Part shown: piece after piece, positions 1-32,000 of the stretch
How positions within the stretch are numbered: position 1 is the first letter of the stretch
How the letters are laid out: the number at the start of each line of letters is the position of its first letter
Origin: an uncultured Nitrospiraceae bacterium
Lineage (GTDB): Bacteria > Nitrospirota > Nitrospiria > Nitrospirales > Nitrospiraceae
Length of the DNA stretch: 32,000 nucleotides
Reading direction: 5' to 3'
Assembly (NCBI GenBank): GCA_963821465.1
Contig: CAWGDV010000029.1
Location: forward strand, 392,597 to 424,596
The notes under the pieces: model-generated
Database searches by the model: none
The model's input: the letters and a program-made list of their open reading frames with translations, nothing else
What the model was told of the DNA's origin: nothing
Program-made: the position numbers and the translations under genes

Positions 1-681
1 ACCCAATACGAAGAGGTGCTCGGCTACCTGGTCAATTGTCAGGATCATTACAAGGGCATGCTCGTCAGGGCCCGTTGTGCGCCGCATTTCAAAAGGCTCG
101 CGTATGAGAAAGATCCGAATTCCCCGATCACCAAAGCGACGGGCTATATGGGGGGCGGCTGCCTTGCCGGCACCAACTACGCGCGCGTGACCCCTAACGG
201 TGAGTTGACCCCTTGTCCCTACATGCCGTTGTCTGCAGGGAATATTCGCGAGACCAGCTTCGTCGATCTGTGGGAAAAGTCCGATGTCTTCAACTCCTTC
301 CGCTATCCGCAGTTGAAAGGTAAATGCGGCGATTGCGAATACACGGACATCTGCGGCGGCTGCCGGGCACGCCCCTATGTCGATCACGGCGATTGGCTGG
401 ACGAAGATCAATGGTGTCTCTACACCCCAAAGGGCGGTGACAAGATCAAAGTCGCATTTAATACGCCTGAAGAAAGCCCCGTGGCGTGGGATGAGGACTC
501 AGAGACACGACTCAACCGAATTCCCTACTTCTTGCGAGCTATGGTGAAAAAAGGCGTTGAAAAGCACGCACGCGAACATCGCATCCCTCTGATTACCATT
601 GAGCTGATGGAAGAGCTCCGCAAGAAACGCTTCGGCAACGAGGCCCCGGTCTTCAATTTCGATGTAAAAGATAAGGACTGA
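1..681 (+). CDS. radical SAM/SPASM-domain enzyme, C-terminal part (5' end lies outside the window)
   Basis: Frame 1 is open from base 1; the ORF track starts at a GTG at 16. The Cys-rich SPASM pattern GGGCLAG..TPCPYM..GKCGDCEYTDICGGCRARPY is typical of AhbD/NirJ-like maturases. The tail RIPYFLRAMVKKGVEKHAREHRIPLITIELMEEL resembles the protochlorophyllide-reductase 57 kDa C-terminal domain often fused to them. Confidence 0.75.
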   Translation, partial: TQYEEVLGYLVNCQDHYKGMLVRARCAPHFKRLAYEKDPNSPITKATGYMGGGCLAGTNYARVTPNGELTPCPYMPLSAGNIRETSFVDLWEKSDVFNSFRYPQLKGKCGDCEYTDICGGCRARPYVDHGDWLDEDQWCLYTPKGGDKIKVAFNTPEESPVAWDEDSETRLNRIPYFLRAMVKKGVEKHAREHRIPLITIELMEELRKKRFGNEAPVFNFDVKDKD

Positions 682-746
682 AGAGTTTCTGAGATATACC
701 CACTACGAACCGTGAACTCTCCGCTCTTTCGTTCCCACACCGACCT

Positions 747-1256
747 ATGGACGCTCTTCAAAGTCTCGTCACCGACCTCAATACGCTGATTCCGATCCTC
801 AATCATTGGGTACACTTGTCAGCGGCGGTCGTCTGGGTCGGTGGACTCGCGTTCCTCATCATGGCCGTGACTCCTGGGCTGAAGAAGGCGGTTGCGAAAG
901 AGCAGATCAAGCCGATCACCGATGCGTTCTATCAGCATTACAAGAAAGTCGCGGGCATCCTGCTTCTCGTTCTACTATTTACCGGCGGCATCAATTTCCA
1001 CTACGTCAATCAGCTCATTACTGCTCAAACCGGCAGCGGGATCCAGCACCATGCGAAGTACCTGACCATCTTCTTTATCAAGCTGTTTCTCGTCCTTTGT
1101 CTTCTCACGCTCTTCCTCTACACGGTACTCTTCAAGTCCGATGACGCAGAAGAAGGAGAAGGATCCTACGAAGCGGTCCCCTTTCAACAGGCCGCGCTCT
1201 GGATCGGCCTCTTCATCCTTCTCTGCGCCGCCGCGATGAAACATCTCCACCAATAG
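747..1256 (+). CDS. CopD/DUF4149-like integral membrane protein (about 4 TM)
   Basis: 169-aa ORF with four hydrophobic segments. The first helix motif HLSAAVVWVGGLAFL resembles CopD-family proteins. No competing ORF is credible. Confidence 0.5.
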   Translation: MDALQSLVTDLNTLIPILNHWVHLSAAVVWVGGLAFLIMAVTPGLKKAVAKEQIKPITDAFYQHYKKVAGILLLVLLFTGGINFHYVNQLITAQTGSGIQHHAKYLTIFFIKLFLVLCLLTLFLYTVLFKSDDAEEGEGSYEAVPFQQAALWIGLFILLCAAAMKHLHQ

Positions 1257-1849
1257 ATCGCGCTCCATCTCTGGCTCTCAGTCGCTTTAATCTGCCGGCT
1301 TGTCCTGTTCCTGTATCTCCTAGAATACAGAGTGTGCTGAATCAGATACCCTCTGCCCGATGCCTCGTCTATCCCGTTCGCCGGCCTAACCACATGTACT
1401 CAACGACTTACAACGCAGGCACCGGAAATTTTCACTGAGAAAATCCTGGTACAGGGGTTGCTATGTAGTTCTCCCATCATCCGACATCAGGGTGAGAGAG
1501 CGATGAATACACGCTGGAAGATTCTTGGCGAAGCGAACCGCCGGTGGGTCCCCACTCAAGAGGGTCATGCCTCTCACGCAGGTGGGACTACCTCTGGATT
1601 ATGCCCGTCCGGAGCCCTCCCACCGCCATGCGCTTCTGCCATCGGGGTCGCGTCCTGCCATTCGCAGCGGCGCGGCCCCTCCCCTTAATCTGACAGAAGC
1701 GAGGACTTACTTCATTTCAGAGCAACCTGGAAAGATACGCAATGTAGTGGACCGATCAGGCCGCTCCGAGTAATTCGACCAAGAAAGAGCACCGCGGGGC
1801 CCCTAGCCCGTCCTCCAGGCTGCGCAAGATTGGACAGCAACAGCCTCGA

Positions 1850-2158
1850 ATGGTCTGGCTAACCGTCAGCCTTTCTGGCGATCTTGTCGATCGTCTGCGC
1901 GATGCGGTGTATTGGAGCCCTAGCTTGAAACTCGCATGGCTGATCGCTCAGTCCCTACGGACTTCCATGACGGAAATGGAATCCTTGCGTCAAGGTCCCT
2001 TTCCAAAACGAACGAACGCGCTCCGAGCAGGACGGCCTCGATTGGTTGGTCAGACAATGAACGTATTCCCTCGATCCAGGCGCACCGGAATTGAGGCAGC
2101 CTGCTCGGCTGAGGGAATCACTCAGGTCATCCTTGCCTCACAACCGTCCATCGAGTGA
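1850..2158 (+). CDS. possible ribbon-helix-helix (ParG/CopG-like) DNA-binding protein
   Basis: The N-terminus LTVSLSGDLVDRLRDAVYWSPSLKLAWLIAQSLRTSMTEMESLRQGPFPKR fits the beta-strand plus two-helix RHH pattern of plasmid or ICE centromere-binding proteins. No clear SD; sits in an otherwise non-coding 1.2 kb stretch. Confidence 0.3.
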   Translation: MVWLTVSLSGDLVDRLRDAVYWSPSLKLAWLIAQSLRTSMTEMESLRQGPFPKRTNALRAGRPRLVGQTMNVFPRSRRTGIEAACSAEGITQVILASQPSIE

Positions 2159-2498
2159 TGGGATACCAGCGAATAGTTTCTTCGTCATTAGGGCGTAATC
2201 TCCACTATTATCTTCTGAATTTCCCTACTGCAATCGTCTGCCCATGAGCCTGTCGAAACGTATCGTTCCACTGAGTGAATTCCAGCGATTGCACCTTCGT
2301 CAGGGCGCCTGACCATCTACGGGTTTTGCTTCCATGCTTGGCATCGGCTCAGCCTCGCGGCTGTCAGCCTACTCCGAGACGACTGGAGAGACAGCCGGAT
2401 CGGCAGGTCGACATGTGGCCAAGCCAGTCTCTCCGATTGCAAATCGGCCTCCCGCTGCAGTAGCGTGGCCTGCATGTATTGGTGAGGGCGATTCGTCT

Positions 2499-3464
2499 AT
2501 GGTGACCGAGTTTGTCGTGACATCCGGCGAGGCGCCGAAACGGCTGGATATCTTTCTAGTCAATCGTGAGCCCAAGTTATCGCGGTCAGCCTTGCAACGG
2601 TTGATCGGGCAAGGGCGTGTGCGGATCAACGGTCAGGTCGTCAAGCCCAGTCAAAAGATCAAACCTGGCGACACGATCGCCTTTGACATTCCGAAAGCCG
2701 AACCGCTAGAACTCAGAGGCGAGTCGATTCCACTCGAGATTCTGTATGAGGACGACGTATTGTTACTCTTAAACAAGCCGGCCGGCCTGGTTGTCCACCC
2801 CGCGCCGGGTCATTGGGCCGGGACGTTGGTCAACGCTCTCCTTTATCATTTTCAGACCTCTGGAGGCACGGTCTCGACGATTGGCGGGAAAGAACGGCCA
2901 GGACTAGTTCATCGCCTGGACAAGGATACCTCCGGCGTGATGGTGATCGCCAAGACAGACGAAGCCCATCGAGCTCTTTCGGCTCAATTCAAACATCACA
3001 CAATCACGCGAGTGTATGAAGCCCTGATCTCAGGTGTGCCGAAAAAAGGACATGGGTTGATCGAGCTGCCGATTGGCCGTGACAGGAAGGAACGGAAAAA
3101 GTTTTCTGCCCACACGGCGCGCCCCAAGGAATCCGTGACGGAATACAATGTCGACCATCGCTTCGGAAAATTGGCGGCCCACGTGCTGCTCTACCCACGC
3201 ACAGGCCGGACTCACCAGCTCCGCGTGCATCTCGCTTCCTTGGGCCACCCCATTCTAGGAGACCAGACCTATGGGGGGAAGAAAGTCTGTACGGTCGAGG
3301 GAGTCGAGATTCCCCGCGTGATGTTGCATGCGAGGACCCTGGGCTTCCGCCACCCCTCCACTGGTGAGTTTCAGGAATATACAAAGCCTTTTCCATCCGA
3401 TATGGAGCAGGCCGTTGAGGCTCTTGATCGTCTTACGCCTCCTCAAGGCGCCAGAAAATCTTGA
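2499..3464 (+). CDS. rluD: RluA-family 23S rRNA pseudouridine synthase (RluD-like) with N-terminal S4 domain
   Basis: Catalytic motif HRLDKDTSGVMV, an S4-like N-terminus (RLDIFLV..LSRSALQRLI) and HQLRVH are present. Start moved to the ATG at 2499 (MVTEFVV), because the 55-aa extension from 2334 has no homology-like character. Confidence 0.9.
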   Translation: MVTEFVVTSGEAPKRLDIFLVNREPKLSRSALQRLIGQGRVRINGQVVKPSQKIKPGDTIAFDIPKAEPLELRGESIPLEILYEDDVLLLLNKPAGLVVHPAPGHWAGTLVNALLYHFQTSGGTVSTIGGKERPGLVHRLDKDTSGVMVIAKTDEAHRALSAQFKHHTITRVYEALISGVPKKGHGLIELPIGRDRKERKKFSAHTARPKESVTEYNVDHRFGKLAAHVLLYPRTGRTHQLRVHLASLGHPILGDQTYGGKKVCTVEGVEIPRVMLHARTLGFRHPSTGEFQEYTKPFPSDMEQAVEALDRLTPPQGARKS

Positions 3465-3511
3465 CAGGTCTCTCAACGTGGCGTAATCAATTCCGCTCGA
3501 AGGATGAGTTC

Positions 3512-3934
3512 ATGCAAACTGCCGATGTGCTGGACGCAATGGGTGGATTGGTTGCCCAATTGAAGACATATGCGTCCAAACTACCGCCCATTGTTCATCT
3601 GTCAGCTGTGCCGACCGGTGTGAAGCCCAACTATGAGGCGATCGAGGAGTATGAGGAGATTGTCTCCCGGTTCCGGAGTCAGAGCACCGGAACTCCCTAT
3701 AAAGGACTGAATGAATTATTTGTCGAATCGCTGGAAGCCTTCGAAGTTGGTCGATTGCTCGGTTGCGTTCACCCACTCCTCTCGGTGCTCGATCATCTTG
3801 AACGGATGCAGCGAGATCAAGAAATACAAGTCGGACGGACCGACTACGGGCGGATGGGCGAGTATCGATCCGCGCTGAATAAAATTCTACCCGGCAACAA
3901 GCCTGAATTGGACGGCGCTGGACGTGGGATGTAG
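3512..3934 (+). CDS. hypothetical protein
   Basis: 140-aa ORF. The ATG at 3512 is preceded by AAGGA 7 nt upstream. No recognisable domain. Confidence 0.5.
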   Translation: MQTADVLDAMGGLVAQLKTYASKLPPIVHLSAVPTGVKPNYEAIEEYEEIVSRFRSQSTGTPYKGLNELFVESLEAFEVGRLLGCVHPLLSVLDHLERMQRDQEIQVGRTDYGRMGEYRSALNKILPGNKPELDGAGRGM

Positions 3935-3999
3935 CACACGCAGCGCGTCCGGGAGGGGGAAGAACTCCTGGCCGAGCATGAGGGACCGTCCGTGACGCA

Positions 4000-4494
4000 A
4001 TGAAGATCTCATCAAGCCTCGCCGTCCTCCTTGTCCTCACCTTGGTCGGTTGTGGCGAGGGGGCAAAACTGCTTCAGGAAAGGGAAGACGGAGGGGTTGT
4101 CGCCTATCCCTTCATAAGAGAGCAAGGACCGATGATGTCCTAGCCCGCATTATTCATGAACACTTCTGCTGCAATCGCCGATCCGCTGCTACGACGAGCC
4201 TTTGGCCGGCGGGCTCGCCCCTCGGACCCTCACCGTACTGCACGAGTACGCCTCAGGTCCTCACGGCTCCGCGCGCCGGTCTCGCGACGCGGCTCAGCGA
4301 TTTCGCGACGAACCGTCATGAATAATGCGGGCTAGCCCCCCACAGAGGCGCGCGCGCTCATGAAGGAGAAATGCGGTGGGCCCTATACCACTGTGCAGGA
4401 AGGGGAGACAAGAAGTCGTACCTGCATGGCCAGCCCAGTAGAAGGCGCACAGGAAGTCATACAGGAGCGCCGATGGAGCATCCAATCTCAGTGA
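4000..4494 (+). pseudogene. small lipoprotein gene (paralog of 5138-5464) interrupted by a MITE
   Basis: The N-part MKISSSLAVLLVLTLVGCGEGAKLLQEREDGGVVAYPF.. and the C-part ..ARALMKEKCGGPYTTVQEGETRSRT..QERRWSIQSQ align to the intact paralog. Removing 195 bp (4141-4335) restores one 99-codon frame. Confidence 0.8.
4141..4335. mobile_element. MITE-like non-autonomous element with about 20-bp perfect terminal inverted repeats
   Basis: CTAGCCCGCATTATTCATGA (4140-4159) is the exact reverse complement of TCATGAATAATGCGGGCTAG (4316-4335). The internal arms are imperfectly self-complementary and there is no coding capacity. It sits inside a gene, and a related partial copy lies at 24719-24833. Confidence 0.8.
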
Positions 4495-4568
4495 AAGTGA
4501 AACAGTCTCCTCCGAGAGTCCAACAGGCTGTTCAAAAAGCTAAGCTGTTCAGAAGTAGGCTAAGGTCG

Positions 4569-4616
4569 AGGTCAAGGTTGAGTGAAGATCAGACTCTTCG
4601 CTCTCGGCCTTGACCT
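4569..4616. terminator. long imperfect hairpin between convergent genes
   Basis: AGGTCAAGG (4569-4577) pairs with CCTTGACCT (4608-4616), and the inner arms GAGTGAAGA/TCTTCGCTC also pair. It lies between the lipoprotein pseudogene (+) and the rhodanese gene (-). No clear U-tract. Confidence 0.35.
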
Positions 4617-4650
4617 GAGCCATAATTTATAGACAAACTGAGAGACTCTT

Positions 4651-5076
4651 TCAGTGGCGTCCCGATTCAATGGGAAAGCCTGCCCCAAGCCAGGCATTCA
4701 TGCTGCCCGTGACGTTGTATACATGACGGTAGCCCAAGTCAGCCAGTGTCTCTGCCGCAATGTTGCTCCGATGGCCGGACTGGCAATAGACCACCAGATG
4801 GTCATCGAGCTGGGCTCCGATGTCCCGATGCCGAGCCTGAATTTCCCTGAAATCGATATTCAGATCGGTTCCGGGGATGAATCCTGTCGTATGTTCTTCC
4901 GCAGATCGGACATCGATCAAGATGAAACCCTTCTGCGGCATCGAATGCGCCTTGGCCAATCCGGCACGCAACTGCTGGACCGTCAGCTGGTAGGAATGAT
5001 GGGCTGACACACCGTTGATCGAGATCGCAGACAGCAGAAACAAACCGAGAACAGCGACGACAATGCGCAGGATCAT
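4651..5076 (-). CDS. exported single-domain rhodanese (thiosulfate sulfurtransferase-like)
   Basis: Active-site loop CQSGHRS and the rhodanese fold motifs ILIDVRSAEEH..GFIPG are present, with a signal-like N-terminus MILRIVVAVLGLFLLSAISINGVSA. Start set at 5076, preceded by GAGGAGG. Confidence 0.85.
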   Translation of the reverse strand: MILRIVVAVLGLFLLSAISINGVSAHHSYQLTVQQLRAGLAKAHSMPQKGFILIDVRSAEEHTTGFIPGTDLNIDFREIQARHRDIGAQLDDHLVVYCQSGHRSNIAAETLADLGYRHVYNVTGSMNAWLGAGFPIESGRH

Positions 5077-5137
5077 AGTTGGCCTCCTCACAACAGACAG
5101 AGTGGTGAATCGTTCGTCTGGGGTCATTCTCAGGAGT

Positions 5138-5464
5138 ATGTATGATAGGGAACGCAAGAAGATCTGGTCAAGCCTCGCTATCCTCTTTTCCATCGTTTTG
5201 GTTGGTTGTGGCGAGGGGGCAAAGCTGCTTCAGGAAAGGGAAGACGGAGGGATTGTTGCCTATCCCTTCATAGGAGAGCAGGGACCGATGGTCTCCTCGT
5301 TTCGCACAGACGCCCTTGCTCTCATGAGGGAGAAATGCGGCGGACCCTATACCATTATGCAAGAGGGGGAAACGAAAGGGCGAACCCGCATAGTGAGCCC
5401 GGTAGAAGGCTCACAGGAAATCGTGCAGGAGCGCCGATGGGGCATTCAGTTTCAGTGTAAGTGA
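5138..5464 (+). CDS. small lipoprotein, unknown function (intact paralog of 4000-4494)
   Basis: Lipobox LVGC. About 75% identical to the interrupted copy. The codon homologous to the paralog's ATG is AAG here, so the start is inferred at the upstream ATG 5138. Confidence 0.7.
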   Translation: MYDRERKKIWSSLAILFSIVLVGCGEGAKLLQEREDGGIVAYPFIGEQGPMVSSFRTDALALMREKCGGPYTIMQEGETKGRTRIVSPVEGSQEIVQERRWGIQFQCK

Positions 5465-5482
5465 GGCAGTCTCTGCTGAGAT

Positions 5483-6064
5483 CTATGAGCGGGTTGGTTG
5501 TCCACTGGTCAAGTCGTCGATGGTTAGCAGACTGACGAGCGTGAGTCCTTCGGCTTCAACCTTGTGCCGCCCATCCTGCTCCTTCCGATCTACGATCACC
5601 AAGGCATGGGTCACGGTCAAGCCGGCCTCCCTGGCAGCCGCCACAGCTTTGAGAAGCGAGCCCCCGCTTGTGAGCACATCGTCGACGATCACGGCTCGAT
5701 CCCCTGGTTGAAACGATCCCTCGATAAGTTTTCCAAGGCCATGATCCTTCGCCTGCTTCCTCACCACGAAGGTCCGCCACGTTCGCGTCGGCTGGGCCAC
5801 GAACGCAAAATCCGAGATGCTGGTAGCAATGGAAATCGCTCCGATTTCCAGTCCTCCAAGACAGTCGAATTCAACACCCTTCAATGATTCGTACGCGAGG
5901 TGGGCCACAAGACGGCGCGGTTCCGGGTGGGCCATCAAAGACCGGCAATCGACATAGAAGGGACTGGTCTGACCTGACGCCAGTGTGAATCCTTTAATCG
6001 GGTCCCACTTGAACGATTGGCTCTCATGAAAGGCTTTTGCTAACTCAGCTTTGAGGGGCAGCAT
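5483..6064 (-). CDS. pyrE: orotate phosphoribosyltransferase
   Basis: PRPP-binding motif VIVDDVLTSGGS and FTLASGQTSPFYVDCR are present. The start is ambiguous (ATGs at 6064, 6103, 6142). 6064 was chosen because MLPLKAELAKAF matches typical PyrE N-termini. Confidence 0.85.
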   Translation of the reverse strand: MLPLKAELAKAFHESQSFKWDPIKGFTLASGQTSPFYVDCRSLMAHPEPRRLVAHLAYESLKGVEFDCLGGLEIGAISIATSISDFAFVAQPTRTWRTFVVRKQAKDHGLGKLIEGSFQPGDRAVIVDDVLTSGGSLLKAVAAAREAGLTVTHALVIVDRKEQDGRHKVEAEGLTLVSLLTIDDLTSGQPTRS

Positions 6065-6180
6065 CCTATAGCTCGGGTATTTCTTGGCAACGCGACCGCC
6101 CATTGTATGCTTGATGAGGACCAAAAAGAATCCTCCTTCCATAAATTAATTTTTCTCCCTTGCCGCTTAAATACATTGTG

Positions 6181-6532
6181 CGATCCTGTTCAGGAAAAGC
6201 GTTTCACCTGCTCTGTCAATGTACTCGCGACAAGCTGAAGATCGAACGGCCAGGTGTAACGGAGCTCGACCCTGGGATATTGCGGTCGCAGATGGTCGAA
6301 GATTTCGGGAATCTCAATCTCTGAGTGGGAGCCACCAGGCGTAAACATCGTCGTGGTTAGGGTAATGTGGGTTGCGCCGTTCTTAATCAGCTCCTCCACT
6401 GATTCCTCCAAGGTCGGCGCACAGAACTCGTTGTAGGCGACAGCAAACAGCACCTCCCCCAGGTTGGCTCGCAACTGAGCGGCCACCGCCTTAAGCCCCG
6501 ATCGATAGGGGTCCATTTCCGGTGTCCGAGAA
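6181..6532. repeat. copy A of a roughly 350-bp segmental duplication (partner 8662-9013)
   Basis: Both copies start at the same CGATCCTGTTCAGGAAAA.. boundary. The encoded peptides are about 90% identical. Confidence 0.8.
6190..6516 (-). pseudogene. 5'-truncated duplicate of the cbiX-like chelatase gene
   Basis: The 108 aa match residues 63-169 of the 8671-9180 product. The N-terminal about 60 aa, including the GHG motif, are missing, and the ATG here corresponds to ACG in the full copy. Confidence 0.7.
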
Positions 6533-6669
6533 TCTCATCTGGTACGGTGAGCCGGTGAGCATCTGAGCGACGCGAGAACGCCCCGGCGGACGTTTTCAAG
6601 AGCCTGTTAGAGCGGTCCGGGTCGAGCAAGCTAGGTGTGGAGCCGGCGATCCGGATTGAACGGACGACC

Positions 6670-7893
6670 TCAGGGCTTGTAATCGGTGTGTTCGGAGGGT
6701 TTACCCCCATGTGAGAACTGATGCATGAACGCGATCACCTGCCAGATCTGCTCTTCTGAGAGGTACGACTTCCAGGCCTTCATTGTCGTCTTTGGAACCC
6801 CTTCCGCCACTCGCCAGAACCAGTAGCTGTCTGAGAAACGGCGGATGTTTTTCTGGTCACGAAGCCCTCCCCCACTTTTTACCGGTTGACCGTCCTTATG
6901 GCAACTGCGGCAGCCCTCCGCGGAGTAAATCTGCCTTCCCTCCTCGATGACCTTAGGATCCGTCCACCAGCCAGCCGGCATATGTTTGTCGGCATAATCG
7001 GCCGGAACTGGGGCCAATGGCATTAGTTCCCCAGAGTACGCCATCCCTCCTGAAGGAGTCAGGACAGGATTCTTCGCACACCGGAACCCGCTGTTGAAGT
7101 TCCGGTACGACGGTGACTCATAGCTGGGGGATAACGGTAGGTTGAAGTCCCGGCGCGTGGATCGCAGGTGCTCCGGAGCGAGGTCCCACGAGCCGCCCCG
7201 CAACACTCTGTATTTACCATTTTCCGGCCCCTTCGGGTTCTGCGGCGGGCTGGTCGTGTAATAGTCCGGGTCATACCAGTCGCTCACCCATTCCCAGACA
7301 TTCCCCGCCAGATCATAGACCCCATAGGGGCTTCTGCCGTCTTTCAATTGCCCCACCGGCACCAGCGCGGTATGGTTGTTCCACTTCTCCTTCCCATAGT
7401 TCGCCCGAAGCGGATCGGGGGGTTCATTGCCCCAGGGATAGATCCGCCCATCCGTCCCCCGGGCCGCCTTCTCCCATTCCGCTTCCGTCGGCAGCCGCTT
7501 GCCGGCCCACTCGCAATAGGTGCTCGCATCCGACCAGTCGACATTCACGACCGGGCGCTTCTGATGGGGCGGCTGGTCCATGGTTGTCCACATCGGCGGC
7601 CCGTTCACGCCCCTGGCCTCCAGAAACTTCGCATACTGCCCGACCGTCACTTCATACTTGTCGATGTAATAGGCATCGAGAGAGACCCGATGGACGGGCT
7701 TTTCATCGTCACTACCCTCGTTGCTCCCCATCGTAAATTCCCCCGCCGGCACGAGCACCATCGGTGCCCCATCGTTACCAGTGATCTCCTGCTGCTGCGC
7801 CTGCGCTTGGCCTGCGACCCCAGCGACGAACGTGACAGCCATCAGCACACCGAGCACACTCACCCACCCCGGCCCCCGCTGCCTCATCCCCAT
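6670..7893 (-). CDS. periplasmic FGE-sulfatase (SUMF1/PvdO-type) domain protein fused to a C-terminal mono-haem cytochrome c domain
   Basis: Signal peptide MGMRQRGPGWVSVLGVLMAVTFVAGVAGQAQA. FGE-family motifs are [25 protein letters not shown] and GFRCAK. A CRSCH haem motif lies at 6898-6912 with a downstream Met (TTMKAW). Start at 7893 is preceded by AAGGAGGAG. Confidence 0.85.
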   Translation of the reverse strand: MGMRQRGPGWVSVLGVLMAVTFVAGVAGQAQAQQQEITGNDGAPMVLVPAGEFTMGSNEGSDDEKPVHRVSLDAYYIDKYEVTVGQYAKFLEARGVNGPPMWTTMDQPPHQKRPVVNVDWSDASTYCEWAGKRLPTEAEWEKAARGTDGRIYPWGNEPPDPLRANYGKEKWNNHTALVPVGQLKDGRSPYGVYDLAGNVWEWVSDWYDPDYYTTSPPQNPKGPENGKYRVLRGGSWDLAPEHLRSTRRDFNLPLSPSYESPSYRNFNSGFRCAKNPVLTPSGGMAYSGELMPLAPVPADYADKHMPAGWWTDPKVIEEGRQIYSAEGCRSCHKDGQPVKSGGGLRDQKNIRRFSDSYWFWRVAEGVPKTTMKAWKSYLSEEQIWQVIAFMHQFSHGGKPSEHTDYKP

Positions 7894-8096
7894 GCTTCTC
7901 CTCCTTGCCGGTTCGCCACCGGTCAACCTATCGTAAACCTGCTTGCTGTCACCCTCAACACTGCAAGCTTCCCGCAGCCCGTCCATTCGGTTACACAGTA
8001 CCGTGAGAATATGGCAGAACTGAATGCAGGACTGCGGGATAAAATCCCGCAACATTTCTTCCCGGAGGATCGATTCACGAGATCATCCACGCGGCG

Positions 8097-8309
8097 CTAC
8101 GAATGTCGAGCGTGGTTCCGCTCGGCTCGTTGGAGCAACAGGCTGACGATTCGTACGTTGTTGTCCAGGCCCTGCCATTTCAGAAAATTCATCAGCCCTG
8201 GCTGTTTCGCTTCAAGGCGCTCGACCAGGCGGGTGGCGGCTTGAGACACTTCGACCCCTTGTTCATTCGACAGCGTGACGGTTATGGAGAGGGTTCCCTC
8301 CCGGCGCAT
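8097..8309 (-). CDS. small hypothetical protein (weak ABM/dimeric alpha-beta-barrel-like pattern)
   Basis: 70-aa ORF from the ATG at 8309 (LSITVTLSNEQGVEV..QPGLMNFLKWQGLDNNVRIV). It lies directly downstream of an IS relic. Support is weak. Confidence 0.25.
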   Translation of the reverse strand: MRREGTLSITVTLSNEQGVEVSQAATRLVERLEAKQPGLMNFLKWQGLDNNVRIVSLLLQRAERNHARHS

Positions 8310-8355
8310 GGGCAGATGGCCAGAGTGATGTTCCCCCAATCCCGAGGATACTAGG

Positions 8356-8660
8356 TTAAGCCACCGCCGTCCTCGCTTCGTACTCGGCCGGGGAGTTATA
8401 GCTAAAATTGGGGTGCCGGCCCTTACGATAATAGAACACCTCGATATACTCGAAAATGTCCTGCGTCGTTTCGGCCCGAGTGGCGTAGTGCCGATGGTAC
8501 ACAAACTCGCGCTTGAGTGCCCCAAAGAGACTTTCGACGCAGGCTTGTCCCAGCAGTTGCCTTTTCGGCTCCTGCTCGGAGTGATGCCGTGAGTTTAGTA
8601 TAGTGGGCCATATGGATCGCGACGTTTTCCTGGTGGATGCCCTGTTGTCGATGCTTCACC
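8356..8660 (-). mobile_element. IS3-family transposase (OrfB/rve) C-terminal relic
   Basis: The minus-strand translation gives HGITPSRSRKGNCWDKACVESLFGALKREFVYHRHYATRAETTQDIFEYIEVFYYRKGRHPNFSYNSPAEYE, the hallmark IS3 integrase-core C-terminus. There is an in-frame stop upstream, the 5' part is absent, and no IRs were seen. Confidence 0.75.
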
Positions 8661-8661
8661 A

Positions 8662-9013
8662 CGATCCTGTTCAGGAAAATCGTTTGACCTGCTCTGTCAA
8701 CGTGTTTGCGACAAGATTCAGATCGAACGGCCAGGCGTAACGGAGCTCGATCCCGGGATGCTGTGGCCGCAGATGATCGAGGATTTCAGGAATCTCAACC
8801 TCCGAGTGAGAACCGCCCGGCGTAAACATCGTCGTGGTGACGGTAATGTGGGTTGCGCCCTTCTTAATCAGCTCCTCCACGGATTCCTCCAAGGTCGGCG
8901 CACAGAACTCGTTGTAGGCCACCGCAAAGAGCACCTCTCCCAGGTTGGCTCGCAACTGAGCAGCCACCGCCTCAAGTCCTGATTGATAGGGGTCCGTCTC
9001 CGGCGTCCTCGGC
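8662..9013. repeat. copy B of the roughly 350-bp segmental duplication (partner 6181-6532)
   Basis: Covers the 3' two-thirds of the intact cbiX-like gene. Its left boundary abuts the IS3 relic. Confidence 0.8.
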
Positions 9014-9180
9014 CACTGGCGGATCTTGGTATCCAGCTCGACCTCTTCCGGCGAAGGAGGCATCTTCGCGTTACGCCGCTGAGCCTCCAACCGTTTCAGT
9101 TTCGTGACCAATTCCTGCGGAACACCCTTGGGAATACCGCCGTGACCAACTAGAATCACTCCTCGTGTCGTGGTCGCCAT
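8671..9180 (-). CDS. cbiX: CbiX(S)-type sirohydrochlorin chelatase
   Basis: 169 aa with ILVGHGG near the N-terminus and TPGGSHSEVEIPE, characteristic of small CbiX/SirB chelatases. Confidence 0.8.
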   Translation of the reverse strand: MATTTRGVILVGHGGIPKGVPQELVTKLKRLEAQRRNAKMPPSPEEVELDTKIRQWPRTPETDPYQSGLEAVAAQLRANLGEVLFAVAYNEFCAPTLEESVEELIKKGATHITVTTTMFTPGGSHSEVEIPEILDHLRPQHPGIELRYAWPFDLNLVANTLTEQVKRFS

Positions 9181-9225
9181 CTCATTACCCCTCTTGTTGA
9201 TACTCGCGCCCGGTTACACTCATAT

Positions 9226-9591
9226 TCAGCCCGTCGTCGCCTCCAGATATTCCTGTAAATTGGTCTTGCCGTAGCGACTGTCCTGGTACACTTTTCGAAT
9301 AAATCCTGCCACCAAAGCCATCACCTTTTTCACCGCGGGGGTCTTCTCAGGATCTGTGGCCGGCAAGAGACGGACGGTGATCGCCTTCTCGTGAAGCTTG
9401 AGCTGGACAAAGAAGGTGCACGGAACCCCGTTTTCGATCGCAACCGAATCCAGCAGCGCCTCTTTGCCGCTCCGTGCGAGAAAGAACTCCTGGACTTTGA
9501 GGATCTCGCTCCCCGCCCGATGAATGATCGGTGTGAAGGCCTGATATAAGCCCTGCAGATCCCCGGCTTCTTCTATGACAACATGCGGCAT
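9226..9591 (-). CDS. hypothetical protein
   Basis: 121-aa ORF starting 12 nt after the ybgA-like stop and ending 45 nt before cbiX. No recognisable domain. Confidence 0.6.
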   Translation of the reverse strand: MPHVVIEEAGDLQGLYQAFTPIIHRAGSEILKVQEFFLARSGKEALLDSVAIENGVPCTFFVQLKLHEKAITVRLLPATDPEKTPAVKKVMALVAGFIRKVYQDSRYGKTNLQEYLEATTG

Positions 9592-9603
9592 GTTTCTTCC
9601 TTT

Positions 9604-10557
9604 CTACACATGATTGCGCAACATGAGTTCCTTCGGATGCGGATTGAGATAGACCTGATCACGAATGTAGCCGACATCGAAGATCTGGACGTAGTGTTTG
9701 ATCAGCGTCAGAGGGACAACCAAGGGCGTGAGCTCCTGATGATAATCACCGATCACGCCCAATAGCTCGGCTTTCTCGTGAGCGCCGAGCCGCCCCTTGA
9801 AATACCCCAGGATGTGTTGGAGTACGTTCACATGTTTGCGCACCGTCGCTTTCACGGCCAATGCCTTCATGAACAGTTCCCCGTATCGGTGAGCGAGCTC
9901 CTTGGGACGGTGCTGATGCGCCTGACCGACCAGCCGCCCAAGCACCTCGCATTGCTGCGGACTATGGGCCAACAGTAAATATTTATGGACCATGTGGAAC
10001 TGCATCAGAGCCTGCCTCGTGACGCCACTCTGCACGAGATCCTGCCAGCGGCGGTAACAGAAGACTCGCTCGATAAAATTCTCCCTGAGCGTAGGCTCGC
10101 AGAGCCGCCCCTCTTCCTCAACCGGAATCAGCGGAAACTGTTCGATAAAGGCCCGAGCAAATAGTCCGACTCCGTTCCGGCTGGGTATTCCATGCTCATT
10201 GTAGAGACGAACTCGCTCGATCCCGCAGCTCGGCGAGCCTTTCTTAAATACGTACCCGGATAAATCCAAACTCTTAAGTCCCTCGATACGATGCGTGGCC
10301 ATCGTCTCTAGTGCGCGCGTGTGATCTGTCCCACTCTTGATCGTCACGAGCCGTGGATTCTGAAGATCGCCGACCAATCGCATCGCCTCGCGAGGAGTGC
10401 CCAGTCCTGCCTCAACCTCCGGACAGACCGGGACCCACTCCACATAGCGGCCAAACACATCGGTCAGAAAACTGTCCCGCTTATGTCCCCCATCGAACCG
10501 GACTTCGTCTCCGATGAGGCAACGGCTGATCCCAAGACGGAGCGCCACGGTCGTCAT
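9604..10557 (-). CDS. YbgA-like DUF523/DUF1722 protein
   Basis: The N-terminal DUF523 pattern (GISRCLIGDEVRFDGGHK..VPVCPEV) is followed by the DUF1722 helical part (..HYLLLAHSPQ..). The ATG at 10557 overlaps the photolyase stop (ATGA), so the start was moved from 10650. Confidence 0.85.
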   Translation of the reverse strand: MTTVALRLGISRCLIGDEVRFDGGHKRDSFLTDVFGRYVEWVPVCPEVEAGLGTPREAMRLVGDLQNPRLVTIKSGTDHTRALETMATHRIEGLKSLDLSGYVFKKGSPSCGIERVRLYNEHGIPSRNGVGLFARAFIEQFPLIPVEEEGRLCEPTLRENFIERVFCYRRWQDLVQSGVTRQALMQFHMVHKYLLLAHSPQQCEVLGRLVGQAHQHRPKELAHRYGELFMKALAVKATVRKHVNVLQHILGYFKGRLGAHEKAELLGVIGDYHQELTPLVVPLTLIKHYVQIFDVGYIRDQVYLNPHPKELMLRNHV

Positions 10558-12002
10558 CTCGTCACCAGTTGCTTGCCAAGGGCTAAATACTCCTCGCGGG
10601 CTTGCCGGTGATCCACGATGGGCGAAGAATAGTCTGTGCCGATACGGCATCCCGCCAGGGTCTGTTCTTCCTGGGTCATCAGATGCGGCGCATGAATCCG
10701 GTCAGTCGGAACGCCTGCAAGCTCCGGCACATACTGCCGAATGTACGCGCCGTCGGGATCGAACTTCCTGCTCTGCAGCATAGGATTGAAAATTCTGTAC
10801 CCCGGCATGGAGTCCGTCCCGGTCGAGGAGGCCCATTGCCAATTGCCGTTATTGGCCGCAAGGTCGGCATCGACCAGTTGCTGCATGAAATAGCGCTCTC
10901 CGCTTTGCCAATCGATGCGAAGATCTTTGATGAGAAACGACGCCACGACCATCCGCACGCGATTGTGCATCCATCCGGTCTGGTTCAACTGCCGCATGCC
11001 TGCATCCACCAGCGGATAACCGGTTCGTCCGTCACACCAGGCGGCATAGAGCCGATTCCACTCCGCTCCCGCCGGACGGGGTCTCGGCAGTCCGTCCTTG
11101 CTTCGGAACGGACCGGAGACCACTTGTGGAAACGCGGACAAGATTTGTTGGAAAAACTCACGCCAGATCAATTCATCGATCCAGGTGAGCACGTCGCGCC
11201 GCGATACGCGGCCTCCTGCCGCGAACGTGCCTAAGGCCGCATGCACGGCGGTTCGCACCGAGAGAGTTCCGAACCGGAAGTGGGGGGACAGTTTGGATGT
11301 CCCGTCGATCGCGGGGAGATTCCGTCCTTTAACGTACCTGTGAATGGGGCCATTAAGAAACCAGCGAAGCCGTCGCTGCGATTCCTTCTCTCCCGGTTTG
11401 ATGAACAAGGGGGCTGTCTGATAGCCGAGATCTTCCACCGTCGGTAGCGCGATCCGGTGTGACAAAGCACCGGAGCGCTGGACTCGCAGCCTGACGGCGG
11501 AGGGAAGGAGCGGCGGAGTCGCGGCGTGCCACTTGGTCCACCACCGGGCACGATAGGCGCTGTATCGCTGCAAAGGATCTCCCGTCGATCCTCTGATCTC
11601 TTCGGCCTCGAAGACCACATGGTCCTTGTACGTGTGGACCGCCACACCACGGGTCATCAGCGCCTGCTGGACTTTCCGATCTCGCTCGATCGCCGCCGGC
11701 TCGTAATCGCGATTCCAATAGACCGCATCGGCCTTGACGTCCGCGACGAAACGGATCACCTCCTCGATTTGATTCCCCCGGCGCCACTGCAGGGCCAGTC
11801 CTAGAACGGCCAGGGCACCGGCAAGCTCGTCGAGACAGGAGAGCATGAACGTCACGCAGGGCGAGCCAAACTGCCGTGAGCGCAAGAGGGGATCGTCAAA
11901 TACGAAGAGAGGAATGACGTCGTCGCAATTTGCGCAGGCGGCAGTGAGTGCCGGTTGGTCCTGCAGCCGTAGGTCCCGTCTGATCCAGACAACCCCTCTC
12001 AT
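10554..12002 (-). CDS. phr: deoxyribodipyrimidine (CPD) photolyase
   Basis: N-terminus VWIRRDLRLQDQPAL and the FAD-binding region TGYPLVDAGMRQL..GWMHNRVRMVVASFL..DADLAANNGNWQW are present. SD GGAGGA lies upstream. Confidence 0.9.
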   Translation of the reverse strand: MRGVVWIRRDLRLQDQPALTAACANCDDVIPLFVFDDPLLRSRQFGSPCVTFMLSCLDELAGALAVLGLALQWRRGNQIEEVIRFVADVKADAVYWNRDYEPAAIERDRKVQQALMTRGVAVHTYKDHVVFEAEEIRGSTGDPLQRYSAYRARWWTKWHAATPPLLPSAVRLRVQRSGALSHRIALPTVEDLGYQTAPLFIKPGEKESQRRLRWFLNGPIHRYVKGRNLPAIDGTSKLSPHFRFGTLSVRTAVHAALGTFAAGGRVSRRDVLTWIDELIWREFFQQILSAFPQVVSGPFRSKDGLPRPRPAGAEWNRLYAAWCDGRTGYPLVDAGMRQLNQTGWMHNRVRMVVASFLIKDLRIDWQSGERYFMQQLVDADLAANNGNWQWASSTGTDSMPGYRIFNPMLQSRKFDPDGAYIRQYVPELAGVPTDRIHAPHLMTQEEQTLAGCRIGTDYSSPIVDHRQAREEYLALGKQLVTR

Positions 12003-12256
12003 CAGGGTAATTCCTCCGATACAGGGATGGGGTACTTTGCTCCCAGGTCTTCATCCGTAACAAAGGCCCGTCACCAGGTCATATACGCGACAAACAACAT
12101 AGTCGTGGCCGCGAATCATGATCGAACAGGATGCAAGGGCCAGCTAGCGGATAAGCGCCGCGATGACCTCGATCATTTCCCTTGCAGTGCGCCCGTTACC
12201 TCGAAGTCGTAAGGACGACTGATTCACGTGACCCTCCAACGAGAGCACCCGAGACT

Positions 12257-12844
12257 TCACTGTATACTTCCCGTGCGCCAATTCCGCAGCCACTTCGATC
12301 GTATAAGCCTGTACCCGAGCCAGGCCACGAGCAGCACTCCTAGCAGTGGGCCTGCCACGGTGCGCACCAGCTTCTGATAATCGGTCATCTGTACCCGCAA
12401 GAGATACTGCGGGCGCCGCATCAGATTCTGCTTCTCCGTCGCAATGATGACCGTATACAGGCCCTCGTCCAGCCGGGCTTCGCCCCGGAGCACGCCGTCT
12501 GGGTGGGTACTCGGACGAATATCTGCCACAATCTCACCTTCTGCCTCATTGCTCCAGTTACCCTTCACTACCCTCATGCCGACCGGCTCGTTGCGCAACT
12601 CTGGGTCCACGAGGTCCACGACCAGGAAGGTGTCGCCATTCTTTGGAATATCTGTGCAGTATTGGTCTTTCAACTGGTATTGCGGCTGATAGGCGCTGAA
12701 ATGCACCACGCGCTCACCGACTTGGCGCAAGCAGGGGTCGTCTTCTCCGCTCGCTGTCCCATGTGCCGCGGCTATGTCGGGGTGGTAGAGTGCTACTACA
12801 AGAATGAGTGCCATAGAGCTTGCCTGTGTGACTTGCCTAATCAT
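12257..12844 (-). CDS. exported hypothetical protein with C-terminal membrane anchor
   Basis: 195-aa ORF with a signal-like N-terminus and a C-terminal TM (GPLLGVLLVAWLGY). Its start overlaps the PDZ gene stop (ATGA at 12841-12844). Confidence 0.6.
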   Translation of the reverse strand: MIRQVTQASSMALILVVALYHPDIAAAHGTASGEDDPCLRQVGERVVHFSAYQPQYQLKDQYCTDIPKNGDTFLVVDLVDPELRNEPVGMRVVKGNWSNEAEGEIVADIRPSTHPDGVLRGEARLDEGLYTVIIATEKQNLMRRPQYLLRVQMTDYQKLVRTVAGPLLGVLLVAWLGYRLIRSKWLRNWRTGSIQ

Positions 12845-13329
12845 GGCCGAACCCTCCCATGTGATCCCATCTCGCCCTTATAGAGTTTTTCGCCGGCGAT
12901 ACGTGTGACCGCAATTTCGCGCAGCCCCCCGTCTCCCTTCACGCCCAGTTTCACCGCTGTGCCCGCTTCGCCGCGCACCATCTGTATCACCTGTTCATAG
13001 GTCTTGCCGGTGACTGCCGCACCGTTCACCGTCACCACTTCATCCCCGTGTTTGAGGCCTGCTTGCTGTGCAGGGCTCTCCGGATGCACATGGTTCACGT
13101 ACAGCGAAGCCGGATCGCCGATACGTTCCGCCCCCACATGCAACGACACCCCAATCACACCGTTCGGCAGGTCGGCATCGTCTCCATGCGGTCGCTGGGC
13201 CTGATTCCCTGGCTTGTCGTACCCTTCAGCCGCCCAGATCTCGCCTGTCTTCCCTGATAGTTGAAACAACACGACGGTCAGTACACTCAGCAGTACTGCG
13301 GAGGTGATGCTGATCTTGTTGGTCGTCAT
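12841..13329 (-). CDS. membrane-anchored or exported PDZ-domain protein
   Basis: PDZ signature GVSLHVG..VNHVHPESPAQQAGLKHGDEVVTVNG..V. N-terminal hydrophobic segment. SD AAGGAGG. Confidence 0.75.
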   Translation of the reverse strand: MTTNKISITSAVLLSVLTVVLFQLSGKTGEIWAAEGYDKPGNQAQRPHGDDADLPNGVIGVSLHVGAERIGDPASLYVNHVHPESPAQQAGLKHGDEVVTVNGAAVTGKTYEQVIQMVRGEAGTAVKLGVKGDGGLREIAVTRIAGEKLYKGEMGSHGRVRP

Positions 13330-13442
13330 GTGAATGCCTCCTTGTTAACTACAATGATTGCAACTTCGATTACACACAGTCCCGCGAGCGGCACGAGTGA
13401 ATTCAGATATACCGATCGCTAGGGGCCATGGGACACCCTCCG

Positions 13443-14357
13443 TTATCCCTTCGTCATGATCGCCCGCAAGGCCGGTTCCAGTGTCGGGTAGTGAAAGATG
13501 TATCCCCCGGCGAGCGCCTTCCCCGGACTAACCCGTTGGCCCGTGGTCATGAGCGTCCCCAGTTCACCCAGTGCCAGGTGTAATGCGAAACCCGGCACGG
13601 GCAGCCAGGATGGCCGGTGGAGGACTCGTCCGAGTACCTCACAGAAGGTGTTCATCGTCACAGCCTCTGGAGCCACCGCATTGAGGGGACCAGCGACGCT
13701 CGGCGTCGTGAGTACCCACTGGATCAGACCGATGTGATCACCTCGATGGATCCACGACACCCACTGAGTTCCCGGCATGACCGGGCCGCCCGCAAAGAGC
13801 TGGAACGGCAACAGCATCTTCGGCAAGGCACCGCCGTCTTGCTCGAGCACCATCCCGGTCCGCAACATGACGACTCGCACACCGAATTCCGCAGCCCGAA
13901 GCGCCTCCGCTTCCCATGCAAGACAGAGATCGGCCAGAAAGCCTTGGCCGCGAACGGCGCCCTCATCCAATATACGATCGTCGCTGGGCCCGTAGTAGCC
14001 GATACCGGAGGCGCTGATCAGCGTACACGATTTCGAGGACCGGCGAGACAGGGCTTCTACCAGTAGATGAGTGGTGAGGACCCGGCTTTCCGTGAGGAGG
14101 TGCTTACGGGTATCAGTCCAGCGCTCATCGGCAATCGGCGCACCGGCCAGATTGATGACGGCATCGGCACCTTCGAGACAGTGCTCCCATCCTCCCGCAT
14201 TCTGGCCATTCCACTCGACGACCGTGACGTTTGAGCCACAGGACCGTTGCGCTTGAATCCTTCTCGTGAGGAGGGTGATCCGATGGCCCTCCTGACAGAG
14301 AGCGGCACATAAGGGCCGACCGATGAACCCCGTTCCGCCGGTAATAACAATCTGCAT
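13443..14357 (-). CDS. TIGR01777 (YfcH/SDR39U1-like) epimerase-family protein with DUF1731 C-terminus
   Basis: Rossmann motif ITGGTGFIGRPL, 304 aa in length, with a C-terminal ..GQRVSPGKALAGGYIFHYPTLEPAL typical of this family. Confidence 0.85.
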   Translation of the reverse strand: MQIVITGGTGFIGRPLCAALCQEGHRITLLTRRIQAQRSCGSNVTVVEWNGQNAGGWEHCLEGADAVINLAGAPIADERWTDTRKHLLTESRVLTTHLLVEALSRRSSKSCTLISASGIGYYGPSDDRILDEGAVRGQGFLADLCLAWEAEALRAAEFGVRVVMLRTGMVLEQDGGALPKMLLPFQLFAGGPVMPGTQWVSWIHRGDHIGLIQWVLTTPSVAGPLNAVAPEAVTMNTFCEVLGRVLHRPSWLPVPGFALHLALGELGTLMTTGQRVSPGKALAGGYIFHYPTLEPALRAIMTKG

Positions 14358-14402
14358 GGTCTCATTTCCCTACCAGGTCTCCCGCACGGGACCGACAAGT
14401 GG

Positions 14403-14726
14403 CTAGTCGCCGTGCTGCTTGTCGCTCCCATGGCCGTTCCGATCTTGCCCCTCTGACATATCTCGATCTACCCGTTGAGCATACTTTCGCTGCTTCACGC
14501 CGTGTAAGAGATCCGGCATCGGGTTCAATCGGTTCTGAAGAATGACCGGGTCGATGACCTCGCCACAACTGGTGCAACGCACACCCGTGATGCCGATTTG
14601 ACCAGTATCGTCTTGGAGGTCCAGGTAATACTCCTTGATCATCAATCCCCCGCAACGCGTGCAGGTGCCTTCGCCGGCTTGCGAAGTGGAGCGTGGACGA
14701 TTGTCTGGTCTCCCATTCGATTCCAC
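14403..14726 (-). CDS. small C4 zinc-ribbon protein, uncharacterised family (paralog of 21127-21423)
   Basis: CTRCGGLMIKEYYLDLQDDTGQIGITGVRCTSCGEVIDPVILQNR aligns residue-for-residue with the second copy (CxxC-x22-CxxC). The frame choice is supported by this conservation. The SD is weak. Confidence 0.7.
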   Translation of the reverse strand: MESNGRPDNRPRSTSQAGEGTCTRCGGLMIKEYYLDLQDDTGQIGITGVRCTSCGEVIDPVILQNRLNPMPDLLHGVKQRKYAQRVDRDMSEGQDRNGHGSDKQHGD

Positions 14727-14768
14727 TGGAACCCTCGATGGCGATCACAATGCTCAACTGGGTGCTCC

Positions 14769-14894
14769 TCACCTGACTCGAAACCTACCCACTCCGGCCT
14801 GCCGTCGCACCGCCACAGCCGTTCTCCATTGCGCGGCGCATGTCCACCAGCGTAGAGCTACCATTGCCATTACCACCAAGATGATCTGGTCCAT
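14769..14894 (-). CDS. candidate 41-aa membrane mini-protein downstream of amoC
   Basis: The ATG at 14894 is preceded by GAGGAGG at a 5-nt spacing. The product is MDQIILVVMAMVALRWWTCAAQW.. (one TM followed by an Arg-rich tail). It lies in the 280-bp gap between amoC and the zinc-ribbon gene. No homology evidence. Confidence 0.3.
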   Translation of the reverse strand: MDQIILVVMAMVALRWWTCAAQWRTAVAVRRQAGVGRFRVR

Positions 14895-15005
14895 GCTGCC
14901 CTCCTCACCATCTGTCCTCTCGCTAATATCCCAACCGGGTGGTTGGCGGCCCTGCTCTCCGGCATCCGGAGCGCGGGACCAGCCCACCGCAACCAACGGC
15001 CTGAC

Positions 15006-15806
15006 TTAGTACGGGATCACGTGCAAGCAGTCCTTGCTCTCGTTGTTCCAGACCACATCGCACAGGTTCGACATGCGCGCCACAATCTGCGCCGCCACGC
15101 CGCCCGTCCCGCCAAACAACCCGCACCAGCCCAAGGTCACAAAGCCCCAGTGCAACGGCGCGGCAAAGAGTTCATCGACAAACCAGAACGCATGCCCCCA
15201 CTCGTTGAGTCCCACGTTGGGCAGAATCATCATCGGCCCCACGATCGCCCCCACCAAGGGGAACGAGACCGCCTTGCTGAACTGCGGCAGCCGGGTCATG
15301 GCATACAGATAGCTCGCCACGCCACAGGTGATGTACAGCGGGAAGGTGAAGTAGAACGCGATGATATGGCTGGCGGTGAAGCTCGTATCGCGGATGATCA
15401 CCTGATGCCACGACGCGTCCTGCTCCAGGGTGTAGCTCCCCGCCCAATAGACGCCGAACACGTACAGCGCGAGCCACATCATCCAGTAGAAATACCGCTT
15501 GAGTTCGGTCTTGGGATCCACGTTGGCCACGTTGCGATCCCGCGTGCTCCAAATCCATCCCAAGGTCGCGGACGCGAAGATGATGTTGGAAATCACGTTA
15601 AACCGCCACAGGCCCATCCAGACATTCTCGAACTCCGGCGTCATGGAGTCCAAGCCGTGGGAGTAGCCGAAGACGCGCTGAAAGACGACTTCGGAGCCCA
15701 CCGCCGCCAACATGGCAAACCAGCCGATCTTGAGGGGCCTGGAATCGTACCAGAGCGACATATCATAGCCCCGGTCTGACCCTCCCCACGTTGTTGTACT
15801 CGCCAT
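15006..15806 (-). CDS. amoC: ammonia monooxygenase subunit C (orphan copy, no amoA/amoB adjacent)
   Basis: Long collinear matches to AmoC/PmoC: [84 protein letters not shown]. Confidence 0.95.
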
Positions 15807-15824
15807 ACCCTAACCTCCTTGTTA

Positions 15825-15841
15825 AGTGATTGAAAATCACT
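15825..15841. promoter_or_regulatory. perfect 7-3-7 palindrome in the amoC 5' leader
   Basis: On the coding strand AGTGATT-TTC-AATCACT lies 7 nt upstream of the amoC SD. It could be an operator or a leader RNA hairpin. Confidence 0.35.
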
Positions 15842-15930
15842 GCGTATTGAGACCCACTCCCCATCTCATCACTGCCGACAGTCCCGCTCCTTCATTCTTG
15901 TCACCCCCTTTCGTGGCTCACCGAGCAGAC

Positions 15931-15999
15931 AGGCCCCTCCGGGGTGTAGGGAGGGGCCTATCTACCTCAGCGGGAGGCGCCGTGCGGAGTCGCGGCGCC
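15931..15999 (-). terminator. two tandem GC-rich hairpins separating the upstream FGE-like gene from amoC
   Basis: AGGCCCCTCC (15931-40) pairs with GGAGGGGCCT (15950-59), and GGCGCCG (15976-82) pairs with CGGCGCC (15993-99). No U-tract, so terminator function is inferred only. Confidence 0.4.
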
Positions 16000-16075
16000 C
16001 ACCAAGACTGGGAAAAGAAACCGGCCTCCGTATCTTTGCTGTGGTCATCTGGTTTCATCGTACTCACCACTTCGT

Positions 16076-16921
16076 CTACTTCTGTTGGGTCTGGCCCTCG
16101 AGACCCCGTGCACAGCGAAAGCCTGTACCATGGGTCTGCAGCGCGAATCCGCCGCGCCCGCGCGCCGTCGTCGTGATGTCCGAGATCGGGCTATGCCAAG
16201 ACCCACCGCGAATCGATCGGACCACGCCTTTTTTCTCAGGACCCTGCGGATTCCGATCCGGCGCATGCTGGTAGTACTCAGCGTCATACCAATCCTGCAC
16301 CCACTCTCGAGCATTACCGGACAGGTCCTTCACCCCGTAGGGTGAGTCGCCGTCGGGCAAGGACCCGACCGGATGCAATGTGTGCTCCTCCTCCCACTCA
16401 CGGTCAAAGTTCGCCCGCTTCGATGTCGCTGGTTCATTGCCCCAAGGAAAGAGACGACCATCGGTGCCGCGAGCGGCCTTCTCCCATTCCGCTTCCGTCG
16501 GGAGCCGCTTCTTGGCCCAACTGCAATAGGCCTTGGCGTCGTACCAGGTAGTCTGCACGACCGGAAGCTGTTCGATTCCCTTCACGGACAGGAGCGGGCC
16601 TGTGCCATAGGGATTCGGAGGGCTTCGATGGCCCGTGGTCGCAACGAACGCCAGATACCGTGCATTCGTCACTTCGACTTGATCGATCGCAAACTCGTCG
16701 AGGTACACAGATCGCTGCGGCCACTCATCTGCCCGGCCTTTTCCTTCCGGATTCCCCATCAAGAATTCTCCAGCCGGAATCGTCACCATGGGGACCGGGT
16801 CAACCTCTTTGGGAACCGGCGGCGCTGCGACGACAGGCGCGATGGCGACGGCACAGACTAGGGCCATCATCGCAACAATAGTGCTCCAGCGAGTTCCTCT
16901 TCTCCTCAGACCTTGCGTCAT
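16076..16921 (-). CDS. periplasmic FGE-sulfatase (SUMF1/PvdO-type) domain protein
   Basis: Start at 16921 (MTQGLRRRGTRWSTIVAMMALVCAVA, signal peptide) overlaps the upstream stop (ATGA). Motifs [25 protein letters not shown] and GFRCAR are present. Confidence 0.85.
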   Translation of the reverse strand: MTQGLRRRGTRWSTIVAMMALVCAVAIAPVVAAPPVPKEVDPVPMVTIPAGEFLMGNPEGKGRADEWPQRSVYLDEFAIDQVEVTNARYLAFVATTGHRSPPNPYGTGPLLSVKGIEQLPVVQTTWYDAKAYCSWAKKRLPTEAEWEKAARGTDGRLFPWGNEPATSKRANFDREWEEEHTLHPVGSLPDGDSPYGVKDLSGNAREWVQDWYDAEYYQHAPDRNPQGPEKKGVVRSIRGGSWHSPISDITTTARGRGGFALQTHGTGFRCARGLEGQTQQK

Positions 16922-17286
16922 TTCTTCTGCTCCTTGCTCCCCTCGATGGCCTTGGTGGTATGGACTTTCACTTGGCTTACGAGACGCTGCACCTGACGCT
17001 CGTCTCCCCGCTCGGCTGCCTCTTGCGCCTGAGTGATGAGGGTTCTGGCTTCGTGCAGGTGCTGCTCGATTTCGGCCTGCAGGGCAGGGGAAGCGACCGT
17101 TCCGCCTAACGCCGCGCGATGATAGACCTCCCACGCCTGGTCCACATCATGCTCGGCCTCATGCACCGTCTGGGCCTTGTCTGGCTGCGGATGCCGGGCC
17201 GGATCGATGGGATCAGCCTGGAGGGGTGAGGCCCCGAGTAGTGCAAGGAGGACAATCCCTGGAAGGAGAATCTTGCCGTGTATCAT
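16918..17286 (-). CDS. exported all-helical protein (weak Spy/CpxP-like flavour)
   Basis: Signal peptide MIHGKILLPGIVLLALLGASPLQA followed by charged helical sequence (LITQAQEAAERGDERQVQRL). Translationally coupled to the downstream FGE-like gene. Confidence 0.6.
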   Translation of the reverse strand: MIHGKILLPGIVLLALLGASPLQADPIDPARHPQPDKAQTVHEAEHDVDQAWEVYHRAALGGTVASPALQAEIEQHLHEARTLITQAQEAAERGDERQVQRLVSQVKVHTTKAIEGSKEQKK

Positions 17287-17339
17287 AGATGCGCCTCCGT
17301 CACGATCAAACCATTAACAATAAACGTTGTAACCGTCTT

Positions 17340-18398
17340 TCACGGCCGCTTCATCGATTGCTCAATCAACTGTTGAAGCTCCAAGAGTTCCGCATTCTTT
17401 GGATCAATGGCCAGTCCCTTGGTGACGGCCTGTTGGGCCTCCGCAAACCGTTCTCGTCCCATTTCCACCAAGGTAGCGATGTAGCTGTCCCGAATCTGCT
17501 GTTCGATTTCTGGTGGGGCGGTCTTGGCACAGCGTAAGCCCAAGCCCACGCCGTAGCTGTTATTGAGCGGGTGATTCCAGAACCGGTGCGTCGCCTTGAC
17601 CGTGCCTTCTGGCGCGATCCATGATCCGCCACGAATAACCCGCTTTTCACCAACCGTGAGCCGGTCCACATAGGTGCCGGTGCCACCCATCCATACGGGT
17701 TTTGCCGGACCGGTCGGATTCACCATGGGTTCAAGCTTTCCATAGTAGCGGGGGTCATACCAGTCAGCGACCCACTCGAAAACATTGCCGGCCATGTTAT
17801 ACAGACCATAATAACTGGCTCCCTCCGGATAGGAATCCACCGGCATGGTCGCATCGTGATTCTTGCCATAGTTGGCTTTGGCTGAATCGAAGTCATTGCC
17901 CCAGGGGTAGAGGTTGGCCTGGGGACCACGAGCCGCCTTCTCCCATTCCGCCTCCGTCGGAAGGCGTTTACCGCGATATTCACAGAAGGCTGTGGCATCC
18001 TCCCAATTCACTCCGACCACCGGCTGTTGCGGCTTATTCAAGCGGGGATCGTCCCAGTAGGCAGGGGCCGGATGACCTTTCGCCTTGATGAACTGGCCAT
18101 AGTCCTTGTTTGAAACTTCGTACGTATCCATGAGGTATGCATCCAAGAACACCATATGCGCTGGACCTTCGTCACGTAACGCCTCGGCCGACCAGGGTGT
18201 CTTCATCCGTCGGTCGTACGGTGTAGGTTTTTTACCTGAGTCCACAGGCTCTTCCTTATCGACCCCCATCACCGATGCTCCATGCGCGATGTACGCCATG
18301 TCTTTCGGGATCAAGGACTCCTCCGCACGGACTGGTGCAGGCAATAGTATGAATCCCGCCGCCAGTGTCGCGAGCACAATGACTTGTGCCGTATGCAT
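17340..18398 (-). CDS. periplasmic FGE-sulfatase domain protein with C-terminal TPR-like helical tail
   Basis: Start at 18398 (MHTAQVIVLATLAAGFILLPAPVRA) is preceded by GGAGG. Motifs [25 protein letters not shown] and GLRCAK are present. The tail is ..FAEAQQAVTKGLAIDPKNAELLELQQLIE. Confidence 0.85.
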   Translation of the reverse strand: MHTAQVIVLATLAAGFILLPAPVRAEESLIPKDMAYIAHGASVMGVDKEEPVDSGKKPTPYDRRMKTPWSAEALRDEGPAHMVFLDAYLMDTYEVSNKDYGQFIKAKGHPAPAYWDDPRLNKPQQPVVGVNWEDATAFCEYRGKRLPTEAEWEKAARGPQANLYPWGNDFDSAKANYGKNHDATMPVDSYPEGASYYGLYNMAGNVFEWVADWYDPRYYGKLEPMVNPTGPAKPVWMGGTGTYVDRLTVGEKRVIRGGSWIAPEGTVKATHRFWNHPLNNSYGVGLGLRCAKTAPPEIEQQIRDSYIATLVEMGRERFAEAQQAVTKGLAIDPKNAELLELQQLIEQSMKRP

Positions 18399-18473
18399 TT
18401 CGGACCTCCACCACAAGTTAGTTTTCTGATAGAGCAACCTCGCCGCCTCCACTCCCCCCATACGCAGTTCGGT

Positions 18474-20030
18474 TCAGCGGCGGTGCGGCGCCGCCGTCTG
18501 CCCGTTAGGTATCTTCGCCTTATCGAGGTCTCTCATTTCACGCAACGCTGCTTGTGCGATTCCCCGCAGCATCCCACTAAACACCAACTCGTGCGGCACG
18601 TAGAGCGAATACCAATAGATCTGCCCGATCAGTCCCACCGGATCAAAGATCGCGGTCTGCCGGATCGTCGTCGAAGAGCCGGACCCCGTCACCTCGAACT
18701 CCAGCCATGCCCGCCCGGACAAATGCATCTCGGATTTGAGCCGCAGGCGGCGGTTCGGCTCAATCGCCTCCACGCGAAATGAGTCGACCGTATCACCGAC
18801 GTGAAGGGTCGTGGCAGAAGGCCGTCCACGTCTCAAGCCCACACCCCCTTCGAGCAGGTCGATGAAACCGCGCACCCGCCACAGCCAGTTCCATGCGTAC
18901 CAACCATTGTCACCACCGATTCTCTCAATGCATTTGAAGACGACTTCAGGCGGCGCTTCGACGGTCAACGTCCGCGAATCGACCAGACGCGTGCCGAACC
19001 GCACGCCCCCCCACGACTGCAACTTTCCCGATGAGGAGAGCGCATCGGACCAGCGCGTTGCCGCGAAATGCGTCTCTTCATGGGCTAGAGCTCGGCGAAT
19101 TGCCTCATCGACTCCCATCGGACGTACAGAGAAGGTTGCGAGCGCGGCATTGTCCCGCACCACCGTGACATGGACGATGCTCTCAATAATCGCCCGCCCG
19201 ATGCGAGCGTATAACGGCGTGACCAATCCAAGCCACAGAGCAGACAACCAAGGGGTGAGGACCGGCACGGGGATGATCAGAGGCGCTAGCCCGCGTTGCC
19301 GCCCATACGCACGCATCATATCTGCGTAGGACACTTGGTCCGCACCGCCGACCTCGTATATGCGGTATTTGGAGGTGGGAATCCGAAGCGCTTCCATCAG
19401 GTAGTCCAGCAAGTCGTCGATCGCGATTGGCTGCGCCTTCCCCTTGACCCATCTCGGTGTGAGCATGACCGGCAGGCGCTCCACCAGCGCGCGAATCAGC
19501 TCAAACGAGGCGCTGCCGGAACCAATCACGGCCGATGCGCGAAACTCACACACGGGCAGGCCCGACTGCCGCAAGATATCTCCGACCTCGTGCCGACTGC
19601 GCAGATGTGTCGAGAGTTCCTCTTCGTCGCTGCCCAAGCCTCCCACATAGATGAGGCCCTTGACACCCGCTGCCTTCGCCGCTTCGCTAAAGTTCCGCGC
19701 CGCCTGCCGGTCCGTCTCTTCAAAAGAGCCGGTCGAACTCATGGAGTGAATCATGTAGTAGGCCACGTCGACTCCGCGCAATGCGGAGTCGAGACTCGGT
19801 CGATCAAGGACGTCACCCGCGACAACTTCCGTTGATGGACCGACCTTCGGCTTGAGAATTTCTGGATGCCTGGCCACGCAGCGCAAGCGGTACCCCTGAT
19901 TCTCCAACGACGGCAGGAGGCGCCCGCCAATGTACCCGCTGGCACCTGTGAGAAGAATGAGGGACTTCTCCGGAATTGCCGCTGGGCTCACTGTCGATTT
20001 GCTCGCCACCATGGTTTCAGACGTATTCAT
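18474..20030 (-). CDS. NAD(P)-binding SDR-family protein with C-terminal DUF2867 domain
   Basis: Rossmann motif LLTGASGYIGGRL. The C-terminus GWYAWNWLWRVRGFIDLLEGGVGLRRGR..GRAWLEFEV is characteristic of DUF2867. The ATG at 20030 is preceded by AGGAGG, whereas the GTG at 20048 is not. Confidence 0.85.
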   Translation of the reverse strand: MNTSETMVASKSTVSPAAIPEKSLILLTGASGYIGGRLLPSLENQGYRLRCVARHPEILKPKVGPSTEVVAGDVLDRPSLDSALRGVDVAYYMIHSMSSTGSFEETDRQAARNFSEAAKAAGVKGLIYVGGLGSDEEELSTHLRSRHEVGDILRQSGLPVCEFRASAVIGSGSASFELIRALVERLPVMLTPRWVKGKAQPIAIDDLLDYLMEALRIPTSKYRIYEVGGADQVSYADMMRAYGRQRGLAPLIIPVPVLTPWLSALWLGLVTPLYARIGRAIIESIVHVTVVRDNAALATFSVRPMGVDEAIRRALAHEETHFAATRWSDALSSSGKLQSWGGVRFGTRLVDSRTLTVEAPPEVVFKCIERIGGDNGWYAWNWLWRVRGFIDLLEGGVGLRRGRPSATTLHVGDTVDSFRVEAIEPNRRLRLKSEMHLSGRAWLEFEVTGSGSSTTIRQTAIFDPVGLIGQIYWYSLYVPHELVFSGMLRGIAQAALREMRDLDKAKIPNGQTAAPHRR

Positions 20031-20100
20031 TGTCAGACCTCCTGTCACGACTTGGGCCCTCGGAGGGGGGACGATGCCGCCCCCTCCGCCAGTCCTTCAA

Positions 20101-21068
20101 CTAGTTCTTCTTCATGCTCTTCTTGATCAGATCGCGTGTCGCGAGGTATTCCTTGTTGCCAGGCTCCGCAGCCAACGCCTTCTCGATGGAGGACATCGCA
20201 TCGGCGTTCTTCTCAGCGCCCATCGCGACTAATGCCTGAATGAACGCATCGCGGCCTGCTTGCATGGCTTCATCGGAAACCGCCTGTGCCGACTTCGCGC
20301 AACGGAACCCGAGGCCGACCCCATAGGAGTTATTCTCCGGCTGATTCCAGAACCGATGGCTCGTATGGAGGGAGGTTTCCGGCGCGAGCCAGGAACCGCC
20401 GCGCAGCACCCTCACCGGGCCTTGATTGGCAAAGTTGTAGCCCTTCTCGGCGCCAGGTGGATTCAAGGCAGGGCTCTCCTTATAGTATTTCAGGTCATAC
20501 CAATCCTCGACCCACTCGAAGACGTTCCCTGCCATGTTATAGACCCCAAACCCGCTGATCCCTTCTGGATAGGAATCCACCGGCGGTGGTACGACCAACA
20601 TTCTGCCCATAGTTGGCTTTCTTCGGGTCGAGTGTATGGCCCCAGGGATAATGGTTGTCGCCTTGCGGACCTTTTGCCGCTCGCTCCCATTCTGCTTCCG
20701 TCGGAAGCCGCTTGCCTTCCCACTTGCAGAACGCGCTTGCATCATTCCAATCTACGCCGACCACCGGCTGATCGGCCTTACTCAGTCGAGGATCATCCCA
20801 ATAGGCCGGGGCCGGGTGACCGCTGGCTTTCATAAATTCTTTGTACCGCTGTGTTCGAGGCTTCAAACTTGTCGATCAGATAGGCATCGAGCACGACCTG
20901 GTGCTTGGCTTCATCTGAATGTTCATTGCTCCCCATGGTGAACTCGCCCTTTGGGATCAGCACCATGTCCTTATCGCTGTTCGGCATGTCCGCCGCTGTT
21001 GCGACAGTGATGGCTCCTGCCATCAATGCCACCCCCAATCCGACCTGAAGCACTCTGTAACTCCTCAT
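20101..21068 (-). pseudogene. FGE-sulfatase domain gene (closest to 17340-18398) broken by two frameshifts
   Basis: Homology runs through three frames (ORFs 20793-21095, 20537-20866, 20101-20745). The shifts lie near 20846-20848 (GCGG where GCG fits) and near 20585-20595. A signal peptide, [25 protein letters not shown] and GFRCAK are all retained. Confidence 0.8.
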
Positions 21069-21126
21069 AGGACACCCCCCTTGGTTTTGGAACACCAGGA
21101 CGATCCTGGTTGGTTAATAACTACCA

Positions 21127-21423
21127 CTATGAGCAGTTCGTTACGCAATTGTTTTGATATATTCTCCCTGCAAGCTGAACTGTGGTCGAATCTTGCCGGA
21201 GCTGCCGATTGTGCAGAATGACGGAATCGACAACCTCACCACACTGCACACAGCGTTTCGCCGCAATCTCAGACTCCCCGATGTTTCCGAGTACATCCAG
21301 GCAGAAGTCCTGAACCATGAGTCCGCCGCATCTGGTGCACGTCGATTCATGTTGGGCTGTGGAAGATGCCGTGTGATTCTCGCTCGGTTCATTGTTCGTT
21401 TTCACCGTCAACGCTCTTGCCAT
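21127..21423 (-). CDS. small C4 zinc-ribbon protein, uncharacterised family (paralog of 14403-14726)
   Basis: CTRCGGLMVQDFCLDVLGNIGESEIAAKRCVQCGEVVDSVILHNR. The ATG at 21423 is preceded by TGGAGGT. It is the first gene of the minus-strand train and is divergent from the MerR/B12 regulator. Confidence 0.7.
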   Translation of the reverse strand: MARALTVKTNNEPSENHTASSTAQHESTCTRCGGLMVQDFCLDVLGNIGESEIAAKRCVQCGEVVDSVILHNRQLRQDSTTVQLAGRIYQNNCVTNCS

Positions 21424-21465
21424 GGCTACCTCCATAGGTTTTTTGTTTAATGTTTGTAATAAGTA

Positions 21466-21537
21466 TGTCCAATGTATAAACCATTTTGTCCAATGTGTCA
21501 AGTGTTATTGTAAAATATATTTGACAAACATTAGACA
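21466..21537. promoter_or_regulatory. three copies of a 10-bp box, ACATT(G/A)GACA, overlapping both divergent promoters (candidate operator)
   Basis: TGTCCAATGT occurs at 21466-21475 and at 21487-21496, giving a 21-bp periodicity. The inverted copy ACATTAGACA lies at 21528-21537, a 9/10 match. Each promoter has a box abutting its -35 hexamer, and one box covers the minus-strand -10. Confidence 0.5.
21473..21501 (-). promoter_or_regulatory. sigma70-like promoter for the zinc-ribbon gene
   Basis: The minus strand reads TTGACA (21501-21496), a 17-nt spacer and TATACA (21478-21473), about 50 nt upstream of the ATG at 21423. Confidence 0.5.
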
Positions 21538-21549
21538 TTACAATACAAT
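21521..21549 (+). promoter_or_regulatory. near-consensus sigma70 promoter for the MerR/B12 regulator gene
   Basis: TTGACA (21521-26), a 17-nt spacer and TACAAT (21544-49). The ATG at 21562 follows with a very short leader and no SD. Confidence 0.55.
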
Positions 21550-21561
21550 GAAAATGTAAAT

Positions 21562-22479
21562 ATGAATATTCATAGAATTCATAGAGTTGCAAAACTCACT
21601 GGCCTCTCAAAAGATGTCATCCGGGTATGGGAGCGCCGGTTTGGACTCTTAAAACCGACTAGAGGAGCCAATCGTTATCGTAATTACTCCGATGAGGATG
21701 TCACGTTGCTGAGGTTCCTGAAGGAGCAGCTGGATGCCGGAAGCTCTATCGGAGAGCTGGCGAAATTAGGGCGTGAGGAGTTGTTGGGGCGAGCACGAGC
21801 CAGCGCGCCGCGAGTGTCCTTCGTCGACAATACATTCAGCAGGCTCCTGCGGGAACTACTGTCCACGCTGAATCCCTTCGATCGTGTGATCTTTGAAAAG
21901 CGTTTGAACGGCGCCGTTGCGGTTGTTCCGTTTGAGGAGGCACTTCACGGGATCTTGCTCCCGCTTCAGGAGCAGGTCGGGCAGTTGTGGCATGAGGGCC
22001 ATGTGAATGTAGCCCTCGAACATTACGTCACGAAGCAAATTCAACAGAAGATTTTCTCGGCCATGAATCAGCTCCCAGTCGCTGAGTTTGGCGCCAAAGT
22101 GATCGTGGCCTGCCCGCCCGGTGAAGAACACGACATTGCTGCATTGGCGGTTGCGTATCGATGTCGTGTTCGTGGCTGCCGAGTCTACTATTTGGGGGCC
22201 AACGTGCCCATTGCCTCGCTGACTAACCTCTGTGATAAGGTGAAGCCGGACTTGACTATCATTTCCTTTCCACTCGCGCTTCCTGAAGCCAACGCGGCGG
22301 CGCTGGTCCAATCCCTCACACATGAGGTGGTTCCGGCCTCGCGTCTCGCCGTCGGAGGACATGGCGCGCTCGCCATGCGTGACCTTTTCGTGAAATCTAA
22401 TATTGAGATCGTGGAAGACTTTGCCGACTTGGATGTCATGCTGGATCGATTCATGCGGCAGTCCTTATCCCGAGGGTAG
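21562..22479 (+). CDS. MerR-family regulator with C-terminal cobalamin-binding domain (CarH/LitR-type candidate photoreceptor)
   Basis: MerR HTH RVAKLTGLSKDVIRVWERRFGLLKPTR..RYRNYSDEDV. Wx9EH motif WHEGHVNVALEH at 21988-22023. B12-binding Rossmann segment VIVACPPGEEHDIAALAVAY with His at 22126-22128. Confidence 0.85.
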   Translation: MNIHRIHRVAKLTGLSKDVIRVWERRFGLLKPTRGANRYRNYSDEDVTLLRFLKEQLDAGSSIGELAKLGREELLGRARASAPRVSFVDNTFSRLLRELLSTLNPFDRVIFEKRLNGAVAVVPFEEALHGILLPLQEQVGQLWHEGHVNVALEHYVTKQIQQKIFSAMNQLPVAEFGAKVIVACPPGEEHDIAALAVAYRCRVRGCRVYYLGANVPIASLTNLCDKVKPDLTIISFPLALPEANAAALVQSLTHEVVPASRLAVGGHGALAMRDLFVKSNIEIVEDFADLDVMLDRFMRQSLSRG

Positions 22480-22496
22480 CAGGAGAGGTCGGTCAG

Positions 22497-22913
22497 ATGA
22501 CGCAATACCCGCTCACCGTATTCTTCGACGGAGCCTGTCCTATTTGCGATCGAGAGATTGCGCTCATGAAACGGTTAGACCGGCGGAGACAATTGGAATT
22601 CTGCGACTTCTCGAACCGGGAATATAATGCGGCATCCAGCGGCTTTACCGCCGCGGATCTAGGCACAGTGATTCACGCCCGCTGGGCGGACGGGTCCGTC
22701 ATCACCGGTGTCGAGGTGTTCCGAGCCATGTGGGAGGCTGTCGGTCTGGGAGTCCTCGCGAGGTTGAGCCGTCTTTCGTTAGTCGACCCACTCGTCTTGA
22801 GAACCTATGCATGGTTCGCACGTAACCGCCTGCGGCTGACCGGTCGTCTGAAGGCATGCACGGGAGACGCCTGTGCCTCACACCCCTCCAAGCCAATTGA
22901 CGTCGTGAGATAG
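22497..22913 (+). CDS. DUF393 / DCC-family thiol-disulfide oxidoreductase-like protein
   Basis: N-terminal FFDGACPICDREIA (DGxCxxC) and a length of 138 aa fit DUF393. It starts 17 nt after the regulator gene. Confidence 0.8.
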   Translation: MTQYPLTVFFDGACPICDREIALMKRLDRRRQLEFCDFSNREYNAASSGFTAADLGTVIHARWADGSVITGVEVFRAMWEAVGLGVLARLSRLSLVDPLVLRTYAWFARNRLRLTGRLKACTGDACASHPSKPIDVVR

Positions 22914-23215
22914 CTCGCCATTTTTCGTGACCCATGCGCTACGATCACGACCGACGGCAGTGAACCATGAACATAAGTATTCGGACCCTCCATGACCGAG
23001 GCGCCAGCTTTGCCATGTAGCGCTCCCCTTTGTTCCGGAAGATTAAGGGCCCGACACTAACGGCATTATTTCTCTTGAGCGTTGCAGAAAAGCAGGGGGG
23101 CTTGAGTTGGATAGAGGAGAACCATTACTGCGCGCGAGTTAGCGCGAACGACGGCACGAAACAGACGCGGGCATTGATCTCGAGCCGGCATGTAGAGATT
23201 GATTCTGGAATGGAA

Positions 23216-23237
23216 TGGTGCCGAAGGCGGGATTTAA
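23216..23237 (-). other. tRNA-Leu-like 3'-end fragment (possible relic att site)
   Basis: The minus strand reads TTAAATCCCGCCTTCGGCACCA: a T-arm 3' half, acceptor 3' strand CUUCGGC, discriminator A and CCA, as in tRNA-Leu. The 5' two-thirds of a tRNA cannot be folded from the upstream sequence. Confidence 0.4.
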
Positions 23238-23328
23238 TTTGGGGCGATTGTCAGGACCCCAATAATATCAGCCAGAGTCGCTTGAATTCTCACGTAAACT
23301 TGCGTTGATCCATGACACACCGCCAGCT

Positions 23329-23715
23329 TCATTCATACATCTGACTCGGTGTCTTTGAAACCGGCAATACCCCAGTCGTAATTTCGGCCAGCGGCCCATG
23401 ATGTTCCGTATGGCAGGCCATGCATGTTTTCTGCTGGGCGATCACCCCAAGGTGATGGTCGCGGACAGTCGCTTCAGAGCGAGCGGCAAAGTCCTCTTTA
23501 TAATGACAGGCCTGGCACTTGACCGGGCTCGGGCCTTGGAAAGGCTCGTGGCAATGGACACAGCGCGCCACGCTCGCGTGATGCTGGCTCAAGTCTCCGG
23601 GAGCCCAGAACGCTTCCGGAAATAGGATCGATTCCCAGCCCACCCACGCGAGAAGGATGACAGTTGCCACTGCGACAACCGGAACAACCGCTCGAGGCAG
23701 AGGCACATAGTTCAT
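23329..23715 (-). CDS. membrane-anchored tri-haem c-type cytochrome
   Basis: Three CxxCH motifs (CVHCH, CQACH, CMACH) and an N-terminal TM (VVPVVAVATVILLAWVGW). The start overlaps the upstream gene stop (ATGA). Confidence 0.75.
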   Translation of the reverse strand: MNYVPLPRAVVPVVAVATVILLAWVGWESILFPEAFWAPGDLSQHHASVARCVHCHEPFQGPSPVKCQACHYKEDFAARSEATVRDHHLGVIAQQKTCMACHTEHHGPLAEITTGVLPVSKTPSQMYE

Positions 23716-24308
23716 GGGCTATACAGACCCCCGAAATACAGTGCCCCGATGACATGCAGGGCCACCAGCGCGATAAACATGAGCGTCATCGGGCCATGAA
23801 TCATTTGCCATACCCGAAACATTTTCTCTCGTGCGGCCATGTCGAGCAGACGTGTTTCTACCTCCTCCGGACTGATACCTTGCTCCATGAGTTCATGCCG
23901 CTTCGCATACAGCGTTCGAAAGGCCAGATAATGCACGTGCTGTCCGATAATTCCACTCAGCGCGACGATGCCCATGGCCACCATCGCAAGAATCGGCACC
24001 ACGGCATGCATATGTAGGATGCCAGCATGAAGTATGATGATAAGGGGGCCAACCACCCCCGTCACCATATGGATCTGTAGCCATCTATGTGGCCATAGGC
24101 GATTATGGTGGGCCTGCTTCCGAATGGGGTACCCGAACACCAATAGGATGACGGCCAGTCCGATCCATCCGGTGACTTGACCTTGTGGGGTGCGGCCAAA
24201 AGACAGGATTGTCACGGTACTCAATATCGCTTCGAAGACGAGCACTCCCGCAACCGCAAACAGTGTAAGCCCGCCCACGATGAGAAGCCGACGGAACACC
24301 GGCGTCAT
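23712..24308 (-). CDS. His-rich polytopic membrane protein (possible b-type cytochrome/DUF4405-like partner)
   Basis: 198 aa with 5-6 TM segments carrying conserved-looking His residues (HHNRLWPHRWLQIHMV, ILHAGILHMHAV, HVHYL, ALHVIG). Translationally coupled on both sides. Confidence 0.6.
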   Translation of the reverse strand: MTPVFRRLLIVGGLTLFAVAGVLVFEAILSTVTILSFGRTPQGQVTGWIGLAVILLVFGYPIRKQAHHNRLWPHRWLQIHMVTGVVGPLIIILHAGILHMHAVVPILAMVAMGIVALSGIIGQHVHYLAFRTLYAKRHELMEQGISPEEVETRLLDMAAREKMFRVWQMIHGPMTLMFIALVALHVIGALYFGGLYSP

Positions 24309-25055
24309 ACTTCGGAGCCTCTTGCTTCTTCGGCTGCGACCACATGGCTCCAGCAGAACTCCTGAACGGTCGTTGGCCGGCTATTCTGTTCCTCCCAGCA
24401 TCTTCGTCTGGCTCCTAACTGCTTCAGCAGACATTCCGCAGTCGCCAGGAGCTGCTGCTTGTGACGATCTGATTTCGTACTGAAATGGGCACGATCGAAG
24501 ATCGGGATCTGGAGAAGGACCTCGGCCCTGTTCCGCCGCTCGGGCGAGGATACCACTCGATGAGCAGACGGATCAGGGTGGTCGTAGGGCTTGAGCCGGT
24601 CTAACGATTGGAGGAACAGGCGGCAGAGACAATGAAGGCCCCCCACGAATTCATGTTGCTTCGGATCATCGCCAAGGCGTAGGTGTCGAGGATCTTGAAG
24701 TGCGGCATAGAAGGTACGCGGTCTCGCGACGCGGCTCAGTGGAGGGTCAGAGGGGCGAGCCCGCCGGCAGAAGGCTCGTCGTAGCAGCGGATCAGCGATT
24801 GCAGCAGAAGTGTTCATGAATAATGCGGGCTAGTATTGAATTTCTCAACTCCCATTCCTCTCCCGTATGACACCGGAGATAATCAGCGAAACATCTGGGC
24901 CCATGGATGCCCTTCGCTTTCGAGCGAAGGTTTCGGACCAGATCATCGTCCAGCATCTGAAAACCCAGACTGTTGCCCCTCTCAGCTTGATGACAGCCCA
25001 GGCTTGACTTCGCCCCCGTTGCTCGAAAGATGAGGTCATTGTGGGGATTCAGCAC
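24305..25055 (-). pseudogene. hypothetical gene at the head of the cytochrome operon, interrupted by a partial MITE
   Basis: ORFs 24792-25055 and 24305-24817 both run into MITE sequence (..LARIIHEHFCCNR stop; MNTSAAIADPLL..). Deleting exactly 115 bp (24719-24833) fuses them into one 211-codon ORF (..EEWELRNSI|RTFYAALQDPRH..). Confidence 0.55.
24719..24833. mobile_element. partial or variant copy of the 4141-4335 MITE (one TIR only)
   Basis: About 95 bp, ending in ..GTGTTCATGAATAATGCGGGCTAG, is about 95% identical to the reverse complement of 4140-4235. It is preceded by GGTCTCGCGACGCGGCTCAG, which also occurs at about 4288-4307. No second TIR was found. Confidence 0.7.
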
Positions 25056-25125
25056 CTGACTGCCGGCGTCTGTGATTTCCGCTTGCTCCGATACACATTG
25101 ATCAGCTTGTGGCGTTGCGGGTGAG

Positions 25126-25152
25126 GGAGCGGTGAAGCACCGCTCCTTATTT
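25126..25152 (+). terminator. intrinsic-terminator-like hairpin
   Basis: GGAGCGGTG-AAG-CACCGCTCC is followed by TTATTT on the plus strand. No convincing plus-strand gene ends here, so the assignment is uncertain. Confidence 0.35.
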
Positions 25153-25193
25153 GGAGTTCAACCCTCGGCGAGTTGACACCATCTGCAGAAGGA

Positions 25194-25233
25194 CATAGCC
25201 TGTCGCTGGCTATTAAACCAGCGACAGGCTATG
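25194..25233. other. perfect 16-bp inverted repeat (stem-loop)
   Basis: CATAGCCTGTCGCTGG-ctattaaa-CCAGCGACAGGCTATG, about 80 nt downstream of the 25311 stop. It may be a terminator or an element end. Confidence 0.4.
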
Positions 25234-25310
25234 CACCGACCGATCTGGCCGGAATGGTTCCTGGCACCTTTCCCGGCACAGTTAAGACCTATCTCGGAAC
25301 AGGACCAACG

Positions 25311-25646
25311 TCACTTTTTCGCGGGGCTGCGCTCCAGCACATCTTCAGCGCCCTTGTGGCCAGCTTGACCGCCCATTCTGTGATCAGCAGTGTCGGCAGC
25401 TACGCCCTTCAGCTTTTCTTCATCGCCCTTTAGACCAGCTTGACCGCCTTTCCTCTTAGCAGCAGAGTCGGCAGCTCCGCCTTTCAGCTTTTCATCAGGG
25501 CCCTTCATACCAGCTTGACCGCCTTTCCTGTCAGGAGGCTGCCCAGGTTGCATTTCGTCCGTAGCCAAAGCTGCATTACCTGACAGACCAAGGCACAGCA
25601 AGAAAACACAAGACATGACACCGACGACTTTAGAAATAGATATCAT
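25311..25646 (-). CDS. small secreted protein with three tandem about 25-aa KGGQAG-type repeats
   Basis: Signal peptide MISISKVVGVMSCVFLLCLGLSGNAALA after SD GAGGAGG. The repeats are RKGGQAGMKGPDEKLKGGAADSA, RKGGQAGLKGDEEKLKGVAADTA and RMGGQAGHKGAEDVLE. They are reminiscent of KGG stress-protein repeats. Confidence 0.6.
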   Translation of the reverse strand: MISISKVVGVMSCVFLLCLGLSGNAALATDEMQPGQPPDRKGGQAGMKGPDEKLKGGAADSAAKRKGGQAGLKGDEEKLKGVAADTADHRMGGQAGHKGAEDVLERSPAKK

Positions 25647-25741
25647 GGGAACCTCCTCGGTTAGGTGCAAAAAAAACCTACGCCATCTTATACGCTCATC
25701 GGAGCGTTTTAGGAACTTGGAACCGCAGGTTCAGGCGCTGT

Positions 25742-25849
25742 TTGCAACAGCTGCCTGCTCCAGCGTGGGCCTACGGCTACCGCGATGAGGACTACCTCAA
25801 ACTCAAAATCGTCGCCGCGTTTCTGCCGCCATTAACGCGAAGCGCTTGA
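25742..25849 (+). mobile_element. transposase C-terminal relic (ISL3-like)
   Basis: Translation ..WAYGYRDEDYLKLKIVAAFLPPLTRSA stop resembles the conserved (A)YGFRD.EYF.LKI tail of ISL3-family transposases. Only about 35 codons remain. It is followed by the hairpin GCGCTT-gaaa-AAGCGC. Confidence 0.4.
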
Positions 25850-25933
25850 AAAAGCGCACAGTGATCTGCGAAGACCTTCTTTCTTTTTCCCAACCCTACC
25901 CTAATGTTAGGACCGGTGAAGACGCCTAGCGAA

Positions 25934-26539
25934 TCAGTCCTCCCCCTTCTCTTTTTTTTCTTCCTTCAACACCATCGTGCCCTGCGCTTTGCTGGCATTG
26001 AGGTCCATCTCCGGAACTTTCTTATGCACCAGGTTCTGATGGCAATCGATGCAGGTGGCGCCCTCCGTTTCCATCTTCTTGTGCGCGGCCTTCGCCGATG
26101 CGCCGGGCGGCTTGGTATTCTTGTGGCAATCCCGGCAGGTGACGCTGTCCCAATTTTTAAGCGACATGCGCGCGTAATGGGCCATGATCTGCCGGCGCTC
26201 GTTGAATTTCTCAATCGTCGAGTAGTCATACTTCATCTCCGCGAGCACGGCCCGTGTTCCGTCATACATGTGCGTCCACAGGGCCAGATGGAAATTTCCC
26301 AATCCCTGGGGAACGTGGCAGTCCTTGCAGCCCGGATCGGCACCGAGCGCGCCATAGTGCGAGGACTTCTTCAGCTCCTCATACGGGTAGGTCTGGGAAT
26401 GGCAGCTCACGCAGAACTCGGTCCTGGATAGGGCGTGCTCCCCGCCGAATACCACGGCGATCGCTCCGACCACAAGAACGGCGCCAAGAAGCAGGGCGCC
26501 GCCCGACACGCTCAAGTATTGCCGTAACTTCCCTGCCAT
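25934..26539 (-). CDS. NapC/NirT/NrfH-family membrane tetrahaem cytochrome c
   Basis: An N-terminal TM followed by four CxxCH motifs (CVSCH, CKDCH, CRDCH, CIDCH), with family-typical spacing and a length of 201 aa. Confidence 0.9.
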   Translation of the reverse strand: MAGKLRQYLSVSGGALLLGAVLVVGAIAVVFGGEHALSRTEFCVSCHSQTYPYEELKKSSHYGALGADPGCKDCHVPQGLGNFHLALWTHMYDGTRAVLAEMKYDYSTIEKFNERRQIMAHYARMSLKNWDSVTCRDCHKNTKPPGASAKAAHKKMETEGATCIDCHQNLVHKKVPEMDLNASKAQGTMVLKEEKKEKGED

Positions 26540-27123
26540 GACTCCTCCTTGTCTGTCTCAGCCGGTTTGGCCGTAAACTGGAAATCCTCATGGAATGTGA
26601 AGAGAGGCGGACCCTCAAACGTGTCCACGAGCTTGAAATGCTCATACATGATCTTGTTGTTGCGCATGGACTTCTCGAAGGTGAGCTCATCGAAAAAAAC
26701 TATTCGCGTTCGTGCTCAAAAAATTCATTACATTTTCATGCTATCGTCAGATTGCAAGATTTACAAGGAGGGGTATTGGCACTGCGGCCACTAAAGAAAG
26801 AAATCAACCGTTGGGCGGCTGTGAGACGAGTATTTGAACATACACCAGTTCATCATGCTCGCCGAGGCCTAACACATCCTTGAATCCTGGCGGCTCGAGG
26901 ATAATCAGTGCTGCCCGTACAGCTCGCTCGCTCATCTAGCGCCGAATGAGTTTCTTGGTCAACGTCAGGTGATCCGGGCTGCGGAGAAGCAGTCTGCTCT
27001 AGTTAAGAACTGTCTCGTTACGGGGCTAACGTCAGAAGCCAGAAGTTCCCTTCTGAAACTGTCTCCTTAGCGGGGAAGATTACGAGGCACAACACAACTT
27101 CGGTCTACCTTCAAATCGATCCG

Positions 27124-28149
27124 CTAAAAAAAGTTTTCGTGGCGGATATGGGCGACATTCATGCCTTTATGGATTAGCAATCGCTTGGCCTCCTCGATCA
27201 TTGGACGCCCTCCGCAAAGATATGCGTCAGTTTTTGATGCCTCTTCGAGAGACACCTGTTCACGAATCAAGTCTGTGACGCGACCTCGCAATCCGGGCCA
27301 CCCGATCGGATCAGGTTGTGAGAGGATAATGGTCGGTTCGAACCAGGGGTGTGTGTCTCTCAGATCGCTCAGCATGTTGGTATAAAAGAGGTCGGAGACA
27401 TTGCGCAATCCGAAGAACAATCGGATACGGCGCGTGCCAGGTTGCCCAAGGAGGGACAATATCATCGATTTGATGGGTGCGATACCGGTTCCCGTCGCGA
27501 TCATCAGCACGTCTCGCTGTGATCCGTCGTCCAATCGAAAGTCACCGTAGGGGCCTTCGACCTGCATACAGTCCCTGGGGCGGAGCCGATGAATGAAATT
27601 CGAGCAGAAGCCACCGGAAACAGCACGTACACAAATCTCGAAATGTTTCCGATCGGAATGATGCGACGAAATCGAGTAGGACCGCCGTATGACTTTGTCG
27701 ATTCCAGGCACATGAAAGATCATATATTGGCCGGGAGAAAATGTGATTTCCCCCGACTCGACGGCGAATCGCTGCTCACAGACCGTCAAGGTCAGCGGGC
27801 GATACTCTTCGACGCGTACCTTGCACACATCGAGTGAGGCTGTCGCGTGTTGCGTTTTTGCGCTCGCCCCCAGGGTGAGCGTTCCGTGAACGTCCGCCAT
27901 GCACAAGAGTCGATACTTCGTAGGGTCCAGACCATTGCTTTCCAGCGTACGAATCTCTCGGGCTCGCTGGGACCCTAAGCTCTCTTCGCCTTGTACGACC
28001 TGCGTCGCACAGGTACCACACGCCCCGGCTTTACAGGCGAACGGGACAGAGGCTCCAGCGGCTTCGCACACGTCATACAGCCATTGTCCCTCTTCCGCAT
28101 CGTAGGTAATCCCGTCCTGTTGAAAGGTGATGCGATGCATCGTGCTCAT
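27124..28149 (-). CDS. [2Fe-2S] ferredoxin fused to an FNR-type FAD/NAD(P)H oxidoreductase
   Basis: Plant-type ferredoxin cysteines (CKAGACGTC...C). FAD motif RSYSISS. NAD(P)-binding MIATGTGIAPI. Start set at MSTMHRITFQ. Confidence 0.85.
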   Translation of the reverse strand: MSTMHRITFQQDGITYDAEEGQWLYDVCEAAGASVPFACKAGACGTCATQVVQGEESLGSQRAREIRTLESNGLDPTKYRLLCMADVHGTLTLGASAKTQHATASLDVCKVRVEEYRPLTLTVCEQRFAVESGEITFSPGQYMIFHVPGIDKVIRRSYSISSHHSDRKHFEICVRAVSGGFCSNFIHRLRPRDCMQVEGPYGDFRLDDGSQRDVLMIATGTGIAPIKSMILSLLGQPGTRRIRLFFGLRNVSDLFYTNMLSDLRDTHPWFEPTIILSQPDPIGWPGLRGRVTDLIREQVSLEEASKTDAYLCGGRPMIEEAKRLLIHKGMNVAHIRHENFF

Positions 28150-28320
28150 CGGGTTATATGGTCCAGGCCGAATACACACGTTAGGGTGCTCAACATTCTC
28201 TGGGCGTCCGGGACGTCAATCCGGCGCCCCGTTCTTCGAATATCGGATGGAGAACGAAAAGATGAAATGAAAGTCGATCTGGCTTTTGAAGCAGGAACCT
28301 CTTGCATGTGCAGCAAGCGC

Positions 28321-28654
28321 TTACCCACTGGGGTCATCCCCCACAGCCATCTTGGAATCCTGCTGACCACCCCGCGCATAAACAAGCAAAATCTCCTGGC
28401 TGACCTGGGCGTCCGCGCGTCCCTGGGAGGCGGCTTTCTCGCACCACTGGCGTGCGTTCGCGTAATCCTGGGGGACGCCTTTTCCGAAGTCATAGAGCAC
28501 TCCGAGGTTTTACTACGCCGCGCGAATCCCTGGGTTGCCTGTGTTTGCAGCTCTTACAGGTCTGCTGTTGAAATGTCGATCGGTGGGAAAACAGGTGCAT
28601 GCCCAGAGGGGAGAACGAGTGCAGCCAGGAGCGTGATGATGGAAAGGGCGCGCA
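28321..28654 (-). pseudogene. decayed Sel1-repeat (SLR) exported protein gene
   Basis: Signal-like MRALSIITLLAALVLPSG is followed by a stop. In another frame, the Sel1 consensus NLGVLYDFGKGVPQDYANARQWCEKAASQGRADAQ is preceded by two in-frame stops (TAG TAA). Confidence 0.5.
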
Positions 28655-29019
28655 TGGGGGATCAGTATGGCGTGGAGCCCTCAGACCGTCAAGGCACAGG
28701 GGATTCCTCCAGCAGTTCTGCCACCAGTGTATCTTCACTTCCTCTTCTTCCACTCCCACGGCGGCACTGGATGGGGATTTACCCACAATCCTTTTCGCCC
28801 CTCTCACGCTTCGTTCTCTAGCAGGCTGCAGAAACAGTCCGTCAGCATCGTGCTCGCATCGCTCCGATCCTCAACGTACCCCAGAGGATACGCCTCGGGT
28901 CTTCACTCGCTGCGGCCTTGCCGGACAGCCTTTTTGAGTGTCCTGCGGAAGCGTTCTCCTCTTATGCCGCACATATAGACCATCGAAGTTCTGCTGTGCT
29001 GGAATAGTTCTCCCGCAGC

Positions 29020-30174
29020 CTACTCGTCTTCGTGGCTCACACCGCCTAACCCAATCACCGAGGACCCGTGCTTGGTAATCAGCGCGTCCATCGTCTCGAT
29101 AGCTTTTGTGCGCCGTTGGTCGAACAGTCCGGTCGGCGCAGGAGTCAAGGAGGAAAGCGAGAGCCCGGCCAAGCGGTACTCGATGCCGGGCCTGATCAGT
29201 TCCTGTAGCACCTGTTGGACGGTCGGCCACATGTCGGGGTCGTAGTTCAGCGGGTGGGGAAAGCGATGTTGTTTGGTCGTGATGGCGAAACGGGCGTTTT
29301 TCAGCTTCACCGTGCAGGATCCGGCGGCCAATCCTTCCTGTCGGAGATCCCGCGCCAGGTCACGGAGGAATCCGCGTAGGATTTGTTCAAGAAAAGAACG
29401 ATCATGTGTGTCATGTTCGAATGTGGTCTCGTGGCTGAGACTTTTGGATTCTCGGTCGGACACCACCGGTTCGTGGTCGATCCCCCTCGCCATCGCTCGA
29501 ACCCAGTGGAGTCGCGTGCCGAAGATATGACGCAAGGGTTGATCCCAGCGTTGGTCCAACAGCTCGCCGATCGTCTTGAGTCCAAGCGGTTCCAGGCGCG
29601 CGGCGGTTTTGGGGCCGATTCCCGGCAATGCACGCAGAGGCCGTAGCGCTAAGAATGCTTCTTCCGTACCGGGCGGGACCGTCACCAGTCCATCCGGCTT
29701 GTGACTATCCGCGGCAATTTTAGCGACGGTCTTGCCGGTCGCGACGGCGATGGTGCAGCGCAATCCCGTGGCTTCGTACAGCGCATCCTTCACCAGTTGT
29801 CCGAGTGAGCATGGATCGGGATGGCGGGTCTGGAGCTGCGTCGTATCGGCATAAAACTCGTCGATGCTGCTCCATTCGGTGAGCGGGAATAATCGATCGG
29901 TCACGGCCCGCATCGCATCATGCAACTGCCGATACAGGGGGCGATCAGGAGGAAGCAGAATGAGGTTGGGGCAGAGCTGGAGGGCTTTCGCCGTCGGCAT
30001 TGCCGAGTGGATGCCGAATGGCCGCACGGCGTAACTGGCCGCAGCGATGATCCCACGTGGGGGCCGACCGCCGACCGCGACCGGTTTACCGGCGAGGCTC
30101 GGGTCCTTCACCGCGGCGGCTGAGGCGAACATGGCGTCGACGTCCCCGAAAAGGATCTGGCGCGACCAACGCAT
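29020..30174 (-). CDS. dinB: DNA polymerase IV (Y-family)
   Basis: N-terminus ILFGDVDAMFASAAAV. SIDEFYADTT, the little-finger region and a length of 384 aa are all typical of DinB. Confidence 0.9.
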   Translation of the reverse strand: MRWSRQILFGDVDAMFASAAAVKDPSLAGKPVAVGGRPPRGIIAAASYAVRPFGIHSAMPTAKALQLCPNLILLPPDRPLYRQLHDAMRAVTDRLFPLTEWSSIDEFYADTTQLQTRHPDPCSLGQLVKDALYEATGLRCTIAVATGKTVAKIAADSHKPDGLVTVPPGTEEAFLALRPLRALPGIGPKTAARLEPLGLKTIGELLDQRWDQPLRHIFGTRLHWVRAMARGIDHEPVVSDRESKSLSHETTFEHDTHDRSFLEQILRGFLRDLARDLRQEGLAAGSCTVKLKNARFAITTKQHRFPHPLNYDPDMWPTVQQVLQELIRPGIEYRLAGLSLSSLTPAPTGLFDQRRTKAIETMDALITKHGSSVIGLGGVSHEDE

Positions 30175-30195
30175 CTCTTGCTCCTGAATAAGAGC

Positions 30196-30859
30196 CTAGA
30201 AGGTAAAGGACAATTGAAGAGGCTGCAAGGGGCGTTGAGAGGGAGGTACTCTCGTGTGGGAAGAACGTTCGGAATCGGTCAGAACACGGCTGACCGATCC
30301 CACCAGCTCCTGTAACAATCCCCGACAGATGCCACAATGGTGCCGACGCGGCTGAATCGTCCGTCGCTGGCGTCGGTACACTCGGCCGCATTGCCGACAC
30401 CGCCAGGCAAATTGCGTGAGGGCGAGGACTTCCTTCTGTAGCGAATGGTAGATGGTGATCGCCAGGGCGCCGTCCCGATTCATGTCGGTCATCTTGCGGA
30501 GAAAAATTCGCCCCATGATTCGGCCGCCGTTTCAGGATATCGTATTGCCATTGATGAATCATTTCGTGCGCCAGCGTGCTCACGATCTCCCGCTCGCCAT
30601 ACTCGCTCCGTTGGACAACTTGATGTAGTAAGGGAAGGGACAGGCGAATTTCACGCCTAGTCGTCGGGCGAAGGCCATCCCGATCCAGCCGGGGCCGCGG
30701 TCCTCGACGACTCACGAACAGGCCGACTGAGGAGGTCAGCCGCCGACTCCAGACCAGATCGATCGGGGGCAGCAGGCCTGCGAAGTAGCGTCCATTCAGT
30801 TCGCTCCACATCTGGGTCAGATGCTGCGAGGTCACTGGAGGGGATTGGCGTGGAGACAT
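30196..30859 (-). pseudogene. SprT-like zinc metalloprotease gene with one frameshift
   Basis: HEMIHQW in ORF 30086-30886 continues in ORF 30196-30516 (RIFLRKM..CRQCGRVY..CGICRGLL zinc ribbon). The shift is one extra C in the plus-strand run CCCC at 30511-30514. The start is ambiguous (30859 or 30886). Confidence 0.75.
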
Positions 30860-30869
30860 GCGAAGGTGG

Positions 30870-31798
30870 TTACCCCAATTCTTCATGCACTGCCGCAGCC
30901 AGCAACGGCACCATAATTTCGTGGTGGCCGATCAGGGAGTAGCCTTTTCCGCCCTTCTGGGTCGGCCGACGCACCACGTTGGTGAGCGGGCGGTAGTGAG
31001 CCAGGAAGTCCATGTCCACGGTCGTAATGTTGGTCAGATCATGACCAAGATTGCGTCCCAAGCGACACCGTTTTAAGGAAGACTTCCGGCAAAATGACGG
31101 CAGAGCCGAGATTGAGATACACGCCCCCTTCCATCCCCGACACGACGGCCGCAAGCCGTCGAAAGTCCAACAGCGAGGTTGCGCCAATAGCGGCTCCGTC
31201 CGCGGCAGGATGCATATGGATAATGTCGGTCCCGATAGCGACGTGCACGGTCACTGGAATACCGAGCTTCGCTCCGGTCGCCAGGATGCTCGTCTCGCGA
31301 TGGGGAAACTGCCCCTGACGCCGGTTGATGTAGTGGCCGACGGATTCGCCGAGCCCTTCGCGATCATGGGCCCCGCGGACGATCGCCTCGTTCAGCATGC
31401 GGCCGGTTTCTTCCGCCATCCCGAAGCGTCCCTCGTCGATCTCCGCGTCGACTTCTTCCGACGTGTGCCCCATGAGCGCCAATTCGAAATCGTGAATGAT
31501 CCCGGCGCCGTTCATGGCCACGGCCGACAGGATCCCTTGCTGCATGAGGTCCACGAGAATCGGACTCAATCCGACTTTGATGACGTGGGCGCCGATTCCC
31601 ACAATGACCGGCCGGCCTTTGCGATGAGCCTTCGCGATGGCTTTGGCGACCGCGCGCAAGGTTTTGACGCCAAGGATATCCGGCAGCGAGCGATAGAATT
31701 GGCTGAAGCTGCCCCCACGGCGCCAGGGGCGAGGCAAAGTCGGAGACGCGAACCTTGCTGTGCCGTTTCTTGAGCGGATAGGTCGTGAGATCCGTCAC
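30870..31798 (-). pseudogene. deoxyhypusine-synthase-like family gene with two frameshifts
   Basis: Homology runs through three frames: VTDLTTYPLKKRHSKVRVSDFA, then SFSQFYRSLPDILG..GAHVIK..NGAGIIHDFE..EVFLKTVSLG, then RNLGHDLTNITT..GHHEIMVPLL. The shifts are at the GGGG run 31725-31728 and at the CCC run (GGG on the coding strand) near 31057-31059. The start is uncertain. Confidence 0.7.
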
Positions 31799-31847
31799 GT
31801 TGATCGGCGGGATCAGGCTCGGAGTCGTGACGGGGGGCCGCTGCCGG

Positions 31848-32000
31848 TCAGGAGGCTTTGCCAAGGAGCTGTTCCTCGATGAGTTCACACAGGACGTGGC
31901 CGAGCGTGATGTGACTTTCTTGAATGCGGGCTGTGACCGTCGAGGGCACGACGAACGGATAGTCCACCAGACCGGCCAGTTTCCCGCCGGTCCCACCGGT
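31848..32000 (-). CDS. gmhA: phosphoheptose isomerase (SIS domain), C-terminal 50 aa; the rest lies outside the window
   Basis: TGGTGGKLAGLVDYPFVVPSTVTARIQESHITLGHVLCELIEE matches the conserved GmhA/DiaA C-terminus (..VPS..T.RIQE.H....H.LCE). Confidence 0.8.
   Translation of the reverse strand, partial: TGGTGGKLAGLVDYPFVVPSTVTARIQESHITLGHVLCELIEEQLLGKAS

Follow-up and report, generated by a model that had tools for sequence, protein, structure and literature searches.

Repressors of the CarH type need AdoCbl for DNA binding, and in several LitR/CarH systems a secondary regulator lies directly under the light promoter. Operons in which phr and rudS are controlled by LitR have been documented, and the function of RudS is that of a tRNA 4-thiouridine desulfidase (PMC11417400). 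With regard to ammonia oxidation, N. inopinata is photoinhibited and AOB require de novo AMO synthesis after inactivation by light (PMC9797979). Some Nitrospira are B12 auxotrophs (PMC8115632).

The DNA analysed here is a stretch of 32 kb (the window) in which a co-directional train of genes runs along the minus strand from 21423 to 5483, starting at a promoter divergent from a MerR/B12-binding regulator gene at 21562-22479. This layout was part of the original prediction, made from the sequence, and has been confirmed by profile searches and a promoter scan. The type of regulon is itself known; what is new is the insertion of amoC and an amoE-like gene in comammox clade B. The locus may well be a light-response island, repressed by LitR, into whose train these two genes have been inserted in clade B, and Nitrospira probably switch the island on in the light by way of a repressor of the B12 photoreceptor type. 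If this is true, light-sensitive comammox clade B would make spare AMO parts when illuminated.

The regulator and its divergent control region

21562-22479, plus strand: litR, predicted class I LitR/CarH-type regulator with MerR HTH (PF13411), B12-binding four-helix bundle (PF02607) and Rossmann B12 domain (PF02310)
22497-22913, plus strand: DUF393/DCC1-like thiol-disulfide oxidoreductase (PF04134 at 2e-25)
21424-21561: divergent control region, from motif scans: two sigma-70-type promoters placed back to back, with four ACATTRGACA repeats
21521-21526 and 21544-21549, plus strand: promoter, TTGACA, 17 nt, TACAAT
21501-21496 and 21478-21473, minus strand: promoter, TTGACA, 17 nt, TATACA
21444-21453 (minus), 21466-21475 (minus), 21487-21496 (minus) and 21528-21537 (plus): ACATTRGACA repeats

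The regulator aligns over its full length with T. thermophilus CarH (5C8D, E=1.4e-27) and, judged by sequence, has every hallmark of a class I LitR/CarH-type protein. In the alignment with 5C8D the segment WHEGHVNVALEH corresponds to the Wx9EH motif and PPGEEHDIAA to the loop of His177, the lower-ligand His of B12; the B12 loop differs from the canonical one in having Ala in place of Gly. Against the NCBIfam CarH model the regulator reaches 126 bits, far below the equivalog cut-off of 400 bits. The assignment to the CarH/LitR type made earlier is borne out by the motif, the ligand His and a conserved divergent promoter that bears the operator. The DUF393 gene begins 18 nt 3' of litR, is probably on the same transcript, and also follows litR in five other loci (L014, L022, L073, L078, L084).

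In the intergenic region between ZnR1 and litR (126 bp) the four repeats are spaced at 21-22 bp, following each -35 directly and covering the minus-strand -10. They are unlike the operator consensus of Thermus and Myxococcus CarH in both sequence and spacing. Canonical Nitrospira and both clades, A and B, share this architecture of operator and promoters. A survey of related loci totalling 1.57 Mb found clusters of at least three repeats solely beside litR genes (23 loci), with none at amoCAB or at other amoC copies, and there is no second ACATTRGACA operator elsewhere in the window. In the dark, an AdoB12-loaded repressor would occupy the four repeats and silence both the litR-DUF393 transcript, which encodes the repressor itself, and the one led by ZnR1 on the other strand; photolysis of the cofactor by light, or exhaustion of B12, would release the repressor and allow the train to be transcribed.

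Gene content of the train

Gene identities in the window were assigned by Pfam and NCBIfam profile searches. The block nearest to the promoter is as follows.

21127-21423, minus strand: ZnR1, zinc-ribbon protein of 98 aa with four Cys, unnamed family; heads the genes under the LitR-side promoter
20101-21051, minus strand: FGE-like paralog 4, secreted; two compensating frameshifts in the window
18474-20030, minus strand: SDR/NmrA-like domain fused to DUF2867 (Pfam/NCBIfam)
17340-18398, minus strand: FGE-like paralog 3, secreted, with C-terminal TPR-like tail (PF03781 at 3e-46)
16918-17286, minus strand: unk122, 122-aa secreted protein of no known family
16076-16921, minus strand: FGE-like paralog 2, secreted, FGE fold

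The ATG of ZnR1 at 21423 is preceded at 6 nt by GGAGG. The invariant residues are CxRCGGLM...RCxxCGExxD.VIL.NR. The family numbers 1730 clusters at E<=1e-3, and an AF2 model of ZnR1, of low confidence, consists of a zinc ribbon and a C-terminal helix. FGE-like 2 differs from FGE in having neither of its catalytic Cu-binding cysteines, RGGSW--HSP-ISD facing RGGSYLCHDSYCNRY in S. coelicolor FGE (6MUJ); the corresponding RGGSWIAPEG of FGE-like 3 likewise has no Cys pair. Of six independent assemblies that are 98-99% identical, four (L086, L088, L090, L091) have an unbroken FGE-like 4 (316 aa), so that the break in the window may be strain-specific or an error of sequencing.

The block that follows the amoC region contains the genes below.

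14403-14726, minus strand: ZnR2, second zinc-ribbon paralog, GTG start, 45% identical to ZnR1
13443-14357, minus strand: TIGR01777 (YfcH-type) SDR oxidoreductase with DUF1731 (329 bits against a cut-off of 207)
12841-13329, minus strand: PDZ-only protein, membrane-anchored, periplasmic
12257-12844, minus strand: amoE/amoD-like (PmoD-family) protein with signal peptide, periplasmic domain and C-terminal TM helix
10554-12002, minus strand: CPD photolyase, phr (Pfam/NCBIfam)
9604-10557, minus strand: RudS (YbgA: TudS desulfidase and DUF1722)
9226-9591, minus strand: 121-aa cytoplasmic protein of no family in profile searches
8671-9180, minus strand: small CbiX-type chelatase, in the same position in OLB3
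8056-8670, minus strand: rearrangement scar, C-terminal tail of an IS3-type transposase (translation ...GALKREFVYHRHYATRAETTQDIFEYIEVFYYRKGRHPNFSYNSPAEYE)
6670-7893, minus strand: FGE-like domain fused to mono-haem cytochrome c, secreted
6190-6516, minus strand: truncated cbiX duplicate (CbiX fragment)
5483-6142, minus strand: pyrE, orotate phosphoribosyltransferase (TIGR00336, 137 bits against a 107-bit cut-off)

The prediction of photolyase coupled to ybgA, of TIGR01777, SDR/DUF2867 and DUF393 genes and of two zinc-ribbon copies has held up, and photolyase and RudS, put forward as members of a light regulon, are documented companions of LitR (PMC11417400). Of the remaining genes, that for the 121-aa protein is sporadic, being found among other islands in L009 only, and that for the FGE-like cytochrome c fusion is restricted to clade B islands. 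The train ends with pyrE, which is conserved in that place and probably has a housekeeping role. The window and its surroundings bear IS and duplication scars: the transposase scar is missing from L006 and L057, in which cbiX abuts the next gene, and 6181-6527 is an 88% copy of 8662-9008.

All train genes share one direction, with gaps of mostly 12-113 bp and ATGA overlaps in three pairs (phr/rudS, PDZ gene/next gene, unk122/FGE-like 2). No hairpin-plus-U terminator was found in the intergenic gaps of the train before the end of pyrE, after which a terminator-like site is located at 5401-5381. Three of the gaps are long, those ahead of amoC (269 bp), ZnR2 (279 bp) and phr (254 bp), and promoters overlooked by a simple scan could hide in them. 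The same arrangement recurs on six other long contigs, each from a different sample, and is thus not an assembly accident.

The hairpin element and the amoC and amoE-like insertions

15920-15999, minus strand: two-hairpin element between FGE-like 2 and the downstream genes, with no U-tract
15006-15806, minus strand: orphan amoC (PF04896 at 2e-105; AmoC_BACT 343 bits against a 319-bit cut-off)
14772-14894, minus strand: 41-aa small membrane-peptide ORF (MDQIILVVMAMVALRWW...RRQAGVGRFRVR), conserved in 15 island loci

The hairpin pair reported near 15931-15999 is real and extends over 15920-15999. Clade A, clade B and canonical Nitrospira all have it, with compensatory changes in 6 of 25 pairs, and it occurs at other loci after short ZnR genes and upstream of amoE-like genes. 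From its place right upstream of amoC it could bring about termination or processing of the transcript, such that amoC and all downstream genes including photolyase might form a separately controlled unit; a simple scan of the minus strand from 14400 to 16075 found no promoter-like site.

The AmoC_BACT match confirms amoC, which is an orphan copy as claimed since neither amoA nor amoB is present in the 32-kb window. It belongs to a cassette of roughly 945 bp (about 14909-15848), in which the sequence common to canonical amoCAB loci extends beyond amoC by only 42 nt upstream and about 100 nt downstream. The cassette sits between the hairpin and the small-peptide ORF, and these two adjoin in L085, in which amoC is missing; OLB3 has an analogous 43-aa ORF. 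The suggestion that the orphan is a stress-type copy was not upheld: its product shares about 96% identity with operonic AmoC, lacks diagnostic residues and is thus not a divergent stress isoform as N. europaea AmoC3 is. The product of 12257-12844, previously called unknown, is now recognised as AmoE/AmoD of the PmoD family. It matches PmoD (6CPD, E=5.7e-6) with Cys and His aligned, and beside canonical amoCAB it has a counterpart of 78-83% identity, the first member of the amoE/D1/D2-like triplet.

In clade B the cassette and the amoE-like gene were inserted just behind the hairpin, promoter-less and in sense orientation, and would therefore be expressible only through transcription of the island. 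Given read-through of the hairpin, illuminated cells would make extra AmoC of the normal kind, and AmoE, which may help to rebuild photo-inactivated AMO. Light induction of amoC is plausible, the arrangement of the genes suggesting its co-regulation with light.

Distribution of the island

The same island is also found in Nitrospira sp. OLB3, a canonical nitrite oxidiser (10.1101/138586) that lacks AMO, in the order litR / Zn-ribbon, FGE, FGE, unk122, FGE, hairpin, Zn-ribbon, TIGR01777, PDZ, phr, rudS, cbiX, pyrE. A further Nitrospiraceae genome (GCA_046351115.1) carries the island; the operator is the same in both genomes, and neither locus contains amo genes. The FGE-like 3 ortholog in OLB3 is 76% identical and unk122, kept in every island version, 65%; ZnR2 has orthologs in OLB3 and other Nitrospira, and the SDR-DUF2867 gene is absent from the canonical version. 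The proposal of an AMO protection or repair module made up of the FGE-like and zinc-ribbon genes fails because OLB3 has them in the same island without AMO. The island is ancestral to the genus Nitrospira, the window holding the version of comammox clade B, and amoC and amoE are later insertions in that clade. The ancestral cargo would have comprised secreted FGE-fold proteins without the catalytic cysteines of FGE, two zinc-ribbon proteins, two SDR-type oxidoreductases, the PDZ protein, photolyase, RudS and CbiX.

The island with amoC is common to about ten species-level clade B genomes, which excludes the one-off rearrangement named as a refutation. Position and orientation of amoC are identical across six assemblies of the species to which the window belongs and the loci L006, L009, L012, L017, L020, L057 and L084. 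A deletion in L014 and L022 has moved amoC, still intact, right behind the LitR promoter as second gene. The slot behind the hairpin varies in holding amoC, amoE, both or neither, and in some clade B genomes (L081, L085) the island lacks amoC. In clade A an opposite-strand gene separates amoC from litR-DUF393; amoC there is adjacent only and is not co-transcribed with them.

Alternative explanations

Since CarH-type repressors do not bind without AdoCbl, as is established and agrees with CarH structures, LitR could be a sensor of cobalamin status governing a B12-starvation regulon, with CbiX as feedback arm and light secondary. The conserved place of this chelatase in the train and the B12 auxotrophy of some Nitrospira (PMC8115632) are consistent with this, but the cargo has mostly light or UV-damage functions (photolyase, RudS) and the Wx9EH motif of the photochemistry is conserved; we consider it very improbable. 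The B12-status and light readings are not mutually exclusive. A division into two units is unlikely, if a good deal less so. LitR would here control only ZnR1 to FGE-like 2, the hairpin ending or processing the transcript, and the block from amoC to cbiX would have its own promoter or a secondary regulator. By analogy with the LitS, LdrP and CarQRS relays this regulator could be ZnR1, and several LitR/CarH systems do have secondary regulators directly under the light promoter; amoC would then be under indirect light control, or none. The genus-wide hairpin with its compensatory changes implies function at exactly that boundary, in OLB3 the distance from FGE-like 2 to ZnR2 already measures about 330 bp, and ZnR genes recur right upstream of the same hairpin elsewhere. 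Against such a division, the hairpin has no U-tract, no promoter-like site was seen within 14400-16075 on the minus strand, and the downstream block contains the canonical light-induced photolyase with RudS, with no second operator in the window.

The remaining alternative, which we think doubtful, is neutral hitch-hiking, in which the often duplicated and shuffled amoC and amoE would be passengers with no link to light and the slot behind the hairpin a recombination hot spot. Clade B genomes have four to six amoC copies each, so some chance adjacency is expected, and 53 of the 85 copies in the comparison loci are neither operonic nor in the island. The variable slot, the ZnR-amoE modules flanked by the same hairpin elsewhere, the IS and duplication scars and the lack of distinguishing residues in island AmoC would all fit passengers. 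About ten species-level genomes nevertheless retain the insertion intact, in sense orientation and at one and the same position, clade A has independently come to have amoC close to its litR island, and amoC has been kept intact in L014 and L022 after the deletion that moved it behind the LitR promoter.

Gene content of the island

The sequence is that of a comammox clade B Nitrospira: the encoded AmoC shares 97-98% identity with AmoC from clade B MAGs, as against 76-78% with that of clade A. From 21423 down to 5483 all of the credible genes lie on the minus strand. This train begins with ZnR1, one of two zinc-ribbon paralogs, from which a MerR/B12 regulator gene (litR) and a DUF393/DCC1 gene diverge.

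Features of the island, in order along the minus strand (window coordinates)
21562-22479, divergent from ZnR1: litR, MerR/B12 regulator, with the DUF393/DCC1 gene
21127-21423, minus: ZnR1, zinc-ribbon protein
20101-21051, minus: FGE-like 4, FGE-fold protein
minus: SDR+DUF2867 protein
minus: FGE-like 3, FGE-fold protein
minus: unk122, 122-aa secreted protein
minus: FGE-like 2, FGE-fold protein
15920-15999, minus: two-hairpin element
minus: amoC
14772-14894, minus: 41-aa membrane peptide
14403-14726, minus: ZnR2, zinc-ribbon protein
13443-14357, minus: TIGR01777 oxidoreductase
minus: PDZ protein
12257-12844, minus: amoE/PmoD-like gene
minus: phr, photolyase
minus: rudS, RudS (YbgA)
minus: 121-aa unknown protein
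minus: cbiX, CbiX
within 8056-8670: IS3 relic
minus: FGE-like protein fused to cytochrome c
minus: CbiX fragment
minus: pyrE

Domain and family profile matches along the train show that the gene identities originally proposed from the sequence were right. The second zinc-ribbon copy is present at 14403-14726, and ATGA overlaps join phr to rudS, the PDZ gene to the amoE-like gene and unk122 to FGE-like 2, as had been expected. The YbgA-type gene combines a TudS desulfidase domain (PF04463, 1.8e-39) with DUF1722 (PF08349, 3.4e-41); YbgA now goes by the name RudS (PMC11417400), and its product here is a predicted tRNA 4-thiouridine desulfidase. Neither Rfam families nor tRNA genes were found in the window. 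The TIGR01777 oxidoreductase scored 336 bits against the NCBIfam model 'thylakoid membrane protein ThyD', for which the cut-off is 400. The 41-aa ORF is unannotated and consists of a hydrophobic helix with a tail rich in Arg (MDQIILVVMAMVALRWW...RRQAGVGRFRVR); 15 island loci have kept it, invariably directly ahead of ZnR2, and has a 43-aa analogue in Nitrospira sp. OLB3.

Regulator and divergent promoter region

The N-terminus of the regulator is a MerR-type helix-turn-helix (PF13411, 9.2e-16; PF00376, 1.9e-09), of which residues 3-69 align to CarH, and is followed by a four-helix bundle (PF02607, 1.8e-06). The Wx9EH motif of this bundle, which lies over the upper face of AdoCbl, is conserved, with WHEGHVNVALEH opposite WHRGEIGVAEEH of Thermus thermophilus CarH. 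In the B12-binding Rossmann domain PPGEEHDIAA stands opposite PPGERHEIGA, so that the lower axial His (E/DxHxxG) is kept while Ala takes the place of the Gly; PF02310 scored 31.6 bits here, marginally below its cut-off of 32.1 bits. With the Wx9EH motif and the cobalt-ligand His both conserved, the protein has the sequence hallmarks of a B12-binding LitR of class I, the classes being those defined in PMC9758184. T. thermophilus CarH can be aligned to it from end to end (E=1e-27). Against the NCBIfam CarH equivalog model NF052513 it falls far short (126 bits, cut-off 400), which makes it a family relative and no equivalog of the CarH proteins that have been characterised.

The gap between litR and ZnR1 is 126 bp long and AT-rich, and holds two predicted back-to-back promoters, TTGACA-17-TACAAT toward litR and TTGACA-17-TATACA toward ZnR1. 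Each -35 element is directly followed by an ACATTRGACA repeat, and on the ZnR1 side two more repeats follow in steps of 21-22 bp, giving a putative operator of four repeats over both promoters. This layout is nearly identical across clade B, clade A and canonical Nitrospira. In 1.57 Mb of related loci, which lie mostly around amoC copies, clusters of at least three repeats were restricted to litR intergenic regions, with one per litR gene.

FGE-like and zinc-ribbon proteins

Four paralogs in the train have the FGE-sulfatase fold (PF03781 at 2e-62, 7e-54, 3e-46 and 6e-18) and all four carry leader sequences. Both Cys residues of the catalytic Cu(I)-binding pair are missing in the alignment to 6MUJ, and none of the four has a Cys in the RGGSW... 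segment; by this cysteine criterion they would be FGE-fold proteins and not FGE proper. FGE-like 4 is present as a gene, as had been proposed, but its reading frame in the window is broken by two compensating frameshifts into three frames. Four of six assemblies that are 98-99% identical have a single intact frame of 316 aa, and the frameshifts could be either long-read homopolymer errors or the mark of a strain-specific pseudogene.

The zinc-ribbon proteins matched no family above noise in Pfam and NCBIfam, and an AF2 model was of low confidence (pLDDT 55). The family is nevertheless large, an exhaustive profile search returning 1730 clusters at E<=1e-3, with the core CxRCGGLM...RCxxCGExxDxVIxxNR. 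Near extra amoC copies, about ten further loci have a short ZnR paralog followed by the same hairpin as in the window and then by an amoE-like gene; in clade B genomes such modules lie 5-6 kb from orphan amoC copies (loci L007, L026, L030, L034, L040, L041, L044, L048 and L050 among the related loci compared with the window).

The island amoC and amoE-like genes

Since neither amoA nor amoB was found in the window, the island amoC is an orphan copy, as originally stated. Its product exceeds the cut-offs of AmoC_BACT (343 bits against 319) and TIGR03078 (337 against 281), PF04896 spans residues 5-244 of 245, and the motifs RDTSFTASH and NEWGHAFW...PLHWGF, which we take from PmoC/AmoC structures to be the CuC and CuD ligands, are intact. 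A canonical amoCAB operon is seen in L001. Likeness to canonical amoCAB loci is limited to the last 42 nt upstream of the island amoC and about 100 nt downstream of it, and the two flanks of the cassette in the window, the hairpin element and the small-peptide ORF, adjoin one another in L085. The cassette thus arrived with essentially no upstream sequence. A distinct, divergent AmoC3-like isoform was considered and rejected: identity between the island protein and operonic AmoC is about 96%, roughly the similarity found among operonic copies, and there are no diagnostic residues. Two further candidates were dropped, a sigma-E-type promoter ahead of amoC, the spacing of which is not conserved, and an 8-codon leader peptide behind the hairpin, the sequence of which is not conserved.

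The gene at 12257-12844, rightly called as a gene but originally labelled as unknown, encodes a protein of 195 aa that matches PmoD (6CPD, E=5.7e-06) with Cys and His aligned. Both termini are hydrophobic, as expected of an N-terminal signal peptide and a TM helix at the C-terminus, and identity to the leading gene of the triplet found beside canonical amoCAB is 78-83%. It is a member of the PmoD (amoE/amoD) family. The canonical clade B AMO locus at 3973-13035 of L001 comprises an amoE/D1/D2-like triplet, a CopD-cytochrome c-AhpC/TSA fusion, an IS1595 transposase, amoC, amoA and amoB, the IS lying directly upstream of the operonic amoC.

Distribution and origin of the island

The comparison with canonical Nitrospira is decisive for the origin of the island. 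It is present, with an identical operator, in GCA_046351115.1 and in OLB3, which is treated as a canonical nitrite oxidiser (10.1101/138586). The canonical order is litR diverging from ZnR1, FGE, FGE, unk122, FGE, hairpin, small ORF, ZnR2, TIGR01777, DUF4149, PDZ, an unnamed gene (x), phr, rudS, cbiX and pyrE, with a rhodanese farther away. The island is thus ancestral to the genus, and the SDR-DUF2867, FGE-cytochrome c, amoC and amoE genes were added later. The FGE-like and zinc-ribbon genes had been proposed as part of an AMO module. Such AMO specificity is rejected by the presence of the whole island in canonical Nitrospira, and these genes would instead belong to a general Nitrospira light island.

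A model for light-coupled supply of AMO parts

In the dark, a LitR-AdoCbl repressor would sit on both promoters. Light or loss of B12 would derepress the train, and in clade B derepression would take in the promoter-less amoC and the amoE-like gene, so that AMO parts would be supplied under light. We give this best reading about an even chance. Control by LitR of the genes from ZnR1 through FGE-like 2 is well supported by the architecture, and the weak link is read-through of the hairpin element. This consists of a short GGCGCC stem and an extended stem of about 20 bp, without a U-tract, and lies behind FGE-like 2 in all versions of the island, those of nitrite oxidisers included; it is found also in L034, L014, L084, L081, L085, L093, L094, L078 and others. 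It is conserved genus-wide, 6 of its 25 pairs showing compensatory changes, and matched nothing in Rfam. The element may instead be the boundary between two transcription units, with ZnR possibly acting as a relay, an arrangement that we regard as possible but rather unlikely. A search of the window for a second operator, including the regions ahead of amoC and phr, gave only single matches at chance level.

Neutral hitch-hiking at a recombination-prone slot would make the cassette a passenger, and occupancy of the slot does vary. Among clade B loci the full train with amoC in the slot is found in L006, L009, L012, L057, L017, L020 and L084, and short versions (litR diverging from ZnR1, hairpin, amoC) in L014 and L022, while L081/82 have the amoE-like gene without amoC and L085 lacks both. 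In clade A (L073 and L078) the train is without amoC, and an amoC lies about 1.5 kb past litR-DUF393, behind a gene on the opposite strand. The cassette in the window is in the sense orientation, and the arrangement recurs in six independent long contigs of the window species; we think hitch-hiking unlikely. Given that loss of B12 would act on the same repressor, the island could also sense B12 status instead of light, which is not exclusive of the light-coupled reading and to which, as a replacement for it, we attach very little weight.

By analogy with the turnover of D1 in photosystem II, clade B AMO might undergo a light-triggered repair cycle, in which the B12 photoreceptor would derepress new AmoC and AmoE along with the PDZ protein of the periplasm, and subunits damaged by light would be exchanged. 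The ZnR proteins, encoded recurrently just upstream of the hairpin and then amoC or amoE, may act on the hairpin as regulators and so possibly gate the AMO parts. We hold this extended scheme to be doubtful. The AMO-repair reading is attractive and draws on arrangement only; of the original prediction the observation is borne out and the interpretation survives in part, the AMO role of the FGE-like and zinc-ribbon genes having fallen away.

Photoinhibition is a major control of nitrifier distribution. To our knowledge no member of comammox clade B is in pure culture. Photoinhibition is documented for N. inopinata, a comammox isolate, and AOB require de novo AMO synthesis after inactivation by light (PMC9797979). 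Literature searches found no light-sensing or light-repair circuit in any nitrifier, no paper on a Nitrospira LitR island or on an amoC linked to light, and nothing relevant on comammox photolyase with amoC, DUF2867 with photolyase, or Nitrospira formylglycine. The regulator, operator and regulon described here make up a candidate circuit for Nitrospira, genus-wide, in which the secreted FGE-fold and zinc-ribbon proteins would be conserved unknowns of the light response and not AMO factors. For clade B, the prediction is that a promoter under light control drives synthesis of a normal AmoC and of an AmoE; should it prove true, B12 photochemistry would be tied to the nitrogen cycle and AmoC marked as the subunit requiring replacement after light damage.

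Comparison with known systems

The class I LitR/CarH regulons of T. thermophilus, Myxococcus xanthus, Bacillus megaterium and Streptomyces are alike in domain order, the Wx9EH motif and the B12-ligand His, and share with the island a divergent promoter with repeated sites over -35/-10 and a light-damage cargo; autoregulation is predicted here. The operator differs, being 11-bp direct repeats in Thermus and Myxococcus and ACATTRGACA at 21-22 bp spacing here. The Nitrospira cargo is not carotenoid synthesis but secreted FGE-fold and zinc-ribbon proteins, and AMO subunit genes are a further difference of comammox clade B. The island appears to be a LitR/CarH-type regulon that differs in operator, periplasmic cargo and AMO genes. 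The phrB-litR-rudS operons of Pseudomonas class II LitR are light-inducible (PMC11417400; PMC9758184) and likewise place photolyase, RudS (TudS+DUF1722), short-chain dehydrogenases and proteins of unknown function under a LitR-family regulator. Class II LitR has the four-helix bundle only and is thought not to bind B12 (PMC9758184), whereas both B12 domains are present in the island regulator. The Pseudomonas operons also differ from the island in gene order and in the rest of their cargo.

The amoC3 gene of Nitrosomonas europaea is under an extracytoplasmic-stress sigma factor, whereas a B12 photoreceptor-type repressor is proposed for the island amoC. An extra copy outside amoCAB and a link to a stress context are common to the island amoC and singleton amoC3 (Berube and Stahl 2012, as cited in PMC7308568). 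AmoC3 is described as divergent, unlike the island protein with its identity of about 96% to operonic AmoC. The amoE/amoD genes that lie beside amoCAB in comammox and AOB are of the same PmoD family as 12257-12844, which is instead a stand-alone extra copy in the LitR island, translationally coupled to the PDZ protein. The FGE-sulfatase fold (PF03781, E down to 2e-62) is common to the island paralogs and the FGE/PvdO/PorK-GldK superfamily, although the former lack the two catalytic cysteines and one is fused to cytochrome c; EgtB has a DinB domain, which the island paralogs do not.

Repeats and rearrangements

The related clade B contig L084 has two litR genes with identical operator-bearing divergent promoters (7405-7542 and 9862-10000), one of which faces a gene for a NapC/NirT-type tetrahaem cytochrome. 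The ortholog of this cytochrome in the window and an FNR-like reductase (25934-26539 and 27124-28179) are 3-5 kb away from litR and have no operator, which implies rearrangement between the two LitR loci. The 3' half of cbiX is present as an 88% direct duplication (6181-6527 and 8662-9008), and a C-terminal relic of an IS3-family transposase lies within 8056-8670, with cbiX on one side and the FGE-cytochrome c gene on the other; L006 and L057 have neither the duplication nor the relic. A mosaic scar is formed by 3995-4141 and 4341-4517, which repeat 5152-5297 and 5305-5481 at 79-86% identity, and by 4140-4231, which matches 24742-24833 in inverted orientation at 96% identity; at 24742-24833 a 170-aa ORF of a cytochrome-c cluster begins. 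The two inverted copies bracket the entire island. Upstream of the NapC/NirT region, non-coding sequence at 25329-25537 contains a direct repeat offset by about 75 bp, with 80% identity over 134 bp.

Follow-up and report, generated by a model that had tools for sequence, protein, structure and literature searches.

What four secreted proteins of the formylglycine-generating enzyme (FGE) fold do in a nitrifier, and whether the amoC gene lying among them bears on the answer, is the question raised by this locus. The window analysed here is a 32,000-nucleotide stretch from an uncultured Nitrospiraceae bacterium (contig CAWGDV010000029.1). An earlier note on it had described four FGE-sulfatase genes with signal peptides and shared core motifs that lack the catalytic cysteine pair, with no sulfatase gene nearby, and had judged them unlikely to be sulfatase maturases. 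It had read their clustering around amoC as a sign of a possibly redox- or copper-related function, and had called for structure prediction and comparison with characterised subfamilies.

Four secreted FGE-fold paralogues without the catalytic cysteine pair

All four genes lie on the minus strand and matched PF03781 (FGE-sulfatase) in a Pfam scan (6670-7893, E = 1.4e-62; 16076-16921, E = 5e-54; 17340-18398, E = 2.7e-46; 20101-21068, in three pieces with E = 1.9e-5, 2.3e-22 and 5.9e-18). They represent four paralogue groups, named here FGE_X (cytochrome-linked), FGE_C, FGE_B and FGE_A, respectively. In a four-way alignment the motifs RLPTEAEWE(K/R)AA(R/K)G, GN(V/A)xEWV, RGGSW and G(F/L)RCA were invariant or nearly so, and FGE_C was 41-47% identical to the other paralogues. 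Signal-peptide-like N-termini were found on all four proteins by an N-terminal hydrophobicity check rather than a trained predictor (12-residue Kyte-Doolittle means of 2.2-2.9, against 0.8-1.6 for cytoplasmic controls), and the proteins are probably periplasmic.

Direct alignment with the S. coelicolor and human enzymes sets GGSYLCHDSYCNRYR of FGE against GGSWHSPISDITTTAR of the window proteins, in which the Cu-binding cysteine pair is missing. The pair was also missing from every orthologue in 80-odd loci (19-83 per paralogue group), one cysteine being deleted and the other replaced. The only conserved cysteines in these orthologues were the two in AYC...FRCA, taken to be the structural disulfide of the FGE fold. 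The window proteins retain this pair together with the RLPTEAEWE helix, the conserved Arg after RGGSW and the GNxxEW motif, which we take to be part of the second Ca site of FGE. The former active-site loop is nearly invariant within each paralogue group. An alignment of 89 sequences contained no invariant His, Asp or Cys defining a shared metal site, so any catalytic role of the FGE-like proteins is putative. Since the two Cu-binding cysteines are lost, the paralogues are predicted to make no formylglycine. The window ORFs that were scanned contained no sulfatase domain, and the relatives' neighbourhoods examined no sulfatase gene.

The AF2 model of FGE_C (pLDDT 84) has the FGE fold, its top Foldseek matches being true FGEs (TM about 0.70, 31-33% identity), and phmmer matched the window proteins to true FGEs with E about 1e-30. 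The aerobic copper-dependent FGEs (human SUMF1, 1y1e; S. coelicolor, 2q17/6muj; T. curvata, 5nxl/6s07) have the whole fold in common with the window proteins, including the RLPTEAEWE helix, GNxxEW, the AYC...FRCA cysteine pair and the Arg after GGS(W/Y). The window proteins, in contrast, lack both catalytic cysteines that bind Cu(I), have no sulfatase partner nearby, are secreted, include one cytochrome c fusion and stand in the context of a putative CarH-type light operon. None joined a curated FGE-fold subfamily; the PvdO model gave 28-75 bits against a cut-off of 500, and the GldK model 56-102 bits against 350. PvdO is a periplasmic protein required for dihydropyoverdine oxidation. Like pFGE/SUMF2, it has the FGE fold without the catalytic pair, and both were among the structural matches (PvdO 5hha to FGE_C, Foldseek E = 1e-17), but the window proteins are more like true FGEs, score far under the PvdO cut-off and have no pyoverdine genes nearby. 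The T9SS proteins PorK/GldK, the T6SS immunity protein Tsi3 and Treponema TvpA likewise repurpose the fold as an envelope binding or structural scaffold, whereas the window proteins have no convincing lipobox on inspection, no T9SS, T6SS or DGR context, and one member tied to a redox partner. The sulfoxide synthases EgtB/OvoA/SenA carry a C-terminal FGE-like domain, through which their models gave partial HMM matches to the window proteins, far under cut-off. Unlike EgtB, the window proteins are secreted and have no N-terminal DinB_2 domain, which is part of the EgtB active site. These comparisons leave standing what the earlier note had said of the genes, their signal peptides, core motifs and missing cysteines, and of the want of a nearby sulfatase, and they support its view that these are not canonical sulfatase maturases.

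A conserved Nitrospira gene string, an amoC insertion and a cytochrome-linked paralogue

About 80 Nitrospira species, among them Nitrospira sp. NS4 and a plain nitrite oxidiser, an N. defluvii MAG (L086), share one gene order: a divergent carH-like gene, then Zn-ribbon, FGE_A, FGE_B, p122, FGE_C, Zn-ribbon, epimerase, PDZ, photolyase, RudS and CbiX. All members but the regulator are on the minus strand of the window. The first gene past the operator, Zn1 (21127-21423, start codon picked from a conserved GGAGG-N5-ATG), encodes a small CxxC...CxxC zinc-ribbon protein with a paralogue, Zn2, further along (14403-14726; 45% identity, E = 8e-21). FGE_A (20101-21068), secreted and of the FGE fold, ends in a helical tail and has an orthologue in 51 of the 51 loci with enough upstream sequence. 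Here its reading frame is spread over three frames by two single-base insertions (minus strand; G at 20849, C at 20586), which are missing from five orthologues and whose removal restores a 321-aa protein, bearing out the frameshift already suspected. FGE_B (17340-18398) is of the same build, 58% identical to FGE_A orthologues, and present in 46 of 66 loci. Because FGE_A is broken here and FGE_B is missing in about 30% of species, individual paralogues seem dispensable. The tails of these two had been described as TPR-like; they are indeed helical, but their TPR identity is weakly supported (Fis1_TPR_C, E = 0.003, under cut-off).

p122 (16918-17286) is a secreted protein modelled by AF2 as a three-helix bundle (pLDDT 80). 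It matched no Pfam family, its named homologues are all from Nitrospira/Nitrospirae MAGs, and in 72 of 72 loci it immediately precedes FGE_C. The start codon of FGE_C overlaps the p122 stop (ATGA), and the two are taken to be translationally coupled. FGE_C itself (16076-16921, secreted, 281 aa) is 75-96% identical across Nitrospira. Judged by sequence and gene order, FGE_A, FGE_B, p122 and FGE_C appear to be an ancient Nitrospira string. Beyond Zn2 follow a TIGR01777/YfcH-type epimerase-like protein (DUF1731; 13443-14357) conserved in synteny, a secreted or membrane PDZ protein (12841-13329), p195 (12257-12844), a deoxyribodipyrimidine photolyase (10554-12002; identified from its translation, with Pfam DNA_photolyase and FAD_binding_7 on orthologues), a RudS-type protein of the tRNA 4-thiouridine desulfidase family (9604-10557; DUF523/TudS and DUF1722 by Pfam on orthologues) and a CbiX-type chelatase (8671-9180). 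Gaps between the FGE-string genes are 52-75 nt, the minus strand showed no strong terminator-like site from promoter to photolyase, and co-transcription would be expected. A conserved GC-rich hairpin 3' of FGE_C and gaps of 250-280 nt before Zn2 and before the photolyase nevertheless mean that the string may be several transcription units.

Insertions interrupt the string in the window. An NAD(P)-binding (NmrA/SDR-like) gene with DUF2867 (18474-20048, Pfam) stands between FGE_A and FGE_B; it is lineage-specific, present in 29 of 51 loci and missing in L002 and L005. Another is the amoC block (14910-15865), whose coding sequence (15006-15806) has AmoC Pfam and NCBIfam matches and which forms a clean insertion of about 955 bp with respect to close relatives, its boundaries being set relative to L001. 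Only 4-5 of 71 species-level loci have amoC at this FGE_C/Zn2 site (seen in L009, L020, L022, L025 and L026 only), and FGE_A/FGE_B/p122/FGE_C is kept in Nitrospira without amoC here, the N. defluvii MAG included; in other comammox-type MAGs, amoC copies or fragments occur elsewhere in the same cluster. The clustering around amoC proposed earlier is not supported. The neighbours that recur across loci are a CarH-like B12 photoreceptor regulator (divergent in 46 of 49 loci), the photolyase (downstream of FGE_C in 44 of 52) and RudS (47 of 52).

FGE_X (6670-7893) stands apart, as a lineage-specific insertion flanked by the 3' end of CbiX on one side and its duplicate (6190-6525) on the other. It is secreted, and its FGE-fold domain is followed by a mono-haem cytochrome c (PF13442, E = 5.6e-10, with a CRSCH haem-binding motif), confirming the add-on noted before. 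The X group occurs in three architectures: FGE-cytochrome c in the window, cytochrome c-FGE in L054, and separate cytochrome c and FGE genes in L088. L054 and L088 each have a further CarH paralogue that shares the operator type of the main string; it fronts a NapC-like gene, cytochrome c-FGE and SmbP in L054, and a NapC-like gene, a separate cytochrome c and a separate FGE in L088. Close relatives of X that are FGE-only or TPR-FGE are found at two other sites (L089, L090), not beside CarH. The window, too, encodes a NapC/NirT-like tetrahaem cytochrome (25934-26539, minus strand), 94% identical to the gene preceding cytochrome c-FGE behind the CarH operator in L054; motif scans and a reading of its upstream sequence revealed no ACATT[GA][GA]ACA box. 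A redox function, suggested earlier for the whole set, is plausible for FGE_X with its cytochrome c fusion. A homologue of SmbP (small metal-binding protein) adjoining cytochrome c-FGE in L054 was the only hint of copper.

A CarH-like regulator and its putative operator

The divergent gene (21562-22479, plus strand) combines a MerR helix-turn-helix with B12-binding_2 and B12-binding domains (Pfam). Its motifs, WHEGHVNVALEH (Wx9EH), GEEHDIA and RVWERRF, agree with the CarH motifs listed in PMC9304148, and Ala replaces the Gly or Pro of the classic B12 motif. The best PDB match was T. thermophilus CarH (5c8d/3whp, full length, E = 1e-27), and the best NCBIfam match was the CarH model NF052513, at 126 bits far under its cut-off of 400. 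From domain order and motifs we class the regulator as CarH-like.

The divergent promoter/operator region (21424-21561) contains a carH promoter, TTGACA-17-TACAAT (21521-21549, plus strand), and an operon promoter on the minus strand (TTGACA at 21501-21496, a 17-nt spacer, TATACA at 21478-21473). Both promoter-like sites of the 126-bp intergenic region are overlapped by ACATT[GA][GA]ACA/TnnACA repeats, with boxes at 21528-21537 on the plus strand and 21487-21496, 21466-21475 and 21444-21453 on the minus strand. Within the window the boxes are confined to this region, save two single-mismatch matches. They are conserved in 60-65 other Nitrospira promoter regions, where TnnACA sits at offsets of 0, 9, 23, 30 and 52 relative to the -35 hexamer. 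Across 1.24 Mb of loci the composite promoter-plus-box pattern occurred 47 times; it points toward carH in 43 cases, and three of the four others had an amoC-type promoter layout. The boxes are spaced about 21-22 bp apart, with weak repeats between, whereas in characterised CarH operators three or four 11-bp repeats directly adjoin one another.

In the CarH/LitR regulons of Thermus thermophilus, Myxococcus xanthus and Bacillus megaterium, and that of Pseudomonas LitR with phrB and RudS, we find the same MerR plus B12-binding architecture, Wx9EH and RxWERR(Y/F) motifs, divergent and apparently autoregulated regulator, TnnACA repeats over a TTGACA -35, and photolyase and RudS cargo. The Nitrospira cargo differs in being mostly secreted FGE-fold and Zn-ribbon proteins, elsewhere a NapC-like/cytochrome c chain; no carotenoid genes were seen among the neighbours, and two regulator paralogues share one operator type. 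Operons under LitR/CarH control are known to carry RudS and photolyase, and the function of the RudS family and its tie to light-responsive operons have been described (PMC11417400). Our literature search found no paper tying CarH to FGE-like genes. Position and motif suggest that the FGE string is under light control.

What the FGE-fold proteins may do

Were the paralogues accessory factors of ammonia monooxygenase or copper handling, grouped with amoC as working partners, one would point to amoC between FGE_C and Zn2 here and in five related genomes, to its copies or fragments in the cluster of other comammox-type MAGs, and to SmbP in L054. Yet most species, canonical nitrite oxidisers included, keep the string without amoC, the gene is a clean and rare insertion, and the family alignment has no invariant Cu-type ligands, which makes this very unlikely. 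We give almost no credence to working FGEs with an unusual active site that would activate sulfatases from other parts of the genome: in sequence and structure the best matches are true FGEs, but both Cu-binding cysteines are gone from every orthologue, and the window and the neighbourhoods examined contain no sulfatase gene.

Periplasmic oxidoreductases of the PvdO kind, maturing a secreted small molecule (chromophore, siderophore or antioxidant), would fit the shared location, fold, cysteine loss and 5hha match, as well as the cytochrome c fusion; low PvdO scores, the greater nearness of true FGEs in sequence and structure, and the lack of NRPS, pvd or other biosynthetic genes in any neighbourhood examined make this an unlikely reading. 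Less improbable, though still unlikely, are non-enzymatic envelope binding or structural proteins after the manner of PorK/GldK, Tsi3 and TvpA, with the carH adjacency historical and the regulator controlling only itself and the Zn-ribbon gene. The fold has repeatedly been reused without catalysis (bioRxiv 10.1101/2021.05.21.445229; PMC12421860), neither the cysteine pair nor invariant metal ligands are present, and helical tails with a coupled three-helix partner suggest protein-protein contacts. Genus-wide identity and the nearly invariant former active-site loop, however, argue for a specific ligand or chemistry, three gene architectures join X to a c-type cytochrome and it is also linked with a NapC-like quinol dehydrogenase, T6SS and T9SS genes were not found in the neighbourhoods examined, and the short intergenic gaps are free of terminator-like sites.

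We hold with moderate confidence that the FGE-fold proteins serve a stress or redox function in the periplasm on a repurposed FGE scaffold, and that light derepresses their genes. Immediately upstream of the string is a promoter with putative CarH-type TnnACA repeats over its -35, -10 and start regions, the divergent gene is predicted to encode a MerR repressor of the AdoCbl-photoreceptor type, and the string seems to run on, on the same strand and with short gaps, into the photolyase and the tRNA-s4U desulfidase RudS. In the dark, a CarH-like tetramer on the operator would repress the operon; light would break the Co-C bond of the bound AdoCbl and the repressor would leave, so that cytoplasmic photo-repair enzymes and the periplasmic FGE-fold set would be made together. 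The old peptide- or ligand-binding groove of the FGE-fold proteins may bind, protect or process photo-oxidised periplasmic targets, and paralogue X, which would be wired to the quinol pool via the NapC/NirT-like cytochrome and its c-type haem domain, would therefore probably perform a redox step.

Four FGE-fold proteins and their former copper site

An earlier note had claimed four FGE-sulfatase-domain genes in the window. All four, encoded on the minus strand, matched Pfam FGE-sulfatase (PF03781; E 1e-46 to 1e-62 for the three unbroken genes): FGE_X (6670-7893), which also has a C-terminal cytochrome c domain, FGE_C (16076-16921), FGE_B (17340-18398) and FGE_A (20101-21068), which runs through three reading frames. 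A four-way alignment, in which the other paralogues were 41-47% identical to FGE_C, found the core motifs quoted in that note to be common to all four proteins. The window is Nitrospira-like, its proteins sharing 80-96% identity with their counterparts in Nitrospira MAGs, and an uncultured Nitrospiraceae MAG (L009) provides the nearest locus. An exact-sequence look-up of FGE_C returned no match. N-termini of the FGE-like proteins resembled Sec signal peptides by a simple hydrophobicity test, and the c-type haem domain of FGE_X would likewise imply export.

The frame breaks in FGE_A stem from two single-base insertions (window 20849 and 20586) that are absent from five orthologues; neither lengthens a homopolymer run of ≥3 bases, and no other window gene is disrupted. 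Without both insertions FGE_A encodes a 321-aa protein, and because the remaining gene is undamaged, either FGE_A became a pseudogene very recently or the insertions are two sequencing errors. FGE_B, to which FGE_A orthologues are 58% identical, may compensate for the interrupted gene.

True FGEs were the best PDB sequence matches (E about 1e-30) and, for an AlphaFold2 model of FGE_C (pLDDT 84, pTM 0.81), also the top-ranked structures (Foldseek TM about 0.70), followed by CalU17, PvdO, pFGE, ToxD, OvsA/EgtB, PorK and TvpA. The window proteins thus share the FGE-sulfatase fold of the aerobic, Cu-dependent FGEs (PF03781 and the FGE_C model), but lack both of the catalytic Cu(I)-binding cysteines that those enzymes carry after GGS(Y/W). 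When aligned to 6muj/2q17 and human FGE, and then four ways, the FGE loop 'GGSYLCHDSYCNRYR' paired with 'GGSWHSPISDITTTAR' of FGE_C, one Cu-binding Cys being deleted and the other replaced. Orthologue sets from 80-odd loci (A, n = 72; B, n = 53; C, n = 83; X, n = 19) had no Cys in the loop after RGGSW, and the absence of the Cu-binding pair, as previously claimed, extends to all four proteins and every orthologue set checked. The only conserved cysteines in these orthologues were the AYC...FRCA pair, which, from the human FGE structure, we take to be the fold's structural disulfide. Database records call these genes either 'formylglycine-generating enzyme', a label contradicted by the absent cysteines, or 'SUMF1/EgtB/PvdO family nonheme iron enzyme', for which our analysis offers no support.

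Inside each paralogue group the post-RGGSW loop is almost invariant, with RGGSWHSPISD...QTH in group C and LAPETSLHTSHRFWN in A/B at the former Cu site, and this conservation argues for a specific function. Since an 89-sequence alignment had no invariant His, Asp or Cys across groups beyond the Cys of AYC, groups A, B, C and X appear to have no obvious metal site in common. A sulfatase domain was found neither among the window ORFs scanned nor in the neighbourhoods viewed, in line with the earlier statement that no sulfatase gene is nearby.

Cys-less FGE-fold proteins are already known (PvdO, pFGE, PorK, Tsi3 and TvpA). No NCBIfam equivalog cut-off (EgtB, SenA, GldK, PvdO, OvoA, GldJ) was approached, so the four are FGE-fold proteins, yet neither FGEs nor members of any curated subfamily. 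EgtB, OvoA and SenA join an N-terminal DinB_2 domain to an FGE-like domain, whereas the window proteins have PF03781 alone, plus cytochrome c in one, and matched the HMMs of that trio only over the C-terminal part and below cut-offs. Against the PorK/GldK/GldJ proteins of the T9SS (TIGR03525, cut-off 350 bits) they scored 56-102 bits; inspection of the N-termini by eye gave no convincing lipobox, and the neighbourhoods viewed held no T9SS genes. A GldK-like lipoprotein was also considered for FGE_C and rejected, a signal-region Cys being present in just 43% of orthologues. NirV is co-transcribed with nirK; no copper nitrite reductase gene occurred in the window ORFs scanned or the annotated neighbourhoods.

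The gene string and a neighbouring CarH-type gene

We compared neighbourhoods of close and distant orthologues and ran tblastn of window proteins on 87 loci. The conserved order begins with a divergent carH-like gene, from which a Zn-ribbon gene, FGE_A, FGE_B, p122 (a small secreted protein), FGE_C and a second Zn-ribbon gene lead away; epimerase/DUF1731, (DUF4149), PDZ, small proteins and photolyase come next, and then DUF523-DUF1722 (RudS, the tRNA 4-thiouridine desulfidase family), (p121) and CbiX. This order is kept in an MAG of N. defluvii (L086), a canonical nitrite oxidiser, and in Nitrospira sp. NS4 (L046). Among 79 species-level loci, with each count restricted to those having sufficient flanking sequence, p122 lay directly upstream of FGE_C in every case (72/72), and an FGE_A orthologue occurred in all 51 of 51; FGE_B was present in 46/66, the divergent carH-like gene in 46/49, and a downstream photolyase and RudS in 44/52 and 47/52, respectively. 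Compared with locus L002, an NAD-binding/DUF2867 gene is a lineage-specific insertion; 29 of 51 loci have it.

Zn1, FGE_A, the DUF2867 gene, FGE_B and p122 follow one another at intervals of 52-75 nt, with p122 overlapping FGE_C. A search of the minus strand gave no convincing terminator-like site. Downstream of FGE_C (window 15925-15965) lies a conserved, perfect GC-rich stem of 10 bp (AGGCCCCTCC...GGAGGGGCCT) that lacks a T-tract; it may act in RNA processing or stability, or as a weak terminator. The two zinc ribbons, Zn1 (21127-21423) and Zn2 (14403-14726), are small CxxC...CxxC paralogues (45% identical); Zn1 is the first gene after the operator, and Zn2 follows a gap 3' of FGE_C. In other genomes a Zn-ribbon gene is likewise first downstream of predicted CarH operators, and these proteins may be second-tier regulators.

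None of the 1122 homologues of p122 has a name other than 'hypothetical'; a source is named for few of them, in each case a Nitrospira/Nitrospirae MAG. Its AF2 model is a confident three-helix bundle. A Spy/CpxP- or SmbP-like identity was unsupported: Foldseek gave no match below E 0.5, and among PDB sequences nothing matched beyond designed helical proteins. Elsewhere in the window (29020-30886), genes for a Pol IV-type translesion polymerase (IMS family) and an SprT-like protease overlap; both belong to DNA-damage tolerance and lie at a distance of 7 kb from the light cluster.

The regulator (21562-22479, plus strand) has MerR HTH, B12-binding_2 and B12-binding domains (Pfam), and its top PDB match over the full length was the light-dependent repressor CarH of T. 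thermophilus (5c8d, E 1e-27). Its motifs WHEGHVNVALEH (Wx9EH, with a His after the Trp), GEEHDIA (ExHxxA, with Ala replacing Gly/Pro) and RVWERRF agree with those listed as diagnostic of AdoCbl-photoreceptor CarH proteins (PMC9304148), so that the CarH/LitR domain order, Wx9EH, the lower-axial His motif and the RxWERRY helix are all present. Because it scored 126 bits against the CarH equivalog NF052513 (cut-off 400), we place it as a distant member of the CarH family. Nitrospira have two carH paralogues, about 52-55% identical and with the same operator type (L009, 1999-5460; L011, 3819-4800 and 19981-20575). One is accompanied by a DCC1-like thiol-disulfide oxidoreductase gene; it is the sole one in the window (21562-22913), where it directly adjoins the FGE operon, as if the inter-operator segment had been lost.

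The AT-rich, 126-bp intergenic region (21436-21561) holds two promoter-like sites, TTGACA-17-TACAAT directed at carH and TTGACA-17-TATACA directed at Zn1. In the operon promoter, three direct copies of ACATT[GA][GA]ACA overlie the -35 element, the -10 element and the start region, and one copy in the carH direction lies within the carH promoter spacer; the rest of the window has only two single-mismatch occurrences, and at ≤1 mismatch no box lies upstream of amoC, Zn2 or FGE_X. The region is remarkably well conserved: in 60-65 promoter regions from other Nitrospira, TnnACA recurred at offsets of 0, 9, 23, 30 and 52 from the -35 hexamer (94, 86, 71, 68 and 51%, respectively). In CarH operators characterised so far, 11-bp nnnnTnnACAn repeats stand in tandem and take in the TTGACA -35 (PMC9304148); the Nitrospira periodicity could fit such an arrangement, but the strong boxes are spaced by about 21-22 bp. 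The string thus stands behind a conserved, predicted operator-promoter adjoining a CarH-type gene. CarH/LitR light regulons are already known, with photolyase and RudS as established cargo (PMC11417400). Neither an Rfam nor a tRNA scan of the window gave a match, hence it has no cobalamin riboswitch.

An inserted amoC and a cytochrome-linked paralogue

The paralogues had been described as clustering around amoC. That description fails: measured against locus L001, amoC (14910-15865) is a clean insert of ~955 bp, and it occupies the site after FGE_C in only 4-5 of 71 loci (L009, L020, L022, L025, L026). The comparison indicates that amoC arrived within an already older FGE operon, and that the paralogues do not cluster around this lineage-specific insertion, which corrects the attractive but wrong inference that they serve amoC.

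In three further loci (L062, L064, L065) a promoter-like TTGACT-A-ACATT[GA]GACA, laid out like the carH promoter, is directed along cluster genes. In L065 (18800-19150) and L062 (12090-12830) it precedes either a lone amoC or a p195-like gene together with amoC; in L064 (about 18953) it is near the contig end. Across 1.24 Mb of loci the composite promoter-plus-box pattern had 47 occurrences, of which 43 were directed at carH; the remaining four were these three amoC-type promoters and one in L038. The insertion after FGE_C and the promoter-like sites in L062/L065 together suggest that a spare amoC may have come under CarH-type control on more than one occasion. Light sensitivity is a known property of AMO.

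A recombination scar in L012 (4400-4830) fuses two segments, one made up of the FGE_C 3' end, its GC-rich hairpin, the leader of amoC and the initial 32 amoC codons, the other of the distal CarH half-operator and a further Zn-ribbon gene. The p195 protein of the window (12257-12844), which matched no family, combines a signal peptide with a ~140-aa domain and a C-terminal membrane helix; paralogues of p195 often adjoin amoC copies (L020, about 12265; L025, about 12356; L062, 12209-12790).

Paralogue X was compared with two other loci. In L054, a string encoding a NapC/NirT-like tetrahaem cytochrome, a cytochrome c-FGE protein with an N-terminal haem domain (2158-3354) and an SmbP homologue is divergent from a second carH paralogue, which is about 52% identical and has the same operator type. 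The SmbP homologue (3523-3903) resembles Nitrosomonas SmbP (PDB 3u8v, E 1.7e-12); no copy of it turned up in the window. L088 (2938-4313) has the same string with the two parts as individual genes, a cytochrome c of 153 aa and then an FGE of 275 aa, and in the window lineage the haem domain of FGE_X is C-terminal. Three cytochrome c/FGE forms in one genus amount to domain permutation (window 6670-7893; L054; L088). One split form and two opposite fusion orders are strong comparative evidence that paralogue X works with a c-type cytochrome, and the neighbouring NapC/NirT-like gene suggests the quinol pool as its electron source. The window's NapC-like gene (25934-26539) is 94% identical to that of L054 and has no operator box 5' of it at ≤1 mismatch. 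After it lies a gene for a secreted 119-aa protein with GGQAG-x-KG...EKLKG repeats and no family match (25311-25670).

FGE_X is itself a lineage-specific insertion, sitting between two copies of the cbiX 3' end (6190-6525 and 8671-9166). The duplicated part is the 3' third of cbiX, the ORF between the copies (8097-8525) has no family match, and the same layout occurs in L008, L009, L020 and L036. Relatives of paralogue X at other sites were a 266-aa FGE-only protein and a TPR-FGE protein, neither of which adjoins CarH; CarH linkage was seen only for the cluster paralogues.

A proposed light response

We infer regulation throughout from gene position, and light control, export and binding likewise from sequence. 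In the dark, an AdoCbl-bound repressor would cover both promoters, and light would release it. Photolyase and RudS would then appear in the cytoplasm, and the periplasm would receive the FGE-fold proteins together with p122 and the PDZ protein. The FGE-fold proteins may be ligand- or peptide-binding modules with differing targets, a role that fits because the scaffold is retained while the loops are conserved within and not between groups. Paralogue X would probably carry out a quinol-driven redox step. We lean modestly towards this light-derepressed picture overall, and give far less credence to any particular chemistry of the FGE-fold proteins. More tentatively, a B12-photoreceptor might gate an envelope programme in which the derepressed FGE-fold set, with X fed from quinol through the NapC-like protein and haem, repairs or shields photo-oxidised periplasmic components, and in which comammox recruited a spare amoC at least twice (by the insertion, and with its own CarH-type promoter in L062/L064/L065); we regard this fuller version as possible but rather doubtful.

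Other readings of the cluster were weighed against light derepression. The paralogues could be purely structural or binding proteins with no relation to light, which we think improbable though worth keeping in view. PvdO ranks among the structural matches to FGE_C, and small-molecule oxidoreductases of that type are an unlikely reading, given scores of 28-75 bits against a cut-off of 500 (NF051459) and neighbourhoods that held no pvd or NRPS genes. A part as AMO or copper accessory factors, to which the adjacent amoC might point, is more unlikely still: few loci have that insertion, and the string persists in the nitrite oxidiser. True FGEs, despite the shared fold, are scarcely credible with the Cu-binding pair missing from all orthologue sets.

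Photoinhibition of nitrifiers has long been observed, with scant molecular explanation, and it shapes where nitrification is located in lakes, oceans and sand filters. Our literature search found no paper on these Nitrospira genes or this cluster, or one joining CarH with FGE-like proteins. Under the light-derepressed reading, the B12 sensor, photolyase, RudS and the secreted FGE-fold proteins of this genus-wide operon make up a concrete, testable light-response gene set and offer candidates for how Nitrospira cope with light. If true, this would assign a new biological role to Cys-less proteins of the FGE-sulfatase superfamily, which is large and for the most part uncharacterised. In the fuller, more doubtful version, the recruited amoC would supply a replacement subunit for photo-inactivated ammonia monooxygenase, and the recurrence of a spare amoC behind the same operator type suggests a route by which AMO may be repaired after light damage.

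Follow-up and report, generated by a model that had tools for sequence, protein, structure and literature searches.

An orphan amoC gene of a clade B comammox Nitrospira is probably an extra, gene-converted copy of the canonical operonic gene

The open reading frame (ORF) at positions 15006..15806 (-) of the 32,000-nucleotide stretch of DNA analyzed here (the window) is probably a functional extra copy of the canonical AmoC gene of clade B comammox Nitrospira, brought in on a cassette from the amoCAB operon and thereafter gene-converted. Extra amoC copies are known in ammonia oxidizers, as the original prediction for this gene had stated: a review reports at least one non-operonal amoC in all comammox and beta-proteobacterial ammonia oxidizer (beta-AOB) genomes and links the AOB singleton amoC to stress response (PMC6311188). 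The window gene is thus an instance of a known feature. The same prediction had regarded the encoded protein as divergent, a view to which we return below.

The ORF begins with ATG, encodes 266 amino acids of the clade B comammox type, and contains in its translation all of the protein motifs that had been quoted earlier, the tail included. Its identification as AmoC/PmoC, formerly described as unmistakable, was confirmed by profile searches: Pfam AmoC (PF04896) matched over essentially the full length, at profile positions 5-244 of 245, with 352 bits (E=2e-105; cutoff, 26.7), and scores above the cutoffs were also obtained with the NCBIfam models NF041641 (AmoC_BACT; 342.8 bits, cutoff 319) and TIGR03078 (337.4 bits, cutoff 280.6). 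Residues 5-262 align with the solved bacterial AmoC chains 9leg_C, 9pxf_G, and 9cl6_C with a single 2-residue indel. Two ligand motifs are intact, namely EQD-x3-H-x12-H from residue 128 and N-x3-H-x13-H from residue 201, and both were present in every complete AmoC copy examined (87/87). By reference to pMMO/AMO structures, we take D-x3-H-x12-H to be the CuC site (Asp, His, His) and N-x3-H-x13-H to be the CuD site (Asn, His, His). The product of the orphan gene would be expected to be incorporated into the ammonia monooxygenase (AMO) complex, as judged from its identity to the operonic subunit described below.

The closest relatives of the protein occur in Nitrospira metagenome-assembled genomes (MAGs), at 88-98% amino acid identity, including the 'Rifle_cladeB' RCB and CG24A/C/E genomes, whereas identity to the clade A comammox genomes RCA, LAS72, and BLG_1 is 76-78%; the window was therefore assigned to a clade B comammox Nitrospira. 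AmoA and AmoB of clade B operons are only 54-61% identical to those of clade A.

That amoC stands alone, with no amoA or amoB in the 32 kb, was upheld by tblastn. The AmoA and AmoB proteins of a clade B operon (L001), verified by Pfam, found no match in the window at E<=1e-10, and a search relaxed to E<=10 gave a best match of 41 amino acids at E=0.12. The gene is accordingly not encoded together with amoA and amoB at this locus; such linkage is typical of the AmoC family but is not required, because singleton copies are known. The neighbors were also named correctly in the original prediction. Directly upstream of amoC lies a gene for a formylglycine-generating enzyme (FGE)-sulfatase-like protein (16076..16921 (-); Pfam, 183.6 bits; 281 amino acids in sibling contigs), and downstream lies a zinc-ribbon gene with a CxxC...CxxC pattern (14403..14726 (-)), recognized as an ORF with a weak match to Pfam Zn_Ribbon_TF (23 bits, under the cutoff). 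The zinc-ribbon protein shows 64-88% amino acid identity among syntenic loci and has paralogs of 41-50% identity at other amoC-linked loci.

Since amoC is a multi-copy repeat, and since short-read MAGs show suspicious joins (L017, L007, and L029), the placement of the gene could in principle be an assembly artefact, that is, a chimeric join at the repeated 0.9-kb amoC segment, with the gene not truly at this locus. However, five independent long-read assemblies, with contigs of 68-655 kb, show the identical arrangement, as do six other species, so that an artefact of this kind can be given hardly any credence.

An exact protein look-up retrieved the identical 266-amino acid AmoC on 22 contigs, at three kinds of loci: the window-type locus (L083, L085, L087, L089, and L090), the canonical amoC-amoA-amoB operon (L082, L086, and L088), and a third locus, also orphan, between a CBS-domain gene and rmuC (L081 and L084). 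At the operon loci, amoC-amoA-amoB is preceded by three 195-amino acid genes, copC, copD, and an IS1595 transposase gene. All three loci were present in sample ERZ25039492, an ENA long-read assembly (window-type L089, operon L088, and third locus L084); the placement of all three in one genome is deduced from co-occurrence within samples and not from a closed chromosome. The orphan, operon, and third orphan copies of this population would all yield the same AmoC. The original prediction had stated that its view would fail if the gene proved to be a near-identical recent duplicate of an operonic amoC, and this is the situation encountered, because the same protein, 100% identical, is encoded by the amoCAB operon in the same metagenomes (those of L082, L086, and L088).

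The first 90 or so residues and the C-terminal tail had been singled out as divergent. Against the AOB chain 9leg_C, AmoC of the window is indeed 53% identical in residues 5-90 and 72% identical in residues 91-250, and in comparison with beta-AOB the core is better conserved than either the N-terminal part or the tail. It was against beta-AOB sequences that the divergence had been judged. Compared with operonic AmoC of clade B genomes, however, residues 1-90 are 91-100% identical, and essentially every clade B copy, the operonic copies among them, ends in this same C-terminal tail. The operonic AmoC proteins of clades A and B themselves differ in the same way, with about 70% identity at the N-terminus and 83% in the core. 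The low N-terminal identity to AOB, as read from these alignments, is a family-wide gradient and not a trait of the orphan copy.

These comparisons bear on the idea that the orphan gene encodes a neofunctionalized AmoC in the manner of amoC3, one in which both termini are altered and the role differs from that of the operonic subunit. Apart from the gradient just described, this idea draws on the existence of truly diverged orphan lineages in clade B, the second tandem copy and the 'U1' type, which have 92-95% amino acid identity and dS of 0.2-0.9. In a neighbor-joining (NJ) tree of 70 clade B copies, these two lineages are separate from an operon-type clade whose members cluster by genome, window-type copies with the operon copy of the same genome, and the window copy falls inside the operon-type clade, outside both diverged clades. 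The phylogenetic placement that had been proposed as a check thus groups the gene with operonic copies from the same population. Together with the lack of even one amino acid difference from the operonic AmoC of the same sample and the agreement of both termini with other clade B operonic copies, this placement led us to reject a divergent amoC3-like paralog, and we regard a neofunctionalized subunit as very improbable.

Our preferred reading, an unaltered copy derived from the operon, is consistent with the extent of the shared DNA. Megablast alignment of the window with the operon loci was limited to 14911-15848, at 96.4-97.2% identity; only 27 bp upstream of amoC are shared with the third orphan locus. 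The shared segment consists of a 42-bp leader in common with the operon copy (15807..15848 (-)), the coding sequence, and a 95-bp trailer (14911..15005 (-), from the megablast extent) homologous to the operon amoC-amoA spacer. The leader contains the Shine-Dalgarno sequence AAGGAGG at 15814-15820 and the conserved motif GTGGGTCTCAAT; just upstream of the Shine-Dalgarno sequence, GGTGGKTCTCAAT is conserved in most clade B copies. The trailer contains an imperfect GC-rich hairpin at 14948-14980 (-) (repeat search; 15-nt arms with 80% complementarity). We propose that a cassette of these three parts, the leader providing a ribosome-binding site, was copied from amoCAB to a separate site. Because the shared flanks are restricted to the 42-bp leader and the 95-bp trailer, the copies can differ only in their regulation.

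The history of the insertion site was traced by comparing strains and species. Over 20.8 kb, the window is 98.3-99.0% identical in nucleotide sequence to five ENA long-read metagenome contigs (L083, L085, L087, L089, and L090), and its flanks are about 82-86% identical to those of the closest GTDB species representatives. The window-type locus is syntenic, with amoC at the site, in at least six further species of clade B, and the proposed insertion site would thus be common to several species of the clade. Clade B genomes carry up to five amoC copies, at about four conserved locus types; these contexts were defined by explicit markers, as single-linkage clustering of flanks was too coarse, with tandem copies and amoAB causing clusters to merge. 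Among the loci with the exact protein, the 2-16 synonymous differences that separate locus types do not exceed the 4-12 that separate strains at one locus. These loci were retrieved by their identical protein, and dN=0 among them is therefore true by construction and was not used as evidence of selection; MAG copies retrieved by similarity were used instead. In this unbiased set of GTDB MAGs, a window-type copy (L006) differs from the operon copy of its own genome (L011) by 9 synonymous changes and 1 nonsynonymous change. The within-genome amoC paralogs of the GTDB MAGs form two classes, one near the operon copy (dS <=0.09, dN about 0) and one older (dS 0.2-0.9, 92-95% amino acid identity). 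For clade B, the addition to the known picture, as deduced from these comparisons, is that some copies are homogenized with the operon copy and others are older paralog lineages.

Window-type copies of different species are separated by dS of 0.47-0.57, a distance comparable with that of the flanking yfcH gene (0.40-0.54), whereas dS between the window-type and operon copies within a genome is 0.06-0.10. Gene conversion is suggested because the site predates the species, yet its content tracks the resident operon copy. Between species, omega is about 0.02 for amoC and about 0.19 for yfcH. These data indicate that the window amoC is under gene conversion and strong purifying selection, with the former holding the copy near the operonic sequence in each genome and the latter presumably removing amino acid changes. 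The purifying-selection signal on the orphan copy may, in part, be imported from the operon copy via gene conversion. The syntenic amoC of L057 has an apparent frameshift near its 3' end, which counts against a functional copy; either the copy can be lost or the L057 assembly is in error.

The same recombination could also have spread and homogenized the amoC cassette as a neutral by-product, which would contribute at most to dosage and would have no site-specific regulation. The many insertion contexts, the tandem pairs, and the transposase gene adjoining the operon are in keeping with such a course, as are signs of recombination between copies, for example in L017, where the window-type upstream flank is joined to amoAB, and the patchy distribution of the window-site copy, which was found in some clade B species and not seen in others. 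However, at least seven species carry the gene at this same site with the ORF, Shine-Dalgarno sequence, and ligands intact, although the flanks of these species are separated by dS of about 0.5. Retention across at least seven species argues for usefulness, though gene conversion could also repair decay. On balance, a neutral by-product appears rather unlikely.

If the copy is functional, its contribution may be sought in expression. Because the proteins are identical, the locus adds only different transcriptional control or higher dosage. We suggest that it would supply AmoC under separate regulation when AMO is assembled or repaired, for instance following stress or starvation, the role proposed for AOB singletons; both activity and differential regulation of the orphan amoC are deduced here from the genomic data. 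A sigma-70 consensus scan of the 269-bp spacer upstream of amoC detected no promoter, an observation that speaks against the functional-copy reading. There was no canonical terminator around amoC, the sole terminator-like match being on the wrong strand, inside the coding sequence.

A leader palindrome had been offered as a testable hook, and it is probably the small palindrome AGTGATT-ttc-AATCACT at 15825..15841 (-). This perfect 7-bp inverted repeat does exist, but it is one of seven inverted repeats of at least 7 nt in 1.4 kb and is confined to the window's species, with the operon leader and other species being non-palindromic at this position. The palindrome is thus no more than expected by chance, and it was rejected as a regulatory site.

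A more extensive signal is a non-coding element at 15865..16005 (-), conserved across window-type loci, which comprises a short hairpin (15976-15999 (-)), a hairpin of about 20 bp (15920-15971 (-)), and the box ACTGTCGGCAGTGATGAG (15865-15882 (-)). RNAalifold predicted 25 pairs in this element, and the pairing is kept in 98.2% of cells, vs 40-57% with slid partners. The changes in pairs are mostly one-sided (G-U/G-C/A-U) and favor an RNA on the amoC-sense strand. A single two-sided compensatory pair was seen, and the shuffle controls were weak (2-5/500), an outcome that can arise from relatedness alone; covariation is thus no more than suggestive of a conserved hairpin structure. An Rfam search of the leader and the window gave no match at the gathering threshold or at E<=1. 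In about ten other clade B loci, paralogs of the element separate a zinc-ribbon paralog from a PmoD/AmoD-like gene, and the clade A locus L078 has a copy after the FGE ortholog, with no amoC there. In three loci (L006, L009, and L020), the PmoD-like ortholog directly follows amoC. It is plausible from this distribution that the amoC cassette was inserted behind a pre-existing intercistronic or leader structure of an amoD/E-like gene.

The orphan amoC belongs to a co-directional run on the minus strand that extends from about 21.4 to 6.7 kb (about 15 kb). The run includes several FGE-like genes, an NmrA/DUF2867 gene, amoC, the zinc-ribbon gene, a gene for a YfcH-like short-chain dehydrogenase/reductase (SDR), a PDZ protein gene, a PmoD-like gene, a DNA photolyase gene, a YbgA-like DUF1722 gene, and CbiX. 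The SDR gene (13443..14357 (-)) is YfcH/ThyD-like and of the epimerase family (NCBIfam TIGR01777; 328.8 bits, above the cutoff). The photolyase gene (10554..12002 (-)) matches Pfam FAD_binding_7 (281.6 bits) and DNA_photolyase (135.4 bits), and it is followed by the YbgA-like gene (9604-10650 (-); Pfam DUF1722, 140.6 bits). The gene at 12257..12844 (-) encodes 195 amino acids with a hydrophobic C-terminal stretch. It matched no Pfam or NCBIfam model, and its assignment to the PmoD/AmoD/AmoE group follows from its similarity to PmoD (PDB 6cpd; E=5.7e-6, residues 37-95) and from its paralogy with genes beside amoCAB-copCD: paralogs upstream of amoCAB in L001, L003, L004, L010, and L013 are 73-83% identical, with weaker ones at 26-32%, and at L082, L086, and L088, one of the three tandem 195-amino acid genes ahead of CopC/CopD is 86-88% identical to it in nucleotide sequence.

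Divergent from this run lies a regulator gene at 21562..22479 (+) with Pfam MerR_1, B12-binding, and B12-binding_2 domains. Its product aligns over residues 3-269 with Thermus CarH/LitR (5c8d and 3whp; E=1e-27) and retains the Wx9EH motif and the B12-ligand His of ExH in the alignment to Thermus LitR 3whp, with 5c8d CarH scoring the same. The NCBIfam CarH model gave 126 bits, under its cutoff of 400, and the protein, as classified by these matches, is a CarH family relative, not an equivalog. It resembles the known AdoB12-dependent, light-sensing repressors of class I LitR/CarH in its MerR helix-turn-helix, B12-binding domains, Wx9EH motif, and His ligand.

Between the regulator gene and the run is an AT-rich divergent promoter region (21427..21561) in which TGTCYAATGT, a candidate operator, occurs three times (at 21466, at 21487, and, inverted, at 21528). 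Five matches to this motif occur in the window vs 1.7 expected, three of them in the divergent promoter, and exact copies are found only there. The repeats and the intergenic region are conserved in clade B and clade A loci. The carH promoter, TTGACA-17-TACAAT, matches sigma-70 at 11 of 12 positions and has one TGTCYAATGT repeat inside its spacer; on the other strand, TTGACA-N17-TATACA is, by our own reading, a matching candidate promoter. The Thermus-type CarH operator consists of three 11-bp direct repeats with the consensus nAnnTnnACAn, and this gave no matches, allowing up to 3 mismatches.

Published work lends interest to this arrangement. Photoinhibition occurs in the comammox bacterium N. 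inopinata, and AMO that light has inactivated must be replaced by de novo synthesis (PMC9797979). Genes for photolyase and SDRs are common members of LitR regulons (PMC9758184), and both are also present in the run divergent from the window regulator. A light-induced spare AmoC is an attractive hypothesis on account of these two observations: the orphan amoC would lie in a run controlled by the CarH/LitR-like B12 photoreceptor-repressor, and light would de-repress the spare AmoC together with photolyase to rebuild photo-inactivated AMO. The full-length match of the regulator to Thermus CarH/LitR with its conserved motifs, the location of its gene, divergent from the roughly 15-kb run with the amoC, photolyase, YbgA-like, and SDR genes, and the conserved repeats in the promoter region, including the one in the carH promoter spacer, are in line with such a regulon. 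So are the lack of a recognizable sigma-70 promoter for amoC itself and the position of amoC in L014 and L022, where the first gene of the run precedes it by only 0.2-0.5 kb.

In the window, however, amoC is 5.6 kb and five genes away from the divergent promoter, two strong conserved hairpins are directly upstream of it, and the candidate operator motif, looked for near amoC, was absent there; the operator is not of the Thermus type, and the regulator scores under the NCBIfam CarH cutoff. The orphan amoC of clade A lies near carH, but a convergent gene separates the two, so that membership of amoC in a clade A carH operon was rejected. Among the 80 loci kept, several clade B genomes showed no amoC copy with such flanks. 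Searches of the accessible literature found no connection between amoC and photolyase in Nitrospira and no report of amoC in a LitR/CarH regulon. Control of amoC by the regulator is thus hypothetical, and a light regulon that includes amoC seems doubtful, if a little less so than a purely neutral cassette. The light-regulon reading refines the spare-copy explanation and does not replace it. In its fuller form, in which an unaltered spare AmoC would sit in a CarH/LitR-like-repressed unit with photolyase, YbgA-like, SDR, and PmoD/AmoD-like genes, behind a conserved structured leader shared with amoD/E-like genes, we consider the proposal, which was assembled from gene order and motifs, to be unlikely. 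The original prediction had expected the genomic context to provide a testable hook; some interest does attach to it through the CarH/photolyase neighborhood, for a reason other than the one given then.

Near-identical duplicated amo/pmo copies are kept by concerted evolution in AOB and methanotrophs, in which whole operons are duplicated. The extra clade B amoC is similar in that paralogs within a genome are far closer than orthologs between species; unlike those whole-operon duplicates, only a cassette of about 0.94 kb, with amoC and short flanks, is involved here. Like the singleton amoC of comammox and beta-AOB genomes, the window gene is stand-alone, has no amoA or amoB, and is additional to amoCAB, and nothing essential distinguishes it from them. 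The window copy also resembles amoC3 of Nitrosomonas europaea, a singleton outside the operon for which a supply of AmoC in stress or recovery was proposed (PMC6311188). The amoC3 gene encodes a divergent protein and is under sigma-32 control (Berube and Stahl 2012, in PMC6311188), whereas the protein of the window copy is exactly the operonic AmoC. A gene of this kind is thus already documented, and its protein sequence is already in public assemblies.

Because clade B genomes contain 3-5 copies of amoC, between which gene conversion occurs, the gene is ill suited as a marker of abundance or phylogeny, and short-read MAGs can mis-join contigs at amoC repeats. A special role of the singleton amoC in this lineage, if there is one, would have to come from regulation or dosage, since the subunit is unaltered. 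The CarH/photolyase neighborhood suggests light as a condition that may bear on the role of the spare amoC; if the proposed light regulon were true, light or photo-oxidative stress would directly trigger resynthesis of an AMO subunit, linking the photoinhibition of nitrifiers to AMO repair.

Clade B comammox genomes were found to carry up to five copies of amoC, which include tandem pairs (L002, L005, L018 and L019). A tandem pair consists of an amoC that is homogenised with that of the operon and a second one from a conserved, diverged lineage. A second diverged lineage, U1, shows 92-95% amino acid identity with dS of 0.2-0.9, and occupies loci such as L026, L030, L034, L040, L044 and L050, among others; in MFD02134.bin.2.198, the operon type has replaced even the copy at the U1 site. 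At L057:10001-10897, a second window-type locus in the bin of L006, amoC appears frameshifted at its 3' end. In L017 (RSF48), positions 1-3860, the window-type upstream flank, consisting of the FGE gene and the hairpin element, abuts amoC-amoA-amoB directly, a join that suggests either that the copies have recombined or that the short-read assembly is chimeric at this repeat.

The window-type amoC is preceded by a conserved two-hairpin element of about 140 nt (15865-16005, reverse strand), which includes the box ACTGTCGGCAGTGATGAG and for which an Rfam search returned no match. Further copies occur at L034:3784-3979, L035:5739-5876, L044:3973-4183 and L078:2111-2185, among others. At other clade B loci the element lies upstream of PmoD/AmoD-like genes, and in clade A it follows the FGE ortholog, with no amoC there. 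Its base pairs are kept mainly via one-sided G-U changes.

The same gene run that contains the orphan amoC holds an orphan amoD/E-like gene (12257-12844, reverse strand), whose 195-aa product matches PmoD (PDB 6cpd, E=5.7e-6) and had no match in Pfam and NCBIfam searches. Paralogs of this gene are found upstream of amoCAB, among them three tandem 195-aa genes that precede copC/copD at the operon loci. In L006, L009 and L020, its ortholog lies directly 3' of amoC. Both the window's population and MAG MFD06229 carry an IS1595-family transposase gene directly upstream of amoCAB (approximately 8862-9770 in the canonical operon loci L082, L086 and L088, and L001:8853-9665), and a transposase adjoining amoCAB was reported earlier for the Rifle_cladeB genome RCB and N. 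inopinata (PMC6852473).

Four FGE-sulfatase-like paralogs (6670-8055, 16076-16921, 17340-18461 and 20101-21095, all on the reverse strand) fall within 15 kb of one strand, near amo-related and light-response genes. The paralog at 6670-8055 is fused to a c-type cytochrome domain. In the gene at 20101-21095, two insertions of 1 bp each (at about 20586 and 20851) break the reading frame, leaving three ORFs that overlap, and its counterpart in the sibling contigs L083, L085 and L089 is unbroken, at 316 aa; the split is due either to strain-specific pseudogenisation or to indel errors in the assembly. The segments 6181-6527 and 8662-9008, each about 347 bp long, cross-match each other's sibling-contig counterparts at about 88% identity. 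The latter falls within a CbiX-like gene (8671-9180) and the former corresponds to a second CbiX-like gene that the sibling contigs carry, a pattern that points to local duplication of a CbiX-like gene.

A CarH/LitR-like regulator with MerR and B12-binding domains (gene at 21562-22479, forward strand; 21427-22479 with the intergenic region) retains the Wx9EH motif and the His ligand, and its gene has a near-consensus promoter, TTGACA-17-TACAAT. It is divergent from a second zinc-ribbon gene (21127-21426, reverse strand), and the intergenic region between the two contains three conserved TGTCYAATGT repeats. This divergent region is conserved at both clade B and clade A loci.

Follow-up and report, generated by a model that had tools for sequence, protein, structure and literature searches.

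Zinc-ribbon paralogues without a named family stand at the heads of a CarH-type gene cluster in Nitrospira

Two small genes in a 32,000-nt stretch of DNA from an uncultured Nitrospiraceae bacterium (the window, by which we mean the whole stretch analysed) code for proteins with two pairs of cysteines, and one of these genes lies immediately behind the promoter region that it shares with a gene for a MerR-B12 photoreceptor-repressor. What kind of proteins are these, and what could they do at such a position? We designate the two proteins ZnR-B and ZnR-A (Table 1). The ZnR-B gene has an ATG start with a GGAGG ribosome binding site at 21429-21433, seven bases upstream; the ZnR-A gene has a GTG start, with GAGGG upstream.

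In a BLASTP comparison the two products were 45% identical over 67 aa with an E-value of 8e-21, far beyond chance. They have in common the core C-x-R-C-G-G-L-M-V ... D-L ... G ... R-C-x-x-C-G-E-V-V-D-P-V-I-L-x-N-R, in which the cysteine pairs are spaced CxxC-x25-CxxC and are followed by a short helix, D-P-V-I-L-x-N-R. An earlier sequence-only reading of the window had recognized the collinear core, as the alignment confirms, but had miscounted the spacing as CxxC-x22-CxxC. It had also called the termini unrelated; this is correct for the comparison between the paralogues, though among the orthologues of either protein the termini are conserved. Orthologues of ZnR-A share MESNGRPDN at the N-terminus and LNPxPxLLHGVKQRKYAQRVD as the tail, and orthologues of ZnR-B share the tail QLRQEPMTVQLAGKMLPNNCV. 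Word-indexed searches returned 532 homologues for ZnR-B and 332 for ZnR-A (E-value ≤1e-3), many of them 60-95% identical. Judged by these comparisons, ZnR-A and ZnR-B are paralogues and both are genuine conserved genes. We consider it close to certain that they represent a real paralogous family which is promoter-proximal in a CarH-type cluster.

Table 1. Position, strand and basis of assignment for features of the cluster in the window
Feature	Position	Strand	Basis
CarH/LitR-type MerR-B12 photoreceptor-repressor gene	21562-22479	plus	Pfam MerR_1 + B12-binding_2 + B12-binding
Divergent promoter/operator region, 138 bp	21424-21561	.	Motif scan; alignment of about 20 Nitrospira loci
ZnR-B, 98-aa zinc-ribbon protein, promoter-proximal in the putatively CarH-controlled cluster	21127-21423	minus	ORF and translation
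Conserved stem-loop ACCAGGATCGTCCTGGT (ACCAGG-ATCG-TCCTGGT), between ZnR-B stop and FGE ribosome binding site	21094-21110	minus	
First FGE-like gene (sulfatase-modifying-factor domain), co-transcribed with ZnR-B	20101-21068	minus	Pfam on three fragments
122-aa exported protein, helical	16918-17286	minus	
Strong GC-rich hairpin 3' of last FGE gene, boundary of cluster halves	15928-15962	minus	Conserved in many loci
amoC copy, between FGE block and mini-ORF/ZnR-A	15006-15806	minus	Pfam AmoC 352 bits; NCBIfam AmoC_BACT above cut-off
Strong GC-rich hairpin 3' of amoC	14948-14980	minus	
Conserved 41-aa mini-ORF, own GAGGAGG ribosome binding site, about 40 nt upstream of ZnR-A	14769-14894	minus	Upstream-region alignment
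ZnR-A, 107-aa paralogue heading second cluster half, directly 5' of DUF1731 epimerase	14403-14726	minus	ORF and translation
NAD-dependent epimerase with DUF1731, 45-nt gap from ZnR-A	13443-14357	minus	
p195, 195-aa exported protein, C-terminal membrane helix	12257-12844	minus	

No family model of Pfam, NCBIfam, PHROGs or PADLOC reached its threshold for ZnR-A or ZnR-B, and a profile search of PDB sequences gave chance matches only (E-value >1); the earlier remark that the core could not be assigned to a named family thus stands. The commonest sub-threshold match of the family was the TFIIB ribbon, Pfam PF08271 (Zn_Ribbon_TF), seen in 23 of 125 members and in all of them below threshold; it scored 23.2 bits with ZnR-A and 19.4 bits with ZnR-B against a gathering threshold of 29. 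AF2 models of the two proteins have a confident ribbon with two long strands and a short helix (core pLDDT 80-90 for ZnR-A), while the termini are disordered. When the models were compared with the PDB by Foldseek, the best match of ZnR-B was the N-domain of MqsA (E-value 0.03, probability 0.98-0.99), and the top matches of ZnR-A were the ribbons of Rpa12, Rpb9 and TFIIS (E-values of 0.3-0.6, non-significant); for both proteins only generic zinc ribbons were found, all with E-value >0.01. The fold is thus that of a classical zinc ribbon. The proteins are cytoplasmic, about 100 aa long, with a four-cysteine ribbon and an acidic surface. We conclude that ZnR is a new, unnamed family of known fold. 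The literature that we searched contained nothing on zinc-ribbon proteins in CarH/LitR regulons, on this Nitrospira cluster or on ZifS/TTHA0897, a weak fold match. In the libraries and papers searched we found no description of the family, of its confinement to Nitrospirota or of its constant position at the head of a cluster that is apparently under B12/light control.

An exhaustive HMMER profile search against 1.84 billion cluster representatives (50%-identity clusters) detected 2,209 ZnR clusters at E-value ≤1e-3 and 493 at E-value ≤1e-10. All clusters found had the same core in proteins of 50-180 aa (80-130 aa in round figures). Every labelled member came from Nitrospira, Nitrospiraceae or Nitrospirota, save one on a 3-kb contig binned as Pyrinomonadaceae; a divergent subfamily was present on some unlabelled AT-rich contigs.

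Residue conservation and isoelectric points were determined for 125 diverse members of the family. Invariant or nearly so are C22, R24, C25, G27, D36, R50, C51, C54, G55, D59, I62, N65 and R66, and a fifth cysteine at position 34 occurs in 66% of members. The ribbon core is acidic, with a median pI of 5.0 and 81% of the values below 6, and its β-hairpin loop carries acidic residues as well (D36 in 97%, D39/D40 in about 45%, and E43). Such an acidic globular core argues against direct binding of nucleic acid by the ribbon and for binding of protein. The tails, in contrast to the core, are basic (median pI 10.3) and contain recurrent KQRKY, RRxWP and TKWS motifs; in many members these basic aromatic tails could contact RNA or membranes. 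The tail of ZnR-B itself is not basic.

The C-terminal end of the family has one more peculiarity. Among 148 family representatives 14 end in -AA, mostly in -VAA or -QAA (P0297, P0348, P0365, P0375, P0383, P0400, P0402, P0403 and P0415 are examples), where 0.75% is expected, a ∼12-fold excess (P about 1e-11). An -AA ending, which resembles the C-terminal tags of the ClpXP type, is a typical degradation signal in short-lived regulators, and the excess suggests that some ZnR paralogues are protease-labile in the same manner. None of 240 close orthologues of ZnR-A and ZnR-B had this ending, nor did the two proteins of the window.

The divergent region between ZnR-B and the regulator gene holds a putative sigma-70-type promoter for ZnR-B (-35 element TTGACA at 21496-21501, 17-nt spacer, -10 element TATACA at 21473-21478). 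Two direct repeats of ACATTGGACA, at 21466-21475 and 21487-21496 and thus 21 bp apart, overlap this promoter; an inverted copy at 21528-21537 is located near the predicted carH promoter TTGACA-17-TACAAT (21521-21549). Over about 20 Nitrospira loci the region is nearly invariant and the operator-like repeats are kept. ACATTGGACA is confined to the divergent region: we found no CarH-type operator upstream of ZnR-A, and a search with a strict sigma-54 promoter pattern upstream of both the A and B genes gave no match. In its sequence the neighbouring MerR-B12 regulator conforms to the CarH/LitR family by domains and by motifs, with the Wx9EH hallmark as WHEGHVNVALEH at residues 143-154 and ExHxxA as EEHDIA at 188-193; its best NCBIfam model is CarH, with 126 bits against an equivalog cut-off of 400. 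In the CarH/LitR family the His of a (D/E)xHxxG motif serves as lower axial ligand. Since ZnR-B comes first behind a promoter that a CarH-type operator overlaps, light most likely induces its production. Within the first codons of carH (21560-21590, plus strand) lie a palindrome, ATGAATATTCAT, and a tandem repeat, ATTCATAGA ATTCATAGA; CTATGAATTCTATGAATATTCAT in this same stretch has kept its nucleotide sequence in the Nitrospira loci and may be an additional regulatory site within the start of the coding region.

The minus-strand genes that come after ZnR-B are an FGE-like gene (frameshifted), SDR-DUF2867, a second FGE-like gene, the 122-aa exported protein, a third FGE-like gene and amoC. After amoC come the mini-ORF, ZnR-A, the DUF1731 epimerase, a PDZ protein and p195; then photolyase, DUF1722, CbiX and an FGE-cytochrome c gene. 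The first FGE-like gene is spread over three frames by two single-C insertions, near 20851 and 20582; it is 98.8% identical to its intact counterpart at locus L005, from which it differs in length by these two 1-nt insertions, and its true ATG is at 21066-21068. The frameshifts are either a homopolymer assembly error or a recent pseudogenization. At L005 other genes of the cluster are fragmented. Neither p195 nor the 122-aa exported protein, both of which are conserved, had a match in Pfam or NCBIfam. The cargo of the cluster (9604-12002, 13443-14357 and 18474-20048, minus strand) includes photolyase, a DUF1722/2-thiouracil-desulfurase-like protein, SDR-DUF2867 and the DUF1731 epimerase, and resembles proteobacterial photo-oxidative-stress regulons under sigma-E/ChrR or MerR-type regulators; here it is joined by three to four periplasmic FGE-like proteins. 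We rejected the idea that ZnR is a substrate of the FGE-like proteins: the motif C-x-P/A-x-R is absent, and the FGE-like proteins, unlike the cytoplasmic ZnR, have signal peptides.

Several RNA-level elements accompany the two ZnR genes. The stem-loop directly after ZnR-B was compared over 28 loci: 94% of the cells were paired, against 28-53% in slid controls, and three pairs showed compensatory changes; it has no U-tract. RNAalifold run on the spacer between ZnR-B and the FGE-like gene missed this local hairpin, and the figures refer to pairing tested with the structure named. We did not find a conserved or comparable hairpin 3' of ZnR-A, and an Rfam search of the whole window gave no match. 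The two GC-rich hairpins, after the last FGE gene and after amoC, are likewise devoid of U-tracts. The mini-ORF product MDQIILVVMAMVALRWWTCAAQWRTAVAVRRQAGVGRFRVR consists of one hydrophobic helix and an arginine-rich tail, RRQAG.GR.RV, and a comparable mini-ORF precedes ZnR-A in about 36 of 49 loci (39 raw matches, a few of them spurious). It is missing where p195 is directly upstream, and the end of p195 is a similar membrane helix with a basic tail.

How constant is this arrangement? We mapped 80 species-representative Nitrospira loci. A CarH-type gene is directly divergent from a ZnR gene in 70 of them, which agrees with the earlier placing of one copy first behind a CarH-type divergent promoter; in 72 an FGE-like gene comes next after the ZnR gene, and 50 of the 80 have two or more ZnR genes. 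The order CarH, ZnR, FGE was retained even around a very divergent orthologue (P0322). Where the cluster contains the DUF1731 epimerase gene (54 loci), a ZnR gene directly precedes it in 46. The gene for p195 lies directly before a ZnR gene in eight loci and directly after one in five.

The place of amoC is much less constant. The second ZnR copy does follow amoC in the window, as had been noted, and the sequence-only reading had proposed from this a regulatory relay from the light promoter to amoC. In the relay's favor, amoC shares the cluster with ZnR genes in 13 of the 80 loci. It stands directly before a ZnR gene in six loci and directly after ZnR-B in three. Against the relay, the site of amoC varies among three (behind the FGE block, behind p195 or right behind ZnR-B), and the same two-paralogue arrangement exists without amoC in the cluster in the canonical nitrite oxidizer Nitrospira moscoviensis and in many other genomes. 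Furthermore, amoC of the window, together with its own hairpin, occupies the spacer that elsewhere joins the conserved hairpin to the conserved mini-ORF; by this comparison it is a lineage-specific insertion into an intergenic spacer. The insertion and the adjacency to the epimerase tie ZnR-A to the epimerase block rather than to amoC, and, as far as gene order tells, the ZnR paralogues are not specifically tied to amoC. We regard the relay as extremely unlikely. The same reading had expected homologues to keep company with amoC, FGE-like or MerR-B12 genes; the association is strong for MerR-B12 and FGE-like genes and is not found for amoC, so the main observation survives the test that the reading had set for itself.

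Full-length amoC genes embedded in the cluster were seen at loci L005, L010, L011, L014, L017, L020, L025, L028, L030, L037, L038, L040, L044 and L061. Ammonia monooxygenase is inactivated by light and has to be synthesized de novo (PMC9797979). The cluster-borne gene looks like a candidate for a light-induced spare AmoC in comammox Nitrospira, which is possibly more interesting than the zinc-ribbon genes themselves.

ZnR genes were also found in other surroundings. Of six independent contexts, five have a promoter-proximal ZnR gene that heads an operon: in two of them the CarH operator or a sigma-54 promoter lies upstream, and in three the gene precedes the epimerase block, an SDR-DUF748 pair or a response-regulator/DUF4197 group. 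The exception is a fourth paralogue of the N. defluvii type, which is solitary. The third paralogue (L072 7662-8192, L077 7881-8279, L080 4183-4536) has a B-like tail; its operon, in which it comes first, starts behind a promoter of the sigma-54 type, CTGGAACGCGAGTTGCC (TGGAAC-N5-TTGC), with TTCGGCA/TGCCG repeats upstream. It adjoins a gene for a GAF-domain sigma-54 activator, with p195, a methyltransferase, a TetR regulator and an RND pump coming next; the pump is of the multidrug type, and we rejected a link to heavy-metal efflux for this reason. ZnR-B is separated from the next gene by 31-57 nt and ZnR-A by 45 nt; at L095 the gap is 2 nt. Gene maps of about 90 loci contained no sigma factor gene.

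A regulatory role for ZnR, e.g. as anti-sigma or anti-adaptor factors, is a reasonable conjecture. The reading that we prefer, tentatively and with low confidence, is that ZnR proteins are small protein-binding regulators acting on the transcription apparatus. The adenosyl-B12 repressor would leave the DNA in the light, and ZnR-B would be made first; ZnR-A would lead the second half of the cluster, after the hairpin and the mini-ORF. The acidic ribbon might dock on the DNA-binding domain of CarH, in the manner of CarS, or on RNA polymerase, with disordered tails carrying subfamily-specific short motifs that recruit or tune. Proteins made early would then reinforce or extend the expression of a long photo-oxidative-stress operon. 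In some comammox lineages amoC is simply an additional cargo gene of the cluster. Paralogy, the conserved position (70/80, 72/80 and 46/54 loci), the near-invariant promoter/operator, the place at operon heads, the acidic core set against a basic tail and the -AA endings of some representatives are all consistent with this reading. So is the precedent of CarS from Myxococcus xanthus, a small acidic light-induced protein which, through contact between proteins alone, relieves CarH/CarA repression by mimicking DNA and sequestering the recognition helix of the repressor (PMC2926617). On the other side, the fold matches generic zinc ribbons only, ZnR lacks a DNA-binding domain and has no gene for a sigma factor in its vicinity, ZnR-A and ZnR-B of the window do not end in -AA, and the first place in an operon would suit an assembly factor or a translational activator too.

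The resemblance to known systems has definite limits. ZnR-B is like CarS of the CarA/CarH light regulon in being small, in having an acidic core and in its predicted induction by light. The two differ in that ZnR is a Cys4 zinc ribbon and CarS, which binds the winged-helix domain of CarA/CarH, has a metal-free SH3-like fold and is expressed under an ECF sigma factor; they have no relation in sequence or fold, which excludes a CarS-type protein by fold, and ZnR paralogues occur also outside CarH contexts, which argues against an antirepressor specific for CarH. The N-domain of MqsA (YgiT), which binds a protein partner, the MqsR toxin, has a CxxC...CxxC ribbon followed by a helix as ZnR does; ZnR, however, has no C-terminal HTH, no adjacent toxin gene and no sequence similarity to MqsA, and the Foldseek E-value of 0.03 is not significant. 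We rejected an MqsA/YgiT-type antitoxin, as the resemblance is confined to the ribbon and ZnR is flanked by carH and FGE-like genes or by the epimerase gene. Zinc-binding anti-sigma (ZAS) factors, for example ChrR and RsrA, are zinc-cysteine proteins governing the reaction to singlet oxygen and to oxidative stress, and the gene content of their regulons is similar (photolyase, DUF1722, SDRs). Here, unlike there, control appears to lie with a CarH-type repressor, and a ZAS anti-sigma factor was rejected because the H-x3-C-x2-C motif is absent and about 90 loci have no sigma gene. The three-stranded ribbons of TFIIB, TFIIS and Rpb9 in the archaeal-eukaryotic transcription machinery resemble ZnR, whose hairpin loop is acidic; ZnR, on the other hand, is without flanking TFIIB cyclin or TFIIS domains and without the catalytic D-E hairpin motif. 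The Pfam model TFIIS_C matched neither ZnR-A, ZnR-B nor any of the 125 members, and the acidic loop is not a D-E tip. To our knowledge, zinc ribbons of this type have no bacterial precedent. A bolder form of the preferred reading would make ZnR the bacterial counterpart of RNA-polymerase-docking TFIIS/TFIIB-like ribbons, or a zinc-ribbon analogue of CarS: a promoter-proximal, short-lived protein made first from stress operons, which would dock on RNA polymerase or the B12 photoreceptor repressor, would lock in and prolong expression, and in comammox Nitrospira would gate the light-induced making of a spare AmoC once ammonia monooxygenase is photo-inactivated. We hold this to be improbable.

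Each of three other explanations would account for part of the data. The tail motifs direct attention to RNA: ZnR could be a post-transcriptional leader factor, similar to Com or to lambda N, whose basic aromatic tail binds the mRNA of its own operon, activating translation of the gene that follows or allowing read-through of internal hairpins by RNA polymerase. In phage Mu the gene for Com, a small zinc protein of the Cys4 type, directly precedes the gene under its control, and Com acts on a nearby mRNA hairpin; the ZnR-B gene, too, is followed by a conserved hairpin, with compensatory changes. ZnR heads the operon in five of six contexts, strong hairpins split the cluster halves with ZnR-A coming after one of them, and the best (non-significant) folds of ZnR-A are ribbons associated with RNA polymerase. 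Still, the conserved core is acidic and the tail of ZnR-B is not basic, ZnR-A has no comparable hairpin behind it, Rfam has no match, and there is no similarity to Com or N (for Com no Pfam match even at E-value ≤10). Moreover, the hairpin after ZnR-B leaves the ribosome binding site of the FGE gene uncovered, and the hairpins, without U-tracts, need not be terminators. Such a leader factor we consider unlikely.

The short gaps to the next gene suggest, alternatively, a protein made in stoichiometric amounts with its neighbour, i.e. a cytoplasmic holdase or metal-delivery factor that helps in maturation or assembly of the FGE-like proteins, p195 or the epimerase. The recurrent adjacency to exported proteins, FGE-like and p195 (13 loci for the latter), is in line with such a helper, and four-cysteine sites can also bind Cu(I), while FGE enzymes and AmoC both belong to copper biochemistry. 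This possibility, to our mind unlikely as well, has to contend with the lack of a signal peptide in ZnR, given that the FGE-like proteins are exported, and with the fact that the downstream partners (FGE, epimerase, SDR, response regulator or none) are unrelated, so that one ribbon must serve very different clients. Finally, the ribbon could be a redox or metal centre, either a rubredoxin-like iron electron carrier or a zinc-thiolate switch sensing or buffering light-generated oxidants. Both knuckles read CxxCG, as in rubredoxin; the photo-oxidative-stress setting and the frequent fifth cysteine would fit, and NCBIfam gives a weak match to a rubrerythrin-like domain. The score of that match, 17.7 bits, is nevertheless far below the cut-off of 32, the second knuckle lacks the proline of CPxCG and the conserved aromatic core of rubredoxin is missing, on which grounds rubredoxin itself was rejected. 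Nor is any obvious redox partner conserved alongside ZnR across the contexts, and we judge a redox function unlikely.

Nitrifiers are notoriously sensitive to light, and the literature searched has no description of how Nitrospira senses and repairs light damage. The cluster headed by the two ZnR genes is deeply conserved and apparently switched by B12 and light, and the genes themselves belong to a large family without annotation. Should the ZnR proteins be no more than accessory zinc proteins, this would be a routine finding. If they are regulators, they would be a new component of CarH-type light switches and would offer a handle on photo-protection in nitrite oxidizers and complete ammonia oxidizers.

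Follow-up and report, generated by a model that had tools for sequence, protein, structure and literature searches.

Classical MerR-family regulators (MerR, CueR) bind a single palindrome placed within an over-long, 19-20-bp promoter spacer and act by activation. CarH/LitR class I operators usually comprise 3-5 full or pseudo units, overlap the -35 and/or -10 element of a sigma-A-type promoter such that binding blocks RNA polymerase, are placed at the promoter of the regulator itself or of light-induced genes, and are bound in an AdoCbl-dependent manner in the dark, with release on illumination. CarH operators are built from an experimentally derived 11-bp repeat, nnnnTnnACAn, which is usually arranged in tandem and often has the TTGACA -35 hexamer embedded in one of its units; operators that lie on divergent promoters, or that mix full repeats with pseudo repeats, are already established, and the proteins carry three family signatures, RxWERRY, Wx9EH, and D/ExHx2G/P-x41-SxT/V-x22-27-GG (PMC9304148). 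In Thermus thermophilus, the sequence just before carH in the divergent crtB-carH intergenic region of the megaplasmid reads gaaaTgtACAa aaacTtgACAa aaccTatACgt. The operator there consists of three contiguous same-strand repeats for one tetramer (PMC9304148). The CarH operators of Sorangiineae and Nannocystineae are likewise situated between divergent genes, both promoters of which they are expected to control, but as contiguous 11-bp arrays on one strand that serve carotenoid genes (PMC9304148). In Bacillus megaterium, the AdoCbl-bound CarH tetramer sits on repeats that overlap the -35 or -10 element, in this case four contiguous tandem repeats with no inverted arm described (PMC9304148). 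Finally, Myxococcus xanthus CarA shares the DNA-binding domain of the family (RxWERRY) and its operator has palindromic sites at the crt promoter, with inverted-repeat elements around the -35, but it is B12-independent, is without the Trp of Wx9EH, and requires the antirepressor CarS (PMC9304148).

The locus described here lies in a 32-kb window (the whole stretch of DNA that was analysed; 57% G+C) of an uncultured Nitrospiraceae genome. We consider it likely, judging from the sequence, that the divergent intergenic region in this window is the operator of the adjacent CarH-type, AdoCbl-dependent photoreceptor repressor, and that this repressor acts on both divergent promoters, called P(+) on the carH side and P(-) on the other. 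The type of switch is well known; it is the layout (i.e., two-turn spacing plus an inverted arm) that is unusual. The intergenic region and the genes next to it are as follows.

17340-21095 (minus strand): start of the P(-) gene train; an FGE-like gene (frameshifted here), a DUF2867/NmrA reductase gene, and an FGE-like gene, with gaps of 12-52 bp
21127-21423 (minus strand): small zinc-ribbon protein, first gene of the P(-) unit; ATG at 21423-21421, Shine-Dalgarno sequence GGAGGT
21424-21561 (no strand): divergent intergenic region, 138 bp, 73% A+T, containing the entire operator
21562-22479 (plus strand): CarH/LitR class I-type regulator; MerR winged helix, B12-binding four-helix bundle, and Rossmann domain; ATG at 21562
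22497-22913 (plus strand): DCC1-like thiol-disulfide oxidoreductase, 17 bp after carH

Layout of the putative operator and the predicted promoters

Direct reading of the sequence bore out the three boxes, the two promoters, and all the distances given in the earlier note, as well as its 138-bp AT-rich intergenic region. The operator occupies the stretch 25-118 bp upstream of carH. Its elements are given below with their scores from a weight matrix that was built from related loci and then run over the genome, and that also revealed the two box-like units at the -35 hexamers.

21444-21453 (minus strand): box 0, ACATTAAACA, a degenerate copy within what is predicted to be the 5' leader of the zinc-ribbon gene; 20.5 bits
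21466-21475 (minus strand): box 1, ACATTGGACA on the minus strand, equal to TGTCCAATGT on the plus strand; 22.8 bits
21473-21501 (minus strand): P(-) candidate from direct reading, TTGACA at 21501-21496, 17 bp, TATACA at 21478-21473
21487-21496 (minus strand): box 2, ACATTGGACA, a 10-mer identical to box 1, within the P(-) spacer; 21.8 bits
21496-21505 (minus strand): box-like unit ACACTTGACA, holding the P(-) -35 TTGACA (21501-21496); 15.8 bits
21508-21516 (no strand): inter-arm spacer, variable in sequence and fixed in length
21517-21527 (plus strand): 11-bp repeat ATATTTGACAA, holding the P(+) -35 TTGACA (21521-21526); 19.7 bits
21521-21549 (plus strand): P(+) candidate, TTGACA at 21521-21526, 17 bp, TACAAT at 21544-21549; 11 of 12 consensus positions, the top promoter-like site in the scanned region
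21528-21537 (plus strand): box 3, ACATTAGACA, in the P(+) spacer, with an 11-bp repeat form, ACATTAGACAT, at 21528-21538; 21.6 bits

Box starts (and centres) are spaced 21 bp between boxes 1 and 2 and 41 bp between boxes 2 and 3, and box 0, which is additional to the three boxes noticed earlier, lies 22 bp beyond box 1. On the plus strand, the box-like 10-mer ATATTTGACA (21517-21526) includes the P(+) -35 hexamer and box 3 follows exactly 11 bp after the -35 repeat, making a true 11-bp tandem pair of ATATTTGACAA and ACATTAGACAT. The minus-strand units are not contiguous: their cores (TTGACA at 21501, TGGACA at 21492, TGGACA at 21471, and TAAACA at 21449) are offset by 9, 21, and 22 bp with weak pseudo-repeats alone between them, the first ACA of box 2 is common to that box and the P(-) -35 unit, and the TATACA at 21478 also matches the repeat core TnnACA. 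The two arms are mutually inverted, i.e., TGTCCAATGTGTCAA, a 19-bp spacer, and TTGACAAACATTAGACA, and the two -35 hexamers are likewise 19 bp apart.

The repeats overlap the predicted promoters, with both TTGACA hexamers inside repeat-like units, boxes 2 and 3 inside the 17-bp spacers, and box 1 over the -10/start region of P(-). The earlier claim that box 1 covers the minus-strand -10 stands for 3 bp of that candidate element; for the most part, it is the P(-) start site, predicted near 21466, that the box covers. TATACA is weak as a -10 element since the usual, highly conserved final T is absent, which is also why P(-) is missing from the list returned by the promoter scan. For P(+), the start is predicted at about 21556, leaving a leader of 5-6 nt before carH. 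The regulator shares its MerR-family DNA-binding domain with MerR and CueR, but the operator here consists of multiple repeats and 17-bp spacers; because both spacers are 17 bp, classical MerR activation by spacer distortion was rejected and repression by occlusion is favored over it.

The earlier note had also judged that the box did not obviously match the published 11-bp CarH repeat and might represent a distinct operator. The sequence ACATT(G/A)GACA does fit nnnnTnnACAn (T at position 5, ACA at positions 8-10; PMC9304148), the one departure from the Thermus form, nAnnTnnACAn, being a C instead of A at position 2 in boxes 1-3. Because the box matches the CarH repeat, the operator is best described as an unusual arrangement of known units, not as a distinct type. 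The plus half is similar to the operator region of T. thermophilus carH: ATATTTGACAAACATTAGACA here and AAACTTGACAAAACCTATACG there have 14 of 21 bases in common, and in both a -35 repeat is followed 11 bp on by a second repeat in the spacer of the carH-side promoter, in a divergent intergenic region that adjoins carH and with a very short carH leader. The two differ in that Nitrospira has two contiguous carH-side repeats plus four on the opposite strand (9, 21, and 22 bp apart) with the arms inverted, and in that the target genes here are not carotenoid genes. Unlike in the myxobacterial operators, the strong repeats here are spaced two helical turns apart, with non-repeat DNA in between.

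Such an arrangement is unlikely to be due to chance. In 1000 Markov simulations of the 138-bp region, a 10-mer family with at least four copies arose three times. ACATTRGACA has three exact matches in the 32-kb window, which are boxes 1-3 alone, and nine in the 4.6-Mb genome (about 11 would be expected from base composition), three of which fall within 72 bp at this locus; of the other six, four fall within long open frames and the remaining two stand alone as single boxes. The region is the sole genomic site with at least four same-strand TnnACA cores stepping by one or two helical turns, and also the sole cluster of strong weight-matrix matches (seven, of 13-23 bits). Scans of this genome with the exact pattern, the weight matrix, and TnnACA chains gave no second operator, and no box was found to precede phr, amoC, or the second zinc-ribbon gene, the first two being where the earlier note had suggested looking for further members of a regulon. 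One candidate from these scans, C16:201672 (TGTCCAATGCGTCAA), lies between two small ribbon-helix-helix-like genes beside an integrase and was rejected as a chance resemblance in a mobile-element promoter. Strong single boxes also occur at C12:196944, C9:17725, and C1:5034, where they have neither partner boxes nor a clear promoter context.

The adjacent regulator and conservation across Nitrospira

The regulator encoded at 21562-22479 has 305 amino acids and the domains MerR_1 (E 9e-16), B12-binding_2, and B12-binding, and its residues 3-269 align end to end with T. thermophilus CarH/LitR (5c8d, 3whp; E about 1e-27), and the two proteins have their domain order and motifs in common. Its recognition helix reads RVWERRF, with R.WE[RK]R[YF] present in 77/77 Nitrospira homologues. 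The segment W-HEGHVNVAL-EH, in which a His follows the Trp, aligns with the Wx9EH of TtCarH (the adenosyl cap in the four-helix bundle) and is also kept in 77/77; this intact Wx9EH sets the Nitrospira protein apart from CarA. The B12 motif, PPGEEHDIA (EEHDIA-41 residues-SFP-27 residues-GG), matches in the lower-axial His, itself present in all 77 homologues, and in the spacings, and deviates at two positions, with A for G/P (ExHxxA) and P for T/V (SxP). The genome encodes PduO-type and CobA-type adenosyltransferases, and therefore AdoCbl can be made from cobalamin.

We followed the upstream region through two sets of loci, one from 61 related genomes and one of 76 further loci from public Nitrospira assemblies, genomes as well as MAGs. 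Homologous loci occur, among others, in the records of the Nitrospira strains NS4, BLG_1, and LAS72. The 61 genomes contain two paralogue clades, with 80-89% and 53-57% identity to the regulator, respectively, and some genomes carry both. Conservation of the upstream region is striking in either clade and just as high in the 76 further loci; in all, the layout is retained in about 88 Nitrospira loci. Between the clades, the recognition-helix region is 87% identical vs. about 54% for the whole protein, which fits a DNA target common to both.

Among 88 unique upstream sequences, boxes 1 and 2 are 21 bp apart in 67, with 22 bp in 11 and 20 bp in 4; boxes 2 and 3 are 41 bp apart in 65, with 40 bp in 9 and 42 bp in 7. 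From start to start, the distance between the -35 hexamers is 25 bp in 65/88 and 24 or 26 bp in another 16. TATACA is found at 17 bp from the P(-) -35 in 57/88 loci, while the P(+) -10 takes the form TAnnnT (chiefly TATAAT, TACAAT, or TAGAAT) at 16-18 bp, mostly 17, in 79/88. Information content, computed over the 46 unique loci with canonical spacing, was distributed along the region as follows (bits per column).

-35 hexamers: 1.97, with GTCAA of the P(-) -35 nearly invariant
P(+) -35 repeat (21517-21527): 1.7-2.0
Boxes 1, 2, and 3: 1.75, 1.79, and 1.66
Box 0: 1.33, a weaker conservation
Inter-arm spacer: 0.70
Stretch from box 3 to the -10: 0.54
Leader: 0.34

The position of box 0 reads TGTCCAATGT or TGTTCAATGT in many relatives. 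Contiguous 11-bp tandem arrays occur in four of the related loci (L020, L006, L058, and L022): L020 has TGTCCAATGTA TGTCTAATGTA, L058 has three 11-bp units in succession, and L022, the locus of a homologue with 47% identity from a different family within the order, has TGTATTATGTT TGTATAATGTT TGTCTGTTGTT plus a second pair. The still more divergent homologues L025-L027 (about 30% identity) are uninformative in this respect because they directly follow a ybgA-like gene and have no intergenic operator.

The boxes also accompany the regulator. In each of the 21 genomes of the genus that encode a CarH homologue, TGTCYAATGTGTCAA lies 60-75 bp upstream of the gene with at most one mismatch, and the 15 same-genus genomes without CarH yielded two one-mismatch matches, one in a tRNA promoter and one an isolated site. 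Since many of the CarH-less genomes are incomplete and since relatedness makes the genomes non-independent samples, we take this co-occurrence as support, not proof. Two kinds of additional hit in the relatives were set aside, namely the recurrent TGCCCAATGTGTCAA, which is a tRNA gene promoter, and extra pattern matches in G030, G018, and G027, each a single box without operator architecture. Together, placement, conservation, co-occurrence, and the motifs of the regulator lend sequence-level support to the earlier proposal of a CarH/LitR operator that would occlude both promoters, giving autoregulation as well as control of the zinc-ribbon/FGE genes.

Competing explanations for the boxes

Alternatively, the boxes might be bound by another regulator, such as the zinc-ribbon protein or an unlinked transcription factor, with CarH acting elsewhere or indirectly. 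Co-occurrence alone cannot assign the boxes to CarH, because the zinc-ribbon gene is nearly as faithful a companion of the operator (70/76 loci), and the 21/22-bp minus-strand spacing and the inverted arm do differ from a canonical contiguous CarH array. Against this, the unit fits the CarH repeat and the plus half mirrors the Thermus operator region; the operator is retained where a zinc-ribbon homologue went undetected (e.g., L046 and L095); no part of CarH is better conserved than the recognition helix between the two paralogue clades, both of which have the box; and canonical 11-bp tandem arrays of this box are found with a more distant CarH homologue. On balance, we regard a different binding protein as improbable. 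It is also conceivable that the conserved blocks are simply promoter architecture or leader elements (-35, -10, UP-like, or discriminator sequences) and include no repressor site at all. Two of the repeat-like units amount, after all, to no more than the -35 hexamers, and a tRNA promoter in relatives reads TTGACACATTGGGCA, which means that part of the box can go with a -35 element independently of carH. Promoter spacers normally vary freely, however, and boxes 2 and 3, both in spacers, are as conserved as the hexamers; moreover, the same 10-mer appears four times in two orientations, and the relatives have 11-bp tandem arrays outside any hexamer. An explanation by promoter elements only is, accordingly, quite improbable in our view, even more so than binding by another protein.

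Finally, the presence of a photolyase gene and of a Y-family polymerase gene within the window could be taken to suggest that the boxes are sites for SOS (LexA-type) or another stress regulator of downstream UV-repair genes. None of the boxes is a palindrome, however, most share a direct orientation, neither CTGT-N8-ACAG nor GAAC-N4-GTTC is seen, and the photolyase and polymerase genes have no box in front of them. The LexA/SOS-box reading was rejected on the non-palindromic, direct-repeat character of the boxes, and sites of this or another stress regulator seem to us extremely unlikely.

A model of light control and its meaning for Nitrospira

Returning to CarH as the repressor of both promoters, the model that we favor would operate as follows; for it, we infer binding, the transcription starts, and light-dependent derepression and, by analogy, the oligomeric state and the units contacted. 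In the dark, AdoCbl-bound CarH would assemble on the 11-bp units ACATTrGACAn as oligomers, which by analogy with Thermus and Bacillus CarH may be tetramers. On the carH side, the two tandem units span the -35 hexamer and the promoter spacer, and their occupation would result in autorepression of carH and the DCC1-like gene. The four opposite-strand units extend from the P(-) -35 hexamer through the spacer and the -10/start site into the early leader, and their occupation would keep the zinc-ribbon/FGE-like train repressed. Cleavage of the Co-C bond by UV, blue, or green light would then cause the oligomers to disassemble and both promoters to open.

The DCC1-like gene, found downstream of carH in 32/76 related loci that mostly belong to the regulator's own clade, is probably co-transcribed with carH from P(+). 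On the other side, the zinc-ribbon gene is followed by an FGE-like gene in 65/76 loci. After these two genes, the co-directional train here continues with DUF2867/NmrA, two more FGE-like genes, amoC, a DUF1731 SDR gene, the photolyase gene, and a DUF1722/ybgA-like gene; given gaps of 205 and 269 bp and a GC-rich hairpin before amoC, co-transcription may extend over only part of it. These neighbours (photolyase, ybgA-like DUF1722, SDRs, and DCC1-like) are typical light-stress genes. Because there is no box upstream of amoC or phr, any light control of either gene through this operator must be by read-through. The genome has five full-length amoC copies and is therefore of the comammox type, and of the 11 sampled genomes with both genes, 4 carry an amoC on an operator-driven strand at no more than about 6 kb from the operator, in three different arrangements.

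A bolder version of the model, which we consider rather unlikely, is that the two-turn repeats together with an inverted tandem pair at a fixed 41 bp need a CarH binding mode that has not been described (one bridging oligomer or two cooperating ones), and that, in comammox lineages, a spare amoC may be under light control.

Nitrifiers have been known for decades to undergo photoinhibition, which was quantified recently for the comammox species Nitrospira inopinata (PMC9797979). Our literature search found no paper that connects CarH/LitR to Nitrospira and no description of a light sensor or light regulon for this genus. With respect to the CarH family, the site extends the known operator designs by a layout in which direct and inverted units are mixed and two-turn spacing is used. 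For Nitrospira, the regulator and its genus-wide operator make B12-based light sensing directly testable, with the periplasmic FGE-like proteins, the zinc-ribbon protein, and the reductases, and possibly also the photolyase and the spare amoC, as candidate light-induced genes. If the latter holds true, a light-controlled spare amoC would represent a repair route for ammonia monooxygenase that has been inactivated by light.

The carH leader and the regulator family

The predicted leader of the carH mRNA (window 21550-21561) is only about 5-6 nt long and is without a Shine-Dalgarno sequence, and the distance from the -35 element to the carH ATG is 39-43 nt in 81 of the 88 unique upstream sequences compared. 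A likewise short -35-to-ATG distance (35 nt) is seen at carH of T. thermophilus (locus L121, 1160-1190). The mRNA that gives CarH may be leaderless or nearly so when translated.

The source genome has a single copy of the regulator. Among its relatives, CarH falls into two paralogue clades of about 54% identity that occur together in several genomes (G004, with three copies on contig C57; G035:C226; G014:C3; G030; and G010). Each paralogue has the same operator and a divergent zinc-ribbon/FGE unit, in some cases lying 8-20 kb apart on a single contig, an arrangement that implies cross-regulation or heteromeric control. Upstream of a more distant CarH homologue (47% identical), from a different family of the order, a related box, TGTATAATGTT, is repeated in tandem at the canonical 11-bp period, as an array of three units and then two more (L022; G058:C1, about 3096700-3096920).

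Boxes and resemblances elsewhere

Two relatives share a strong, conserved promoter, TTGACAGATTGGACA-...-TATAAT, upstream of a gene for a 209-aa product, with one box in the promoter spacer (L116, about 1543, and L117, about 1490; G030:C53 and G018:C30). It might belong to the regulon as a member with a single repeat; the source genome yielded no equivalent. In several Nitrospira the promoter of a tRNA gene is conserved as TTGACACATTGGGCA-...-TATATT (L111, L113 and L114 from G001, G012 and G008, plus G003, G004 and G022). Like the operator's minus-strand arm, it has the -35 element and CATTGG, but the ACA at the end is missing.

In the source genome, one box, TTGACGCATTGGACA, is found in a compact divergent promoter region (C16:201640-201700) flanked by two small ribbon-helix-helix-like genes, with an integrase adjoining, and is probably a chance resemblance within a mobile element. 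The box weight matrix also cross-matches short arrays in which AACATTG, AACATTC or AATATTG recurs every 7 bp (C2:70575-70790, C21:7377, C10:573934, C10:327160 and C1:341396); these arrays are unrelated to the operator.

The minus-strand train and amoC

Within the train, the first of the FGE-like genes (window 20101-21095) is broken into three overlapping reading frames:

20793-21095, minus strand, FGE-like piece
20537-20866, minus strand, FGE-like piece
20101-20745, minus strand, FGE-like piece

In relatives, the N- and C-terminal parts lie near each other on one strand, which fits a single FGE-like gene; the split version in the window reflects either a frameshift in what is now a pseudogene or a mistake in the assembly.

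Further along the train are:

about 15935-15965, minus strand, GC-rich hairpin GGCCCCTCC-ctacacc-CCGGAGGGGCC, inside the 269-bp gap before amoC
15006-15806, amoC, about 5 kb down the train

The hairpin is a candidate terminator or attenuator that could part amoC from the upstream FGE-like genes.

The CarH cassette is distributed genus-wide, and in comammox genomes a spare amoC adjoins it repeatedly (loci L032, L034, L038, L043, L057, L062-L064, L067, L089 and L095; contigs G011:C57, G018:C18, G018:C14 and G030:C23 in relatives). Three kinds of arrangement occur in these genomes, with amoC immediately behind the zinc-ribbon gene, 3' of carH (the DCC1-like gene being present or absent), or about 5 kb along the minus-strand train, as in the window. 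The gene lies within about 6 kb of the cassette in 4 of the 11 sampled genomes having both, and within 3 kb at 11 of the 76 public Nitrospira assembly loci. The repeated recruitment of amoC to the CarH cassette looks non-random.
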